This document shows, in pieces, positions 1 to 64,000 of a DNA stretch of 64,000 bases. Origin of the DNA: Malacoraja senta (taxonomy: Eukaryota). The stretch spans positions 35,278,001 through 35,342,000 of the forward strand of contig CM075984.1 in assembly GCA_038087875.1 (NCBI GenBank). The letters are read 5' to 3'. Position numbers and translations under genes: made by a program. Each line of letters starts with the position of its first letter. Within the stretch, counting starts at the first letter, position 1. A model generated the notes under the pieces. It did no database searches and had not been told where the DNA came from. It saw only the letters and a program-made list of their open reading frames with translations.

Positions 1-2481
1 AGACTGGACACTTTATGCTCAAACTCCTCAGCCCTAATCCACTGCTGGCTGTCATAGTAATGAGATGGCACAGTAATGATGTACACCCACTAGCATCTTG
101 TGAAAGAGGTTAGTGTGTGCACTTAAATTATTTTCATGCTTTCAATTGTTTATCACCAATTTCAGGTCAGTTTAATTGAATTAAGTCATGTCGTAAGTCA
201 TGTGATGTCATGTTATGTCATAAGTCATGTGATAGGAGTAGAATTAGGCCATTCGGCCCATCAAGACTACTCCGCCATTCAATCATGGCTGATCTATCTC
301 ACCCTCCTAACCATATTCTCTTGCCTTCTCCCCATAACCTCTGACACCTGTACTAATCAAAAATCTATCCATCTCTGCAAGAAAAATAAAATTTGGCCTC
401 TACAGCCTTCTGTGGCAAATAATTCCACAGACTAAAGAAATTTCTCCTCTTCTCCTGAAAGGACGTTCACCTTTAATTCTGAGACCATGACCTCCAGTCC
501 TAGACTCTCCCACTGGGGGAAACATCCTCTCCGCATCACTCTATCCAAACCTTTCACTATTCCATTATGTTTCAATGAGGTCCCCACTCATTCTCCTAAT
601 TTACTTTAACTTTTTAAAAAAGAATTGCTTAAGTTCTCTTGAATGGCTCTGACAATCTATTTAACAATTTTCAGAGGCCTACAACAGCAGTGACCTGCAC
701 ATTGGGTGCCTCTCAGGCACAAAGGTGAACTCAACCAAACCCCTGTACCCTTAGGAGATTAGCATAGGTGGTGCACAAGCAGAGGGGACAGATCCAGGTT
801 GATTGGGTCAGGTCCTTTAATTCCACTCGCCCCTTTAACTATTGCCACCCAGATTGGAGACTGCATTGCTCCAGTTGTTCCTTGGTGCGGTCAACAAAAA
901 AAGCCAAGTGATGCCTGTTGTTCTAATGTTTAGGAAGTGAACAAAGCTAAATGTGGCAGTGTTAGGAATCTACCATTGATTGATTGATACTTTATTTTAA
1001 AGTGTACTTGACACAGTGAAATTCTTTGTTTTGCATACAGTACACAAGTATGCAAAGAGTCGCCACGTAAAGGGTGCTGACAAAGTTACAAAACTATTCA
1101 ATGTAGTCCCTCTTCCTTCTCCCTTTCTCCCCCCCCCCCCCCAACACCGGGTCCCACTTTGTTCTCAGCACCCCCCCCCCCCCCACAATGGGGCCCTCTT
1201 TGTGCTCGGCGCCACTCCTCTGTTGACCGCCAACACTCACGTGGGCAACAACACCACTGTTTTGATTATAATTCTGTGTCTCCAAACATAATTATCTAAT
1301 TAAACATTGTGTTCAAACTCTATTTGTATGATATTTCCACTAAAGGGATGGACCGTTGCATAGCTTTGCTCATCCCTCCACGTTGCTAAGGCCTGCAGGT
1401 TGCTGTGAGGCTTGCGTTCGGTGCTGATCACCTGATTGGTCTCAGCCTCTCAGATAATCACAGTAAGTTGCCTGATTTCAGCATTTGTGACAATTCGCAT
1501 CTGCTGTGCAAAAGAAAAGCCTGACTGTGCCCACCGAGATACAGCAGTCCGAAGTATGGCGGGAAGGAAGACCATTGCCAAGTGACTTTGCTGCAGTAAT
1601 GATTCGAGTGCGATAGGTACTGACGATCAGTTTTGTAAATACAGTAGATTAACTGCTGCAGTTGCCTGAAGGTGCGTCTCTTTTGATCGCTGAACAGCAC
1701 AGTAAAACCGGTGGAATCAGCAGAGCTGCTGCCGGATTCATTTGCAAGGCTGACACAGGGAACTGCACCATAAAAAAGGATAAGGAATTTCCAATCTTTG
1801 GACTCTGAGACAGAGCAGATCTGATCCATTGATTGCTAGTTTTAATGCTGTCAATCTGCCAATCGATCCAGACAGGTACCATTCTTGCTTTGGATAATAG
1901 ATGTCTAGGATTAAATCTAATCACCACAAGCTGGCAACAACAATACTGAGTGATTTGCCCTTTCAGAGTTTAATATGATTATCGGGACCTTATTATAGAA
2001 TCACATTTAATTACCCATGAGAATTTTGTGGGGAATCTGTTTTCACCGTGGGGTGTTTCTTTATTAGTACTCAGTGAAAAATCTGAAAGCCTATTATTAT
2101 GACTATGGTCTGGTGTTCAAAGTAACAGCCGTAACATGGTTGAGTTGTTTCTGAGAGTTTAGTTGCAGTTTCCCTATTTTGAATAGATACCTGGCACCTC
2201 GGCAACAGGGTTACAAGGAAAATACGGAAAGGTGGAATAGGACTGATTGGATTAGACTGATTGGATTGCTCTGTTGGGAGCTGGCATAGATGCAATGGGC
2301 CAATTGGCCTCCTGTGTAATAATAATAATTTCCCTTTAGCACAGCCAAGAACGGAAACAAATGCCGGCCGATTTCTGTGTATTTATTTGTCATTACCCCT
2401 CTAAAAGAATTTCTACAATGGTGTGTCAAAATTTAGAACTGATCTACCCTATCAAAACCTTTTGCTGAACTGAAAACTGCA
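1..2481 (+). repeat. Large direct duplication, copy A
   Basis: Nearly identical to 61523-64000 (offset 61522, then 61519 after a poly-C length difference). The same spurious ORFs appear twice in the ORF track. Confidence 0.98.
218..600 (-). mobile_element. CR1 LINE 3' fragment (also duplicated at ~61740-62120)
   Basis: ggagtagaattaggccattcggccca..ccttctgtggc..gtcctagactctcccact, the reverse CR1 3' end. Confidence 0.75.
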
Positions 2482-5400
2482 AATCTCTAATCTTTAATAT
2501 ATATGGTCACACTCAACTCAAGCATTTATCTTGTCCATTTCTTCTCCTATTATCACAATGCCTGAATTTCCATGATTAAGTTCAACTCTACTTTCTGTAC
2601 ATTCTCTGAAGATCCTTTTATTCCCTGTGAGCATCAAACCCATTTGCCCCAACTGCTTCTCTTTCTGATTGCCATGTCCAGTGTATCTATTTGGGGTTAA
2701 TTCTGTCAATTATGTCTGTTCTACTGTTCAACCCACCCATCAACCCCTTCTTAAACAACAGGTCAACAGCATTGACCAATGTCCACTTAATTATAGGCAG
2801 TGCATTGCCATCAACAGCTGTACTGCAGTCTATTGCACAACCTCATCCATTTGACTGGAAATTTGATAATATTTTTGGGATTCTTTATCTTCATCTTCCT
2901 GGCAGGCATTGGTTTTCAATGAAATGCCTTACTAAATCAACACAAACAATAATCATTTAAAAGAGCTACCTCACCTCCTAGTCTGGCACATAATGTCTTC
3001 AAGCATTTAGCACTCTTCTCAGCAAATGCTTTTTCCTCTAGTTCTCATTAAAGCACCAATCTGAGTTTCTTACAAAGATATGCTCTCATTTTCTCCATAT
3101 TCCTCTCATTCCTTCTCTAGAAATTTTATTTTCCATTTGGCCCAAGTTACATTTATTTTTATCCAATCAATCATTCTCCTAAATATAGTTTAACCTAACA
3201 TCATGTCTGTTAGGGACAATTGTGGGCTGAAGGAGCTGCTCCTGCACTGTACTGCTCTATGTTCTATGTTGTAATCAGTTGATCCCTTCCCTCCTAACTC
3301 ACACTGCCCCAACTTTCGACACAGGAAAATGCTGGCAGAAGTTTTCAAAATGTCCTCTTTTACAGTAGCCCTTGCCAAAAACATTCACATTTCCTCTGGC
3401 TTTTGAATGAAATGTAATTTCATTAAAGTCCTTTAACATGCCGACCTCTTTGCTGTTCAGCTCACTCGACCTTAACAATATATTCAAAATGCCATAACGT
3501 GTTTTCTGTTATGTGTCTCATTTTCCCAAATTATCCAGGATCTCTGCAGCATTTAACATGCTTAACAATTTGCCAATCAGCTGTTTCTCCATCCGCCTGA
3601 ATAGCTTCCACCTATCCAACAAAGGACCGAGGGCACTGGCAATGGGCTTACTATTCCTATAACACTATTGTTAGAGCCCCTAAAAATCTTCTCATCAGCT
3701 TTCCATCATCCCTCAATTTACCTGATGCTCATGGGTGTTATCAGTTTGCTCATTTATGCTGCCAACATGATATGAATTTTGGTCCAAATTTTCTGCAGTA
3801 GTACTTCAATTTATCCAATGTTTAACTGGAAGGATTGCATCTGCTTCAGTACCGATGTCAACTAAGCAGTCTGACAGGACGAGAAAAGACAATGAAGTGG
3901 AGAACTCTGTGTATTGTCAGCATACATGAGCAAGTTGCTGACACCAGGAGCACTGTGTAAATAAGGGATGACGGAAAGCTTTGGAGAGGAAATCGTGGCA
4001 GTCACTGCATTAGATTTGTACACATTAATGAGTTACATGTGCAAATGACAGAATGGCATTATCATGTGTGTGATGTTAGTGTCCGTGATAATTGTTCATC
4101 TGCAATAAATTGTACACTAATATTCTGAAGCTCCTGATGTCTCAAAGAGATTATTACACATAGTCCACTCAAGCAATGCAAGACTTGCTCACTGTGCACT
4201 TAGAAATAATTATCATCACCTTCAGACACTAATACAAATTCCATACCTGGCCACAAATGTAATCTTCCTTGACTGCCATGATGTTATATTAGAGTTGTAG
4301 AGATACAGATCACAGAAACAGGCTTTCTAGAAAACCAAATCCACAATGACCGTCAATCACCTATTTTACCATTAATCCCATTTTTATTCTCTTCACATTC
4401 TCTTCATTCCTCCTAGATTCGATCTGTCCACCCATACAGGAGCAGCAATATACAGTGGCTAATTGACCTACCAGCCAACACATCTCTTTGGGATGTGGGA
4501 GGAAAACCGGAGTACCAAACAAATATAAAGCACTTGCTTCCAGGTGGAAAGTGCAAACTCCGCACTAAACAGCAGGATTCTTGAGGTCAGGATTGAACCC
4601 AGGTCTCTGGTACAGCGAGGTATCGGCTCAACTAGCTGCAACATTGTGCACCTAATCATTGAGCTAGACAGTTGTCCCACATCGACATTCTGTTTACTGC
4701 GGAACTGAGCTGTTGCCTAATGCCATCCTAATGGCCTAACACCATTCACAGAACATTGTCCACCTCCTTTCATATCATCCCAACTTCAGCTGCATTTCAT
4801 CTAAACATAACCATTTTGCTACCTCCGACCTCAACTTTTCCAATACTGTGATGTAGTGTGCTCTTTCTCCATTGAGCAAAATAACTTTAACTCATTTTGA
4901 TCTCGCTGTCTGTGTCCCACATTCTTGGTGCTCTCTGACCTGTGTGACTTTCTCTCTGAGGGCCTGCATCTCCAATAAAAAATGCTCACCCTTGTAAATA
5001 AAAAATGATACGAAAGAAATATTTATTGAATTCAAAATATATTAAAGAGGATTTTAGGTTTTGGGGGGAAAGAACCCCAATAGACCACAAATATTGTACC
5101 CAAAATGAAAGACTCTCAAACCTATTCATGGATAGCATTAACAGAATTATTACTTCTTTCAATAGCAAATTACATTTTATTTAATAATCCTGATGCCTTT
5201 GAGTCGTCCATAATTAGCATTATTAGCAATGCTACGGTTCTACATTATTTTATACCTTATCCTTGTTGATTAAGTGCTGCCACTTTATACGTCAGCTAAA
5301 AGCAGCAAGGGTTTATTCCCTCTATCAACAAGAACATGCATTTTTATAGCGCCTTTAACTGCCTTGAGAGGTCCCGATGCAAGTTTTAAATTACATTATG

Positions 5401-7171
5401 TACTTTAGAGGATTTACCACAGTTGTAATTTAGGGTACAGCTAATTTGCAGACATCACCATCCCACAAACAACAATGTGATAATTATCAGGGTGACATGT
5501 TAAACTTTTATAAAACTATTAATTTAACTCCAGTTTGGAATAATGTGTCTAGTTCTGGAATGAGGACACAAAGGTTTTGGAGAGAATACAGTAGATGTTT
5601 ATTACGTCTTAGTATTACCCTGGATTTTCAAGCTGAAGCCGATGGAGTGGAGGAGAACTCACACCCTACTGACTAAATGTGTGATCTTCCAGAACTGTTG
5701 AATGGGATACCATTTAGAATATGTTTTGTACAGACTTTGGTCTGAAAAGCTTTGAGTGGTTCATTTCCACATGACGCCTTTCTTAGTTCTAACCTTTCCT
5801 TTCTTGAACCAGTGCCATACACTTAATTTCTGACGATGCCAAATGATTATACTGTAAAAGAATGTCAAATCATTGTCGCCAAACTGAATGGTTTCTCTGT
5901 CTGAACCCTCTGAGGCCAATAGGGATACTGCCACTTGTGAATAGACATGTTTTCCATTTTGTTTTTTCCTTTTTCTGAAATGCTCAAATATAGTACAGAA
6001 TCGTACAGAAATAAAGGTCAGAGTCAAAGAAATCTCTTACTGAAGAAATCTCTCATTTCTACTTTGTGCTGGTTCTGGATAGAAAGCAGAGATCCTACTA
6101 CTTCACTACAAAGGTGAAAATGAGTAAGCAAATTAATATTTTCAAGTTATAAGCTGATTAATCTTCCTGACATTTCTGTAGGATCATCGCCATACATCTT
6201 TGCAAAAACCTTCAATGATCCTGCTGTCATTTTGTACTAAATCTGCTGATCATTCTGGTTTTGAAAGACTTGCATTTGTCATTGTGGCATTCAAATCTGT
6301 TTAAAATATCAACAGTAGGAGTTTTAAAGATTTGGAAATCCTTTATTTACCATGAAACTATTTATGTGTGGGTCAGAAATCAGGCATTCACTTAGCAGTG
6401 AGTTCAGAACTAGGTTGAATTACTTATATATATATATATATATTCCAAGGGGATATGGTAACATAATGCAGGGGGAACTGGTTTCTGCTTCACTGTTCTG
6501 ATTATAAACTGTTTACTGCTTCACTGTACTTTTGAGGCAGATATACTATTTTCTCACCTATGGTCCTTGTGGCTATATTGCTTACAACAGCATGTTCAAT
6601 AGAGAGATCAGCTGCTGTTTGATTGAGGGCCACCAGCCAGAATGTTGCAGCCAAGTGTATGTGGAGCCTATGAGGTCTTATGATTATTTGTGCAGCAATG
6701 AAAGAGTGAATCATAGAGCAGATAAGTATGTTTTCAGCTCTGCTCCATGCCAGTAAGTTCATAAATTGAGGTTGCTCCTGATCCTTGGTACTATGTGAAA
6801 GGGGCTCTGCCATTGTTACATTTCTCTGGGCTTTGTTGTCCAGATGTTGTCCCGGAAGGGCTGAGTTGAGCCTCTTTCTACACTGTGTAGACCCCGTGTA
6901 TGTGAGAGGGAGGATGTGAGAGGGATGAGATGTGGTGTTGGCCGTGACGTGTGTGATTTGGAAATGTTGGAGTCAGCAATCCTGAGCTCCCATCTTCATC
7001 CCAGTGGCCATCTTTCCAGAGGAGTGCATGAGCTAAAGGCCAAGAATGGTTGATATTGTTATCCCGCCCAGGCAACATTCAGGGCCAAAGCCTCTGCTTG
7101 CTTTTTGAGATGGATTCAGTGAGCACCTTTAATAGAAATAGTTAACAGTAAAATTAATAACTTTAGAAACA

Positions 7172-7770
7172 AACATGAAAACATAGAAACATAGAAAATA
7201 GGTTCAGGAGTAGGCCATTCAATATGATCATGGCTGATCATCCAACAGTATCCTGTACCTGCCATCTCTCCATACCTCCTGATACCTTTAGCCACAAGGG
7301 CCACATCTAATTCCCTCTTAAATATAGCCAATGAACTGGCCTCAACTACCTTCTGTGGCAGAGAATTCCAGAGATTCACCACTCTCTGTGTGAAAAATGT
7401 TTTTCTCATCTCGGTCCTAAAAGATTTCCCCCTTATCCTTAAACTGTGACCCCTTGTTCTGGACTTCCCCAACATCGGGAACAATCTTCCTGCATCTAGC
7501 CTGTCCAACCCCTTAAGAATTTTGTAAGTTTCTATAAGATCTCCCCTCAATCTTCTAAATTCTAGCGAGTACAAGCCAAGTCTATCCAGTCTTTCTTCAT
7601 ATGAAAGTCCTGACATCCCAGGAATCAGTCTGGTGAACCTTCTCTGTACTCCCTCTATGGCAAGAATGTATTTCCTCAGATTAGGAGACCAAAACTGTAC
7701 GCAATATTGCAGGTGTAGTCTCACCAAGACCCTGTACAACTGCAGTAGAACCTTCCTGCTCCTATACTCA
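7172..7770 (-). mobile_element. CR1 LINE 3' fragment (RT C-terminus plus (tttctatg)n tail)
   Basis: ORF 7116-7739 has [57 protein letters not shown]. Confidence 0.93.
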
Positions 7771-7921
7771 AAGAAAGGAAAACTAATATGGATGCAAAGT
7801 CACCGAAACACAATGATCAATGAGCGAGACACACAGCGTGGAGTAATACAATACAATACATACAATACCATTTATTGTCATTTGAACCTCAAATGAAGTT
7901 CAAACAAAATTTGGTTTCGTT

Positions 7922-8127
7922 TGCTAACCCAGCGGGTCAGGCAGCATCTGTTGAGGGGAAAAAATGTGTACGAAAGAACTGCAGATGCTGGTTTAAATCG
8001 AAAGTAGACACAAAATGCTGGAGTAACTCAGGGGGACAGGCAGCCTCTCTGGAGAGAAGGAATGGGTGACGTTTCGGGTTGAGACTGAATGCGTCAAAAA
8101 CATTTCGGATCAGGACCCTTCTTCAGA
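7922..8127 (-). mobile_element. Penelope-terminal-repeat copies (nested)
   Basis: gaactgcagatgctggtttaaatcg...gtgacgtttcgggt and catttcggatcaggacccttcttcag. Confidence 0.75.
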
Positions 8128-8592
8128 ATGATCAATAGTCTTGTTCTGTTTTTGGAACTGTTGAGATAGAATTATTGATGGTCTCATAATGCGTTCATTG
8201 GAAATCTTTAATTATTTTCAGTTGCTGCCATTTTGGAATAATATGGTGTCAGATACAAGAGCTGGTTTATAGGGTTTGAGTGTTTCATAGGGTAGAATAA
8301 TATGAAACGGTCTCCTTTATGCTGGATTGAAGTGCATGTTTAGTTTTACTCCTGCTGCTATATTCATCAGCTCATATGCATTGTTGGGATGTTATGGGCT
8401 AATGATATTGGGATACAGTGGTAAAGTAAGTTTTATTTGCGCCTAATTGTTTTTAGCTCTTGAACGTTCTTAGCATTTACCTGGAATGCACAATGTCCAT
8501 TCCCAATTAAAACGCTCTGCATTTTAAGTACAGAATTCACCAAGAACCAAAAAATCTGAATGAAGAAAGGAATAGAAATGCCATTGTATTTC

Positions 8593-8921
8593 CTCACAGT
8601 GCCCGAGACCTAGGTTCAACCTCGATTTCAGTGTGGACATATCTGTGTGGAATTTAAATGTTCTCCCTGTGATCATGTGGGTTTCCTCCGGATGCTCTGG
8701 TTTTCTCCCACATGCGAAAGATGTGAGGGTTGGTAGGTTCAGCGGTTACTGTAAGTTATCCCTAGTGTGTAGGTGAGTGTAGTATCTTGGAAAAGTTTCT
8801 GAAAGTGTGGAGGAAAAAAAAAAGGGGGATTAATCTACCATTAGTGTAAATGGGTGGTTAATTTTTAGCGTGGATCGGAGAGTCAAATGGTCTGTTTCCG
8901 TGCTGTATCTCTCTATGACTC
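8593..8921 (+). mobile_element. Older V-SINE copy (others at ~4290-4652 -, 25955-26260 +, 26790-27195 -, 43979-44090 +, 59540-59720 -)
   Basis: V-domain gtgggtttcctccggatgctctggttttctcccaca and tail ctgtttccgtgctgtatctct. Confidence 0.7.
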
Positions 8922-10930
8922 AAAAATCTGGCAGCTAATGTAATGATAATGGCCATTTATTTGATTGTTGGATTTTACATTAATACTGTTTAACCGTAAG
9001 ATATAAAATTACAGTGTAAAACATTGTTACTTCAAAAGGTAAGGAGATGATATGTAATTTGTCCATTTATTTAATATTTTATGCATAGAATGCAAGTGAG
9101 TGATGTGTGATAGTTTTATGTGGCATATTCATGAAATTGGCATCGCCCATGGATCCTAGATCACTAAAAGTATACTGTATCTTGATTATATCATGCCAGA
9201 TTTCATAAAACAATATATTAGTTTTGCTTTGCCTTATGGGAGAATGCACTGATTATTATATTTTATTTCAGCCTTAGAAGCACACCTTACTGTCTTATCT
9301 TTCTGTTTATTGAAACAGGCACTCGATCTTAAATGTTAGCATGTTGATGAGCGATCAGAATGTACTCTGAGATCACATTAAGAGGTTTAAACATACACAG
9401 TTCTTGTATCTAAACATTTCATCATAACAGCACAGATTGGCTGCCCCAATGTTAAAGGATTCATTTCCCGTCATTAACGTTGATAGATTTATCGCTATTC
9501 CATTAACTCAATGTCATTTCCCTTATCCAGAACACCAGAAGGTACTTAACATTGTAATCATTTATGAGGTGATTTTAATGTTTTATGGAACAACAGGAGT
9601 AATCTTAGAGTGCCTCCTAGTTGACAAATTTGCAATTCATTATTGAAATTAAACCATTCTCCTCCAATGGAAATTAGGGGAAAAACTATTTGAGCTGTGC
9701 TGGCTGTATATATTTTTCTTACCTGTGATTGCAATGCTTGGTCTGTACTGTTTATATCATGTGGAAAACAAGGAGATCCATGGGAGATAAAGGCCAGGTT
9801 GTTGCTTTTTTTAAATCTATTCTCTGCAAGTTTATCTACTGTAATAAATAGATTTTCAAGATACTTGACAATAAATCTTCCACAAGTAAAGTTTTACATT
9901 TCCACCCTGCCCCTTACCCCCTTCTCCTGCTACTCCCACTACACACCCCTTTCCCCCTCTTCTCTGACATTCACCCTTTTTCCCATTATCTCCAATCTCC
10001 TTCTCCCATCCCATCTTTTCCCATCCCCCACGCAGCCCATAACTCCCAGATGGAGCTTGGCACATTCAATGGTGGCTTTCTGGGGGCTCACTCTGCCAGC
10101 CGTCCTGGAGTGCCTGGATCACGGCACTTGGCATTTGTCCACTGAAGTAAAGGCCGGTGATTCCCAACGCCAGTGGCGTGTGAGGAAGCAGTGAGATCGC
10201 TGCTTGGGAAAGGTGGGGAGGTCAGAGAATCTGCGACCCGACGGTAGCTTTTCCATCCCCTGATGCAAACACAGGTAAAGGATAGCTGTTACTATTGCAG
10301 CAATCAGAAATTGGATGATTGGGACTAATATTGATACCTATTAAACAATCTGTCCGAAGCATCTCATCCAAATATCACAAGAACACGTGGATGCTTACGC
10401 CTGCCTTCTGGAAATGTGCGCTCCTCACATTTACATTAGGTTGAGCACTTTGACTTTTAATCCGTAGACCTTGCAATGAGCAGTAACGTTGAGTGCAATG
10501 AGTTCTGATTCTAATCACTGCTCACATTACTTTGTCAAGCTGGTGTTGGTTGTTACTCAACTTTCAGACTATTTATTGCTAACTCTGTGCTAACCCATGA
10601 ATTTTAAGTATGCCGAGGTGTATGTCCCAGCGCTAACTGTGTAATCAATTCACTCCATGAACAGGCTTTTTAAAAAGCAGAGGAAACAAGCTATACCATC
10701 CTTGATCAGTAATAGCAATATGTTTGCATTGAGCGATAGTTACATGTTAATTGTGTGACCTAAATTCAATTTCTATCATTTACCACAAGCTTGATTAACA
10801 GGGAAGCCTCCTCCATCATCCTCTGACTGTTTGTCCATAGAGTTTTCACCGTGTGCACTTTTGTTTTTACATCTCCTCAGGATCCAGCTATAATTTCTTT
10901 CCTTGTCCTATTTCCATTCCCTTTCACCAA

Positions 10931-11249
10931 GGGCAGCACATTTGCGTAGCGGTAGAGCTTCTGCCTTACAGCGCCAGAGGCCCGGGTTTGACCCTGACTA
11001 CGTGTGCTTGTCTGTATGGAGTTTGTACTTTCTCCCCATGACCTGTGTGGGTTTTCTCTGAGTTCTTCCGTTTCCTTCCACACTCCAAAGACATACAGGT
11101 TTGTAGGTTAATTAGCTTGGTATAAAATGTACAATTGTCCCCAGTGTGTGTAGGATAGTGTTAATGTACGGGGATCACTGGTTGGTGTGTACTCGGTGGG
11201 GCGAAGGGCCAGTTTCCACACTGTATCTCTAAACTAAACTAAGCTAAAC
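10931..11249 (+). mobile_element. V-SINE (HE1-like)
   Basis: Same architecture and sequence family as 52509-52833. Confidence 0.88.
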
Positions 11250-11580
11250 CTTAAATCATCATCCATCCTTTTGCTTGTAGTCTGTCCTGCCTACATTCTT
11301 TCTCCCTTGTTGATCTCCCGTTCCTTTTCCTGTATGTGTACTTACTATTAAATGCATTATGTCTCCAGGATATTTCACTTCAGATGAAAGGTTGTCGACC
11401 TAAATTATTAATCTAAAAATCTACAAATGCTGGAAATCTGAAATAAAAATGCTAATTCTGTTTCACTGTTCAGACACTGGCTGACCTGCTGAATGCCTCC
11501 ACCATTTTCAGATTTTGTAACCTAACATCTTAACTTTGTTTCTTCCTCCACGGACCCCATCTGACCTGCAAAGTATTCCC

Positions 11581-11714
11581 AGGTTTGAAGCAGGGTCTTG
11601 ACCCGAAACATCACCTAATCCTTTTCTCCAGAGATGCTACCTTACCCACTGAGTTACTCCAGCATTTTGTGTCTATCTTCGGTGTAAACCAGCATCTACA
11701 GTTCCCTCCTACAT
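11581..11714 (+). mobile_element. Penelope-terminal-repeat copy
   Basis: aggtttgaagcagggtcttgacccgaaacatcacct...cagcatctacagttcc. Confidence 0.75.
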
Positions 11715-12261
11715 ATTCCATTTTTATATCACCTTTGCAGAATCCACAGTATTTTACTGCGATATTATGTATGAGTGAGTCAAGCATAATTGAAAGAACA
11801 GCGGAAAGTAATTTAAAATTCATGTACTAAACTTACAAGAACATTCCAGCCTCATTTCATTTGAATCGTGTCACAGTTATTATCTGCCTATTTTTATATA
11901 TCAGCACAACTTGTTAAATGCCAATGCAGTTATCCAGACGAATGGATAATTAGGTAAAATGCTCTTTTTTTTGTAGTTCATTTGTTAAACCTCTGTGCAG
12001 CATTTAATAACTGCAATTCCTTAAATTATATTTCTTCTGAGGAGCTTCCTTTCTCATGAAGATTAACACATATTAAGACTAGTTAGTAGAAGTAATGTAC
12101 AGGTTAAATTGTTTGTGTGTTACTGCACATTGATATGCATCCCAATCTGTCTCCCTGTTGAATATCATGAAGAGTCGTTTATTTCCAGCAGATAACTTAG
12201 ATGCCGACATGTTAAAGTGGTTTCTGGAGGTTTTGTTTTTGCTTCCAATGTGTTGTCCAAT

Positions 12262-12882
12262 ATGCAAGCATGAAATTATGTTACAAGTATTGAGTATAGA
12301 AGTTGGGAGGTCACGTTGCAGTTGTATAAGACGTTGGTGAGACCGCATTTAGAATATTGTGTTCAGTTCTGGGCATCATGTAATAGGAAAGATATTGTCA
12401 AGCTTGAAAGGATTCAGAGAAGATTTACGAGGATGTTTCCAGGACTATAGGGTGTGAGCTATAGGGAGAGGTTGAGTAGGCTGGGATTCTATTCCTTGGT
12501 GCACAGGAGGATGAAGGGTGATCTTATAGGGGTATATAAAATCAGAGCAATAGATCGGGTAGATGCACAGAATCTCTTGCCCAGAGTAGTGGAATCGAGA
12601 ACCAGAGGACATAGGTTCAAGGTGATGGAGAAAAGATTTAGTAGGAATCTGAGGGGTAACTTTTTCACACAAAGGGTGGTGGGTGTATGGAACAACCTGC
12701 CAGAGGAGGTAGTTGAGGCTGAGACTATCCCAATGTTTAAGAAACAGTTAGACAGGTACATGGATAGGATAGGTTTGGAGGGATATGGGCCAAAAGTGGG
12801 CAGGTAGGACTAGTGTAGCTGGGACATGTTGGCCAGTATGGGCAAGTTGAGCCGTAGGGCCTGTTTCCACTCAATGACTCTA
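12262..12882 (+). mobile_element. CR1 LINE 3' fragment
   Basis: ORF 12454-12807 has SYRERLSRLG..GDLI..TRGH..RVVGVWNNLP. Confidence 0.9.
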
Positions 12883-13419
12883 AGATGAGAATGTTAGTGT
12901 TCATCTAGTTAACAACCAGTGAAACCAAGGAAAATGTGACATGAAACAATGTGCAACATTGATGTCATGCCTCACTGCCAATGTGAAACTAGGCATTTCA
13001 GCTACAATTAGAAAATGTGTTGTGCTGTTGATAATTAGTTTAACCTGGAACAGAACAATTTTTGCATATTCATGGGCATCTCAGGTGCTGTAGGAAATGT
13101 TTCCTCATTTTACAGAAGGCTTTTTATTTGCACCAGCACATTTTGACACCAGAGATTTTAAACCTCTTTGATCTGAAAAGTAGTTCTATTTTACTCAGAG
13201 GACAATGGACTAGCTTACCCAGCTGTGCTATTTACATCACGTAAACATTATACTTATTGAGATCTGTAACCTCCAGACGCTCAAATATGAACTCATGTGT
13301 CTGGACTGCTTTGCCCATGGAGGTCAGGGGCAGAGAAATGTAAATCTCTGGAATTCTCTACCCCAGATGACTGTGATGGCTAAAATTCTGGAGATCTTTA
13401 AAGAGAAGATTTAAAAGGG

Positions 13420-15370
13420 AGAGTTTAAACAAGAGAGGCAGGTGGGGGAGGGGGGGGGGGGGTGAGAACCAGAGTGGTAGGTCAGCAATTGGAAGGAATG
13501 ATGGGAAGGTAAATGTTAGGTCCAGTCAGTCACAAAGGAAGGACAGGCAGGGAGTGAGAGGTGAAGGAATATGGTGAAGCTGACGGACTATTTCAACGTA
13601 AGGAGTATTGTGGGGATAGCAGATGAACTTAGAGCCTGGATCAGTGCATGGAAATATGATATTGTGGTCATTGCGGAAACATGGTTGCGAGAGAGACATG
13701 ACTGGACGGGTCAATGTTCCAAGGTTTCGATATTTTGGATGTGATAGAGAGAGAGGAATAAGAGGTGGAGGAGTTGCTTTTCTAATCAGGGAGACTCTCA
13801 CGGCCAGGGGCGGAAAACCCAGGGGGTGGGGGGGCAGAGGGGACAGGTTCCCTCCATGTTTTGAGAGGTGGGGGACATCCCCCCCCAAGTTTTTGTTATC
13901 CGGATTTTAAAACCCGGTGATATCTCCGCTTTCCGCGAGACAGTGGGGGTGGGACTGCTGATCGAGGGCGCCGATTGGACGAGAGAGACGTCGGTCAGCA
14001 GGCAATGGGGGCGGGACATCATAATTCAGCGCGATGATTGGAGGAGGGAGTAGTGGGGGGGGGTGGGCCTGAGGATAGAGTGCGGTGATTGGAGGAGGGA
14101 GACGTGGCACAGACCTGCGCCTCATCCGCAGGCAGGATGGATCTCGGCCGGGTCTCCGGCGCTGTCCCGTCCCCACCCAAGTGCCCCCCCCCCCAAGTGA
14201 CCAGAGAGGTCGGCAGCAAAGATCCTCCGCTATAGGATCTTTGGTCGGTAGTCAGACGCGAACGGTGCCCCCAGACCCACAGCCAGCGCAGAGAAGCAGC
14301 GCTAAACCAGGTCAACTGCCTGTCCCGCCAGGTGAGCCTACAGCCCTTCCTGGACTTGCGGGAAATATGGCCAGCGCGGAGAAGCAGCGCTGGTATCCCG
14401 TCAGTCCAGACAGGGCTGTAGTTAACCCCGTGAGACAGGCAGAGGAGCTGCATTCAGCGCTGGATTGAGTCTCCGTAGCAAAGATACTACCTCGCGCATG
14501 TGTGAGTGTGTGTGCGCATGCGCGCACGGCCGCCAAAAAATTGTGTCCCCCGTCCCCTCCATGTTTTGATAGCGAGTTCCGCTCTTGCTCACGGCAGCAC
14601 TCAAAGAGGACATTCTGGACGGTTCATCGGCTGAGGCGATATGGGTAGAGCTCAAAAATCAGAAAGGTGGAAGCACTCTAATAGGTTTGTAGTATAGAAC
14701 CCCCAAGAGCCAGCAGGGTATAGAGGAACAAATGTGTAGACTGATTACCTGGGCTGTTCTAGTGGGTGACTTTAACTTCCCCATTATTGACTGGGACTTG
14801 CTCAATGCCAAAGGCTTAGGCGGGGCAGTATTTGTGAGATGTATCCAAGTGGGTTTCCTGAAACCGTATGCGGATAGTCCAACCCGGGAAGGGAACATCC
14901 TGGATATTGTGTTGGGAAATGAGCCTGGCCAGGTGATGGTGTTTCAGTGGAAGAGCATTTTGGAGGATACTGATCACAACTCCAATGGCTTTAAGATTGT
15001 TTTGAATAGGGATAAGTTTGGACCTTGCAAGGTTACTAAGTTGGAGGGAGGCAAATTACTATGTAATTAGGCAGGAGCTCGGGAGGGTACATTGAGAGTA
15101 GTTATTTATTGGGTACGTCCACATCTGACATGTGGGAGTTGTTTGAAGGCCAGTTGATTCATGTTCAGAGCTAAAAAAGAGGGATAAGGATGGCAAAGTA
15201 AGGGAACTTTGGATGACCAAACAGGTTGTAAATTTGGACAAAATGAAAAAGGAAGTCTATGCAAGGTTTAAGAAGATTAAATCAGACAGGGCCTTTGAGG
15301 AATATAACGCAAGGAGGAAAGAACTCAAGCGGGCGAATAGAAGAGCCAAAAGGGCCTTAAAATGGTGAGT
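13420..15370 (+). mobile_element. Degenerate CR1 LINE ORF2 N-terminal part (APE endonuclease), interrupted by a hAT MITE
   Basis: Motifs YFNVRSI, DIVVIAETW, RGGGVAFLIRE, IWVEL, VGDFNFP.IDW, ILDIVL and DHN, spread over several frames. Confidence 0.85.
13805..14587. mobile_element. Non-autonomous hAT-type DNA transposon (MITE), 783 bp
   Basis: Perfect 8-bp TSD ctcacggc (13797-13804 / 14588-14595). Imperfect TIRs CAGGGGCGGAAAAC / CAAGAGCGGAACTC(rc). The subterminal repeat ccctccatgttttga occurs near both ends. Confidence 0.85.
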
Positions 15371-15631
15371 TGGATGAAAGAAACAGTTACTCTCAAAGGG
15401 ATCTGTGGACATTTATTTATATTCAGCTATTACTTATATTATGAAGCTTTCCATCCATCCTATTTATGAATAATTACATTATTATTATTCATTTTCCTTC
15501 ATGTTCTTGAATACTTTGACACTCGTCAATGTGACAGTGTTCATTGAATCTTCACTTTCCAGTTTCATTGCTTTCTCCAACACAAGGAATGCAGTTCCAG
15601 GCAATGTTAATGAAGTTAGATGAACAAGACA

Positions 15632-15753
15632 AAGGATCTTGACCCGAAACGTCACCTATTCCTTCTCTCCAGAGATGCTGCCTGTCCCGCTGAGTTACCC
15701 CAGCTTTTTGTGTCTATCTTCGGTTTAAACCAGCATCTGCAGTTCCTTCCTAC
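15632..15753 (+). mobile_element. Short Penelope-terminal-repeat insertion (5'-truncated inside the hammerhead core)
   Basis: Sequence gacccgaaacgtcacctattcc...gcatctgcagttcc, flanked by TSD acaagaca (15624-15631 / 15754-15761). Confidence 0.75.
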
Positions 15754-16039
15754 ACAAGACAGAGGACTGTTGCAGACAGTGCCTCAGGTGCAGAGGAATT
15801 TACAATTCATTTTGTTTTTATTAAATATTTTCAATATTAACCATTAATTCTAATATTTTAAATGTTTAATAAAAATGAAAAATATTGTAAATCTTAACCA
15901 TTAGTGAGAGGAGGTGATGAGGGGGGGGGAGAGGAGAGTATTACCTGCTGATTTATTCCTCTTGTCTTGAGAGGTGAGTTATTGGAGAAGACTGGACAAT
16001 GTTCCATTACTCCATCCTATTGACAATGACCTCTCAGAA

Positions 16040-16140
16040 CTGAAGGTAGACAAAAATGCTGGAGGAACTCAGCGGGTGAGGCAGCATCTATGGAGAGAAG
16101 GAATAGGAGACATTTCGGGTCGAGACCTTTCTTCAGACTG
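16040..16140 (-). mobile_element. Penelope-terminal-repeat copy
   Basis: The minus strand reads agtctgaagaaaggtctcgacccgaaatgtc. Confidence 0.75.
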
Positions 16141-16970
16141 TATTGAAGCACAATATCCACACACTGTTTCCTCACTCAGTATTGAAGAGTCAGATAGGAA
16201 TTCCTAAAAAATAATGTCCCCTGTGAACACCAAACACCCCTTAATGAATGAGATAAGTCCAATGTGCGTATGCTGCTGTATAGCACCACAGACCAGCAGT
16301 GAGTTGCAAGGCAGGGGCCTGTGGCTTAGCTGATTCTACTGCCACCAACAGGAAGAAAATATATTGTTGCAGCATCATCCAGTCTCTGCTTTTATTCACA
16401 AATCTTTCGTTTTTCTATTTGATGGAGATAATTTTCTTTGAAGTCAATTTTACGTAATAATTTGGATCCTTTAACTGTCATTTATTCACATGTTAGAGCG
16501 TATTATATCAGGACTTTAAGAGGGTACAATGGATTATGTAACATTTCTTTTACATAAATAGCGTGCCATTTTCTCTCTCAGTTACCTACCACTGACAACC
16601 TGTGCGCATTGGCCGTCACTGGCTGTTCATGCTCGGTTACCAAGCAGCATTTATTTCATCTCTAGCTTTGCTGAGCTTCTCAGCAGCCTTGTCACATTTA
16701 CATCTGTGGCAGCAATCCAGTTAAAAGTGAGGTTCAGTCTGGAGTGCTTGGCATGCTGTAGGTAGGTGTTGACCTGAAGCATTCTACGTGAAGTCGCTGG
16801 TATTTCATCTGACTTAAACAGCCACAGTTAGTTCACAATTTATAAAAGAATCTCGCATTCTCATTCAGATGGAGCAAATGTGACCTGCTTATTTTTGTAA
16901 GAGGAAAGCTAAAGTTTGTACACCCCATTGGAAAGGTGACTTTAATAACATGTTCCCTGATTCCTTGCAG

Positions 16971-17150
16971 CTCATCAGCGATGGCAGTGTGGTATATGCA
17001 GAGGCCCTCTGGGACCATATCACCATGGATGACCAGGAGCTGGGCTTCAAAGCTGGTGATGTCATTGAAGTAGTGGATGCGACGAACAAAGAGTGGTGGT
17101 GGGGGCGGATTGTGGACAGTGAAGGCTGGTTCCCTGCCAGCTTTGTGCGG
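16971..17150 (+). CDS. ARHGEF4: ARHGEF4 (Asef) SH3-domain exon, 180 bp, phase 0-0
   Basis: Acceptor ttccttgcag| and donor |gtaaga. Encodes [60 protein letters not shown], nearly identical to the Asef SH3 as recalled ([34 protein letters not shown]..), and closer to it than to ARHGEF9 (LITGDS..MANRELAF). Confidence 0.93.
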
Positions 17151-17210
17151 GTAAGAGCTGATACAGGTTGGGGCAATGACAGGACACAAAGAGGGCCAAG
17201 CAATATCAAT

Positions 17211-17374
17211 AAACCAAATACATACACAAAAACCTGGAGTAACTCAGCGGGACAGGCAGCATCTCTGGAGAGAAGGAATGGGTGACGTTTCAGGTCGAGA
17301 CCCTTCTTCAGTCTGAACTCCAGCTTTTTGCGTCTATCTTCGGTTTAAACCAGCATCTGCAGTTCCTTCTTACA
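17211..17374. mobile_element. Short Penelope-terminal-repeat insertion with internal inversion; hammerhead-like core on - strand (17281-17311)
   Basis: 10-bp TSD caatatcaat (17201-17210 / 17375-17384). The minus strand reads ctgaagaagggtctcgacctgaaacgtcacc. Confidence 0.8.
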
Positions 17375-18147
17375 CAATATCAATGAGCCAGCCTGATATA
17401 AACATAAACAAGAACTAAAGTAAAGGCAGGTTGCAAACATTGGCAACACAGGAAAGTTGAACACTGCCTAGACGTACTGATCAAAAGGGCATAAGAGATA
17501 CAAGGAGAATTAAGCCATTCAGCCCATCGAGTCTGCTCTGCCATTCAATGATGATTGATCTACTTTTCCCTCTCAACCCCATCCTTCTGCTTGCAGTTCC
17601 TTGTATTTTCAACCGTATTTTTATTCTAACTTTCTATTATCTAACTGACCTCATTAGCAGGATGCAGACTAGAATCTGAAAATGCTTGCAATCCTCAGAG
17701 TTTTTTTTTATTTTCTGTTTTTATTTCCGATCTGCAGTTTTGTATTGATTTTCAAACTGCAGCAAAGATAGGCATAAGAAATTGTTTAACTGCTGCTAGT
17801 AGAAAAGTGGTTTGAAAGTTGATAATTGAAAAAATAGATTTTTGTTTAATAAGTAGGGAGAGAAATGCATCTTCGGACACCATCCCTATGCATGTGAGTT
17901 CATTGACACTGGTTGTACTCATTCCGTTCCTGCCCATTTCTATTAACATCATAGAACATAGAACAGTACAGCACAGGAACAGTCCTTTCAGCCCACAATG
18001 TCCACATGATGCCAAGATTAACTAATCTCTGCCTGCACATGATCCATATCCCTCCATTCACTGCATATACACGTGCCTATTTAAAAGCTTCTTAAACACC
18101 ACTATTCAGTGGGACTGAATGCTAATTGTCAGGTTTCATTCCTAAAG

Positions 18148-18342
18148 TTGTGGGTCAACCAGGATGAACCCATGGAAGAATATCCTGTGAAGGTGGAAGA
18201 TGGGAAACTTGATGACCCCAACAGTGCTAATCGTTGCCTGGCCAAAGGCCAGTCAAAGAAAGACCAAATGAGGACGAATGTCATCAGTGAGATCATGAGC
18301 ACTGAGAATGATTACATCAAACACTTAAAGGATATCTGTGAG
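18148..18342 (+). CDS. ARHGEF4: ARHGEF4 SH3-DH linker / DH start exon, 195 bp
   Basis: Acceptor cctaaag| and donor |gtaagg. Encodes LWVNQDEP...[30 protein letters not shown], the first DH helix. Confidence 0.92.
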
Positions 18343-18917
18343 GTAAGGAATAGATGCTACTTTACCAGTATGACTTGTGTGTGGGTTTTGAAGAGAACGG
18401 TTACAGCCCAAATACCAGTCATCTTATATTTCTTGCTCCAGAGAGTTGAAAAATGGGTATGCATCTTCTTCATAAAGTTTTCATTTGGAACTTCTGAAGT
18501 GGTGCCAAATCTAATATAAGTGAGATCAACAGCAACACTGGGGAAAATGGGAGCACAGATTCATCTCACCAGTAATAGATCTGTAGATTAATTCAGTGCA
18601 CTGGCATTATTCGAATGGATGAACACCTGAACAAAATATAAACTTTTAAAAAAAGGGTTCTTGTGAGCTCGCTTGAAAATAGTACTCTATTGATTTTTAA
18701 TATGTGGGAAGCGTTGATAAAATATTTTAACATATTATACTGAGATTTCCAGAAAACATTTGATATGGTGCTGCATCAAAGACAATGAAAGCTAATGGTG
18801 GAGGAAAATCCTCTGGTATGGGTAGAAGATTGGCTAGCTAACGAGAAGCAGTGTGGACATAGAAGGGACTTTCCTGGTTGGTGAGATCAAATGAGGAGTC
18901 CTTTACTGAACTCAGAT

Positions 18918-18985
18918 TTTTGTAATACTTATTTTGTAAACTTGTAATACTTTTGTAATACTTTTGTAATACTTCTGTAAACTTA
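18918..18985 (+). repeat. (ttttgtaatac)n minisatellite inside a degenerate CR1 fragment
   Basis: About 6 imperfect 9-13 bp units. Confidence 0.75.
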
Positions 18986-19744
18986 AATAAAATCAGCAAA
19001 AGTCTGGTTGCCAAATATATTGAGGCAACAGAGATAGAAATAGGCTGGAAGTTATGAAGAGAACATAAGGAAGCTAAAAGATAGATAGGTTAAGTGAACA
19101 GGAAAATGGCCTGGCAAGTGTTGTATAGTATGGGAAAATGTGAAACTGTCCAGTCTGAGAGGAAAAATAAAAAATAAACATATGATCTAAAGTGACGTTT
19201 TCCTTATTTATCTGTTCATACACATCATCGCAGAGGCATGATCTACCAATTCCATGCTCAAGGGATCAAATTTGGAACCTAATGTTCTGCTCAATTGTCA
19301 CTGACCTAAGACATTAACATCATTTTTTTCTCCAGAGATGCTGTCTGATCTGCTGAGATTTTCCAGCATTTTCTATGTTTATGGCCTTTCTGATCTACAT
19401 TATTCAGTTCACTGTCAAAATTCACTGGTGGGCCACCACTGCCAACAGGACATATGAAAATAATGTTCCTTGTATGAGTAGCATTTTTGAATTTGCTGTG
19501 CAGAAAATATTCCAAAGCAAGTCATTTTCACCCTGTCATAATTGTAATGTAGGAGCTATAATGGTACATTTATAACATACTGACCATTGCTTTGGAAATT
19601 CAAGGAGGGTATGAATTTGCTTTAAGTGCTGACTCATCCCTAATAGTGTTATCCATCCCATTCCAAGTGCAGAATCAATCTTTGTCCGCCCACCCCTACT
19701 ATTGCATTGACAATCAGGTAAAGCTGCTCATTTATTCCCTACAG

Positions 19745-19925
19745 GGTTATGTTAAGCAATGCCGTAAAAGGGACAGACATGTTCACAGAAGAACAGCTAC
19801 GCACCATTTTTGGGAACATTGAAGACATCTACAGATTCCAGAAAAGGTTTCTGAAAGACCTGGAAAAGAAATTCAACAAAGATGAGCCCCATCTGAGTGA
19901 GATTGGATCCTGTTTTCTTGAATTT
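19745..19925 (+). CDS. ARHGEF4: ARHGEF4 DH exon with an apparent 1-bp insertion (181 bp where 180 is needed)
   Basis: Acceptor ttccctacag| and donor |gtgagt. GYVKQCRKR is in one frame and (T)[50 protein letters not shown] is in the +1 frame; the shift is at aaaagggacagac (~19770-19773). Confidence 0.9.
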
Positions 19926-20094
19926 GTGAGTAATTTTAGCCGTTCCTCTAAAGAAAGCATTGAAGCAAATGGTATTTGTTTTACAAATAATCGTTATTTT
20001 TGTTCTTTTAGCCTTTGAATCAGATATTCTGAGATATTAGAAGAACTCACATGTCCTCTGGGGGCTGGGACCAAAGTGAACCCATTTCTGAGGA

Positions 20095-20334
20095 TAGACT
20101 CAAAAAGCTGGAGTAACTCAGCGGGTCAGACAGCATCTCTGGAGAAAAGGAATAGTGATGTTTCGAGTCAAGATCCTTCTTTAGACTGAGTCAGGGGAAA
20201 GGGAAGTGAGAGATATAGATGGTGACGCAGCGAGATATAGAACAAATGAATGAATGATATGCAAATAACCCACTGAGTTGCTCCAGCTTTTCGTGCCTTT
20301 CTTCGGTTTAAACCAGCATCTGCAGTTCCACCCT
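20095..20334. mobile_element. Short Penelope-terminal-repeat insertion with internal inversion
   Basis: 15-bp TSD acccatttctgagga (20080-20094 / 20335-20349). An antisense piece of the repeat is followed by a sense piece. Confidence 0.82.
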
Positions 20335-20409
20335 ACCCATTTCTGAGGAGATGTTTCTTTTACTGTATTTGTCATCTACTGACTTTTCTGTACTGTTTGT
20401 CTTTTCCAG

Positions 20410-20501
20410 CAGGCAGATTTCCAGATATATTCAGAATACTGCAACAACCATCCTAATGCTTATGCAGAGCTCTCCAAACTCATGAAGATCAACAAATATG
20501 T
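20410..20501 (+). CDS. ARHGEF4: ARHGEF4 DH exon, truncated by the assembly gap
   Basis: Acceptor cttttccag|. Encodes [30 protein letters not shown](V) and then runs into Ns. Confidence 0.9.
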
Positions 20502-20701
20502 NNNNNNNNNNNNNNNNNNNNNNNNNNNNNNNNNNNNNNNNNNNNNNNNNNNNNNNNNNNNNNNNNNNNNNNNNNNNNNNNNNNNNNNNNNNNNNNNNNN
20601 NNNNNNNNNNNNNNNNNNNNNNNNNNNNNNNNNNNNNNNNNNNNNNNNNNNNNNNNNNNNNNNNNNNNNNNNNNNNNNNNNNNNNNNNNNNNNNNNNNNN
20701 N
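20502..20701. other. Assembly gap (200 N)
   Basis: Exactly 200 N, a round placeholder length typical of a scaffold join. Confidence 0.99.
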
Positions 20702-21006
20702 CCCCATTTTTACTGACATGATTATATTAAATTTAAAATTATATTATTTTTTATATTAAAAAAAGGTTGTACTGCCACATAATGCAGACGTTGAGATAAA
20801 GGAGACTGATAATATTACAGGTGGAAGTCCGTGATCTTGGTGATAATGAGGTGTCAAATTGGGATTATAAACACTTATGATCCCCATTGAGTGGGGTATG
20901 GGTTAATAAAGTTGAGAAATGGAGTTGGTGACCCAAATCATGCAATTATTTCCAAATGCAAATGGTTACACCATCGTTCCATTGGAGCCCAATAATACTC
21001 TTGACT

Positions 21007-21150
21007 GTAGAAACAAAGAACTGCAGATGCTGGTTGATTGGTTGTCTTAAACAGGTAGACAAAAAGTGGTGGAGTAACTCAGCAGGCCAGGTAGCATCTC
21101 TGGAGAAAAAGGATAGATGATGTTTCAGGTTTGGACCCTTCTTCAGACAG
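21007..21150 (-). mobile_element. Penelope-terminal-repeat copy
   Basis: gaactgcagatgctgg...gatgtttcaggtttggacccttcttcagac. Confidence 0.72.
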
Positions 21151-21217
21151 ATACATTTGACCGTTGTTTAAAATATCCACCCTTACCAATGACAGCATTA
21201 TCAAAAGGAAAATAAAT

Positions 21218-21327
21218 CTTCCTATATTGTTGGGAACTAATTGAGTTCACAGTGCTGGAATATAAAGCAAACTTCCTATATTGTTGGGACTAATTGAGTT
21301 CACAGTGCTGGAATGTAAAGCAAACTT
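21218..21327 (+). repeat. Tandem duplication, 2 x ~54 bp
   Basis: cttcctatattgttggg(a)actaattgagttcacagtgctggaat(a/g)taaagcaaa occurs twice. Confidence 0.92.
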
Positions 21328-22094
21328 ACACTGCGTAACAAATAATCTTTTAAACCAAACATTAGCTTATCAAGAGGTAATTACTGGCATGCATTACCTC
21401 AAGACATTTTAGTCCTTTGCAGGCAGATTAATTTCAGGGATGCTGAATTTATAGGCATATCAGGCAATAGCACAATATTAACTGAAGCCATTCTATACCA
21501 CATCGAGCTAGAGAAATTAAAACAATGATGGTCCATTAGTACTTTTCGACACAATTAGTTTAAACTGGAAGAAGGGAAGAGGATAGTTAAAATCAACATG
21601 GGGTTTCATGATGATTGTTTCATTACAAATCCATCTGACTCAAATATACGCTGAATTTCCTATCTCTAACAACGTCATACTGGATTGGAACATCATGTTT
21701 AATTCCCTGTCAAATTACATCATTAAACATGTCTAGCGTGACTTTTCTGTGAGAATAACATAAGCAAATTCATGTGCAAAATAAGGAGGAATTACTATTT
21801 ATATTCATTATTTTGAAGGACATTATTTGGTTGGCGAGGCATTGATTCATCTGCTCAGATTCACTCCCCATCACCTTCCTTTGTATTGCTCATCAAATGT
21901 CCACTCAAACAAGAGTCCTGCCACTCACCACCTGCCTACTCCAGAGTAATGTCACTGATTTCATATTCATTTTCAGTTCCTTATTTTTATCTCCTCAGTG
22001 CCTGAACAGAGAGACTCATAGTAATGAATATTGAGTGGACATAGTGAACTACTGACCTATCCATGTTCAAAATTTCCAAGTTACATTATAGTCA

Positions 22095-22337
22095 TATAGC
22101 AACTCAATTTTACCTAGCTGTGAGCTACTATCTACCTCTTTGATGACCCTTGGACTATCCTTGATTGGACTTTGCTGGCTTTACCTTGCACTAAACGATA
22201 TTCCCTTATCATGTATCTGTCTACTGTAAATTGATCGATTGTAATCATGTATTGTCTTTCTGCTGACTGGTTAGCACGCAACAAAAGCTTTTCACTGTAC
22301 ATCGGTACGTGACAATAAACTGAACTGAACTGAACTG
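22095..22337 (+). mobile_element. LINE 3' tail (Rex1/Babar-like); a related reverse fragment lies at ~22605-23090
   Basis: Ends cactgtacatcggtacgtgacaataaa(ctgaa)n. The clade assignment is from memory of tail type only. Confidence 0.5.
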
Positions 22338-24334
22338 CAATGGAAATAGAACAATGACCAAGATTTCAGTCAAAGTGCTGGTTCTATGATGGCTCATGAT
22401 TAGTTAGGGAGTGTGTTTCAGAGCGAGAGACCTCTGAAGGCAACAACTAATTCTCTGTTCAGCTGTCAATGGCTGTGTCCTTGCACTGCACATTGTTTAA
22501 ATACTTAATTTCCATTTTAGGAATAGCTTCTTAAACAAAATGTGCAATATTCACCTTCTGCTTCTTGGTCTAACCAAAATTGCCTTGGAAACATCTGGTA
22601 AAATATTTAGTTTAGTTTATTATTGTCACATGTACCGAAGTACAGGAATAGCATTTGTTTGCTTGCTATCCAGTCAAAGACTATACATAAATACAATCAT
22701 GCCATACACAGTGTACAAATAAAGGATAAAGGGTACACCATTTTATGCAAGATAAAGTTCGATAAAGTCCAATTAAAGATAGTTTAAAGGTCTCCAATGC
22801 AGTAGATGGGAGGTCAGGGCTGCACTCTAGTTGATGCGAGGACTGTTCAGTTATTTGATGAAACTGGGATGGGCTGAGATGAAACTGTCTCTGAATCTGG
22901 AGATATGCATTTTCAAATATCTTACTTCTTGTCTGATGGAAGAACGGTGAAGAGGGAGTGATCAGAGTGAGACTTGATTATGCTGGTAGCCTTGCCAAGG
23001 CAGCATGAAGTGTAGATTGAGTCAGTGGAAGGGAATTTGGTTTGCGAGATGGTCTGGGCGACGTCCACAATTCTCCGCTATTTCTTGTGGTATTTAATAT
23101 CCAGCCCACTACAGTGATGTTATCTGTGAACTTGTAGATTGTCTTTCACCCATAGAAAATTCATCTTGCAACCTCAACTTCAAATTTGGAATTTTATTAT
23201 GGATTAGCAAAGAGCCATCCGTTCTGGATCAGCTTGAATTTTGATTGCTTGGCTTGCTTTAATGCCATTATGGATATTTTAAGTTGTTCAACTTTTTCAG
23301 TTCTCAAATGGAAGAAAAATAGTTCAAATAATGCATATGAATTCCAGATATGCAAAACATATGTCCTAAACATTTTTTTTTTAAACTCAGCCTTCAAGGT
23401 CTTTGCTTTTGGGTTCTACTTCATTTTCATTTCAAGTTTCTTGTTATAGCTCTCATTCAAATATAATGTTTAAAGGAACAAATATGTACAGGAGCAGCAA
23501 GTAATTTGGATGGGATGAAATCATGTCCAAAAGGAAGGAGAGAATTGGAAAACTGTTCAGGTCAATCATTTAAGGTTGAAAGTACAGGTAGCCACTGAAT
23601 TTGGAAAGGGCAAGGATGACTACTAAGAGTTTTGGAACCAGTGCTTTAAGGTTCAATAACCTTAAATGGGGTTGATGGAAGATGACAAAGAAAAAAAGAG
23701 GCTTTCACTAATATAGCACTTCCTGGATATCCAAATCAGTAAATGAGGTTTGTTTCAATTGTAGCTCAGGTCATTCACCAAAGAAGGGCACTATTGAGAC
23801 CACAAACCCCTGGAACAATCTTGTTTTAACATACTGAAATGAGTGGAGTTTATTTTATGCTCAAGCTGCAGACAAGGGAATAGTTTTCACTTTTGATGCA
23901 ACCTCATTTGCACTGCAATTTATACTTGCCCAATATTTGCCTGGAATCTTGTTGAGAATATGACCACATTGCTTCAAATATCAATCCCCCGCCAGCTGAG
24001 TTGAAGGAACATTGCAACTCTAACTTAGTGTTCAATTAAATTTACTTGTATTTGACTTGTTTGCTCGGGGCATCACTGTGTCACCTAAATTAGTGTTTGG
24101 CAATTACTCACTTGTTTCAACTGAATAAAGTGTATCCTGCTCAAAATGATAGATAATAGAAGTGTCATTGTAGCTCAAGTGCATTTGTAACATTGCGTTG
24201 TCACATCTGGCAATTGTGGGATTTTTCCATGTGACCAGCTCCTTGTGCATGTGTGCATTTGCCTCTACAGTGACAATATTTGGTGAGAGGTTGCTTAAAG
24301 TCTGTCGTTGTTGATAAAGCTATTGTTTCTGTAT

Positions 24335-24757
24335 ACATGGAAACATAGAAAATAAGCGCAGGAGTAGGCCATTTGGCTCTTTGAGCCAGCACCGCCATTC
24401 AATATGATCATGTCTGATCATCGAGAATCAGTACCCCGGTCCTGCTTTTTCCCGATATCCCTTGATTCCATTAGCCCTAAGAGCTAATTCTAACTCTCTT
24501 GAAAACATCCAGTGAATTAACCTTCACTGCTTTCTGTGGCAGAGAATTCCACAGAATCACAACTCTCTGGGTGCAAAATGTTTCTCATCTCAGTCCTAAA
24601 TGGCTAACCCCTTATTCTCAAACTGTGACCCCTGGTTCTGGACTCCCCCAACATTGGGAACATTTTTCCTGCATCTAGCCTGTCCAATCCTTTAAGAATT
24701 TATATATATTTCGATATGATTCCCTCTCATCCTTCTAAATTCCAATGAATGCAAGCG
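24335..24757 (-). mobile_element. CR1 LINE 3' fragment
   Basis: Same family as 7172-7770 by direct nucleotide similarity. Confidence 0.88.
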
Positions 24758-25119
24758 AATCCTATATAAAGAAATACTGAAATATATTTATGTATATTGT
24801 TTCTGTAATTTCTCTATTACAATGTATTGCACAACAATGTAAATAAACCAACCAAAACGTCACCTGTCCATTTTCTCCAGAGATGCTGGCTGACCAGCCG
24901 AGTTATTCCAGCACTTTGTGTATTGTGTATTAACCAGTATATGCAGTTCCTTGTTTCTAAATTTGTAATTAAAGTAAATTGTTAGATTGAAGTTTTGTTG
25001 ACAAGAAAAATTCATTCATCAAAGATCATATTTTTGTGGGATCCCTAAGTTCAGCCCGTAATAACACATGAATGTGAGACATTATCTCCGTTAACCTTCA
25101 GAATGATTAAACCAGTCAG

Positions 25120-25810
25120 AAATGCTAATTGGCCAACATAAGGATGTACATGTTGTAAATTGCAAGACAGCAAGCAGAACAAGGAATGTACAACCAAGGT
25201 GGCTAAGCCATCAACGGAATGATAGAAAGTCACACCAGCAGCTAAAGAACATTTCATACAATGACATTAAAAGTCTATGAAGTGGATGCGATGAAGTATG
25301 CAGACAGGATCAGATTCAGACAACCAGTGAATACAATATACTTGGTGCCAAACCAAGTCAGGTCTATGGAAGGGACTAGCCGAGCCAAAGTCCAAACATA
25401 GCAAGTGGCATCTCAACTTGACTATGGAGCAATGTATAACATTCTCCTGCATTCAAATATTAGTCTCAAGGCAAAAAAGTTGCAATTAAAGCATGCAATA
25501 TCAAATAGAAGCAGACAATATTGAAGCCAGCTGGGATATGTTACCCGAGGGCAGTGAATACAAAGAATGTGGATTTCATAATGGTTAATCAGCCACACTT
25601 AGAAGCAGTGCTGGTCTATAAATGGGAATGCTAAAAGCACACCATGGCAGGATAAAGAAGACACAAGAAGCAATTGGTTAGGCAATTATTGTAGATGTAT
25701 TCATGGGACAGGGAGGCCAGAAGTGTGAAAAGGTGCAGGTGGCATCAGGTGGCAAATGCCATAATAGATGCCAACCCCTGATGTGTGTTGTAGGAGTAGT
25801 GAATATCAAG
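25120..25810 (+). mobile_element. Highly decayed Ty3/Gypsy gag-pol relic
   Basis: Motif remnants in the correct order: WPT*GCTCCK (gag CPAYGxxCxxC), QVASQLDYGAMYNIL (protease xVxFQLDTGAxxNxL), AIIVD-VF (RT ..DD..), and AII.MPTP..VGVVN (RT thumb). Confidence 0.45.
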
Positions 25811-27504
25811 CCCACGTCAGAACAGTGGCAGAAGACAATGGTGTCACGAAGCACACAAACCACCCAGATTGTCCAAGGTCATGGCAGGATGACAACATGG
25901 ATTGCTGGTATATCACCAGGTGTGAAAGAACAGTTGATTAATTCAATGGTAGCTGGTAGACCTGTTGCCTCACAGTGCCAGAGACCCAGATTCCATCCTG
26001 ACCTTGGGTGCTGTCTGTGTGGAGTTTGCACATTGGAGTTGACTTCCTAGTGACCATTTGAGTTTCCTCTGGGTGCTCCTACAGTATTTCTTTGCATATT
26101 CCAGAAACAGTGGGTTTATGGGTTAATTTTTGAAATATTACCACTAATGTGTTAGGAGTGGACGGGTAAATGTGAGTTAGATAACACAGAACTAGTATTC
26201 GTCGATAGTTGGCATGGACTCAGTGGCCTGTTTCCATGCTGTATCTCTAAACTAAACTACATGGAGGACGTTGTGCTGGCATAAAGAAGAGAGACAGGAT
26301 TTTTATCTTTGTTTTTTTCCCTTCCTCATTATTAGAGAGATGTGTCATGTCACTGCACAATGCAGGTTTTTGATAATTTAACCGGAGAATTTATTTATAG
26401 GTTATGCTCCAGTATCTTACAGCCACTGAGACATGTTCTATCTCATAAAGTCCAACTTGAAACAGACACCGCTGATTGCTTCTCCACCCGTACAGTTTTG
26501 CATCTCCATCCACACAATGCAAAAATACAGGCTGACATCCTAGTACAGGACTAGGAGAGCCTAGCACTGTTGGAAATGCTGGCTTTTGGATGTAACGTGA
26601 AGACAAGGGTACAATCTGGGCACAGCCAATCTTGGATCTTTTACTGAGAAGCAGGGAATTTATTTTTGATATTGTCATCAATATTATATCAATTATCTTG
26701 TTATTGTTTTGTTTATGGCTGAATTTCATTATTTCAGTACAACAGTAACTGTACATTTTATTTCACAACTATTATAAAGTATTAGAGCATAGAACAGGCC
26801 CTTCAACCCATCGAGGCTCTCTGAGCATGTGAAGAAGGGTCTCGATACAAAACGTCACCTTTTCCTTTTCTCCAGAGATGCTGTCTGACCCGTTGAGTTA
26901 CTCCAGCTTTATTGTCCATCTTAGACTTATATGAGCATTTTTTCTCTCTCTATATTCCCCACAGCTCCCCTCCACATTCTATTACCTTCTTACACTCGGC
27001 ACAATTTATTGAGGTCAATTGACTTACCAGCCCACCTGTCTTTGGCAGATGGGAAGAAACTGGAGCACTCCAGGGGATACACACTTACAGTCTCAGGGGG
27101 AATGTCCAAACGCCACACAGACAGTGCCAGGGGTCAGGATTGAACCCGCAACCCTGGAACTGTGGGGCAGCAGCTCTAGCTGCAACTCTGTGCCCAGATT
27201 GTTCTAAAATGGGAACAGGCTGAGTGACTAAACAGCCAAGAGTAATTTTCTTTTGACGAATATTCTCAATGCCATTAAATTTTATACAAGACAGTTGGTG
27301 TTAAAGTGGATGAGTCATTAATTGTTATTTCTTCTTTACAAATTGTGTCTTGCATAACAATGCTGCCTCTTTGATCATTGCAAATCTGCAACAATTGATT
27401 CTGTCTGTGAAATTCAACATTGCAGAGATACAAGGACCAAAATAGTTTGCCGCATACAATAGTTTTGCGAAGTTGTTCTAACAAGAAAAGTTTTTAAATG
27501 ATTT

Positions 27505-27722
27505 TGTGGCGGCTCCCAAGGGTCGGGCCATCCTAACTGTCGAACCCCTCGGCACGGGAGTGGTTCAGTCCGGAGGCGGCCCTTAACCAGAGGGTTTAAA
27601 GGCCGGGGTTTGGGTGCCATCTTTCTCTCGAGTGGACTTCCCTACAACCGGGAGGAACACAAATAAAGGTGCCTCTCGAAATACCTGACTCCTCTCTTTC
27701 GTTTCGAGTCCTATGCACCACA
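27505..27722 (+). mobile_element. Solo LTR, 218 bp
   Basis: TGTGG...CCACA termini and a 4-bp TSD ATTT (27501-27504 / 27723-27726). Internal TTTAAA (27595) and AATAAA (27662). CpG-rich relative to the flanks. Confidence 0.8.
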
Positions 27723-27752
27723 ATTTACTAGATAGACAATGTGACAGACAAC

Positions 27753-27880
27753 ACCGAAGATAGACACAAAATGCTGGAGTAATGCAGCAGGATAGGCAGC
27801 ATCTCTGGAGAGAAGGAATGGGTGATGTTTCAGGTCGAGACCCTTCTTCAGATTGAGAGTCAGGGGAGAGGGGAGAGAAA
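27753..27880 (-). mobile_element. Penelope-terminal-repeat copy
   Basis: ccgaagatagacacaaaatgctggag...gatgtttcaggtcgagacccttcttcaga. Confidence 0.72.
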
Positions 27881-29334
27881 AAACACCACAGGCATGAAGA
27901 TTAATAGTGTGAAGGAAATAAATAGGACAGTTTACACAAAGGATCAGAAATGAAACCACTGTATTAAGTTTAGCAAAGCAATTTCTCATTTACCTAGGAA
28001 GCCATGATGGCAAAATAACTCAATGAAAACAACAGGATAGAATATTCATGCAGACGGTGACCATTGGTCCATGGGGTCCATGCTATCCCTCAGTAGAGCA
28101 TTTCCCACCAATTCCCACTCCTATAATCCTGCAACATATTCTCTCTCATAAGCCGATCAACTTCCCCCTTTGATTCCTTTGATACTAAATATAATTTACA
28201 GTTTCCAATTAACCTCCCAATACATCCAATGGAATGGGAGCAAACTGGAGTGACTGGAGTACAACTTGTAGGAGTAGAATTAGGCCATTTGGCCCATCGA
28301 GTTTACTCCTCCATACAATCATGGCTGATGATTATCCTAATCCCAGTTTCCTTATTTTTCCATAACCCTTGACATCAGTTTCCTTGACTGGAGTACTTGG
28401 TGAAACCAATGTGGTCACAGGGAGAACTAGTAAACTCCACACACACAACCCAAGGTGAGGATTGAAACTTGGTCACTGGCATTCTTAGGCAGCAACAATG
28501 GGATTTCAAATAGTATGCTAGGAATGAATGCAACATTGGTCAAATACAGGAAAAATACTTTGTATTTGAAATCAGAGAATCATAATTTAATGGGTCATTA
28601 GTTATCATGTTAGTGTCAGTTTAAGAGTATTGCAATTAGTTCCATATGTCTGTTTCCCCCCTGCAGTACAACAACTTTTCCTTGCATCAGGAGTCATAGT
28701 TATATACCAGAGAAGCAAGCCCTACAGGTACAGTAAGAGTCCTTTAGTTTCTAAGGTGTAAGCGTAGGATTCAGGTGTAATTCCAGTGGAAATTTTGGAT
28801 GCTGTGCTGTCAGAGTTATCATCTCCATTCATTGCCATTAAAATGCAAGTAAAGAGAAAGTGCATGTCAGCAATATTTCAGTCATGGCCAATCTGCAGCA
28901 ATCTTTGCCAGAAGCCAAGATGTTGGGTGCTCTGGTTTATCTGATTCAGCTGGAATGCACAAAGGAAATTGAGTCCAGGATCAGGGCAGAGGTGCCATGA
29001 TAGTGAACAATGATGCTCATTGTCAGAATGCGATCTAATTTCTCAGGCTGCAAGGAATGATGCCATGCTAAGCCATTCATATAGAAACCATGTCGCAGGT
29101 GCCCGGATTATTCCTGGTCAGAGGTCCCCAGTTGAATTGCCAGAGTGCTACATTTCAATCTTTCAACCTTGATGTGAATGACAGAATGGTTGACTTTCCA
29201 GTCCCTTCTCTTTTAGATGTGATGTTGCCTCCGCCTAAATCTTGGAGGACATCCATGATGCAAGGTTTTATTTAAGGAAGAGCATGGGTGATTTTTGTTG
29301 AGGCTAGTTTTGTTTCCCTTTTGAGGATTTGACG

Positions 29335-29842
29335 GCTCTGGGCCTGTACTCACTGGAGTTTATAGGTTGAGGGAGGACCTCAATGAAACTTACCGAACTG
29401 TGAAAGGCCTGCATAGAGTGGATGTGGAGACGATGTTTCCACCAGACGGAGAGTCTCACACAGCCTTAGAATAAAATTACATACCTTTAAATAGGAGATG
29501 AGGGGGAATTTCTTTAATCAGAGGGTGGTGAATGTGTGGAGTTCAAGTTTAAGTTCAAGTTCAAGTTAAGTTCGAGTTACATTTATTGTCACATACATCA
29601 ATTGGTGCAGTGAAATGTGAGTTACCATGCAGTCACATAAATAAAATGGCTATTGAGGCCACGTCATTAGTTATTTTTAATTTAGAGATCGATAGGTTCT
29701 TGATGAGTAAGCGTGTCAAGAGATGTGGGAGAAGGCAGAACAATGGGGCTGAGAGAGAAAGATATATCAGTCATTATTGAATGGCGGAGTACTGATGGGC
29801 AGAATGGCCTAATTCTGCTCCTATGATTTATGAACTTATGAA
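29335..29842 (+). mobile_element. CR1 LINE 3' fragment interrupted by a short reverse (ttcaag)n-tailed insert
   Basis: LGLYSLEF..GDL and cagagggtggtgaatgtgtgg motifs; tail gaatggcctaattctgctcctatg. Confidence 0.75.
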
Positions 29843-30424
29843 CTTTGGCAATTTCACCATTAAAATAATTGATTATCTAGTAATTGACATAATTCTGTTG
29901 GTCGACTTGGCCATGTGCAAACTGTCTGACGTGTTTAGCAGCTTACAGCAGTGACTAGACTTCAAAGTCTTTAATTGACTGTAAAGCACTTAGCGTTATC
30001 AAAAGGTCATGGACAGTGCTGCATAAATGCAAGTCTCGTAGTTTTACAAGGCTGGACGAGTCATACTGTGCAGCGCAATGCAAGTGTAAACACTCACCCT
30101 GAATCCCCATGGAATAAAAATGCATTTCTCGGTGGAGACATAAAGTCTTCCTCTGTCACTTTGTTACTTATGAGGTGTGTGAGAGGCATGATGTAAAGTA
30201 CAATCATGAATTTAATGGGGAAGGGAGCTTGTCCTGAATGAACAACAACTAACAAACTGAATTCGTCAGTGTGGCATTTTAGATCTGAGTAGAAATTGGA
30301 TTTAAGTAATATTTTGATGGTGTTATTAATTTCAACAATACATTTACAAAGAAAATATGCTTGCTTCATGAAATGAATCAAACAAGAATATCTTCATAGT
30401 TTGGTTATTGCATTCCATAGTCCA

Positions 30425-31375
30425 ATATGGAGGAGGAGCCATCTTGTGGAACGGCTGCTAACCTGCAGCTGTCCGTTTAAATTACTTTTTTAACGGTTTT
30501 AGTGAGTCTCCATTTTCCTTGTAGGAGACATTCTACTTTTTAATGTCTGGTGAAGGGGCCAACAAAATTTTTAGGTCCCTGCCTGGTCGGTGAGGCAGCT
30601 TTTCTCCGGGCTGCCCCGTTGACCTGTCCTCGTGGCCTACCAGCGGGCCTGGAGCGCCGTTTCCTGGCGGGAACCGCCCTGCACCTCGGTTTGGTGGCGG
30701 CACAGCGCCGGAGCGTTGCCGCGGAGCGTAGCGGGCGATGCCTTGCCTGGATCGCCGCGCTGGATCGTTGCGTCGGAGCTCCAGTAGGCTGTGACCGCCG
30801 AAGTCAACACCTCCGGGCTGCGGGACTGCGGAGAGGATCGGGCCGCGCCAACCTTAACATCGGGAGCCTTGGAGCTCCAAACCGGCGCAGCCTTGTCGGC
30901 TTCGGTAGCTGCTGCCTCCGGTGAGGAATGCGGCCGTTCCAGGTGGCCCAGCCGCTGTGAGGACTCTCCCGACGCCGGGGCAACATCACCTGGTGAAAAC
31001 GGCCAGGAACATCGGGCCTCCGTAGAGGCAATAGCGGCGGCCTCATTAGGCCTGACTTTGGATGAACTGGGGTTGGGGACTGGACATTGTGCCTTCCCCC
31101 ACAGTGGTAATCATTGTGGGGGGATGATTTTTGTGTGCTGTGTCTTTGTTGGTCTGTGTTCAAGATGGCGGTCGGAGGGGAGAGTGGATGTTGGCGCGGT
31201 TTAGCTGCTGCTGCTCTCACCTCAAATTGTGTTTCTGATTTTCTTTTTTGTGCCTTTGGAATGAATTCTGTCCTTAATTTGTGTATTGTGATGTTGTTGA
31301 TGTCCGTACTATTTTTAAAAAAAAATTATTCTGCTTATATGTTTTGTAATCTGCTTATCTGCAAGGCGTCCTTGA
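30425..31375 (+). mobile_element. GC/CpG-rich interspersed element, probably a non-autonomous retroposon
   Basis: Sharp GC island in an AT-rich intron with no recognisable protein in its overlapping ORFs, a T-rich 3' part, and architecture similar to 38383-39116. Confidence 0.45.
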
Positions 31376-31756
31376 TAAATATTAATATTTTTCTAATTCC
31401 TTTTAATGACATTGGTAGATAAAATCCATAATAGCAAATGCAGGTAATTTACCAGATTGCAAACTATGTCACCTTTTACTCACTCTACTCTTTTTATTAA
31501 AAATCTCCTTGCCAAGCCTCAGACACTGCAGTTGAACTTGTTACATCTGTTTCTCAGTAATTCAGCAACAGGGTGTCCAACACTCAACTTGAGCAGCTGC
31601 CACTCCCACTGAAGGATGAGGGGTCTCACAGCGTCCAAGTAAACTCATCCTGCTGAGCTGCGACTCAGTAATAATCATCAATAAGCCATCATTATAAATC
31701 CAAATATTGATAGGATTACTGCACTGTCCACTCATGGCTGGCTTAGTGCACAAATA

Positions 31757-32197
31757 TGCCAGGATTCGAGGGCCTGAACTTTAGGGAGAGGTTGAGCAGG
31801 CTGGTACTTTATTCCTTGGAGCACGGGAGAATGAGGGGTGATCTCATAGAGGTATATAAGATCATGAGAAGAATAGATCGGGTAAATGCACAGTCTTTTC
31901 CCTAGAGTTGGGGAATCAAGAACCAGAGGATTCTGGTATAGGGTGAGGGGTGAAAGATTTAATAGGAACCTGAGGGGTAACTCTTTTACACAAAGTGTGG
32001 TGGGTATAGGGAATGGGCCGCCAGAGGAGGTACTGTCATAAGATTTAAGAGACATTTGGACAGGTACATGAATAGGATAGGTTTAGAGGGTTATGGGCCA
32101 AGCACAGGCAGGTGGGACTAGTGTAGATGGGGCATGTCGGTCGGCATGGGCAAGTCGGACTGAAGGACCTGTTTCCATGCTGCAATACTCTATGACT
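31757..32197 (+). mobile_element. CR1 LINE 3' fragment
   Basis: Same family as 12262-12882. Confidence 0.88.
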
Positions 32198-32619
32198 CAT
32201 GTTTGATTATGATAATCACTGACGCCAATTTTGGGAGAATAAAATCACATTCATTTACAAGAGTACTTAAATCACTTGCTGTGATGTTGTTTTTATTTTT
32301 TAAGACCTGGTTCTTTTGTCCATTTTCCCTTTCCAGATGAGATCAAACCGATTAACAGAATGTGATGAGGAAGCTGCCTCCTCAACAATGGAAACAAACA
32401 TAGCTGAGGGTGTAGTTGATCTATAATGATTCAGTCATGACTGTTCCTGCACTCTGGCTACACAATCTCGTGAACTGTAATGAACTCACAGAGATCTTGT
32501 AATAGGTTTGAATTCATCTCAGCTGGATTGCATTAGTATGTAAATTGGGCCAGCAGATTTATTGTGGGGGGATGGAAGGAATGATGTGGAGAGAAATGCA
32601 AGTCAAGAAATTTCAACCA

Positions 32620-33880
32620 AGGGTTACACATAAATGTGGAACAACACCTCATATTTCACTTGAGTAGCTTACAACCCAATGATATGAATACTGAATTCTC
32701 CAATTTTATGTAACTACAAAGTCCTGCTTCTCTCCCAACCCTCCCTCCTCCTCTGTGCCCCACCTGAACTCAAGTCAAGTCACATTTATTTATATAGCAC
32801 ATTTAAAAAACAACTCGTTTAAGAATAGCACAAACAAAACAAACTACATACATATATACATATATATATACATGTAGCCCTCACTCAGAGGACATCAGGA
32901 AAGGCTTGGGAGTATAGATAAGTCTTTAGTCTTGACTTAAAAGAGTCGATGGAGGGGGCAGTTCTGATGGGAAAGGGGATGCTGTTCCACAGTCTAGGGG
33001 CTGCAACCGCAAAGGCGCGGTCGCCCCTGAGCTTATGCCTAGACCGCAGGATATTCAGCAACCCCAAGTCGGCTGATCTGAGGGGCCTGGAGGTGGAGTG
33101 GTGGGTGAGAAGACTTTTTATGTAGGTGGGGGCAAGCCCATTGAGGGCTTTGTAGACATGGAGGAGGATCTTGAAGTTTATACGGAACCGCACAGGGAGC
33201 CAGTGGAGAGAGGCCAGGATCGGGGTGATGTGGTCCCTTTTTCGGGTGCCCGTCAGGAGTCTCGCTGCGGCGTTTTGGACCAGTTGCAGGCGGGACAGGG
33301 AAGATTGGCTGATGCCAGTGTAAAGGGAGTTGCAGTAATCTAGGCGGGAGGAGATGAATGTGTGGATGATCTTTTCGAGGTCATCAAACTGGAGGAATTG
33401 TTTTATTTTAGCTATCGTCCGAAGCTGAAAGAAGCTAGCTTTTACCACGGCATTGACTTGTTTGTCAAATTTCAGTGCTGAGTCAAATATCACGCCAACG
33501 TTTTTGACGTGAGGTTTGAGTAGTGGGGTAAGGCTTCCAAGGCTGCCTGCTATCATTTTGAACTGACACCGATTTCTCCCCTCTACATCCCCTTCCACTT
33601 AAATTCCTTCCTCTGGGTTCAAGATTTGCGACTATTAAATCCTTTGTCTCACACCTCTGCTATTTCATCTCTGCCTATCAAAAGCCCCCATCTCACTCAT
33701 ATCAATCTAGTACCTGACAGCCTTAGTCCTACCCCTCCTTTCTTCCAGCTTTCTTTCCCCACCCTCCACCCCCCACAATCAGTCTGAAGAAGGGTCCCGA
33801 CTTGAAATGTCACCTATGCATTCTGTCCAGAGATGCTGCCTGGCCCGTTGAGTTAGTGCAGAACTTTGTGTCTTTTTTTT
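32620..33880 (+). mobile_element. Second, older Penelope-like 3' end, interrupted by an L2 insertion
   Basis: 32639-32713 encodes EQHLIFHLSSLQPNDMNTEFSNFM* (compare EQHLIFCLGSLHPSGMNIDFSNFR* at ~46935-47008). The pyrimidine tract resumes at 33565, followed by ctgaagaagggtcccgacttgaaatgtc at 33784. Confidence 0.8.
32771..33558 (-). mobile_element. L2-clade LINE 3' fragment (RT C-terminus plus tail)
   Basis: Uninterrupted ORF with KNVGVIFD, SRLDYCNSLY, LQLVQNAAARLL and HITPILASLHWLPV. The minus-strand tail is aataaatgtgacttgacttg. Flanked by a TGAACT repeat (32765-32770 / 33559-33564). Confidence 0.92.
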
Positions 33881-34510
33881 GCGCAGATAGATGATTAATT
33901 TAGTCATTAACATCTGTGCTCTGCACCACATCTAGAAATAATATTGGAAATTCATCTTGACTTTCCAGTCAGTTTTACTCTCAGTTAAGTATACACATTC
34001 AAACTTGAAGTGGAAAGATCTACCACATGCTTCCCAATTTACATATTTCCTCATAATTTGGGTTTAATATTACATTTTAAACTGCAGAATTAATACAAAA
34101 AGGGTTAACTATAATTCAAAATGCATTATTAGTTAACCTTTGCAAAGGTTCTGGCAGAGGTTTCTGTTTACTGGATCCAAGCTATGATGAAGGACTTTTA
34201 AGGAATCAATTGTTTGATAAATTGTGTTCAACCTGATAGGTACAAACAACCCAGGCTGCTTTGCACAGGTGGGAAAGAGGTAAACAAACCATCCCAACTT
34301 GCTAAGATACCAACATCATTAGGGAGGAATAACCTTCCCTCTTCGCCACAGAATATTGAATAGTGGAGTGGAAAAGGCAATGTTATTTTTGGAACAGATT
34401 CATTGCCAAATGTGCAGCAAAGATGAGAAAAATCTTTCTCATAAAAATGAGAGAAAACACTTAGTCTTTTTTTTTTCCTGAGGATCAGATGAAGATGAGA
34501 ACAGGTACAG

Positions 34511-34645
34511 AGTCTGAGAAAGGGTCCCGACCCGAAACATCACCCATCCTTTTTCTCCAGAGTTGCTGCCTGACCCGCTGAGTTACTCCAGCACTTTGTG
34601 TCTATCTTTGCTTAAACCAGCATCTGTATTTATTTGTTTCTACAG
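34511..34645 (+). mobile_element. Penelope-terminal-repeat copy
   Basis: agtctgagaaagggtcccgacccgaaacatcacc...cagcatctg. Confidence 0.72.
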
Positions 34646-37240
34646 TATCACTGTGAAGGCCTGCGGCCAATCAGCATATAGGACATTTCATGTTAAAATT
34701 AAAGCAACCAGTCGATTATAGAGGAAACATATGGCATTATGTTGCATCTGTTATGTTTTCAAGATCCCCCCCAAGGCACTTCACAGTTAATGAACAATTT
34801 TTAATGTGCAGTTATTGGTATTGTGCTGTCAAATCAGAGACATTTGCAGCATGATCCACCCACCCACACTTGCCCCTAGTGCTAATTCCCAGATATGATG
34901 CGGCCAGTTAATGTACCAGAAGTATGATGATGTAATGCAGGCTCTCTGTGTTTTGTTCTCAATTTGAGCTCAATGTTTGTCCATGGTTTGCAATTTCGCC
35001 AGAGTATAGAACCTTAAACCATGTTGAAAGAATCGGAGCGTACTGTGCCTATCAAGGGGGCGCGTTCACACTTTGGCGACAGTGATATAAGTACAAATGT
35101 AAAGAACGAACTGTTGGAGGAAGTAAATGAGTCCGGGAGCATCTGTGGAGATAAATGGACGGACACCATTACAGATCTAGATATATTTCATCAATGTGTT
35201 TCATCCTGGGTCTAGGTAAAGGATCTTAACCACAATCAATACTGTCCATTTCCTTTCACAGATGAGCTGACCCACTGAGTTCCTCCAGCAGTTTTTTTTT
35301 GCTTCAGATTCCAGCATTTGCATTCTCTTGTGTCTGTATAAATCTACATGTAAAGCTATCTAACTTCATCCCAGCCATACACATTCACCAAGCACAGTGC
35401 AGGCCATTAACAGGACAATGGATCTGAAAACATAAGTCTGCACCTGGACTATTTAAGGAGATCTTTAAGCATTTATGGGCTGTTCACATGAACATTAGCT
35501 CTTTGGCAAGGGTCAAATTATGGCTTCCAGAGTCATAGATTTATTGTGTTGCTAATGCAGAGCAAACTGTTTATATATTTGCAAAAATATGGACTCTGGC
35601 CCAAGCAAGTGTTTGCCTGAGAAGGATGCTATTAAGCATCATTCCATTCTTAAGTCCATTCTTTCCTCTCCACTGAGTTAGCTTTAGGCAGTGTGGCATC
35701 AAGAAGACCTAGTAAAATTGATGCTCCAGGATGAACTGGCTCAATGCTAAATTCCAGTCACCTCATAATTCCATTCCTCACAGTCAGTCAGAGGTGAGAT
35801 AGAACAAACCCAAGATGACACCTTCCACAGAGCATGAAGCAAAGTGTGTAACTTGCCATTGGGTAGAAATTGAGCTGCACTTGTAAAGATGAATTAAGCT
35901 ATTGGTTTATGGTGGAACCATGAACATTGGCTGAGAAACTCAAATGGCTAGTAATGTTTTTTTCAATGCAATACATATAAGTATCACTTATTCCTAGAGT
36001 GGAACTTGATGGTGATCATTTTCAGGCTGCATAATGTCACAGTGGAAATCTGGCCAGGCACTTTCAGTAGCATCCACTCTTGCAATCCTGACAAGATTTT
36101 CATTTCAGTTGCACATATGTTTCATTGTCTAAGGGATGTCTGGTGTTGGCGCAACAATGTTTGAGGCGACATTGTTGTTTTAAAGGCGGATTTCCCAGCC
36201 AAATCAAGTTTCACTCTTCTAACTGTGGTACTTTACCTGTGTCAAGAGTGTTTAATTGTCATATGCACCATGAACAGAATAATGAAACTCTTACTTGCTG
36301 CAGCTTTGCAGGCACATTAATGGAATAATGCAATAAATATAAATACAATAATCAATAGTGCAAATATTATTAATAAGACTTGGTACCCAGACCATAATAG
36401 TGCAAAACAAAACAGGAGCTTGAAAACCTGGTCACACAGACTTAAGAACAGCTTCTTCCACGCTGTCATTAGAATCCTGACCCAACTACAGTACCACTTT
36501 CACACCTCTTTTTCTGAGGTGCTGCCACACACTTTTACTTTTACCGCTACATTATTCAGTTATTCTGCTCTTGTACTTTGGTTATTTTTTTGTCCGACAA
36601 ACTTTGCACTGTCCTGCCATTTTGCACTTGGTATTTATCGTTGTATCAATCATTATAATGTATACTGGGCATTCTAAGAGGTTCATGCAAACAAGAAATT
36701 TCCCTGACGTATATCTGAAATCTGAATCTGAGTGTGGGTGCCGGACCGGAAACATTAGCTACTTCTCTTTCCAAAGATACCACTTGATTTTGTTCACTGG
36801 AAACATGTAAATGGAGTTATCATGAACTCCCACTCCATATCTGGAGTCAGCAAGAAGGATGTTATGGAGAGATCTGTAGGAATTTACATTGTAAAGTAAT
36901 TGTTTAATTACCTGAGATAAACAACTTCTAGTTTTGTTTGGGTTTAAGAAAGTTGCCAAAAGAATACAGCGTGTACTTGGCCATTTCTGAAACATTACAC
37001 CACAATTTGAAAAACTGGTTTCAATACGTGTTCACACAATTTGCTGATGCATAGACCAATAAATAACTATACTATGCTTCACAGAACCTTCTAACCAAAA
37101 GGCTTAGTACAACGTTACATGAAGTTGGCAAGATGTTGCTAAGAAGATGACAAATGTAAACTAAACATGTGTCTTTGGTTGGTGATGCCAATGCACTATT
37201 TAGTTCCTCATTGATTTAGTGGATTGAATTTTAGATATAA

Positions 37241-37778
37241 CTAGACCAAGTGGGACCTGTTGGGTCCCGTCCCCTCAACGTGCGGTTGTGGGGGGGGGGG
37301 GGTGGAGGGTGGCATGCGGCGTCACACACACACACTAACCACCCCCCCCCACACACACACACTCCTTGATATATTAATATTATTCATTCGCTCCTTTCCC
37401 CCCATCCCCCGCCCTATCCACGCACGCATAGCCCCCAACTGAGCAGGCACGGCTAGAGAGGGAGAGGGGTAGAGAGGGAGGGGGTGTAGAAAGGGAGAGG
37501 GTGAGGGGGTAGAGAAGGAGGGTAGAGGGAGGGGGGTAGAGAGGGAGAGGGAGGGGGTAGAGAGTGAGGGGTAGGGGGGGCGCGTGGCATCACAGGGGAG
37601 GGCTGGTCCTCGAAAGCAATATTCCACCACTCACCCATAGGTCCCAATAGGGGGGTGGAGAGGGAATGGTGGTAGAGAGGGAGGGGGGGTAGAGAGGGAG
37701 CGATGGGGGGCAGAGAGGGAGGGGGGCAGAGAGGGAGGTGGCATTAGAGAGGGGGTAGGGGGGTAGAGGGGGAGGGGA
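37241..37778 (-). mobile_element. Helitron 3' end with subterminal hairpin; 5' end not identified; GA-rich low-complexity interior
   Basis: a|CTAGACCAAGTG terminus with a GGGACC-tgttg-GGTCCC hairpin (37252-37268) just inside the CTAG end. Confidence 0.7.
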
Positions 37779-38382
37779 AATAAAATAAGATTTCTGTGAA
37801 ACAGCCAGGAATCAAAATATGTCTTTACTTTTGTACATGTTCTTCAAATTATGACTTTACGACCCATTAACAATTTAATTGCAATGTTGCCAATTATATT
37901 TTTACTACATTTTTATTTTGGATATTTTTTTTAACAAAAGATTAAAAGCTGTATCCATGAGTGAAACTATTTTCAAACAAATACTGGCTTGGGAGAGAAA
38001 ATCTGTTCCAGCATATTGGCTGCTATTAGGCAATGTCATCATCAGTCACTTAACTGGCCTCGAACAAATGTTACTTTAGAAATTATCGTAGTGGATGTAA
38101 GGGATTGAGCTGGGTCACATGGTATTTCTGGAAAATATCTAAATGAGTTTAAAACAAGGAATATGAATGTAATCTATTCCAAAAGATATTCCTGTGATAT
38201 CCACCCATTTTTCCCATATCTACAGATCCAGTTCACCAAAACCCAGATAAGGGACCTTTATACAACATTTTACAATGGACAATGGCTCATTTCCGGAGAT
38301 GTATTTTATGATATCAATAAAGCTGTCGATCGGTCGGAATGCATCATGATATCTTCCTAACCCTTGAATAACACACTGGTTC

Positions 38383-39116
38383 CATCAGGTGGTGCCACTG
38401 TGGTGGTTGCCTCGCCAACAGTCTGTCAGTCCCCTCTCTGTTTTTATTATTTTAAGTTTGTTTTAAAAGTATGAATGAGTGTTTCTTGGTTTGTTTTATG
38501 TGGGGGGTGGGGTGGCGGGTGGGGCAGGGGGGAAAACGGGGGAAACCTTTTTCAGTCACTTACCTCGACAGAGATGCGAACTTTCTCCATGTCGCATCTC
38601 CGTCCGTCCCGTCCCCCTGCGGCCTACAACGTGGAGTGGTGCATCCTTTCCTGGAGACTGGCCCGTAGCTTCAAGCAGCGAGAGCGGCACGGACATTAAC
38701 AACGGGAGCTGCGATCCTTTGCTGAGGGTCTCCAGTGGAGCTCCGACCACGGGGCCTGTGGACTTTAGCACCGTGAAGCCGCGGTCTCCGGTAAGAAGAA
38801 GCCGACATTCCATGCTGTGGACTGTTCCGATCTATCCCGATGCGAGGGCTTGAACATCAGACCATCAGCAGCGACAAGTGCGGAGGGTTCAAAGGTCCCA
38901 ACCATGGGTAAACAAAGGAGGAAGATGACTGAACTTTATTGCCTTCCATCACAGTGAGGAATGTGGATTCCACTGTGGTGGATGTTTATGTTAAATTTTA
39001 TTTTATGTGGCTGTGTGTATTGTTGCTTTTCACTTAGTATGGCTGTATGGTAACTCAAATTTCACTGTACCTTAGTTGGTCAAATGACAATAAACGTGAA
39101 CGTGAACTTGAACTTG
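38383..39116 (+). mobile_element. GC-rich non-coding retroposon with a LINE-type tail
   Basis: CpG-rich body. Ends aatttcactgtacc..tgacaataaa(cgtgaa/cttgaa)n, like the tail at 22290-22337. Confidence 0.55.
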
Positions 39117-39584
39117 GTTTTAGCAAATGCACAAATCCAATTGTCCACACTCACCCTCCAGTGCCTTGTGATAAAACCAAATCTTAATTAATTTATTTTT
39201 CAGATAACTATTTTGAGCAATCACTTAAACTGTTATCTCTCAAACCAAAAAATCTAGCTGAAAGCATCGCTCCTCTGTTTTAAAGTACCCTTTCTTTTGC
39301 ATGTAGACATCAGAGCAAAGATATAGAAAAATAAATCTGTTTCTAGAAATAAATCATGATTTACAGCTGAATATGATAAAGTAGAGAGAGCATGTTGAAT
39401 TTGCTTTTAAATTCATTCCATTGCAGTCAACTGCTACATAACACGACCAGGATGAAGGGCCTGTTTCTATGCTGTATGACTTTATGACTCTATCTGGAAG
39501 CTACCTTTTGTCATTACAGTCTGGAAGTTATTGTAAGTGCAGGCTGGGAAGGAAGCCTGCCCAAATTCTAGTCCATTGAAAAAA

Positions 39585-39790
39585 AGGACACAAAATGCTG
39601 GTAACTTAGCATATCATGCAACATCCCTGGAGAATGCGGATAAATGACGTTTCAGGTTTGCGCCCTTCTTCATACTGACCCGGAAAGTCACCTATCCATG
39701 TTCTTCTCCAGCGATGCTGCCTGACCTGCTCAGTTCCTCCAGCACTTTGCTTCTTTTATTGTAAACCAGCGTCTGCAGTTCCTTGCTTTC
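39585..39790. mobile_element. Inverted pair of Penelope-terminal-repeat pieces
   Basis: An antisense copy ending cccttcttcatactga is immediately followed by the sense copy cccggaaagtcacctatcc...tctgcagttcc. Confidence 0.7.
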
Positions 39791-40700
39791 TCCCTTCCAT
39801 TGAAATGAGCAGAAACAAAATCCAGCAAAATGTTTAAAGGGTATGTGATTAATCCAGTCATAACAAGTGGTTAAAGCCGAATAAAAACAAAAATGAATCA
39901 TGCAGATTATCAGTACATGAATATTTTTAGTGTGCCTTTGCTACTAACATTGCATCATCATGTTGTTATGGCACTGAAGGAGTTCCCTCAGCCTACTGAT
40001 TTTGTGCTGGCTCTAGGTACAGTAGGCCAATTATCCTTTCCTTGCGCGATAGCTCTGCAAATTGTTTTCCTTTGAGTACATAACAATTTCACCTTTGAAT
40101 GTGATGATTGACTGTTTCACCACCCTTCACAAGGATGAATTGCAGATCATGACTACTTTCCGCACTAATTCCCCTATATTTATCCCCATACTATGGATCT
40201 GTATCACGCAGTCTTTGAACTATTCACTAATAGGAACAACTTCTCTCTGTTGGCCCATCTTAACCTACTATGATCTTGCTCACTTCCATTAAATCTCCTC
40301 TCAACCTATGGCTCCATGAGGAACAATCCCAGCCTTCCCACTCTAACCTTGTAAATCTCCATTAGAAACATACTGAACATCTATCTGGCAATATGACTTC
40401 CAGCATCAAACATTGTAGGAGTTAGACATAAACAACCACTGCTAAATTTTTATTAAGAGATTGTTGCAGTTGAAGTATGCAGGAAGCGTTAACAAAATGT
40501 TATTGATCCGCCACCTTTGGTTCCCAATTTCTTTAATCAATTATTTGAGCACTTGTTTTAATTCCTTACCAATGTTTGTTCCTGATTACACACTTACAAT
40601 ATACCTAGGAATATCTTAGAAAGTTTAAGGACTGTTTAAATGTAAGAATTTTTTTTTGAGTACAAACATACCGATCTTTCTGTTTTAATTCACAATGCAG

Positions 40701-40840
40701 TCATCAATGATGGCGCCCTGGATAAGAGTGCGTTTGCTGATGAAGCTGGCAGTGAAGAGGATTTGTATGAGGAGTATCGGAGTGGGAATCACAGATATGG
40801 GCATCAAGGAGGAGGTGGAGAGCAACTGGCCATCAATGAG
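40701..40840 (+). CDS. ARHGEF4: ARHGEF4 APC-binding-region exon (140 bp, phase 1-0); not in the ORF track
   Basis: Acceptor cacaatgcag| and donor |gtaaaa. Encodes xINDGALDKSAFADEAGSEEDLYEEYRSGNHRYGHQGGGGEQLAINE, matching Asef DGALD..DEVGSEEDLY..GGGGEQLAINE, which directly precedes LISDG of the SH3 exon. Confidence 0.92.
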
Positions 40841-43140
40841 GTAAAAGCATTAGATAATTAAGCAGAATATTGTATTCTCGAAGTTAGGTGTACACATAGA
40901 TGGTTATCATAATACAATATCCTTTATATAGATCAAACTTTTTAATATAATAGTGATCCAGAATAATTTCTTAAAATTTTTGACAGATCAAATCTCCAAG
41001 AAATGTGTATACTTTGCTCACCAGGTATTCAATAAGATATACGGCAAAACCTTGATAAATTTAGCTAACATATTTGACCAATATTTGCATGTTCTGAATT
41101 TTTTTAAATGGGAGATCTTCATCACAACACATTTAATCATTTATTCTGCAAATTAATTTAAATGACAACAGTTTTTATTTGTTTGCTGTAACACCCCCCC
41201 CCCCCCCCCGCCCACCACCCACTGCCCAAGATACCAATATTTACTGCTGTCTCAAGATGATTGCTGTTGATTTACTGTGTTATGAATTATTACTTAAATT
41301 GTGCGTTATTACTTAAATAATAATAACTCATAGTGCAAAAATATGTTTGAAGAAACCATGGCTTGGTCAGCTTCACTTTGGCCCACTATTTCCCATCTGC
41401 ATCTTCTCAATCATGGTTCCCCAAATCAATTGCAATTCACCAATACCACCCTGCAGAGATATCCTTCAGGATATATATTCTTCAATTCAATTTGATGCTG
41501 ATATTAAGAGTGTGATAGAAAGGACCTGAAGGGCAAATGCTTAATATCTTTGTGTAATAGTTTAATAGATGGTAGATTTGATAAATCTGGATGATAGATG
41601 TAAATTGAAACTGGATGAAAGCGAATGCAGATTTATCATTAGCTTTGTAGAGTGAAAATGTATTTATAGCCTTCTGAATATCATCCTGATTGCTACTAAT
41701 ACTTGTTCTGCATGGGTTGGATTAAATTTGATATTTCTATAGATTTCTATTTCTGTTACAAAAGCATAGCAAAAACTATACTAATAATATAAAACATATT
41801 TCTTGTGGGGGGTTTTTGTTGGGAGATCAATTTATGTCCTGGATATCTTGTGTTGCGGTTGGAATCTGACTAATTGAAGAGAGTTGACCACCAAATTACT
41901 CTTTGTCTGTCGTCGTGTGTTGTTAAGGTGTAAGTAAAATGGGATAGAATTTGGTGCATAACTTGAAGATTGGCAAATGGCAATAAAACAAAAGAGGAGT
42001 TCTCAATCATTCACTGATTTGGATAACAATGGGGCTAATTTCACTAGGTCTCTTGTGACTTGCCTGGTCTGTACCCATTGAAGTCAATCAAATGTAGTGC
42101 AATTGGTTGGCAGGTGACCTGATCAGCCAGTGAAATTGAAAATTGCCTCCAGTGTCTTTTTGTTACAAGATATTTTTTGTGGTAGTCATGCATATAACTA
42201 TGTTCTGTTATGATGAGTTAGTTTTCTCTGTCATTGATTTTTGCAGCACAGTGGTTATTATGTGACATTACACAGATTGAAGGACTGATAACAATGAAAC
42301 AATAAGAATCTTACTGATCTACAATCCGCAGTGAATGTCTATAAAACATCAGTATCTATTAAAGGTAGAGCTTGCATCTTTGGGTTTAATGTCTATATAA
42401 CCCCATATAACCCCAAGGGCTATATAGAAAATGAAATTCTTATCTTTTTTATCAATAAACTATGCCAACAATAGATGGCAACCGTGCAGAAATTCTCTTA
42501 ACATCTTTCTAAATGAGCTTAGTGCAAGGAATGGCATTGTTATATGCATGTCTCATGAACAGAAATTGATATGATCAAATTTCCAAAGAAGGGTGATTTG
42601 AAATCAAGCCAGAGTAATTGCCCTGCATTGCAAAACATATTGATTCTCAAATGTGTTGCTTTGTAAAGAGTGGTGCAACCTACTCAAGCCCCAGGCAAGC
42701 AAGTCCCTTTGTCTTGCTCTGCTATGTTTGGTTAGATTATGTGTTACATTGTACGGACTGGGTCTTGAACCTATTGCTTTTGACTCAAAAACAGGATAAC
42801 TGCATCAAACCATGTCTGGCTATTTAACCTAGTTGGACATGGTGTAAAAACATATGCATTGAGCACTCCTGCATGGATGAGGATGCCACTTGAACAACAA
42901 TGTCAAACATGGTGTTGATTTTACTCTTCTGCAGTTTGAGTGACGTTATCATGCAGGGATATGATGGCACAGTGATTTAATTATTGACTAGCAATCCCAA
43001 TGATGTGAATTTTAATCTCTCCGTGGCAGCTAGAGCATTAAAATTCAAGAGAATAAGGACATTTAGAATGAATTAAAAATACTTAGCCAAGGAAAGAATA
43101 GCCGTGAAACTACTACATTTTTATAAAACGCCTACACGGT

Positions 43141-43643
43141 TCAATTTGAGGAAGGACATCCTTGCTATTGAGGCAGTGCACGAGGTTAATCCCCGGGATG
43201 GCGGGACTGTCATATGAGGAAAGATTGGAAAGACTGGGCTTGTATTCACTGGAATTTACAAGGATGAGAGGGAATCTCATAGAAACATATAAAATTTAAA
43301 AAGGACTGAACAAGCTAGATGCAGTAAAAATGTTCCCAATGTCGAGGAAGTCCAGAATCGGGGGTCCACAGTCTAAGAATAAAGGGGAGACCATTTAAAA
43401 CTGAGATGAGAAAAAACGTTTTCACCCAGAGGGTTGTGAATTTGTGGAATTCTCTGCCACAGAAGGCAGTAGAGACCAATTCACTGGATGAATTTAAAAG
43501 AGAGTTAGATAGAGCTCTAGGGGCTAGCGGAATCAAGGGATATGGGGAGAAGGCAGGCATGGGTTACTGATTGTGGATGATCAGCCGTGATCACAATGAA
43601 TGGCGGTGTTGGCTCGAAGTGCCAAATGGCCTCCTCCTGCACC
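43141..43643 (+). mobile_element. CR1 LINE 3' fragment inserted into an older SINE-like repeat (~42963-43830)
   Basis: YEERLERLGLYSLEF..RVVNLWNSLP motifs and a tttctatgtttctatg tail. Confidence 0.88.
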
Positions 43644-45725
43644 TATTTTCTATGTTTCTATGTTCACTGATGGGAGGATAGCTGCCCTCCTTTCACAGTC
43701 TGGTGAGAATATGACACCACCCCACCATAGTAGAGGTCGCTTAACTGCATTCTCAGTTCAGGGACAATCAAAGATGGACAATAAATGTCAGGATTGCCAG
43801 TGATGTTCATATCCTGTGAATTAATGAAATAAGTAAGCAGGCTAATCAGCCAATCACTGTGAAGATGTCTTATGAGCATCAAATCCGAGCAAATATCTCA
43901 TAGTTTTAACTTTATTTGGCTTTCTGTGAATTGTTAAAGAGAGGATTGCCACTATCTCATGAAATCTGACATTTTCTCATGTAAATTGTCCCTAGTGTGT
44001 GTAGGATAATGTCAGTGTGCGGGGATCGCTGGTTGGAGCAGATTCGGTGGGCCAAAGGGCCTGTTTCCGCGCTGTATCTCTAAACTTAACAAAAACGAAG
44101 TACTTGCTACTGCAGCGTAGGTTAATGCTGAGATAAACTTCTGGATTTCCATGTTTGACTGTGCATGTGTAGACGCCAGAGGTCGCTGTCAGTTTCAGTG
44201 GGTAATGAGGTGAACCCTGACAGTTTCATCATGATTGTAACTACAGAATTGCAGGTCATTGACGGAAAATAAACCTGTTGTGTATGAAATGGATGGTTTA
44301 TTCGCCACTATCCACCTTAAGATGCTGTGTAATTTCAAGATTAACCTTATTATTTCTTGCTCCTGCACTATGGTACTTTTCTGGCTAGCAGTCTGCAAGG
44401 TACTTGACTAAGTCCTGCTGTTCGGTCTTGATGGTAGCGATGTTCTGTAAGATAATTAGAGTAGGTGAATTTGGCCAGTTGCCCATCTTTCTGATGTTTG
44501 CTTCTGAAGTAGTAGCAATATTTTTGAAAAAGGCAAATGCCCATAATTTTTTGTGCACACACTCTTGTAGTTTCTTAGATAACAAAACAGGTTATTTATA
44601 CAAGAACCAAAACTATAACTGCACGTTATCAGGATTTAAAAGTGAAAACCACTTGTCCAAGGAACTTTTGAGCAATTGCTTGGCGTCTTTTTGCTTGGCC
44701 TCTTTAGATTGGGAATGCAGACATTTTATTCAGTCCTCTGTGGGTTAAATCAGACAATTTTCCCCTCTCCACCAGCTAATCAAAAAAATAATGTTTCTTA
44801 AAAATAAACAAGGCAGTGAAGCAGTTAACACATGTGTGACCACTAGTCTTTAGTCTTAAAACAAAATGCCTTCTAACCTTCCTTCGTTCTCTACCCCCGC
44901 CCAGTACCGCCTCCTCTTCCCCACCCTCCATTCACCCCATCACTGAATAAAAGAATAGACTGAGGTTCAGAATGTCAAGTTAAGAGCTGCTGGAATCGGC
45001 ACTTGCCTTCGGAACTGTATTGTAACAAACACTGTTGTTTCCCCCACGCTCTGGTAGGCAGTGTCTTGATCTCTGCCTCACAGGGGTCCAAGGCAGCAAT
45101 CAAGGCAGTTACATCGATTGGCATTTTAATAAAGGGCCGAGTGTCCATAATTGTGTGCAAAGCTGTGCTTGCGAGAAAGGGAAAAAAAACGCTATTAGTT
45201 TCCATTGCCACAAATAGGAGAGCAATCAAGGCATTGACAGTAAGTGGGCGAGAATGATTTTTAAAATCTACTGCAAATGCTTTAAGTACTGATTTTTTCC
45301 CCTCCATTATTGTAATGTGGTCTCCACTGACATTTTGTCATAGTGTCATGCTTGTGAATGGAGAATATTGTTGATTCTCTTGCAGCTGCGGTGTCTCAAG
45401 TTGTTGCTTTATTGTGGTTGCATTTCCAATGTTCATGCAGAATTGCAGCTGTTAAAATTAGATCTCCAATTTTATCTTTATCTTTTTTTGTATTTTTGGT
45501 GGATTTGACATTCACCCAAATGAAGGCAGTTATGGAAAGAAAGATTTGCCGGAACTTTAATTGCCTAGCAATAAGTTTTAACAGCTGTGCAATTGAAAAT
45601 ATATATTTATTTCCAGAGTGAAATTTGCTGAAAGCCATTTTCATATCATTTTGTGTCAATGCGGAAGTGCAACTGGGTACTTCCAGGATTGGCACACCAG
45701 CTTTAAATGTGCATATTATTATGTA

Positions 45726-46261
45726 CTAGACCAAGTGCAACGCAATATTCCAGCACTCACCATGGGCGGGCGTGGACCCGAGGACCCGAGCAAGGCCACG
45801 GACGGGCGTGGACCCGAGGACCTGAGCGAGGCCTCACCACTGCGGTCTCGATGTGGCCTTCACCGCCGCGGTCTCGATGACTACTTGATGGTTGCGTAAA
45901 ACCCCAGCCGTGGCGTCGGTAGAAGGACGGGTTGGAAAAAGCGGAATGTTAATTTAAATGCGCCACGCTGACGTCATTGGAAGCTGGTGGCCGCCCACCT
46001 CTCCTTTGTGACGTCACTCGGAGCGGGTTAAAGGTTTGCCATTTAAAAAGTCAGTTTTTCGCTATTTTTAAAACGCTATAAGTTGTGAAATATAGCATGT
46101 AATGTGAAGTGAAGCAGTTTATTTTGTCGAAGGGGTTAATATGATTAATAATGTGTGAAAATTTCTGCGCTAGTGCGTGGCGTTTTGACGAAGGTAGAAA
46201 GACAAAGAAGACACACACACGTATACATACATACAAGATAAGACTTTTAATAATATAGAGA
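45726..46261 (-). mobile_element. Non-autonomous Helitron, 536 bp
   Basis: The minus strand starts TCTCTATATTATTAAAAG and ends CACTTGGTCTAG. It sits between host A and T with no TSD and shares its 3' terminus with 37241. Confidence 0.75.
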
Positions 46262-46619
46262 TATTCCCATTGCAAAAATCAATTTAGAGAATGGGGTCAA
46301 TGCTGTTCTGCTACTGACATTCGGGGGCACACATTGTTCAGCATAGTTTCCCTAGTGTAGTACTGGTGTGGGATCCTGATTTAATGTTCATTATATGGGC
46401 TCCGAGCAAAACTGCATCAGCCTTCAGTGCACCCCTACATCCCTGATCCTGCAAGGCTCAGGTCGCCGACACTAGCTCCGCAATTTGAATGAAGCTCCCA
46501 TGGAAGGGCATAATCTACAATCCACTCCTCCACCATTTACCGCCTCCCCACTCCTCTGCTCACTGATTTAAGGAAAAACACTCAGCACCCCTTCTCTACT
46601 CTTAAGGTGCATGCTTCTG

Positions 46620-47213
46620 ATATCACTTGTCGCTTTACCTCCCCCCTTGACTCCATTCAAGGACCCAAGCAGTCTTTCCAGGTGCGGCAGAGGTTCACCT
46701 GCACATCCTCCAACCTCATCTATTGCATCCGTTGCTCTAGTTGTCAGCTGCTCTATATCGGTGAGACCAAGCGTAGGCTTGGCGATCGCTTCACCGAACA
46801 TCTCTGCTCGGTTCGCAATAACCAACATGATCTCCCGGTGGCTCAGCACTTCAACTCCCCCTCCCATTCCGAATCCGACCTTTCTGTCCTGGGCCTCCTC
46901 CATGGCCAGAGTGAGGACCACTGTAAATTGGAGGAGCAGCACCTCATATTTTGCTTGGGCAGTTTGCACCCCAGCGGAATGAACATTGACTTTTCTAATT
47001 TCAGGTAGTCCCTACTTTCTCTTCCCCTTCTCAGCTTTCCCTCAGGCCTCTTGCTCCACCTCTTCCTTTCTTCTTCCCGCCCCCCCACCCTCACATCAGT
47101 CTGAAGAAGGATTTCAACCCGAAACGTTGCCTATTTCCTTCGCTCCATAGATGCTGCCTCACCCGCTGAGTTTCTCCAACATTTTTTGTCTACCTTCGAT
47201 TTTCCAGCATCTG
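46620..47213 (+). mobile_element. Penelope-like element 3' end: GIY-YIG endonuclease C-terminus, pyrimidine tract and terminal repeat with hammerhead-like core (47101-47128)
   Basis: ORF 46607-47008 has NLIYCIRC..C.LLYIGETKRRLGDRFTEH..PVAQHF..LEEQHLIF.LG...PSGMN (PLE GIY-YIG). It is followed by ctgaagaaggatttcaacccgaaacgtt and the short-repeat family sequence. Confidence 0.9.
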
Positions 47214-47981
47214 CATAGATACATAGATAGATACATAGAAAATAGGTGCAGGAGTAGGCCATTCGGCCCTTCGAGCCTGCACCGCCATTCAATATGATCA
47301 TGGCTGATCATCCAACTCAGTATCCCGTACCTGCCTTCTCTCCATACCCCCTGATCCCTTTAGCCACAAGGGCCACATCTAACTCCCTCTTAAATATAGC
47401 CAATGAACTGGCCTCAACTACCCTCTGTGGCAGAGAGTTCCAGAGATTCACCATTTGTGTGAAAAATGTTTTTTTCATCTCGGTCTTAAAGGATTTCCCC
47501 CTTATCCTTAAGCTGTGACCCCTTGTCCTGGACTTCCCCAACATCGGGAACAATCTTCCTGCATCTAGCCAGTCCAACCCCATAAGAATTTTGTAAGTTT
47601 CTATAAGATCCCCTCTCAATCTCCTAAATTCTAGCGAGTATAAGCCGAGTCTATCCAGTCTTTCTTCATATCAAAGTCCTGACATCCCAGGAATCAGTCT
47701 GGTGAACTTTCTCTGCACTCCCTCCATGGCAAGAATGTCCTTCCTCAGATTTGGAGACCAAAACTGTACGCAATACTCCAGGTGTGGTCTCACCAAGACC
47801 CTGTACAACTGCCGTAGAACCTCCCTGCTCCTATACTCAAATCATTTTGCTATGAATGGTAACATACCATTCGCTTTCTTCATTGCCTGCTGCAGCTGCA
47901 TTCCTACTTTCAATGACTGGTGTACCATGACATCCAGGTCTCGCATCTCCCCTTTTCCTAATCGGCCACCATTTAGATAAT
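47214..47981 (-). mobile_element. CR1 LINE 3' fragment
   Basis: ORF 47317-47619 RGDLIETYKI..TRGH..; highly similar to 7172-7770. Confidence 0.92.
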
Positions 47982-48400
47982 TGTCTGCAGCTCCTTCTTA
48001 AACATGCTTCTGATATCTGTCTCTTCTCCGACAAGGGAAAGTTCCCAAAGACCTTTTTCATCTTTCAACTTAAGAGGGAAGTCCTTAAAAAAGGCACAGT
48101 ATGCAAATACGCCCCCCACTCCCACTGTAGTCTGCACTAGAGCCCACTAGTGGGCCACTAGAATTTTCAGGGCCCCGATGTTTTTATTTTGGGTTACTGC
48201 ACTTCAATTTCTTCCAGGTGAAGAATAGCATAGTAGATATAAGCAGAATCCATAACATCTCCATAGCAATAGAATTATAAAATTCCACTTGTGTTGCTTC
48301 TTTCACAACCTCAGAATGTCACAATATGTTTTTCAATAAAATAGTATTTTTGAAATGCACTCAGACATTACATAGAAACAAAACAGCTTATTCGTACAGT

Positions 48401-48927
48401 GCAATAGACAATAGACAATAGGTGCAGTAGGCCATTCGGCCCTTCAAGCCAGCACCGCCATTCAATGTGATCATGGCTGATCATCCGCAATCAGTACCCC
48501 TTTCCTCCCTTCTCCCCATATCCCCTGACTCCGCTATCTTCAAGAGCCCTATCTAGCTCTCTCTTGAAAGTATCCAGAGAACCGGCCTCCACCGCCCTCT
48601 GAGGCAGAGAATTCCACAGACTCACAACTCTCTGTGTGAAAAAGTCTTTCCTCATCTCCGTTCTAAATGGCTTACCCCTTATTCTTAAACTGTGGCCTCT
48701 GGTTCTGGACTCCCCCAACATCGGGAACATGTTTCCTTCCTCTAGCGTGGCCAAACCCTTAATAGTCTTATGCGTTTCAATAAGATGCCCTCTCATCCTT
48801 CTAAACTCCAGAGTATACAAGCCCAGCCACTCCATTCTCTCAGCATACGACAGTCCCGCCATCCCGGTAATTAACCTTGTAAACTTACGCTGCACTTTCT
48901 CAATAGCAAGAATGTCCTTCTTCAAAT
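48401..48927 (-). mobile_element. CR1 LINE 3' fragment, (tctattg)n tail subfamily
   Basis: ORF 48491-48925 carries CR1 RT C-terminal motifs. Confidence 0.9.
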
Positions 48928-49287
48928 TCCATAACTTTAGACATTAGTTAATGGATAATTGTTGACCGTAGGGTGAGGGTGACTATTGCAGAATCATTTA
49001 ACCTAGTTGAGAGAGCTGCTGAGGGCTCCATCTTAAACATTTATCCAAAAGATGTCAGCTCCAACAATATGCACTCCTCTGGTGCTGTGCTGTAGAATCA
49101 AGTTAGAATGTTTGTCCTGGATTGTCAACAGGGATGTGAAAGTGTTTCTAATGTGTCAAACCTACTTTTTTTTCAAACTTTATTCATTCCCGAGAGATGT
49201 GTCATTGGCACAACAAGCATTAATTGCCCAGTATTAATTCTGTGGCAAAGTAGCCATGAGCAACATTCCAGAATTCAGCGATCCTTA

Positions 49288-50162
49288 TGGGCCTGTCCCA
49301 CTTAGACGACTTTTTAAGCGACTGCAGGAGACTATGCAGTCACCACATGGTCACCACATGTTCGTGGGTTGTTGCCGGGGAGTCGCCTTCATGGTCGTGA
49401 GGAGTTCATGCATTCTGGGAACTAGTCGCGGCCTCATTATGGTTGGCGCAAATTTTTCAACATGTTGAAAATTTAGCGGCGACTAGAATGAAGCCGCCAT
49501 GGAGAATAGCGAGAATTCTCGTGCCGTAGATGGGTCGCCATGAGGTCCTAGTGGGTTGCCAGGAGGTCGAAGGATCTCGTAGGTTCTTGTAGGTTGTAGC
49601 CGGTGTTGACTGGTGAAATTCATTGGATCATTGGGGAAAAAAACCCGTAAGCAGTAGAACCAAGGATAACCAATGTTAATGTCCGCCGAGTTTCACAGCT
49701 GTGTATCTCTGGCTTCTTAAAAGTCATCTGGCTTCTTAAAAGTTGTCTCCACTCCTTCTCCCTCCTTCACGCTCCTTCTCCCTCCTTCTCCCTCCTTCTC
49801 CCTCCTTCTCCCTCCTTCTCCCTCCTTCTCACTCCTTCTCCCTCCTTCTCCACCCTTCTCCCCCCTTCTCCACCCTTCTCCCCACCCTCCCCCCCCTTTT
49901 AAAGGACTTACCGTACACTGTGCTTTAGCCGTCTTAATTACAGCGCTGACCTTCCTGTTCATCGTGGTGTGTGTCTGTATCAACTTGGCTTTGCACCGTG
50001 TGAATTTCAGACAGCGCTCCCCCCGCTTGCCCTGTCCCCGCCTTTGCGATGTGTGTTTCACTCTGACAGTCGCCGTTCCAGTTGCTGGTCTTTCAGGCGA
50101 CTGCCGGCAACGTGACAGTCGCCGGCAGATGCCTGAAAAATTGCTTAAGTGGGACAGGCCCT
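49288..50162. mobile_element. PIF/Harbinger-type MITE, 875 bp
   Basis: 16/17-bp TIRs (T/A)GGGCCTGTCCCACTTA and a TTA TSD (49285-49287 / 50163-50165). Internal (ctccttctcc)n tract at 49750-49895. Confidence 0.88.
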
Positions 50163-52100
50163 TTAGAGTAGCTGTGCTGCAAAGGAACGGTTTCAGGGGT
50201 TTTGAAGATGAAGTATAATGCAGGACATTAACAATTCATATTTATTAGAATGCACGTAATAAACACCCTTTGTGCCTTGTCCAAAATATACCTCTTCACA
50301 TTTCACCACCGCTTTTACCCAGACATAGACAAGATATGAATGCCTAAAGCAAGATGAGAGTAGTCACTCTCAGTATCATTGCTGCAATGATTATTGCACC
50401 AACAAATCTGAGCATACCCAAGATGGAGGTGAAGAGGTGATACAGCAGAATGCCTTTAAGTACTTGGAGTGATGATTTCTGACATACTACTGACTGTGGG
50501 TGTTTTTAACCCAGTAATTCCTCATTGAGTGCTTTATTATGAAGCATACAAATCGTACATGGATCACGGATGTTCAATATTCATACGCATTCCCACATTT
50601 TCAGAGTGGTAAATATTCTTGCATTATTAAGAACCGGCAAGTCCTCCCAAATGGCAAGGGAATATAAATACCAGCCTTTTACTAACATCATTACTTCTTT
50701 AGAATGTATAAACAGGTCAAAATTAGATTAAACAACTGCAGTGTTTCAGCAAACAAGCTTCTGTAACCCCAGGAGAAATCACTCCTAGACATCAGTGCCA
50801 CATCTATATTGCCCATGTCACTTGTGGTTAAAGCCTGACTGAATAATATTGCTTGGTTTGCTCCATAATTTCTAGTGGTGTGTCCAGAGGGAATTGGATT
50901 ACATTGGTCAGCATTTTACCTCTTACATTTTTAAGCAATGCTGCAGTGGCGGAGCTTTTCCTCTCCTGTAATCTGTAATTGTTGTGCGGGGATTAGCTGG
51001 GCATAGACAAAGCCTCGCGTTTGCCACCACGGGATCCCCACGGTCCCAATGTCCTGGAGACCTCGCTGACACATCCACTGTGCCAGGCAGAATGGTTCCT
51101 GACTGATGAATGGGCATCGGGAAGCAGGATCTAAACACCACCTGATTACTTCTGACTGCTTTTACCAAAATGAGGCCTTGCCCACCATTTCTAATTGCTT
51201 CTGATGATCCTTTAGATATGGCCCCAAGAACATTTTTCAAAAGATCATTTGTCTAAAACATAATAAATGATATCAAAGCACATTATATTTTATTACGTTA
51301 AACACCGATTTAAATGAAAATAAAATAAATTAAAATGCAGCCACACTGTCCTTTGTACTGAAAGTTGGAATCTCTATGCAAACAAATCAGGCCATTAAAT
51401 GTGACTAGTGCAAGCCCTGGATTGTGGAGTCTATGTAATCTCTAACAAGATTAAGTATCACCTATGGATTCTGTACTCAGTTGAGGAACAGAGTAAGAGG
51501 TTAAATACCTAATGCAATAAGAGAGAACTGCACAGCAAGCACACATGCAGTAAGAAATTGCTTTGATCTCTATTAGTGGTGCTAAAACAGCGTCAGAGAT
51601 TTGCTACTTCATGGTGTAATAATGGGAATAATGAGGGTGGTGCCATCTGCCTTGAAGTTCAGAGGGACTTGGACAAGTTTGTGAAGAACACTGCCTGTAG
51701 GAGGCATATTCTTTACACACGGGCCCATAGAGGCATTCCATGCTTACAGTCAGGGGTTGCCAGACTAAAAAGACATGTCCAGTTTATGACTTTGAGGACT
51801 CCAAGCAAATGCTTATGATTTCCCTGTCTTTTCCTGTGGACCAAAAGAAGAGTAGATGACGTTTTTTCTCCTTGTGCGTGAAGTTTAGATGACCTCCCTC
51901 ATGAGCACAAGCTCTGCAATCTGCAAGAAATCAGCAGTGGTGTGGAATGTTACCGAGGCTTAGAAACTGACCATATCCAAAACCCAGGCACACATGGAAG
52001 GTTGCAAGAGGGGGCAGGTTGCAGTCACCAGAAAAAAATCTGGAGTATTATTCCTTTCAAATTGATATGGCTTCAGATGAAACAACTAATATTTCTATTA

Positions 52101-52405
52101 GTGGGAGAGTCTAGGACCTGAGGCCATAGCTCAGAATGTAACTTTAGAAAGGAGATGAGGAGGAATTTATTTAGTCAGAAGGTGGCGAATTTGTGGAATT
52201 CATTGCCACAGACGGCTGTAGAGGCCAAGTCATTGGATATTTTTAAGGTGCAGATTGGCAGATTCATGATTACTAAGGGTTATGGGGAGAAGGCAGGAGA
52301 ATGGGGTTGCGAGGAAATGATAGATCAGCCATAATTGAATGGCGGAGTAGACTTGAAGGGCTGAATGGCCGAATTCTGCTCCTATAACTTATGAAATTTT
52401 GAACT
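52101..52405 (+). mobile_element. CR1 LINE 3' fragment
   Basis: GESRT.GHS..EMRRN..W NSLP motifs; tail as at 29800. Confidence 0.8.
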
Positions 52406-52508
52406 TATGAAACAAGGTTACTTAATGTTGATTGTTTTGTAAGTAAATAAGAATTCTTGTTTTCAGAGCAGTGAGGTTTTCCTAGGGACAGTTTATACAT
52501 ATTGCATT

Positions 52509-52833
52509 GGGCGGCCACGGTGGCGCAGCGGTTTAGTTGCAGCCTTACAGTGCTTGCAGCACTGGAGACCTGGGTTCGATCCCGACTACGGGTGTTGTCT
52601 GTACAGAGTCTGCATGTTCTCCCCGTGACCACATGGGTTTTCTCCGAGATCTTTGGTTTCCTCCCACACTCCAAAGACATACGGGTTTGTAGGTTAATTG
52701 GCTTGGTATATGTGTAAATTGTCCCTGGTGTGTGTAGGATATTGTTAATGTGCAGGGATTGCTGGTCGGTGCGGATTCGGTGGGCCAAATGGCCTGTTTC
52801 TGCGCTGTATCTCTAAACTAAACTAAACTAAAC
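52509..52833 (+). mobile_element. Full-length tRNA-derived V-SINE (HE1-like)
   Basis: A box TGGCGCAGCGG (52521) and B box GGTTCGATCCC (52573). V-domain gtttcctcccacactccaaagac, CR1-like tail gggcc..gcctgtttc, and (aaact)n end. Confidence 0.9.
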
Positions 52834-53396
52834 ATTGCTGGTGTTGTCACATGATAAAAGATATCAGTCCAGACTGATGGACTGGTATGAATTTTATGAA
52901 TATATATTAAGAACTAAAGGGTAACTGGGGAAAGAATAGCGCCCATTAGGGACTGAAGAGGAAATCTGTTCATGGAGTCAGGTCATAGGTTAGATCTTTA
53001 ATAAATACTTTTCATCTGTTTTTGCGAAGGAGAAAGACATTGCAGTTGGAGATATAATTTGGGACAATTAAATTCTCGAGCATGTTAAGAATTAAATGGG
53101 GGAGGTATTAGAGGTCTTAATGAAGGCTGTCCAGTCCCAACTAACAGTTGTCCAGGTACAACAATGTATTAAATGTCATGGCATACTACATGGTTAGTAT
53201 GCCATGACTCGCTAGTACTCAGATACAGACAGTGCAGTACATTTTGACCTTTCACCTGATACCATTGATATTCAGAGAGATTTAAAACATTAAAATTGTT
53301 TAAAATCAATAACAACATTTTCAAAGTAGATTATTTACAATAAAAAAAACCTATCAAACAAATAAAATAAACAAATAAAACCAAGTTTTAAAAAAA

Positions 53397-53517
53397 TGTA
53401 GAAACAAGGAACTGCGTATGCTGATTTACACAAAGTGTTGGAGTAACTCAGTGGGTCAGGCAGCATCTCTGGAGAACATTGATAGATGACTTTTTAGGCC
53501 AGGACCCTTCTTCAGAT
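53397..53517 (-). mobile_element. Penelope-terminal-repeat copy (degenerate)
   Basis: ggaactgcgtatgctg...ggacccttcttcaga. Further degenerate copies lie near 19330, 24850, 26830, 35100-35340 and 56380. Confidence 0.65.
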
Positions 53518-53756
53518 CAATTTTTCTGTCCTGATTTCCCAAGGGAGAAAGTGAGTGGAGACTCTGGTTCCATGGCAGGTGTGACTGCAGCAAGGCTGTC
53601 ATTCATCACCTATCATGTCCCGCCTGTTGTAGTGGGTCAACGTGACCCTGTCACTGACTCACCCGGCAGAGGCTGAATGATGGCAGCATCCCTCTGCCAC
53701 ATGTTTATGAGGAGATTCTAGGTTTAATTCAGACAACAACATTTCTTGTATTTCCA

Positions 53757-54040
53757 ATTAGTTTAGTTTAGAAATAAGGCACGGAAACAGGCCCCTTGGA
53801 CCATCAAGTCCGTGCTGATCGGCGATCACCCCTTACACTTGCACTATCCTACACACTGGGGGAAATTTACAATATTTACTAAAGTCACATTAAAGAGGAA
53901 ATCAGAGTACGCGAGGAAAACCCACGGGGTCACAGGGAGAACGTACAAACACCATATAGGCAATACCCTGGGTCAGAATTGAACCCGGATCTCTGGAACT
54001 GTAAGGCAGCAACTCTACTGCTGCGCCACTGTGCCACCCT
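53757..54040 (-). mobile_element. V-SINE
   Basis: Reverse complement of the same family (ttagtttagtttag..ggaaacaggcc..gctgcgccactgtgccaccct). Confidence 0.85.
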
Positions 54041-57000
54041 AAATTTCAGGGCCTGTGGTATTCATAGGAAACATTTTTTCAATCCATCAGTTCTGTTTGA
54101 AATTCTATGGTCTTGGAAATGTCCATTTAATACGTTATGGTTTACTGTGTATTTTAGTCGATGTCAAAGAGCTTATTATATATAAGAGGGTAGGATAATA
54201 AAACAAAACCTTGCCCAATTAACAGAGATTATACCTTGCAAGGTAGAATAGAGTGGAATGAATTACATACAGAATTACACTGAATTTGCAGCAAAGTAAT
54301 GTGCCATATAATCTATCTGGTTTATGCTCTTCACAGGCCTCCTCCCAATGTACTTTACCTAACTCCAACCACATGCTCCATTCCTTTCACTAATATTTGC
54401 AAATCTGACCTTTACTTGTATGTGTTTTTATCAATCACTCTACCCTTTGCTATGGCAAGTTCTGCATCCGCATGACTCTGTGGTTTAAGAGATGTTCCCT
54501 GAAACCTGAATGAGTCACCATCTTATGTTTATGCACTGTGTTCTAAAGCAAACATTGAGGGGATTAGTTTGCTTTGCGTGATGTTGAAAAATATATCTCA
54601 GATGGTAATGCCGTGTGCTTAACTCGTTCTCCGCTGTGCCGTCGTGGGTCATCAGCATTTCAGTTTCACACCCACACAGTTGCATATTTTCCATTCACTC
54701 ATCACCCTGCTGCCAGTGTGGAAGTGTTTGGAATATGAAATTGCCAGTGTGAAGAAGTGATGAGTGGAGCAAATTGGTCGGAAATAATTACTCTGCAATC
54801 CCAACTGGGAAGGATTAAAGGAATTAAGTGACATGTTCAGAAATCATGGAAACTTAAATGCAAGGTGTAATTATCCTCATGATTTATCGTACATTACACC
54901 TGTCAAAAAACGTTGTTTCAAATTCAACTGTAGAAGATGAGGGTTTTGTTTTTTTCTCACAATGACGTCGGATACGAGAATCAGTTAAATCTATTTTATA
55001 CTGTTCAAAAAGGGGAAATCAAGACCATTGTCTTAAGGGGAACAAGAAGTAGAAGTTAGAAAATAAATAGAATGTGAAGAGCAATTTTATGACTTTACTT
55101 TTACCTTTAATATTTTGTATTTTAATATTTCTTCTGCTTTTCAATCTGTTTATTCTTTCAAACAGAAGGGAGACAGGTGGATGGTGTAGCGGGCTGCTCA
55201 CAACACTTTTCTAACAGTTCAAAAATCAAAATGATATTTTAACGGCTTTAACGTCCTTATGCCTGCTTGGCAAAAATTAAATGATTGTTGCTGCTAATAA
55301 CTGCTCTGGCAGATTGCAGTTCTTCATCAATGAAATTATATGATGGTGAACCCATAGTCTCTATTTCAGTGACCGCTTGTCACCCCTCTCCCTCTTTATC
55401 GTCCACTCTCTTCCCTTCTTATCCTTGACCCTCTCCTCTCTTCCCTGTTCTCTTTCCCCATTCTTCTCCCTTTCTCTTAGTGAGAAAAATATAAAGGTTG
55501 ATGAAATGAGGTCAAAGGTTTATATAAGAGAGAGGCCAAATTGTGAACTGCAAGTGATTGTGCAGCACATAATGTTGGGAAGCTAACTCAGTTATAAAAT
55601 GAGGTTGACCCAAGTGCACATTCCTGGTCTAAGTGATGCAGTAACGCCCAGATAGACTGTGGTGTCAGTCAGCATGAATTGTTAATTTACTGCCAGCGCA
55701 GCCATTTTAAAAGTAATTTGTACAATTCGATGACAATTTGCACAGCTGGACTGGTGTCTGTCAAAGGTGAGTTTCTCTGACATTGGAAGGATCCACAGCA
55801 TCTTATAGATTGATTTCAATGGACTGCTTATTTTCATTCTGTGTGGTGGCTGCTTTCCAGATTTCTTTAAAGTTTGTGAAAGTCAAGAAGGAGTGGTGAG
55901 GCAAGAGCTGAAGGATGTGATCTAAAGGCTTCTCCATTAACTATTTCATCCAGGGGAAGTGCATTAGTAGACATTCCAGCTGGATTAAAACACATGGTGT
56001 AATAAGCAGGTGGTACACCAAATTTACAAGTGGGAGAAGGAGAGGAGGAATGCCCCCCTCAGTGGTCACATCTGGCCAGTTTATTAAAGGAGCAATTCTC
56101 CCACTTCCACCTTAATGAGAAGCAGTATGACTTCAGTAAGACCATCCATACTGAAACCTGCTACCTTCTACAAAGCCAAGGGCAACCTCAGAGCAGGGCA
56201 AGGACTGCTTTGTCAGTGCCTGCCAATGGCCAGCGACTTTGATGCACTGATCTAATTCCAGGCTAGAGTGGGAATATTTACAACATCAGTAGTTATTCAA
56301 CGGCTATTGGTAAACACTCTTTCCAAAGTGCACTGACTAAACATCATCCCAAATTGCCATAGGGCTATGTAATAAGAAGGAACTGCAGATGCTGGTTTAT
56401 ACTGAAGATGGACACATAGTGCTGGAGCAAATCAGCAGGTCAGATGCTATCCATGAATGAATGACTGGCACTGTGTGCATGTAATAAGCTGCTGGCATGC
56501 AGTTTGAAGCAGAATGTGAGAGTGAAATCAACATTTTCTATGGTATATTTCTCCTGATTTATTGACACCTTTGATAGGTAAGCAATGAGCTGAAGTACAT
56601 TGGGATGTGGCACTTGATAGTGTGTTCACCTGATCATTGATGTACCTTGCACCATTGCATCCAAAACCATGTTTCTTCACCCCTGACATGGCCATCTGAA
56701 ATAAATCAGAAAGCCCTCTGACTCCCTTTAAATAGAACACATTTACCCTTCACATTCTGCATCAAGGGCTACAGTGGAGCTTAGCTTATCCTAACCTTAG
56801 CTTCTCCCATGCTGCTCCATTCTTAATTACCTACTGGGTCAGAATGTGCTCCAGCAGGCCTGGCAACACCAGCTTCATGTACAATGCATTTCTACTTAAC
56901 AGGTCCACTTTGGCTCTGAGAAATGCAGGCTCATTGTTGCTGGTCACTTGTAAATGTTATCTACAGCTGAGGTATGTTGCTAGTGAAAGCAGACTTAACA

Positions 57001-57054
57001 TGAAGCCACCATGTAGCTTATGCAGCTGCAAAATAGTTTTAATCTTGTAGGGTA

Positions 57055-57744
57055 TGAAACATAGAAATATAGAAAATAGGTGCAGGAGTGGGCCATCCGG
57101 CCCTTTGAACCAGCACCGGCATTCAATATGATCACGGCTGATTATCCAAAATCAGTACCACGTTCCTGCTTTCTCCCCATATCGCTTGATTTCGTTAGCC
57201 CTAGGAGCTCTATCTAACTCTCTCTTGAAAACATCCAGTGAATTGGCCTCCACTGCCTTCTGTGGCAGAGAATTCCACAGATTCACAACTCTCTGGGTGA
57301 AAACGTTTTTCCTCATCTCAGTCCTAAATGGCCTACCTCTTATTCTTACACTGTGACCCCTGGTTCTGGACTCCTCCAACATCGGGAATTTTTTTCTTGC
57401 ATCTAGCCTGTCCAATCCCTTAAGAATTTTATATGTTTCTATAAAATCCCTTCTCATCCTTCTAAATTCCAGTGAATATAACCCCAGCCGATCATCATTC
57501 TTTCATCATATATCAGTCCCGGGATTTTACCTCGTGAAACTACGCTGCACTCCCTCAATAGCAAGAATGTACTTCCTCAAATTAGGAGACCAAAACTGCA
57601 CACAATACTCCAGGTGTAGTCTCACCAGGGCCCTGTACAACTGCAGTAGGACCTCCTTGCTCCTATACTTAAATCCTCTTGTTATGAAGGCCCACATGCC
57701 ATTTGCTTTCCTCACTGCCTGCTGTACCTGCATGCTTACTTTCA
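57055..57744 (-). mobile_element. CR1 LINE 3' fragment
   Basis: ORFs 57152-57457 and 57527-57790 (KANGM...[19 protein letters not shown]). Confidence 0.92.
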
Positions 57745-58029
57745 GTATGCATTGACACTGTAATTTTGGTTGTGCTGTTACGACTTTCACTCATTTATTT
57801 TTCCAGCATAATATTGCATTGTCAACTATCACCTGCCATGATGCTCTCATTGGTGTACCAAATAAATGGTGCAGGTCTGGATTTTTCACAATTATTTAAA
57901 ATGCTTGTTGAAAATAAAGGCAACCCTTTTTCTATATGTTTTCAAATATCCAAACTAATATTGAGAATAAGAAATATAAAGAAATGAAACCTGAGAAAAT
58001 TCACAAAAAATGTGATTGAATATTAAAAA

Positions 58030-58835
58030 ATAGAACAGTATTACAAAAGAACAGGCCCTTTGGCCCATGATGTTTGTGCTGCACAGGATGCCCATTCAAA
58101 CTAATTCCTTCTGCCTGCATATGATCCACATCATTCCATTTTGTGCATATTAACCTCCAATATGCTCTGAACTACAAAGACTTGGCGGCATCAGTTTTGT
58201 CTTTTTAATGATTACTGTTTGTTTGTTTTTACGTGTACGTATATGTGCTTGTGTGTATATAAATATATATATACATGTGTATATGTATGTATACATGTGT
58301 ATATGTTTGTATACATACACTGAACTTTTATTTACTTGTTTATTATATTGTATACAGTGTACTATGTTTACATATTGCTGCAAGTAAGAATTTCATTGTT
58401 CTATCTGGGACTCTTGATTATTCTTGACTCTTGACTTGATTATTGTGCCTATCTAAAAGCCTTTTAAATGCCACAGTATTTCCTGCTTCCACCACCACTC
58501 CTGGCAGCATATACCAGGCACCCACTACTTTCTTTAAAAAAAACTTGACCCGCATTTCTCCTTTAAGCTTTCTTCCTCTCACCTTACATCTGTGTCTGCT
58601 GAAATTTGACATTTCAACCATGGGGTAAAAGGTTCTGACTGCAATCCTATCAATACTTATCATAATTTTATGAAGTTCTATCAAGTCTCCCTCAGCCTCC
58701 GACACTCCAGAGAAAACAATCCAAGTGTGTCCAACCTCTGTGTAGTTAAAACCCACTAGTCCAGGCAGTATTCTGGTGAACCTTTTCTGCACCCTTTCCA
58801 GAACCTCCACATCCTTTCTATAATAGGGTGACTAG
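58030..58835 (-). mobile_element. CR1 LINE 3' fragment interrupted by a + strand retroposon tail (~58150-58440)
   Basis: ORF 58418-58810 LERVQKRFTRILPG..GDLI... The insert has TG/TA microsatellites and ends (tcttgac)n. Confidence 0.8.
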
Positions 58836-61039
58836 AAAAGCAGTGAACTATCTCACATTTTAATGGTTTCTCTGATCTTTTTTTATTTAAAGGCCTCAAC
58901 TCTCTTGAAAGCCCAAGATTGATGTTGTGCTCTGAGTTATGTGCTGGTTGAATGCAGATGGTGTGGTCTGAGCACGTTTCTTGATGTTTTGCCCAAAATG
59001 GTATAACTGTTCCTACTGTTATAAAACAATGTATTCACAGACAGACTGTGTTTTACTGTGAAAGACCTACCAGTGACGAATGAAGGAATGAGGCATGCCG
59101 TTAATCTGTCGGGATGCATCGGGCTGTGTTATTTTTAGGAATGAGATTCATGAAAATTCATCGCCTTTTTAAATCAAAGTTCCCAGTCCAAATGAATAAG
59201 TGTTCAATCCCGGATTTTCTTACTGGTTGCATCTTTGCCAATGCACCTTGAACAATACAAACACTGGTGGACATTATTTGAATGATCTGTAGATTTGAAT
59301 GATCTCCGAGACAACGATTCAATAAGGGTTCTGTAAAGCATTCTGGTTATTGAATAACGATGAAAGTGTTGGACGCAGTCAGTAGTAAGCTGCAAGGAAC
59401 TCCCAAAGACACAGAAGGAAGCCACTCAGCCCAGCTTGACCTCACTATCTCATTTCACCCATTTACTTTCGCACATTGCTTTCTCCTTTGCATTCTCATG
59501 GAAATTGCTCCTCTTTTACCCGCCACATGTTTGCCCCACTGGCAAACTACACTGGCAAATTTAACCTACCAATGCGTACGTCTTTGCGATGGTGCAGGAA
59601 ACTGGAAGACCCAGGACCCGCGATTGATGGGAGAACATGCAAACTCCACACAGTCAGAACCTGAGTTGGGGATCGTAACTGGGACTCTTGAGCTGTGCAG
59701 TAGCAGCACCAACTGCTGCAAGGTAGGGCTCCCCTCTGTACAGCTGGTATTTTCAAAATAAGTGCTTTATAGGGTTCTAGCTTATTGATTAAATAGCCTT
59801 GATTTTGTTTTATTTCGCTGGTACATATTTAACATGTACAAGAAGGGTAGTGCTGCAGAAGATTTTGAAAAATTGAATTTTGACAGCAAGATTCAGCACT
59901 CATGAAAGTACAGGGGCTGCAACACCGGTTGCACCGGACATGCTGCTATTACTGCAGAAAATCCATGGACTGAACGTATAACGTGCAATCGCTCCAGGTT
60001 TTACCATGGGGGGGCGGTGGTAAACAGGACGTTTCCGAGCAGAAATAATTCGGAGAATATTAATGCAGTTCTTTTGGACGCATGTATTTCATTCTGGCCT
60101 TGTATCAAATAATTTGATACACAGCCGTTGATCCTGTGTGGGAAAGGTACAACTTGTCTTTGTAAGTTGGCACACAAACATTCAGCTTTTATTAAATTCA
60201 GTGGGTTTGAAATTTGCTTCACTGTTTTTTAATAAAACCTCACTGCTGGTAATGTTTTGAGCTGAGTTATTACAGCAGGGTGGAGCCCATATGGTGTTAT
60301 TGAATCAAAGTTCCTGCAGTTGAAATCTTGGTACGTCTGAGTATATTAATGATGACCAACATTTATAAGGTAAAATGTAGAATTTTCATAGTGGCTGAAC
60401 CAAAATAAGATGTTCGGACAGGTGAATGAAAGCTTGGTTAAAGACGAAGACTTTATGAAGCCAGAGAGTCAGAGAGAATCCAGCACTTTGGACCAAGAGA
60501 ATTAAGGTACTGTGGGCACATGGTGGATTGAAGGAACAAATGGGTAGAGTTGGGGGACTGTAGATTCTTAGGAGGATTGTAAGACTGGAGGTGGTCAAAG
60601 GGACTGCATGGAACCAAATCAATGGAAGGATCTGAACATGAGGATGTGGATTTTAAAATAAATATGTTAGTGCCTCAGGAGCTAGTGCAGGATTTATGAG
60701 TGTAAATTTATGAACTGCTCTCAGGAACAGTACCCTATTGTAAACTGGGGATCTTCTGTCATTATGGCTTTCCCATGCACACGTGGTCTAGTATAGAAAT
60801 CTAAGAAGAACTGGCAACTGGGTGTATTCACAACTGAATCACCCAGCAGAAGGGCGGCACAGTGGCGCAATGGTAGAGTTGCTGCTTTACAGCACCAGAG
60901 ATCCGGGTTCAATCCTGACTATGGGTGCTGTCTGTATGGAATTTGTATGTTCTCTCTGTGGCCGCGTGGGTTTTCTCTGGGCGCTCCGGTTTCCTCCAGT
61001 TTCCTCCCATGCCTCAAAAGATGTACAGGTTTGTAGGTT

Positions 61040-61140
61040 GATCAGTCTGTAGAAGGGTTTCGGCCCAAAACGTTGCCTATTTCCTTCGCTCCATAGATGC
61101 TGCCTCACCCGCTGAGTTTCTCCAGCATTTTTGTCTACCC
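61040..61140 (+). mobile_element. 101-bp Penelope-terminal-repeat insertion nested in a V-SINE
   Basis: 14-bp TSD caggtttgtaggtt (61026-61039 / 61141-61154). Begins 7 nt before ctgtagaagggtttcggcccaaaacgtt. Confidence 0.82.
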
Positions 61141-61178
61141 CAGGTTTGTAGGTTAATTGTTTTCGGTAAAATTGTGAA

Positions 61179-61303
61179 ATGTCTGAGAGTGGGCTCAATT
61201 GGGGAGATCTGGAAAGAACTGCCAACAACCAAGTGAGGTGAAGGACATTTGTCAATGGCCTGTGTACGCTCCCTAGAGGAGCAAAGGGCTTAAGAAGAAG
61301 AAG
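61179..61303 (+). mobile_element. RTE-clade LINE extreme 3' end
   Basis: Encodes SGLNWGDLERTANNQVR*RTFVNGLC. Has an (aag)n tail and an 11-bp TSD aaaattgtgaa (61168-61178 / 61304-61314). Confidence 0.65.
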
Positions 61304-61522
61304 AAAATTGTGAATTGAATGAATGAATGAATGAATGTTTATTGGCCAATTATTCACATACAAGGAATTTGCCTTGGTGCTCCGCCCGCAAGTGAAAATG
61401 ACATACAGTGACTCTAGTTGTTTCTAGTGTGTAGGATAGTGCTGGTGTATGGGATGATTGCTGGTTGGCGCGGACTCGGTGGGCTGAAGAGCCTGATTCA
61501 GCGCTATATCTCTAAAGTCTTA

Positions 61523-64000
61523 AGACTGGACACTTTATGCTCAAACTCCTCAGCCCTAATCCACTGCTGGCTGTCATAGTAATGAGATGGCACAGTAATG
61601 ATGTACACCCACTAGCATCTTGTGAAAGAGGTTAGTGTGTGCACTTAAATTATTTTCATGCTTTCAATTGTTTATCACCAATTTCAGGTCAGTTTAATTG
61701 AATTAAGTCATGTCGTAAGTCATGTGATGTCATGTTATGTCATAAGTCATGTGATAGGAGTAGAATTAGGCCATTCGGCCCATCAAGACTACTCCGCCAT
61801 TCAATCATGGCTGATCTATCTCACCCTCCTAACCATATTCTCTTGCCTTCTCCCCATAACCTCTGACACCTGTACTAATCAAAAATCTATCCATCTCTGC
61901 AAGAAAAATAAAATTTGGCCTCTACAGCCTTCTGTGGCAAATAATTCCACAGACTAAAGAAATTTCTCCTCTTCTCCTGAAAGGACGTTCACCTTTAATT
62001 CTGAGACCATGACCTCCAGTCCTAGACTCTCCCACTGGGGGAAACATCCTCTCCGCATCACTCTATCCAAACCTTTCACTATTCCATTATGTTTCAATGA
62101 GGTCCCCACTCATTCTCCTAATTTACTTTAACTTTTTAAAAAAGAATTGCTTAAGTTCTCTTGAATGGCTCTGACAATCTATTTAACAATTTTCAGAGGC
62201 CTACAACAGCAGTGACCTGCACATTGGGTGCCTCTCAGGCACAAAGGTGAACTCAACCAAACCCCTGTACCCTTAGGAGATTAGCATAGGTGGTGCACAA
62301 GCAGAGGGGACAGATCCAGGTTGATTGGGTCAGGTCCTTTAATTCCACTCGCCCCTTTAACTATTGCCACCCAGATTGGAGACTGCATTGCTCCAGTTGT
62401 TCCTTGGTGCGGTCAACAAAAAAAGCCAAGTGATGCCTGTTGTTCTAATGTTTAGGAAGTGAACAAAGCTAAATGTGGCAGTGTTAGGAATCTACCATTG
62501 ATTGATTGATACTTTATTTTAAAGTGTACTTGACACAGTGAAATTCTTTGTTTTGCATACAGTACACAAGTATGCAAAGAGTCGCCACGTAAAGGGTGCT
62601 GACAAAGTTACAAAACTATTCAATGTAGTCCCTCTTCCTTCTCCCTTTCTCCCCCCCCCCCCCCAACACCGGGTCCCACTTTGTTCTCAGCACCCCCCCC
62701 CCCACAATGGGGCCCTCTTTGTGCTCGGCGCCACTCCTCTGTTGACCGCCAACACTCACGTGGGCAACAACACCACTGTTTTGATTATAATTCTGTGTCT
62801 CCAAACATAATTATCTAATTAAACATTGTGTTCAAACTCTATTTGTATGATATTTCCACTAAAGGGATGGACCGTTGCATAGCTTTGCTCATCCCTCCAC
62901 GTTGCTAAGGCCTGCAGGTTGCTGTGAGGCTTGCGTTCGGTGCTGATCACCTGATTGGTCTCAGCCTCTCAGATAATCACAGTAAGTTGCCTGATTTCAG
63001 CATTTGTGACAATTCGCATCTGCTGTGCAAAAGAAAAGCCTGACTGTGCCCACCGAGATACAGCAGTCCGAAGTATGGCGGGAAGGAAGACCATTGCCAA
63101 GTGACTTTGCTGCAGTAATGATTCGAGTGCGATAGGTACTGACGATCAGTTTTGTAAATACAGTAGATTAAATGCTGCAGTTGCCTGAAGGTGCGTCTCT
63201 TTTGATCGCTGAACAGCATAGTAAAACCGGTGGAATCAGCAGAGCTGCTGCCGGATTCATTTGCAAGGCTGACACAGGGAACTGCACCATAAAAAAGGAT
63301 AAGGAATTTCCAATCTTTGGACTCTGAGACAGAGCAGATCTGATCCATTGATTGCTAGTTTTAATGCTGTCTTTCTGCCAATCGATCCAGACAGGTACCA
63401 TTCTTGCTTTGGATAATAGATGTCTAGGATTAAATCTAATCACCACAAGCTGGCAACAACAATACTGAGTGATTTGCCCTTTCAGAGTTTAATATGATTA
63501 TCGGGACCTTATTATAGAATCACATTTAATTACCCATGAGAATTTTGTGGGGAATCTGTTTTCACCGTGGGGTGTTTCTTTATTAGTACTCAGTGAAAAA
63601 TCTGAAAGCCTATTATTATGACTATGGTCTGGTGTTCAAAGTAACAGCCGTAACATGGTTGAGTTGTTTCTGAGAGTTTAGTTGCAGTTTCCCTATTTTG
63701 AATAGATACCTGGCACCTCGGCAACAGGGTTACAAGGAAAATACGGAAAGGTGGAATAGGACTGATTGGATTAGACTGATTGGATTGCTCTGTTGGGAGC
63801 TGGCATAGATGCAATGGGCCAATTGGCCTCCTGTGTAATAATAATAATTTCCCTTTAGCACAGCCAAGAACGGAAACAAATGCCGGCCGATTTCTGTGTA
63901 TTTATTTGTCATTACCCCTCTAAAAGAATTTCTACAATGGTGTGTCAAAATTTAGAACTGATCTACCCTATCAAAACCTTTTGCTGAACTGAAAACTGCA
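61523..64000 (+). repeat. Large direct duplication, copy B (runs off the window end)
   Basis: Differences seen versus copy A: C14 vs C11 run, 1653C/63172A, 1700C/63219T, 1853-1854AA/63372-63373TT. Confidence 0.98.

Follow-up and report, generated by a model that had tools for sequence, protein, structure and literature searches.

Reordered ARHGEF4 exons around an assembly gap in a skate genome, probably a single-copy region represented twice

Gene content of the locus

We identified five exons of ARHGEF4, all on the forward strand, in the 64-kb stretch of DNA that was analysed (the window). The SH3 exon lies at 16,971-17,150 (LISDG...SFVR; 60 codons, phase 0 at both ends) and is supported by its splice sites, by Pfam (SH3_1, E=4e-11), and by PDB (Asef 3nmz_D, E=1.5e-34); 59 out of its 60 residues are identical to each of three skate ARHGEF4 proteins. 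It is followed by an exon that encodes a linker and opens the DH domain, at 18,148-18,342 (LWVNQ...KDICE), defined by protein matches and splice sites and identical to Leucoraja erinacea ARHGEF4 at 65/65 residues, by a second DH exon at 19,745-19,925, and by a third at 20,410-20,501 (QADFQIY...KINKY plus two bases; 2pz1_A residues 203-232), which is ended by the contig end: it stops mid-codon at 20,501, and the Amblyraja protein runs on past there. The fifth exon, at 40,701-40,840, encodes the APC-binding region (ABR) ending in ...GGGGEQLAINE. It was placed there by the original prediction, downstream of the SH3 and DH exons, and both the exon, with AG/GT splice sites, and its position were confirmed; it matches PDB 2dx1_A residues 15-60 (E=1e-13) and the ABR peptide of 3nmx_D, and is identical to the three skate proteins at 46/46 residues.

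The exons have the composition of an Asef-type exchange factor: the APC-binding region is directly N-terminal to the SH3 domain (2dx1_A residues 15-60, then 61-121), and the SH3 domain is followed by a Dbl-homology (RhoGEF) domain, according to both Pfam and PDB matches. The Pfam RhoGEF match follows SH3_1, in a DH reading frame that is broken by one extra base (see below); the PH domain is present in the full-length homologues (Pfam) and its position falls beyond the window. The nearest full-length proteins, from skates, rays, birds, and reptiles, are named arhgef4 or rho guanine nucleotide exchange factor 4, and on this ground the exons are assigned as putative orthologs of ARHGEF4, and not of SPATA13 or ARHGEF9. 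The large ORFs of the window were rejected as genes (none had a Pfam match). For a spurious 123-aa ORF that differs between the two copies of the repeat described below (V44M and Q59H), exact look-ups were blank and the protein search gave no hits; the exact look-up of the SH3 ORF was blank as well, and an Rfam scan of the whole window gave no match.

The second DH exon carries a +1 frameshift, a new observation that is absent from the original prediction. The exon is 181 nt long, where 180 nt are expected, with one extra base in the run AAAAGGG (19,766-19,772), and the frame breaks between ...CRKR and TDMF... At the protein level, it takes 9+1 residues in two frames to span residues 143-152 of 2pz1_A, the exon comes out of tblastn as two HSPs in different frames, and CRKRTDMF is unbroken in the ARHGEF4 of other skates. 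In a protein search with the frameshifted ORF, all matches belonged to other species and none was fully identical.

The assembly gap and the order of the exons

The only run of N in the window is a placeholder gap of exactly 200 N at 20,502-20,701. To its left are the SH3 exon and the three DH exons; to its right are 20 kb of non-coding DNA (20,702-40,700), and then the ABR exon. This non-coding stretch, the head of the right contig, has an AT-rich start, and tblastn with full-length homologues as queries found no match in it to any ARHGEF4 exon; in gene order it is the intron that precedes the ABR exon. The original prediction had the ABR exon splice directly to the SH3 exon, and this agrees with the two adjoining segments of 2dx1_A and with the three skate proteins, in which ABR and SH3 also adjoin. 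Since the ABR directly precedes SH3 in the protein, the right side of the gap must restart upstream, and the two flanks are not continuous; in gene order, the right side begins ∼57 kb upstream. The right contig was expected to restart at least 20 kb upstream of the ABR exon, and the distance is 20.0 kb, free of any downstream exon. By arithmetic from the exon positions, an ABR-SH3 intron of 37.6 kb is implied, and we infer a second SH3 exon near 78,490, beyond the window.

Near-identical sequence at the two ends of the window

The left end of the window (1-2,481), which lies within the ABR-SH3 intron, is repeated at its right end (61,523-64,000, same strand) with 99.7% identity and an offset of 61,522, by global alignment and by self-BLAST of the 64-kb window. 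The visible length of 2.48 kb is set by the window itself, which truncates the left copy at its start and the right copy at its end. No other self-match in the window comes close to it in strength; the runner-up matches in the same self-BLAST are interspersed repeats of 0.4-0.7 kb with 77-94% identity. The repeat had been described from the letters as differing by four substitutions and one change in the length of a poly-C tract, and this description proved exact: in the global alignment, the left and right copies have C/A at 1,653/63,172, C/T at 1,700/63,219, and AA/TT at 1,853-1,854/63,372-63,373 (a divergence of 0.16%), and the poly-C tract has 14 C in the left copy and 11 C in the right (the three extra C are at 1,171-1,173). 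The substitution sites are in ordinary, non-repetitive sequence, and the three substitution events are confined to 202 bp (1,653-1,854), a clustering with a chance probability of ∼0.02.

We also looked up words from the two copies in a k-mer index. The runs that best held the right-copy stretch were X19 (0.78) and X20 (0.61), either of which may be of another species than the window's. Neither was among the holders of seven sampled words with left-copy alleles (from 1,623-1,730), a result that refers to contigs rather than reads, and to Logan contigs, which lose minor variants. Five out of the seven words are held by the runs of many other organisms, and the chance that those five all miss both variant sites is 0.003. 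Because these words are widely held, and X19 and X20 are not holders, the left-type letters look ancestral, as far as the indexed words tell, and are unseen in X19 and X20.

Interpretation of the apparently doubled exons

The apparent doubling and misorder of ARHGEF4 is most likely an assembly artefact, whatever its form. Within that, the reading we favor, with a probability of roughly 0.65, is that a single-copy stretch of ARHGEF4 is represented twice, by two contigs that a scaffolder joined across a 200-N placeholder. The same ∼61.3 kb of genome (the offset of 61,522 minus the 200 N) would then most likely be covered once by the left contig's tail and once by the right contig's head, and slight differences would have kept the two from being merged; they could stem from the two parental haplotypes, or from separate consensus sequences built on one mixed pile of reads. 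The scaffold would read, in order, SH3, the DH start, the gap, the intron before the ABR, the ABR, the 37.6-kb intron, and the inferred second SH3 and DH. We infer that the repeat extends over the entire tail of the left contig, of which the window displays 2.48 kb out of the supposed 61.3 kb, and that the animal carries only one copy.

Several observations support an artefact. The copies are near-identical and on the same scaffold, with a gap in between; the gap does not join neighboring sequence, as the left side stops mid-codon and the right side restarts upstream; and the three skate ARHGEF4 proteins are single and colinear. In addition, what differs besides the substitutions, the poly-C tract (C14/C11) and the additional base within AAAAGGG, is in both cases a change in homopolymer length, the usual type of error in the consensus of long reads. 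On the other side, colinear proteins in other skates are compatible with a lineage-specific duplication, and the +1 frameshift could be the mark of a real, decaying copy. The original prediction preferred a false haplotypic duplication: its structural reading of the exon order stands, and its preference for a false duplication agrees with published criteria, the weak k-mer result, and the colinear skate proteins, but “haplotypic” is unproven. Two consensus sequences from a single mixed pile of reads, or two swapped contigs with a short overlap of their ends, would look the same within the window.

Such a swap of contigs is an unlikely form of the artefact, but it is the better of the two remaining explanations. 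Hi-C scaffolders often misorder small neighboring contigs; here, the right contig would belong before the left one, with their ends overlapping by a few kb, no large doubling, and no SH3 exon near 78,490. Placing right before left restores the order of ABR, intron, SH3, and DH without any long duplication, just 2.48 kb of repeat is in view, and duplications of about a read length occur at contig boundaries (Rhie et al., 2021, PMC8081667). However, the repeat reaches both ends of the window with no sign of ending, and a left contig that starts just before base 1 of the window would be a coincidence.

Slightly less probable still is a real and recent tandem duplication of ∼61.5 kb (younger than about 1 million years, as a rough estimate). 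It would have taken in the exons for the ABR and for SH3 together with the first DH exons, leaving two copies of the autoinhibitory ABR-SH3 module and of the beginning of DH; the upstream partial copy would be frameshifted and disabled, and the assembly would have broken at the junction. Near-identical tandem repeats that are real also break assemblies, the four clean substitutions are possible differences between two gene copies, and the frame-breaking extra base in the left copy is as in a decaying copy. But the gap would have to coincide exactly with the junction of the copies, the copies are very little diverged (0.16%), left-type words are absent from the two best-holding runs (a weak argument), and none of the three skate ARHGEF4 proteins has the doubling. 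That the gap is a true adjacency with only exon letters missing was rejected, as the right side restarts upstream by tblastn.

If the doubling is an artefact, models of ARHGEF4 built on this assembly will come out chimeric or doubled, or will be flagged as low quality; if it is real, the locus would be a modest case of an autoinhibited GEF that was partly duplicated in one lineage.

Comparison with known proteins and with published assembly errors

The human Asef/ARHGEF4 structures (PDB 2dx1, 2pz1, 3nmz, and 3nmx) have the same order of ABR, SH3, and DH in the protein. The end of the skate ABR (...GGGGEQLAINE) and the start of the skate SH3 (LISDG) correspond to residues 60 and 61 of 2dx1_A, where the two proteins are alike, and the skate DH exons match residues 84-232 of 2pz1_A; the skate counterparts of the rest of DH and of the PH domain fall outside the window. 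For the linker and first DH exon, ARHGEF9 (collybistin) scores higher than human ARHGEF4. A further difference from human Asef is that the skate gene encodes a long isoform of ∼2,500 aa, like other skates; the gene for the long isoform of ARHGEF4 in L. erinacea spans 326 kb. The skate proteins used here (L. erinacea XP_055502117.1, Amblyraja radiata XP_032887302.1, and Rhinoraja longicauda XP_078266866.1) each have one colinear ABR, SH3, and DH, and differ from the five exons of the window by two to four residues in total per species; all three have G or A where the window has V in GRI(V)DSEGW. On these differences, an origin of the window in any of the three species was rejected, and it belongs to a different skate species or individual.

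False duplications, either heterotype or at contig boundaries, are known in long-read assemblies (Rhie et al., 2021, PMC8081667; Ko et al., 2022, PMC9516828). The signs by which Ko et al. (2022) recognize them comprise near-identical copies on one scaffold around a gap, about half the read depth on each copy, haplotype-specific (1-copy) k-mers at the differences, and discordant or absent molecules across the junction; the first of these is what we observed (99.7% identity at an offset of 61,522). For a heterotype case, 0.16% is little divergence, so that an overlap left unmerged, with both contigs built on one mixed pile of reads, is just as possible. What the locus has in common with the published false duplications is two near-identical copies on one scaffold with a gap between, and an apparent partial gain of a gene with its exons out of order.

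ARHGEF4 exons and their order

We found only five exons in the window with full-length homologues as tblastn queries, and every coding piece is on the + strand. The SH3 exon (16971-17150, LISDG...SFVR) matches Pfam SH3_1 and human Asef (E=1.5e-34) and has clean AG/GT sites; it is followed by a linker/first DH exon (18148-18342, LWVNQ...KDICE), a second DH exon (19745-19925), and a third DH exon (20410-20501, QADFQIY...KINKY plus two bases), the end of which is also the end of the contig, in the middle of a codon. The exon for the APC-binding region (ABR) is located at 40701-40840, ends in ...GGGGEQLAINE, and matches residues 15-60 of the human Asef chain 2dx1_A (E=1e-13), as well as the ABR peptide of 3nmx_D. 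Residue 60 of 2dx1_A is the last one covered by the ABR exon and residue 61 the first covered by the SH3 exon, with matching phase 0, so the two exons are immediate neighbours in the protein. Among PDB chains, the linker/first DH exon was closer to ARHGEF9 (collybistin; E=1e-19) than to human ARHGEF4 (E=2e-13), whose linker seems to have diverged.

The closest full-length proteins are long-isoform ARHGEF4 (~2,500 aa) of Leucoraja erinacea, Amblyraja radiata, and Rhinoraja longicauda, and of other rays, sharks, and tetrapods. The five exons together differ from each skate protein at just 2-4 residues, which makes the gene in the window the orthologue of ARHGEF4 from a different skate species or individual. 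The ABR-SH3-DH order is colinear in all three skates, and the gene spans 326 kb in L. erinacea. The SH3 residue at 17110-17115 (codon GTG, in GRIVDSEGW) is Val, but Gly in L. erinacea and A. radiata and Ala in R. longicauda and Pristis; it is the sole residue of the five exons absent from all compared skates.

A gap between discontinuous contigs

The window contains a single N run, at 20502-20701 and exactly 200 bases long, and its two sides are discontinuous: on the left the sequence breaks off within a DH exon, and on the right it begins 20.0 kb upstream of the ABR exon, in non-coding DNA that is AT-rich. No exons downstream of the third DH exon were found in 20702-40700 by tblastn with full-length homologues. 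The original prediction that the right contig restarts 20 kb upstream was borne out, since the next exon is the ABR exon, which precedes SH3 in the protein; we judge its structural inference to be sound.

Global alignment showed that 1-2481 and 61523-64000 are the same apart from four substitutions (C/A at 1653, C/T at 1700, and AA/TT at 1853-1854) and one poly-C length change (three extra C at 1171-1173 in the left copy, C14 against C11 in the right), in exact agreement with the original prediction; as the repeat touches both window ends, its visible length is a lower bound. The three substitution events lie within 202 bp of one another; clustering this tight would arise by chance with a probability of ~0.02. 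If the offset of 61,522 holds beyond the window, position 82023 of the right contig would correspond to the last base of the left contig, a second SH3 exon would be expected near 78490, and the ABR-SH3 intron would be ~37.6 kb.

This is the only long near-identical pair in a self-BLAST of the window; the remaining self-matches are interspersed repeats (0.1-0.7 kb, 77-94% identity). One family of ~0.4-0.7 kb has six copies at 77-94% identity (7214-7772, 24335-24750, 43143-43664 on the reverse strand, 47227-47912, 48404-48928, and 57061-57744), and the ORFs inside it have no Pfam match. A short element of ~100 bp, without tRNA or Rfam matches, occurs in many copies at 82-95% identity (7965-8085, 11586-11717, 15628-15757, 17210-17317, 20090-20203, 27751-27872, 34512-34626, and others). 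Tandem repeats are present at 37454-37777 and 49746-49882: degenerate ones rich in G and A, and an array, (TCTCCCTCCT)n, with 13.6 copies.

A frameshift in the second DH exon

At 181 nt, the second DH exon exceeds the expected 180 nt by one: GYVKQCRKR and TDMFTEEQL... are in separate frames, with one extra base between them in AAAAGGG (19766-19772). In the numbering of the human Asef chain 2pz1_A, exactly ten residues separate ...DICE (142) from DMF (153), and the window gives 9+1 across the shift. CRKRTDMF is intact in the three other skates, whereas the frame is broken in the left contig, the only one seen here, as the right-hand counterpart exon falls outside the window. Either an error in the consensus or a real lesion could account for the extra base.

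Origin of the doubling

Most likely, the animal itself does not carry this doubling. We favour, with a probability of roughly 0.65, overlapping or redundant contigs: two contigs, either alleles or redundant assembly, would overlap by ~61.3 kb (the period minus the 200 N) and have been placed end to end. An unlikely alternative is that the contig order was swapped and the ends alone overlap, over a short length. A real, recent partial tandem duplication is slightly less probable again, and the single colinear ARHGEF4 protein of other skates argues against it. Beyond the four substitutions, the left copy carries two changes in homopolymer length: C14 versus C11, and one base too many in AAAAGGG. 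Consensus errors from long reads are usually of this kind, although a decaying copy could also acquire such changes. Some other origin has only a small share of the probability.

A k-mer index of sequencing runs was also consulted. Two coded runs, X19 and X20, held 0.78 and 0.61 of the words (k-mers) of 58001-64000, but are absent from the listed holders of the left-allele stretch 1623-1730. Five of the seven words sampled there are held by runs of several other organisms, among which this 108-bp stretch is unusually well kept. With 62 of its 78 possible words spanning a variant site, the chance that all five held words miss both sites is 0.003; thus the left-type letters are probably ancestral, common to relatives, and unseen in the two best-matching samples. 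This is what segregating alleles predict, rather than fixed differences between two real copies, and it points weakly that way, seven words having been sampled from runs whose contigs drop minor variants and whose species are coded. For a 6-kb intronic stretch, runs labelled with seven or more further organisms contain ~0.2-0.3 of its words, which fits related skates ~4% diverged. Exact ORF look-ups and two protein searches, made to probe for the alleles, gave blank or uninformative results.

In practice, duplicates should be purged and depth checked before any gene model close to a 200-N gap of this assembly is used. Among false duplications in long-read assemblies, Rhie et al. (2021; PMC8081667) report ones at contig boundaries with a size close to the read length. 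Near-identical copies on one scaffold with an assembly gap between them are among the marks of false duplication described in Ko et al. (2022; PMC9516828), and the copies at this locus are likewise near-identical, on one scaffold, and separated by a gap.
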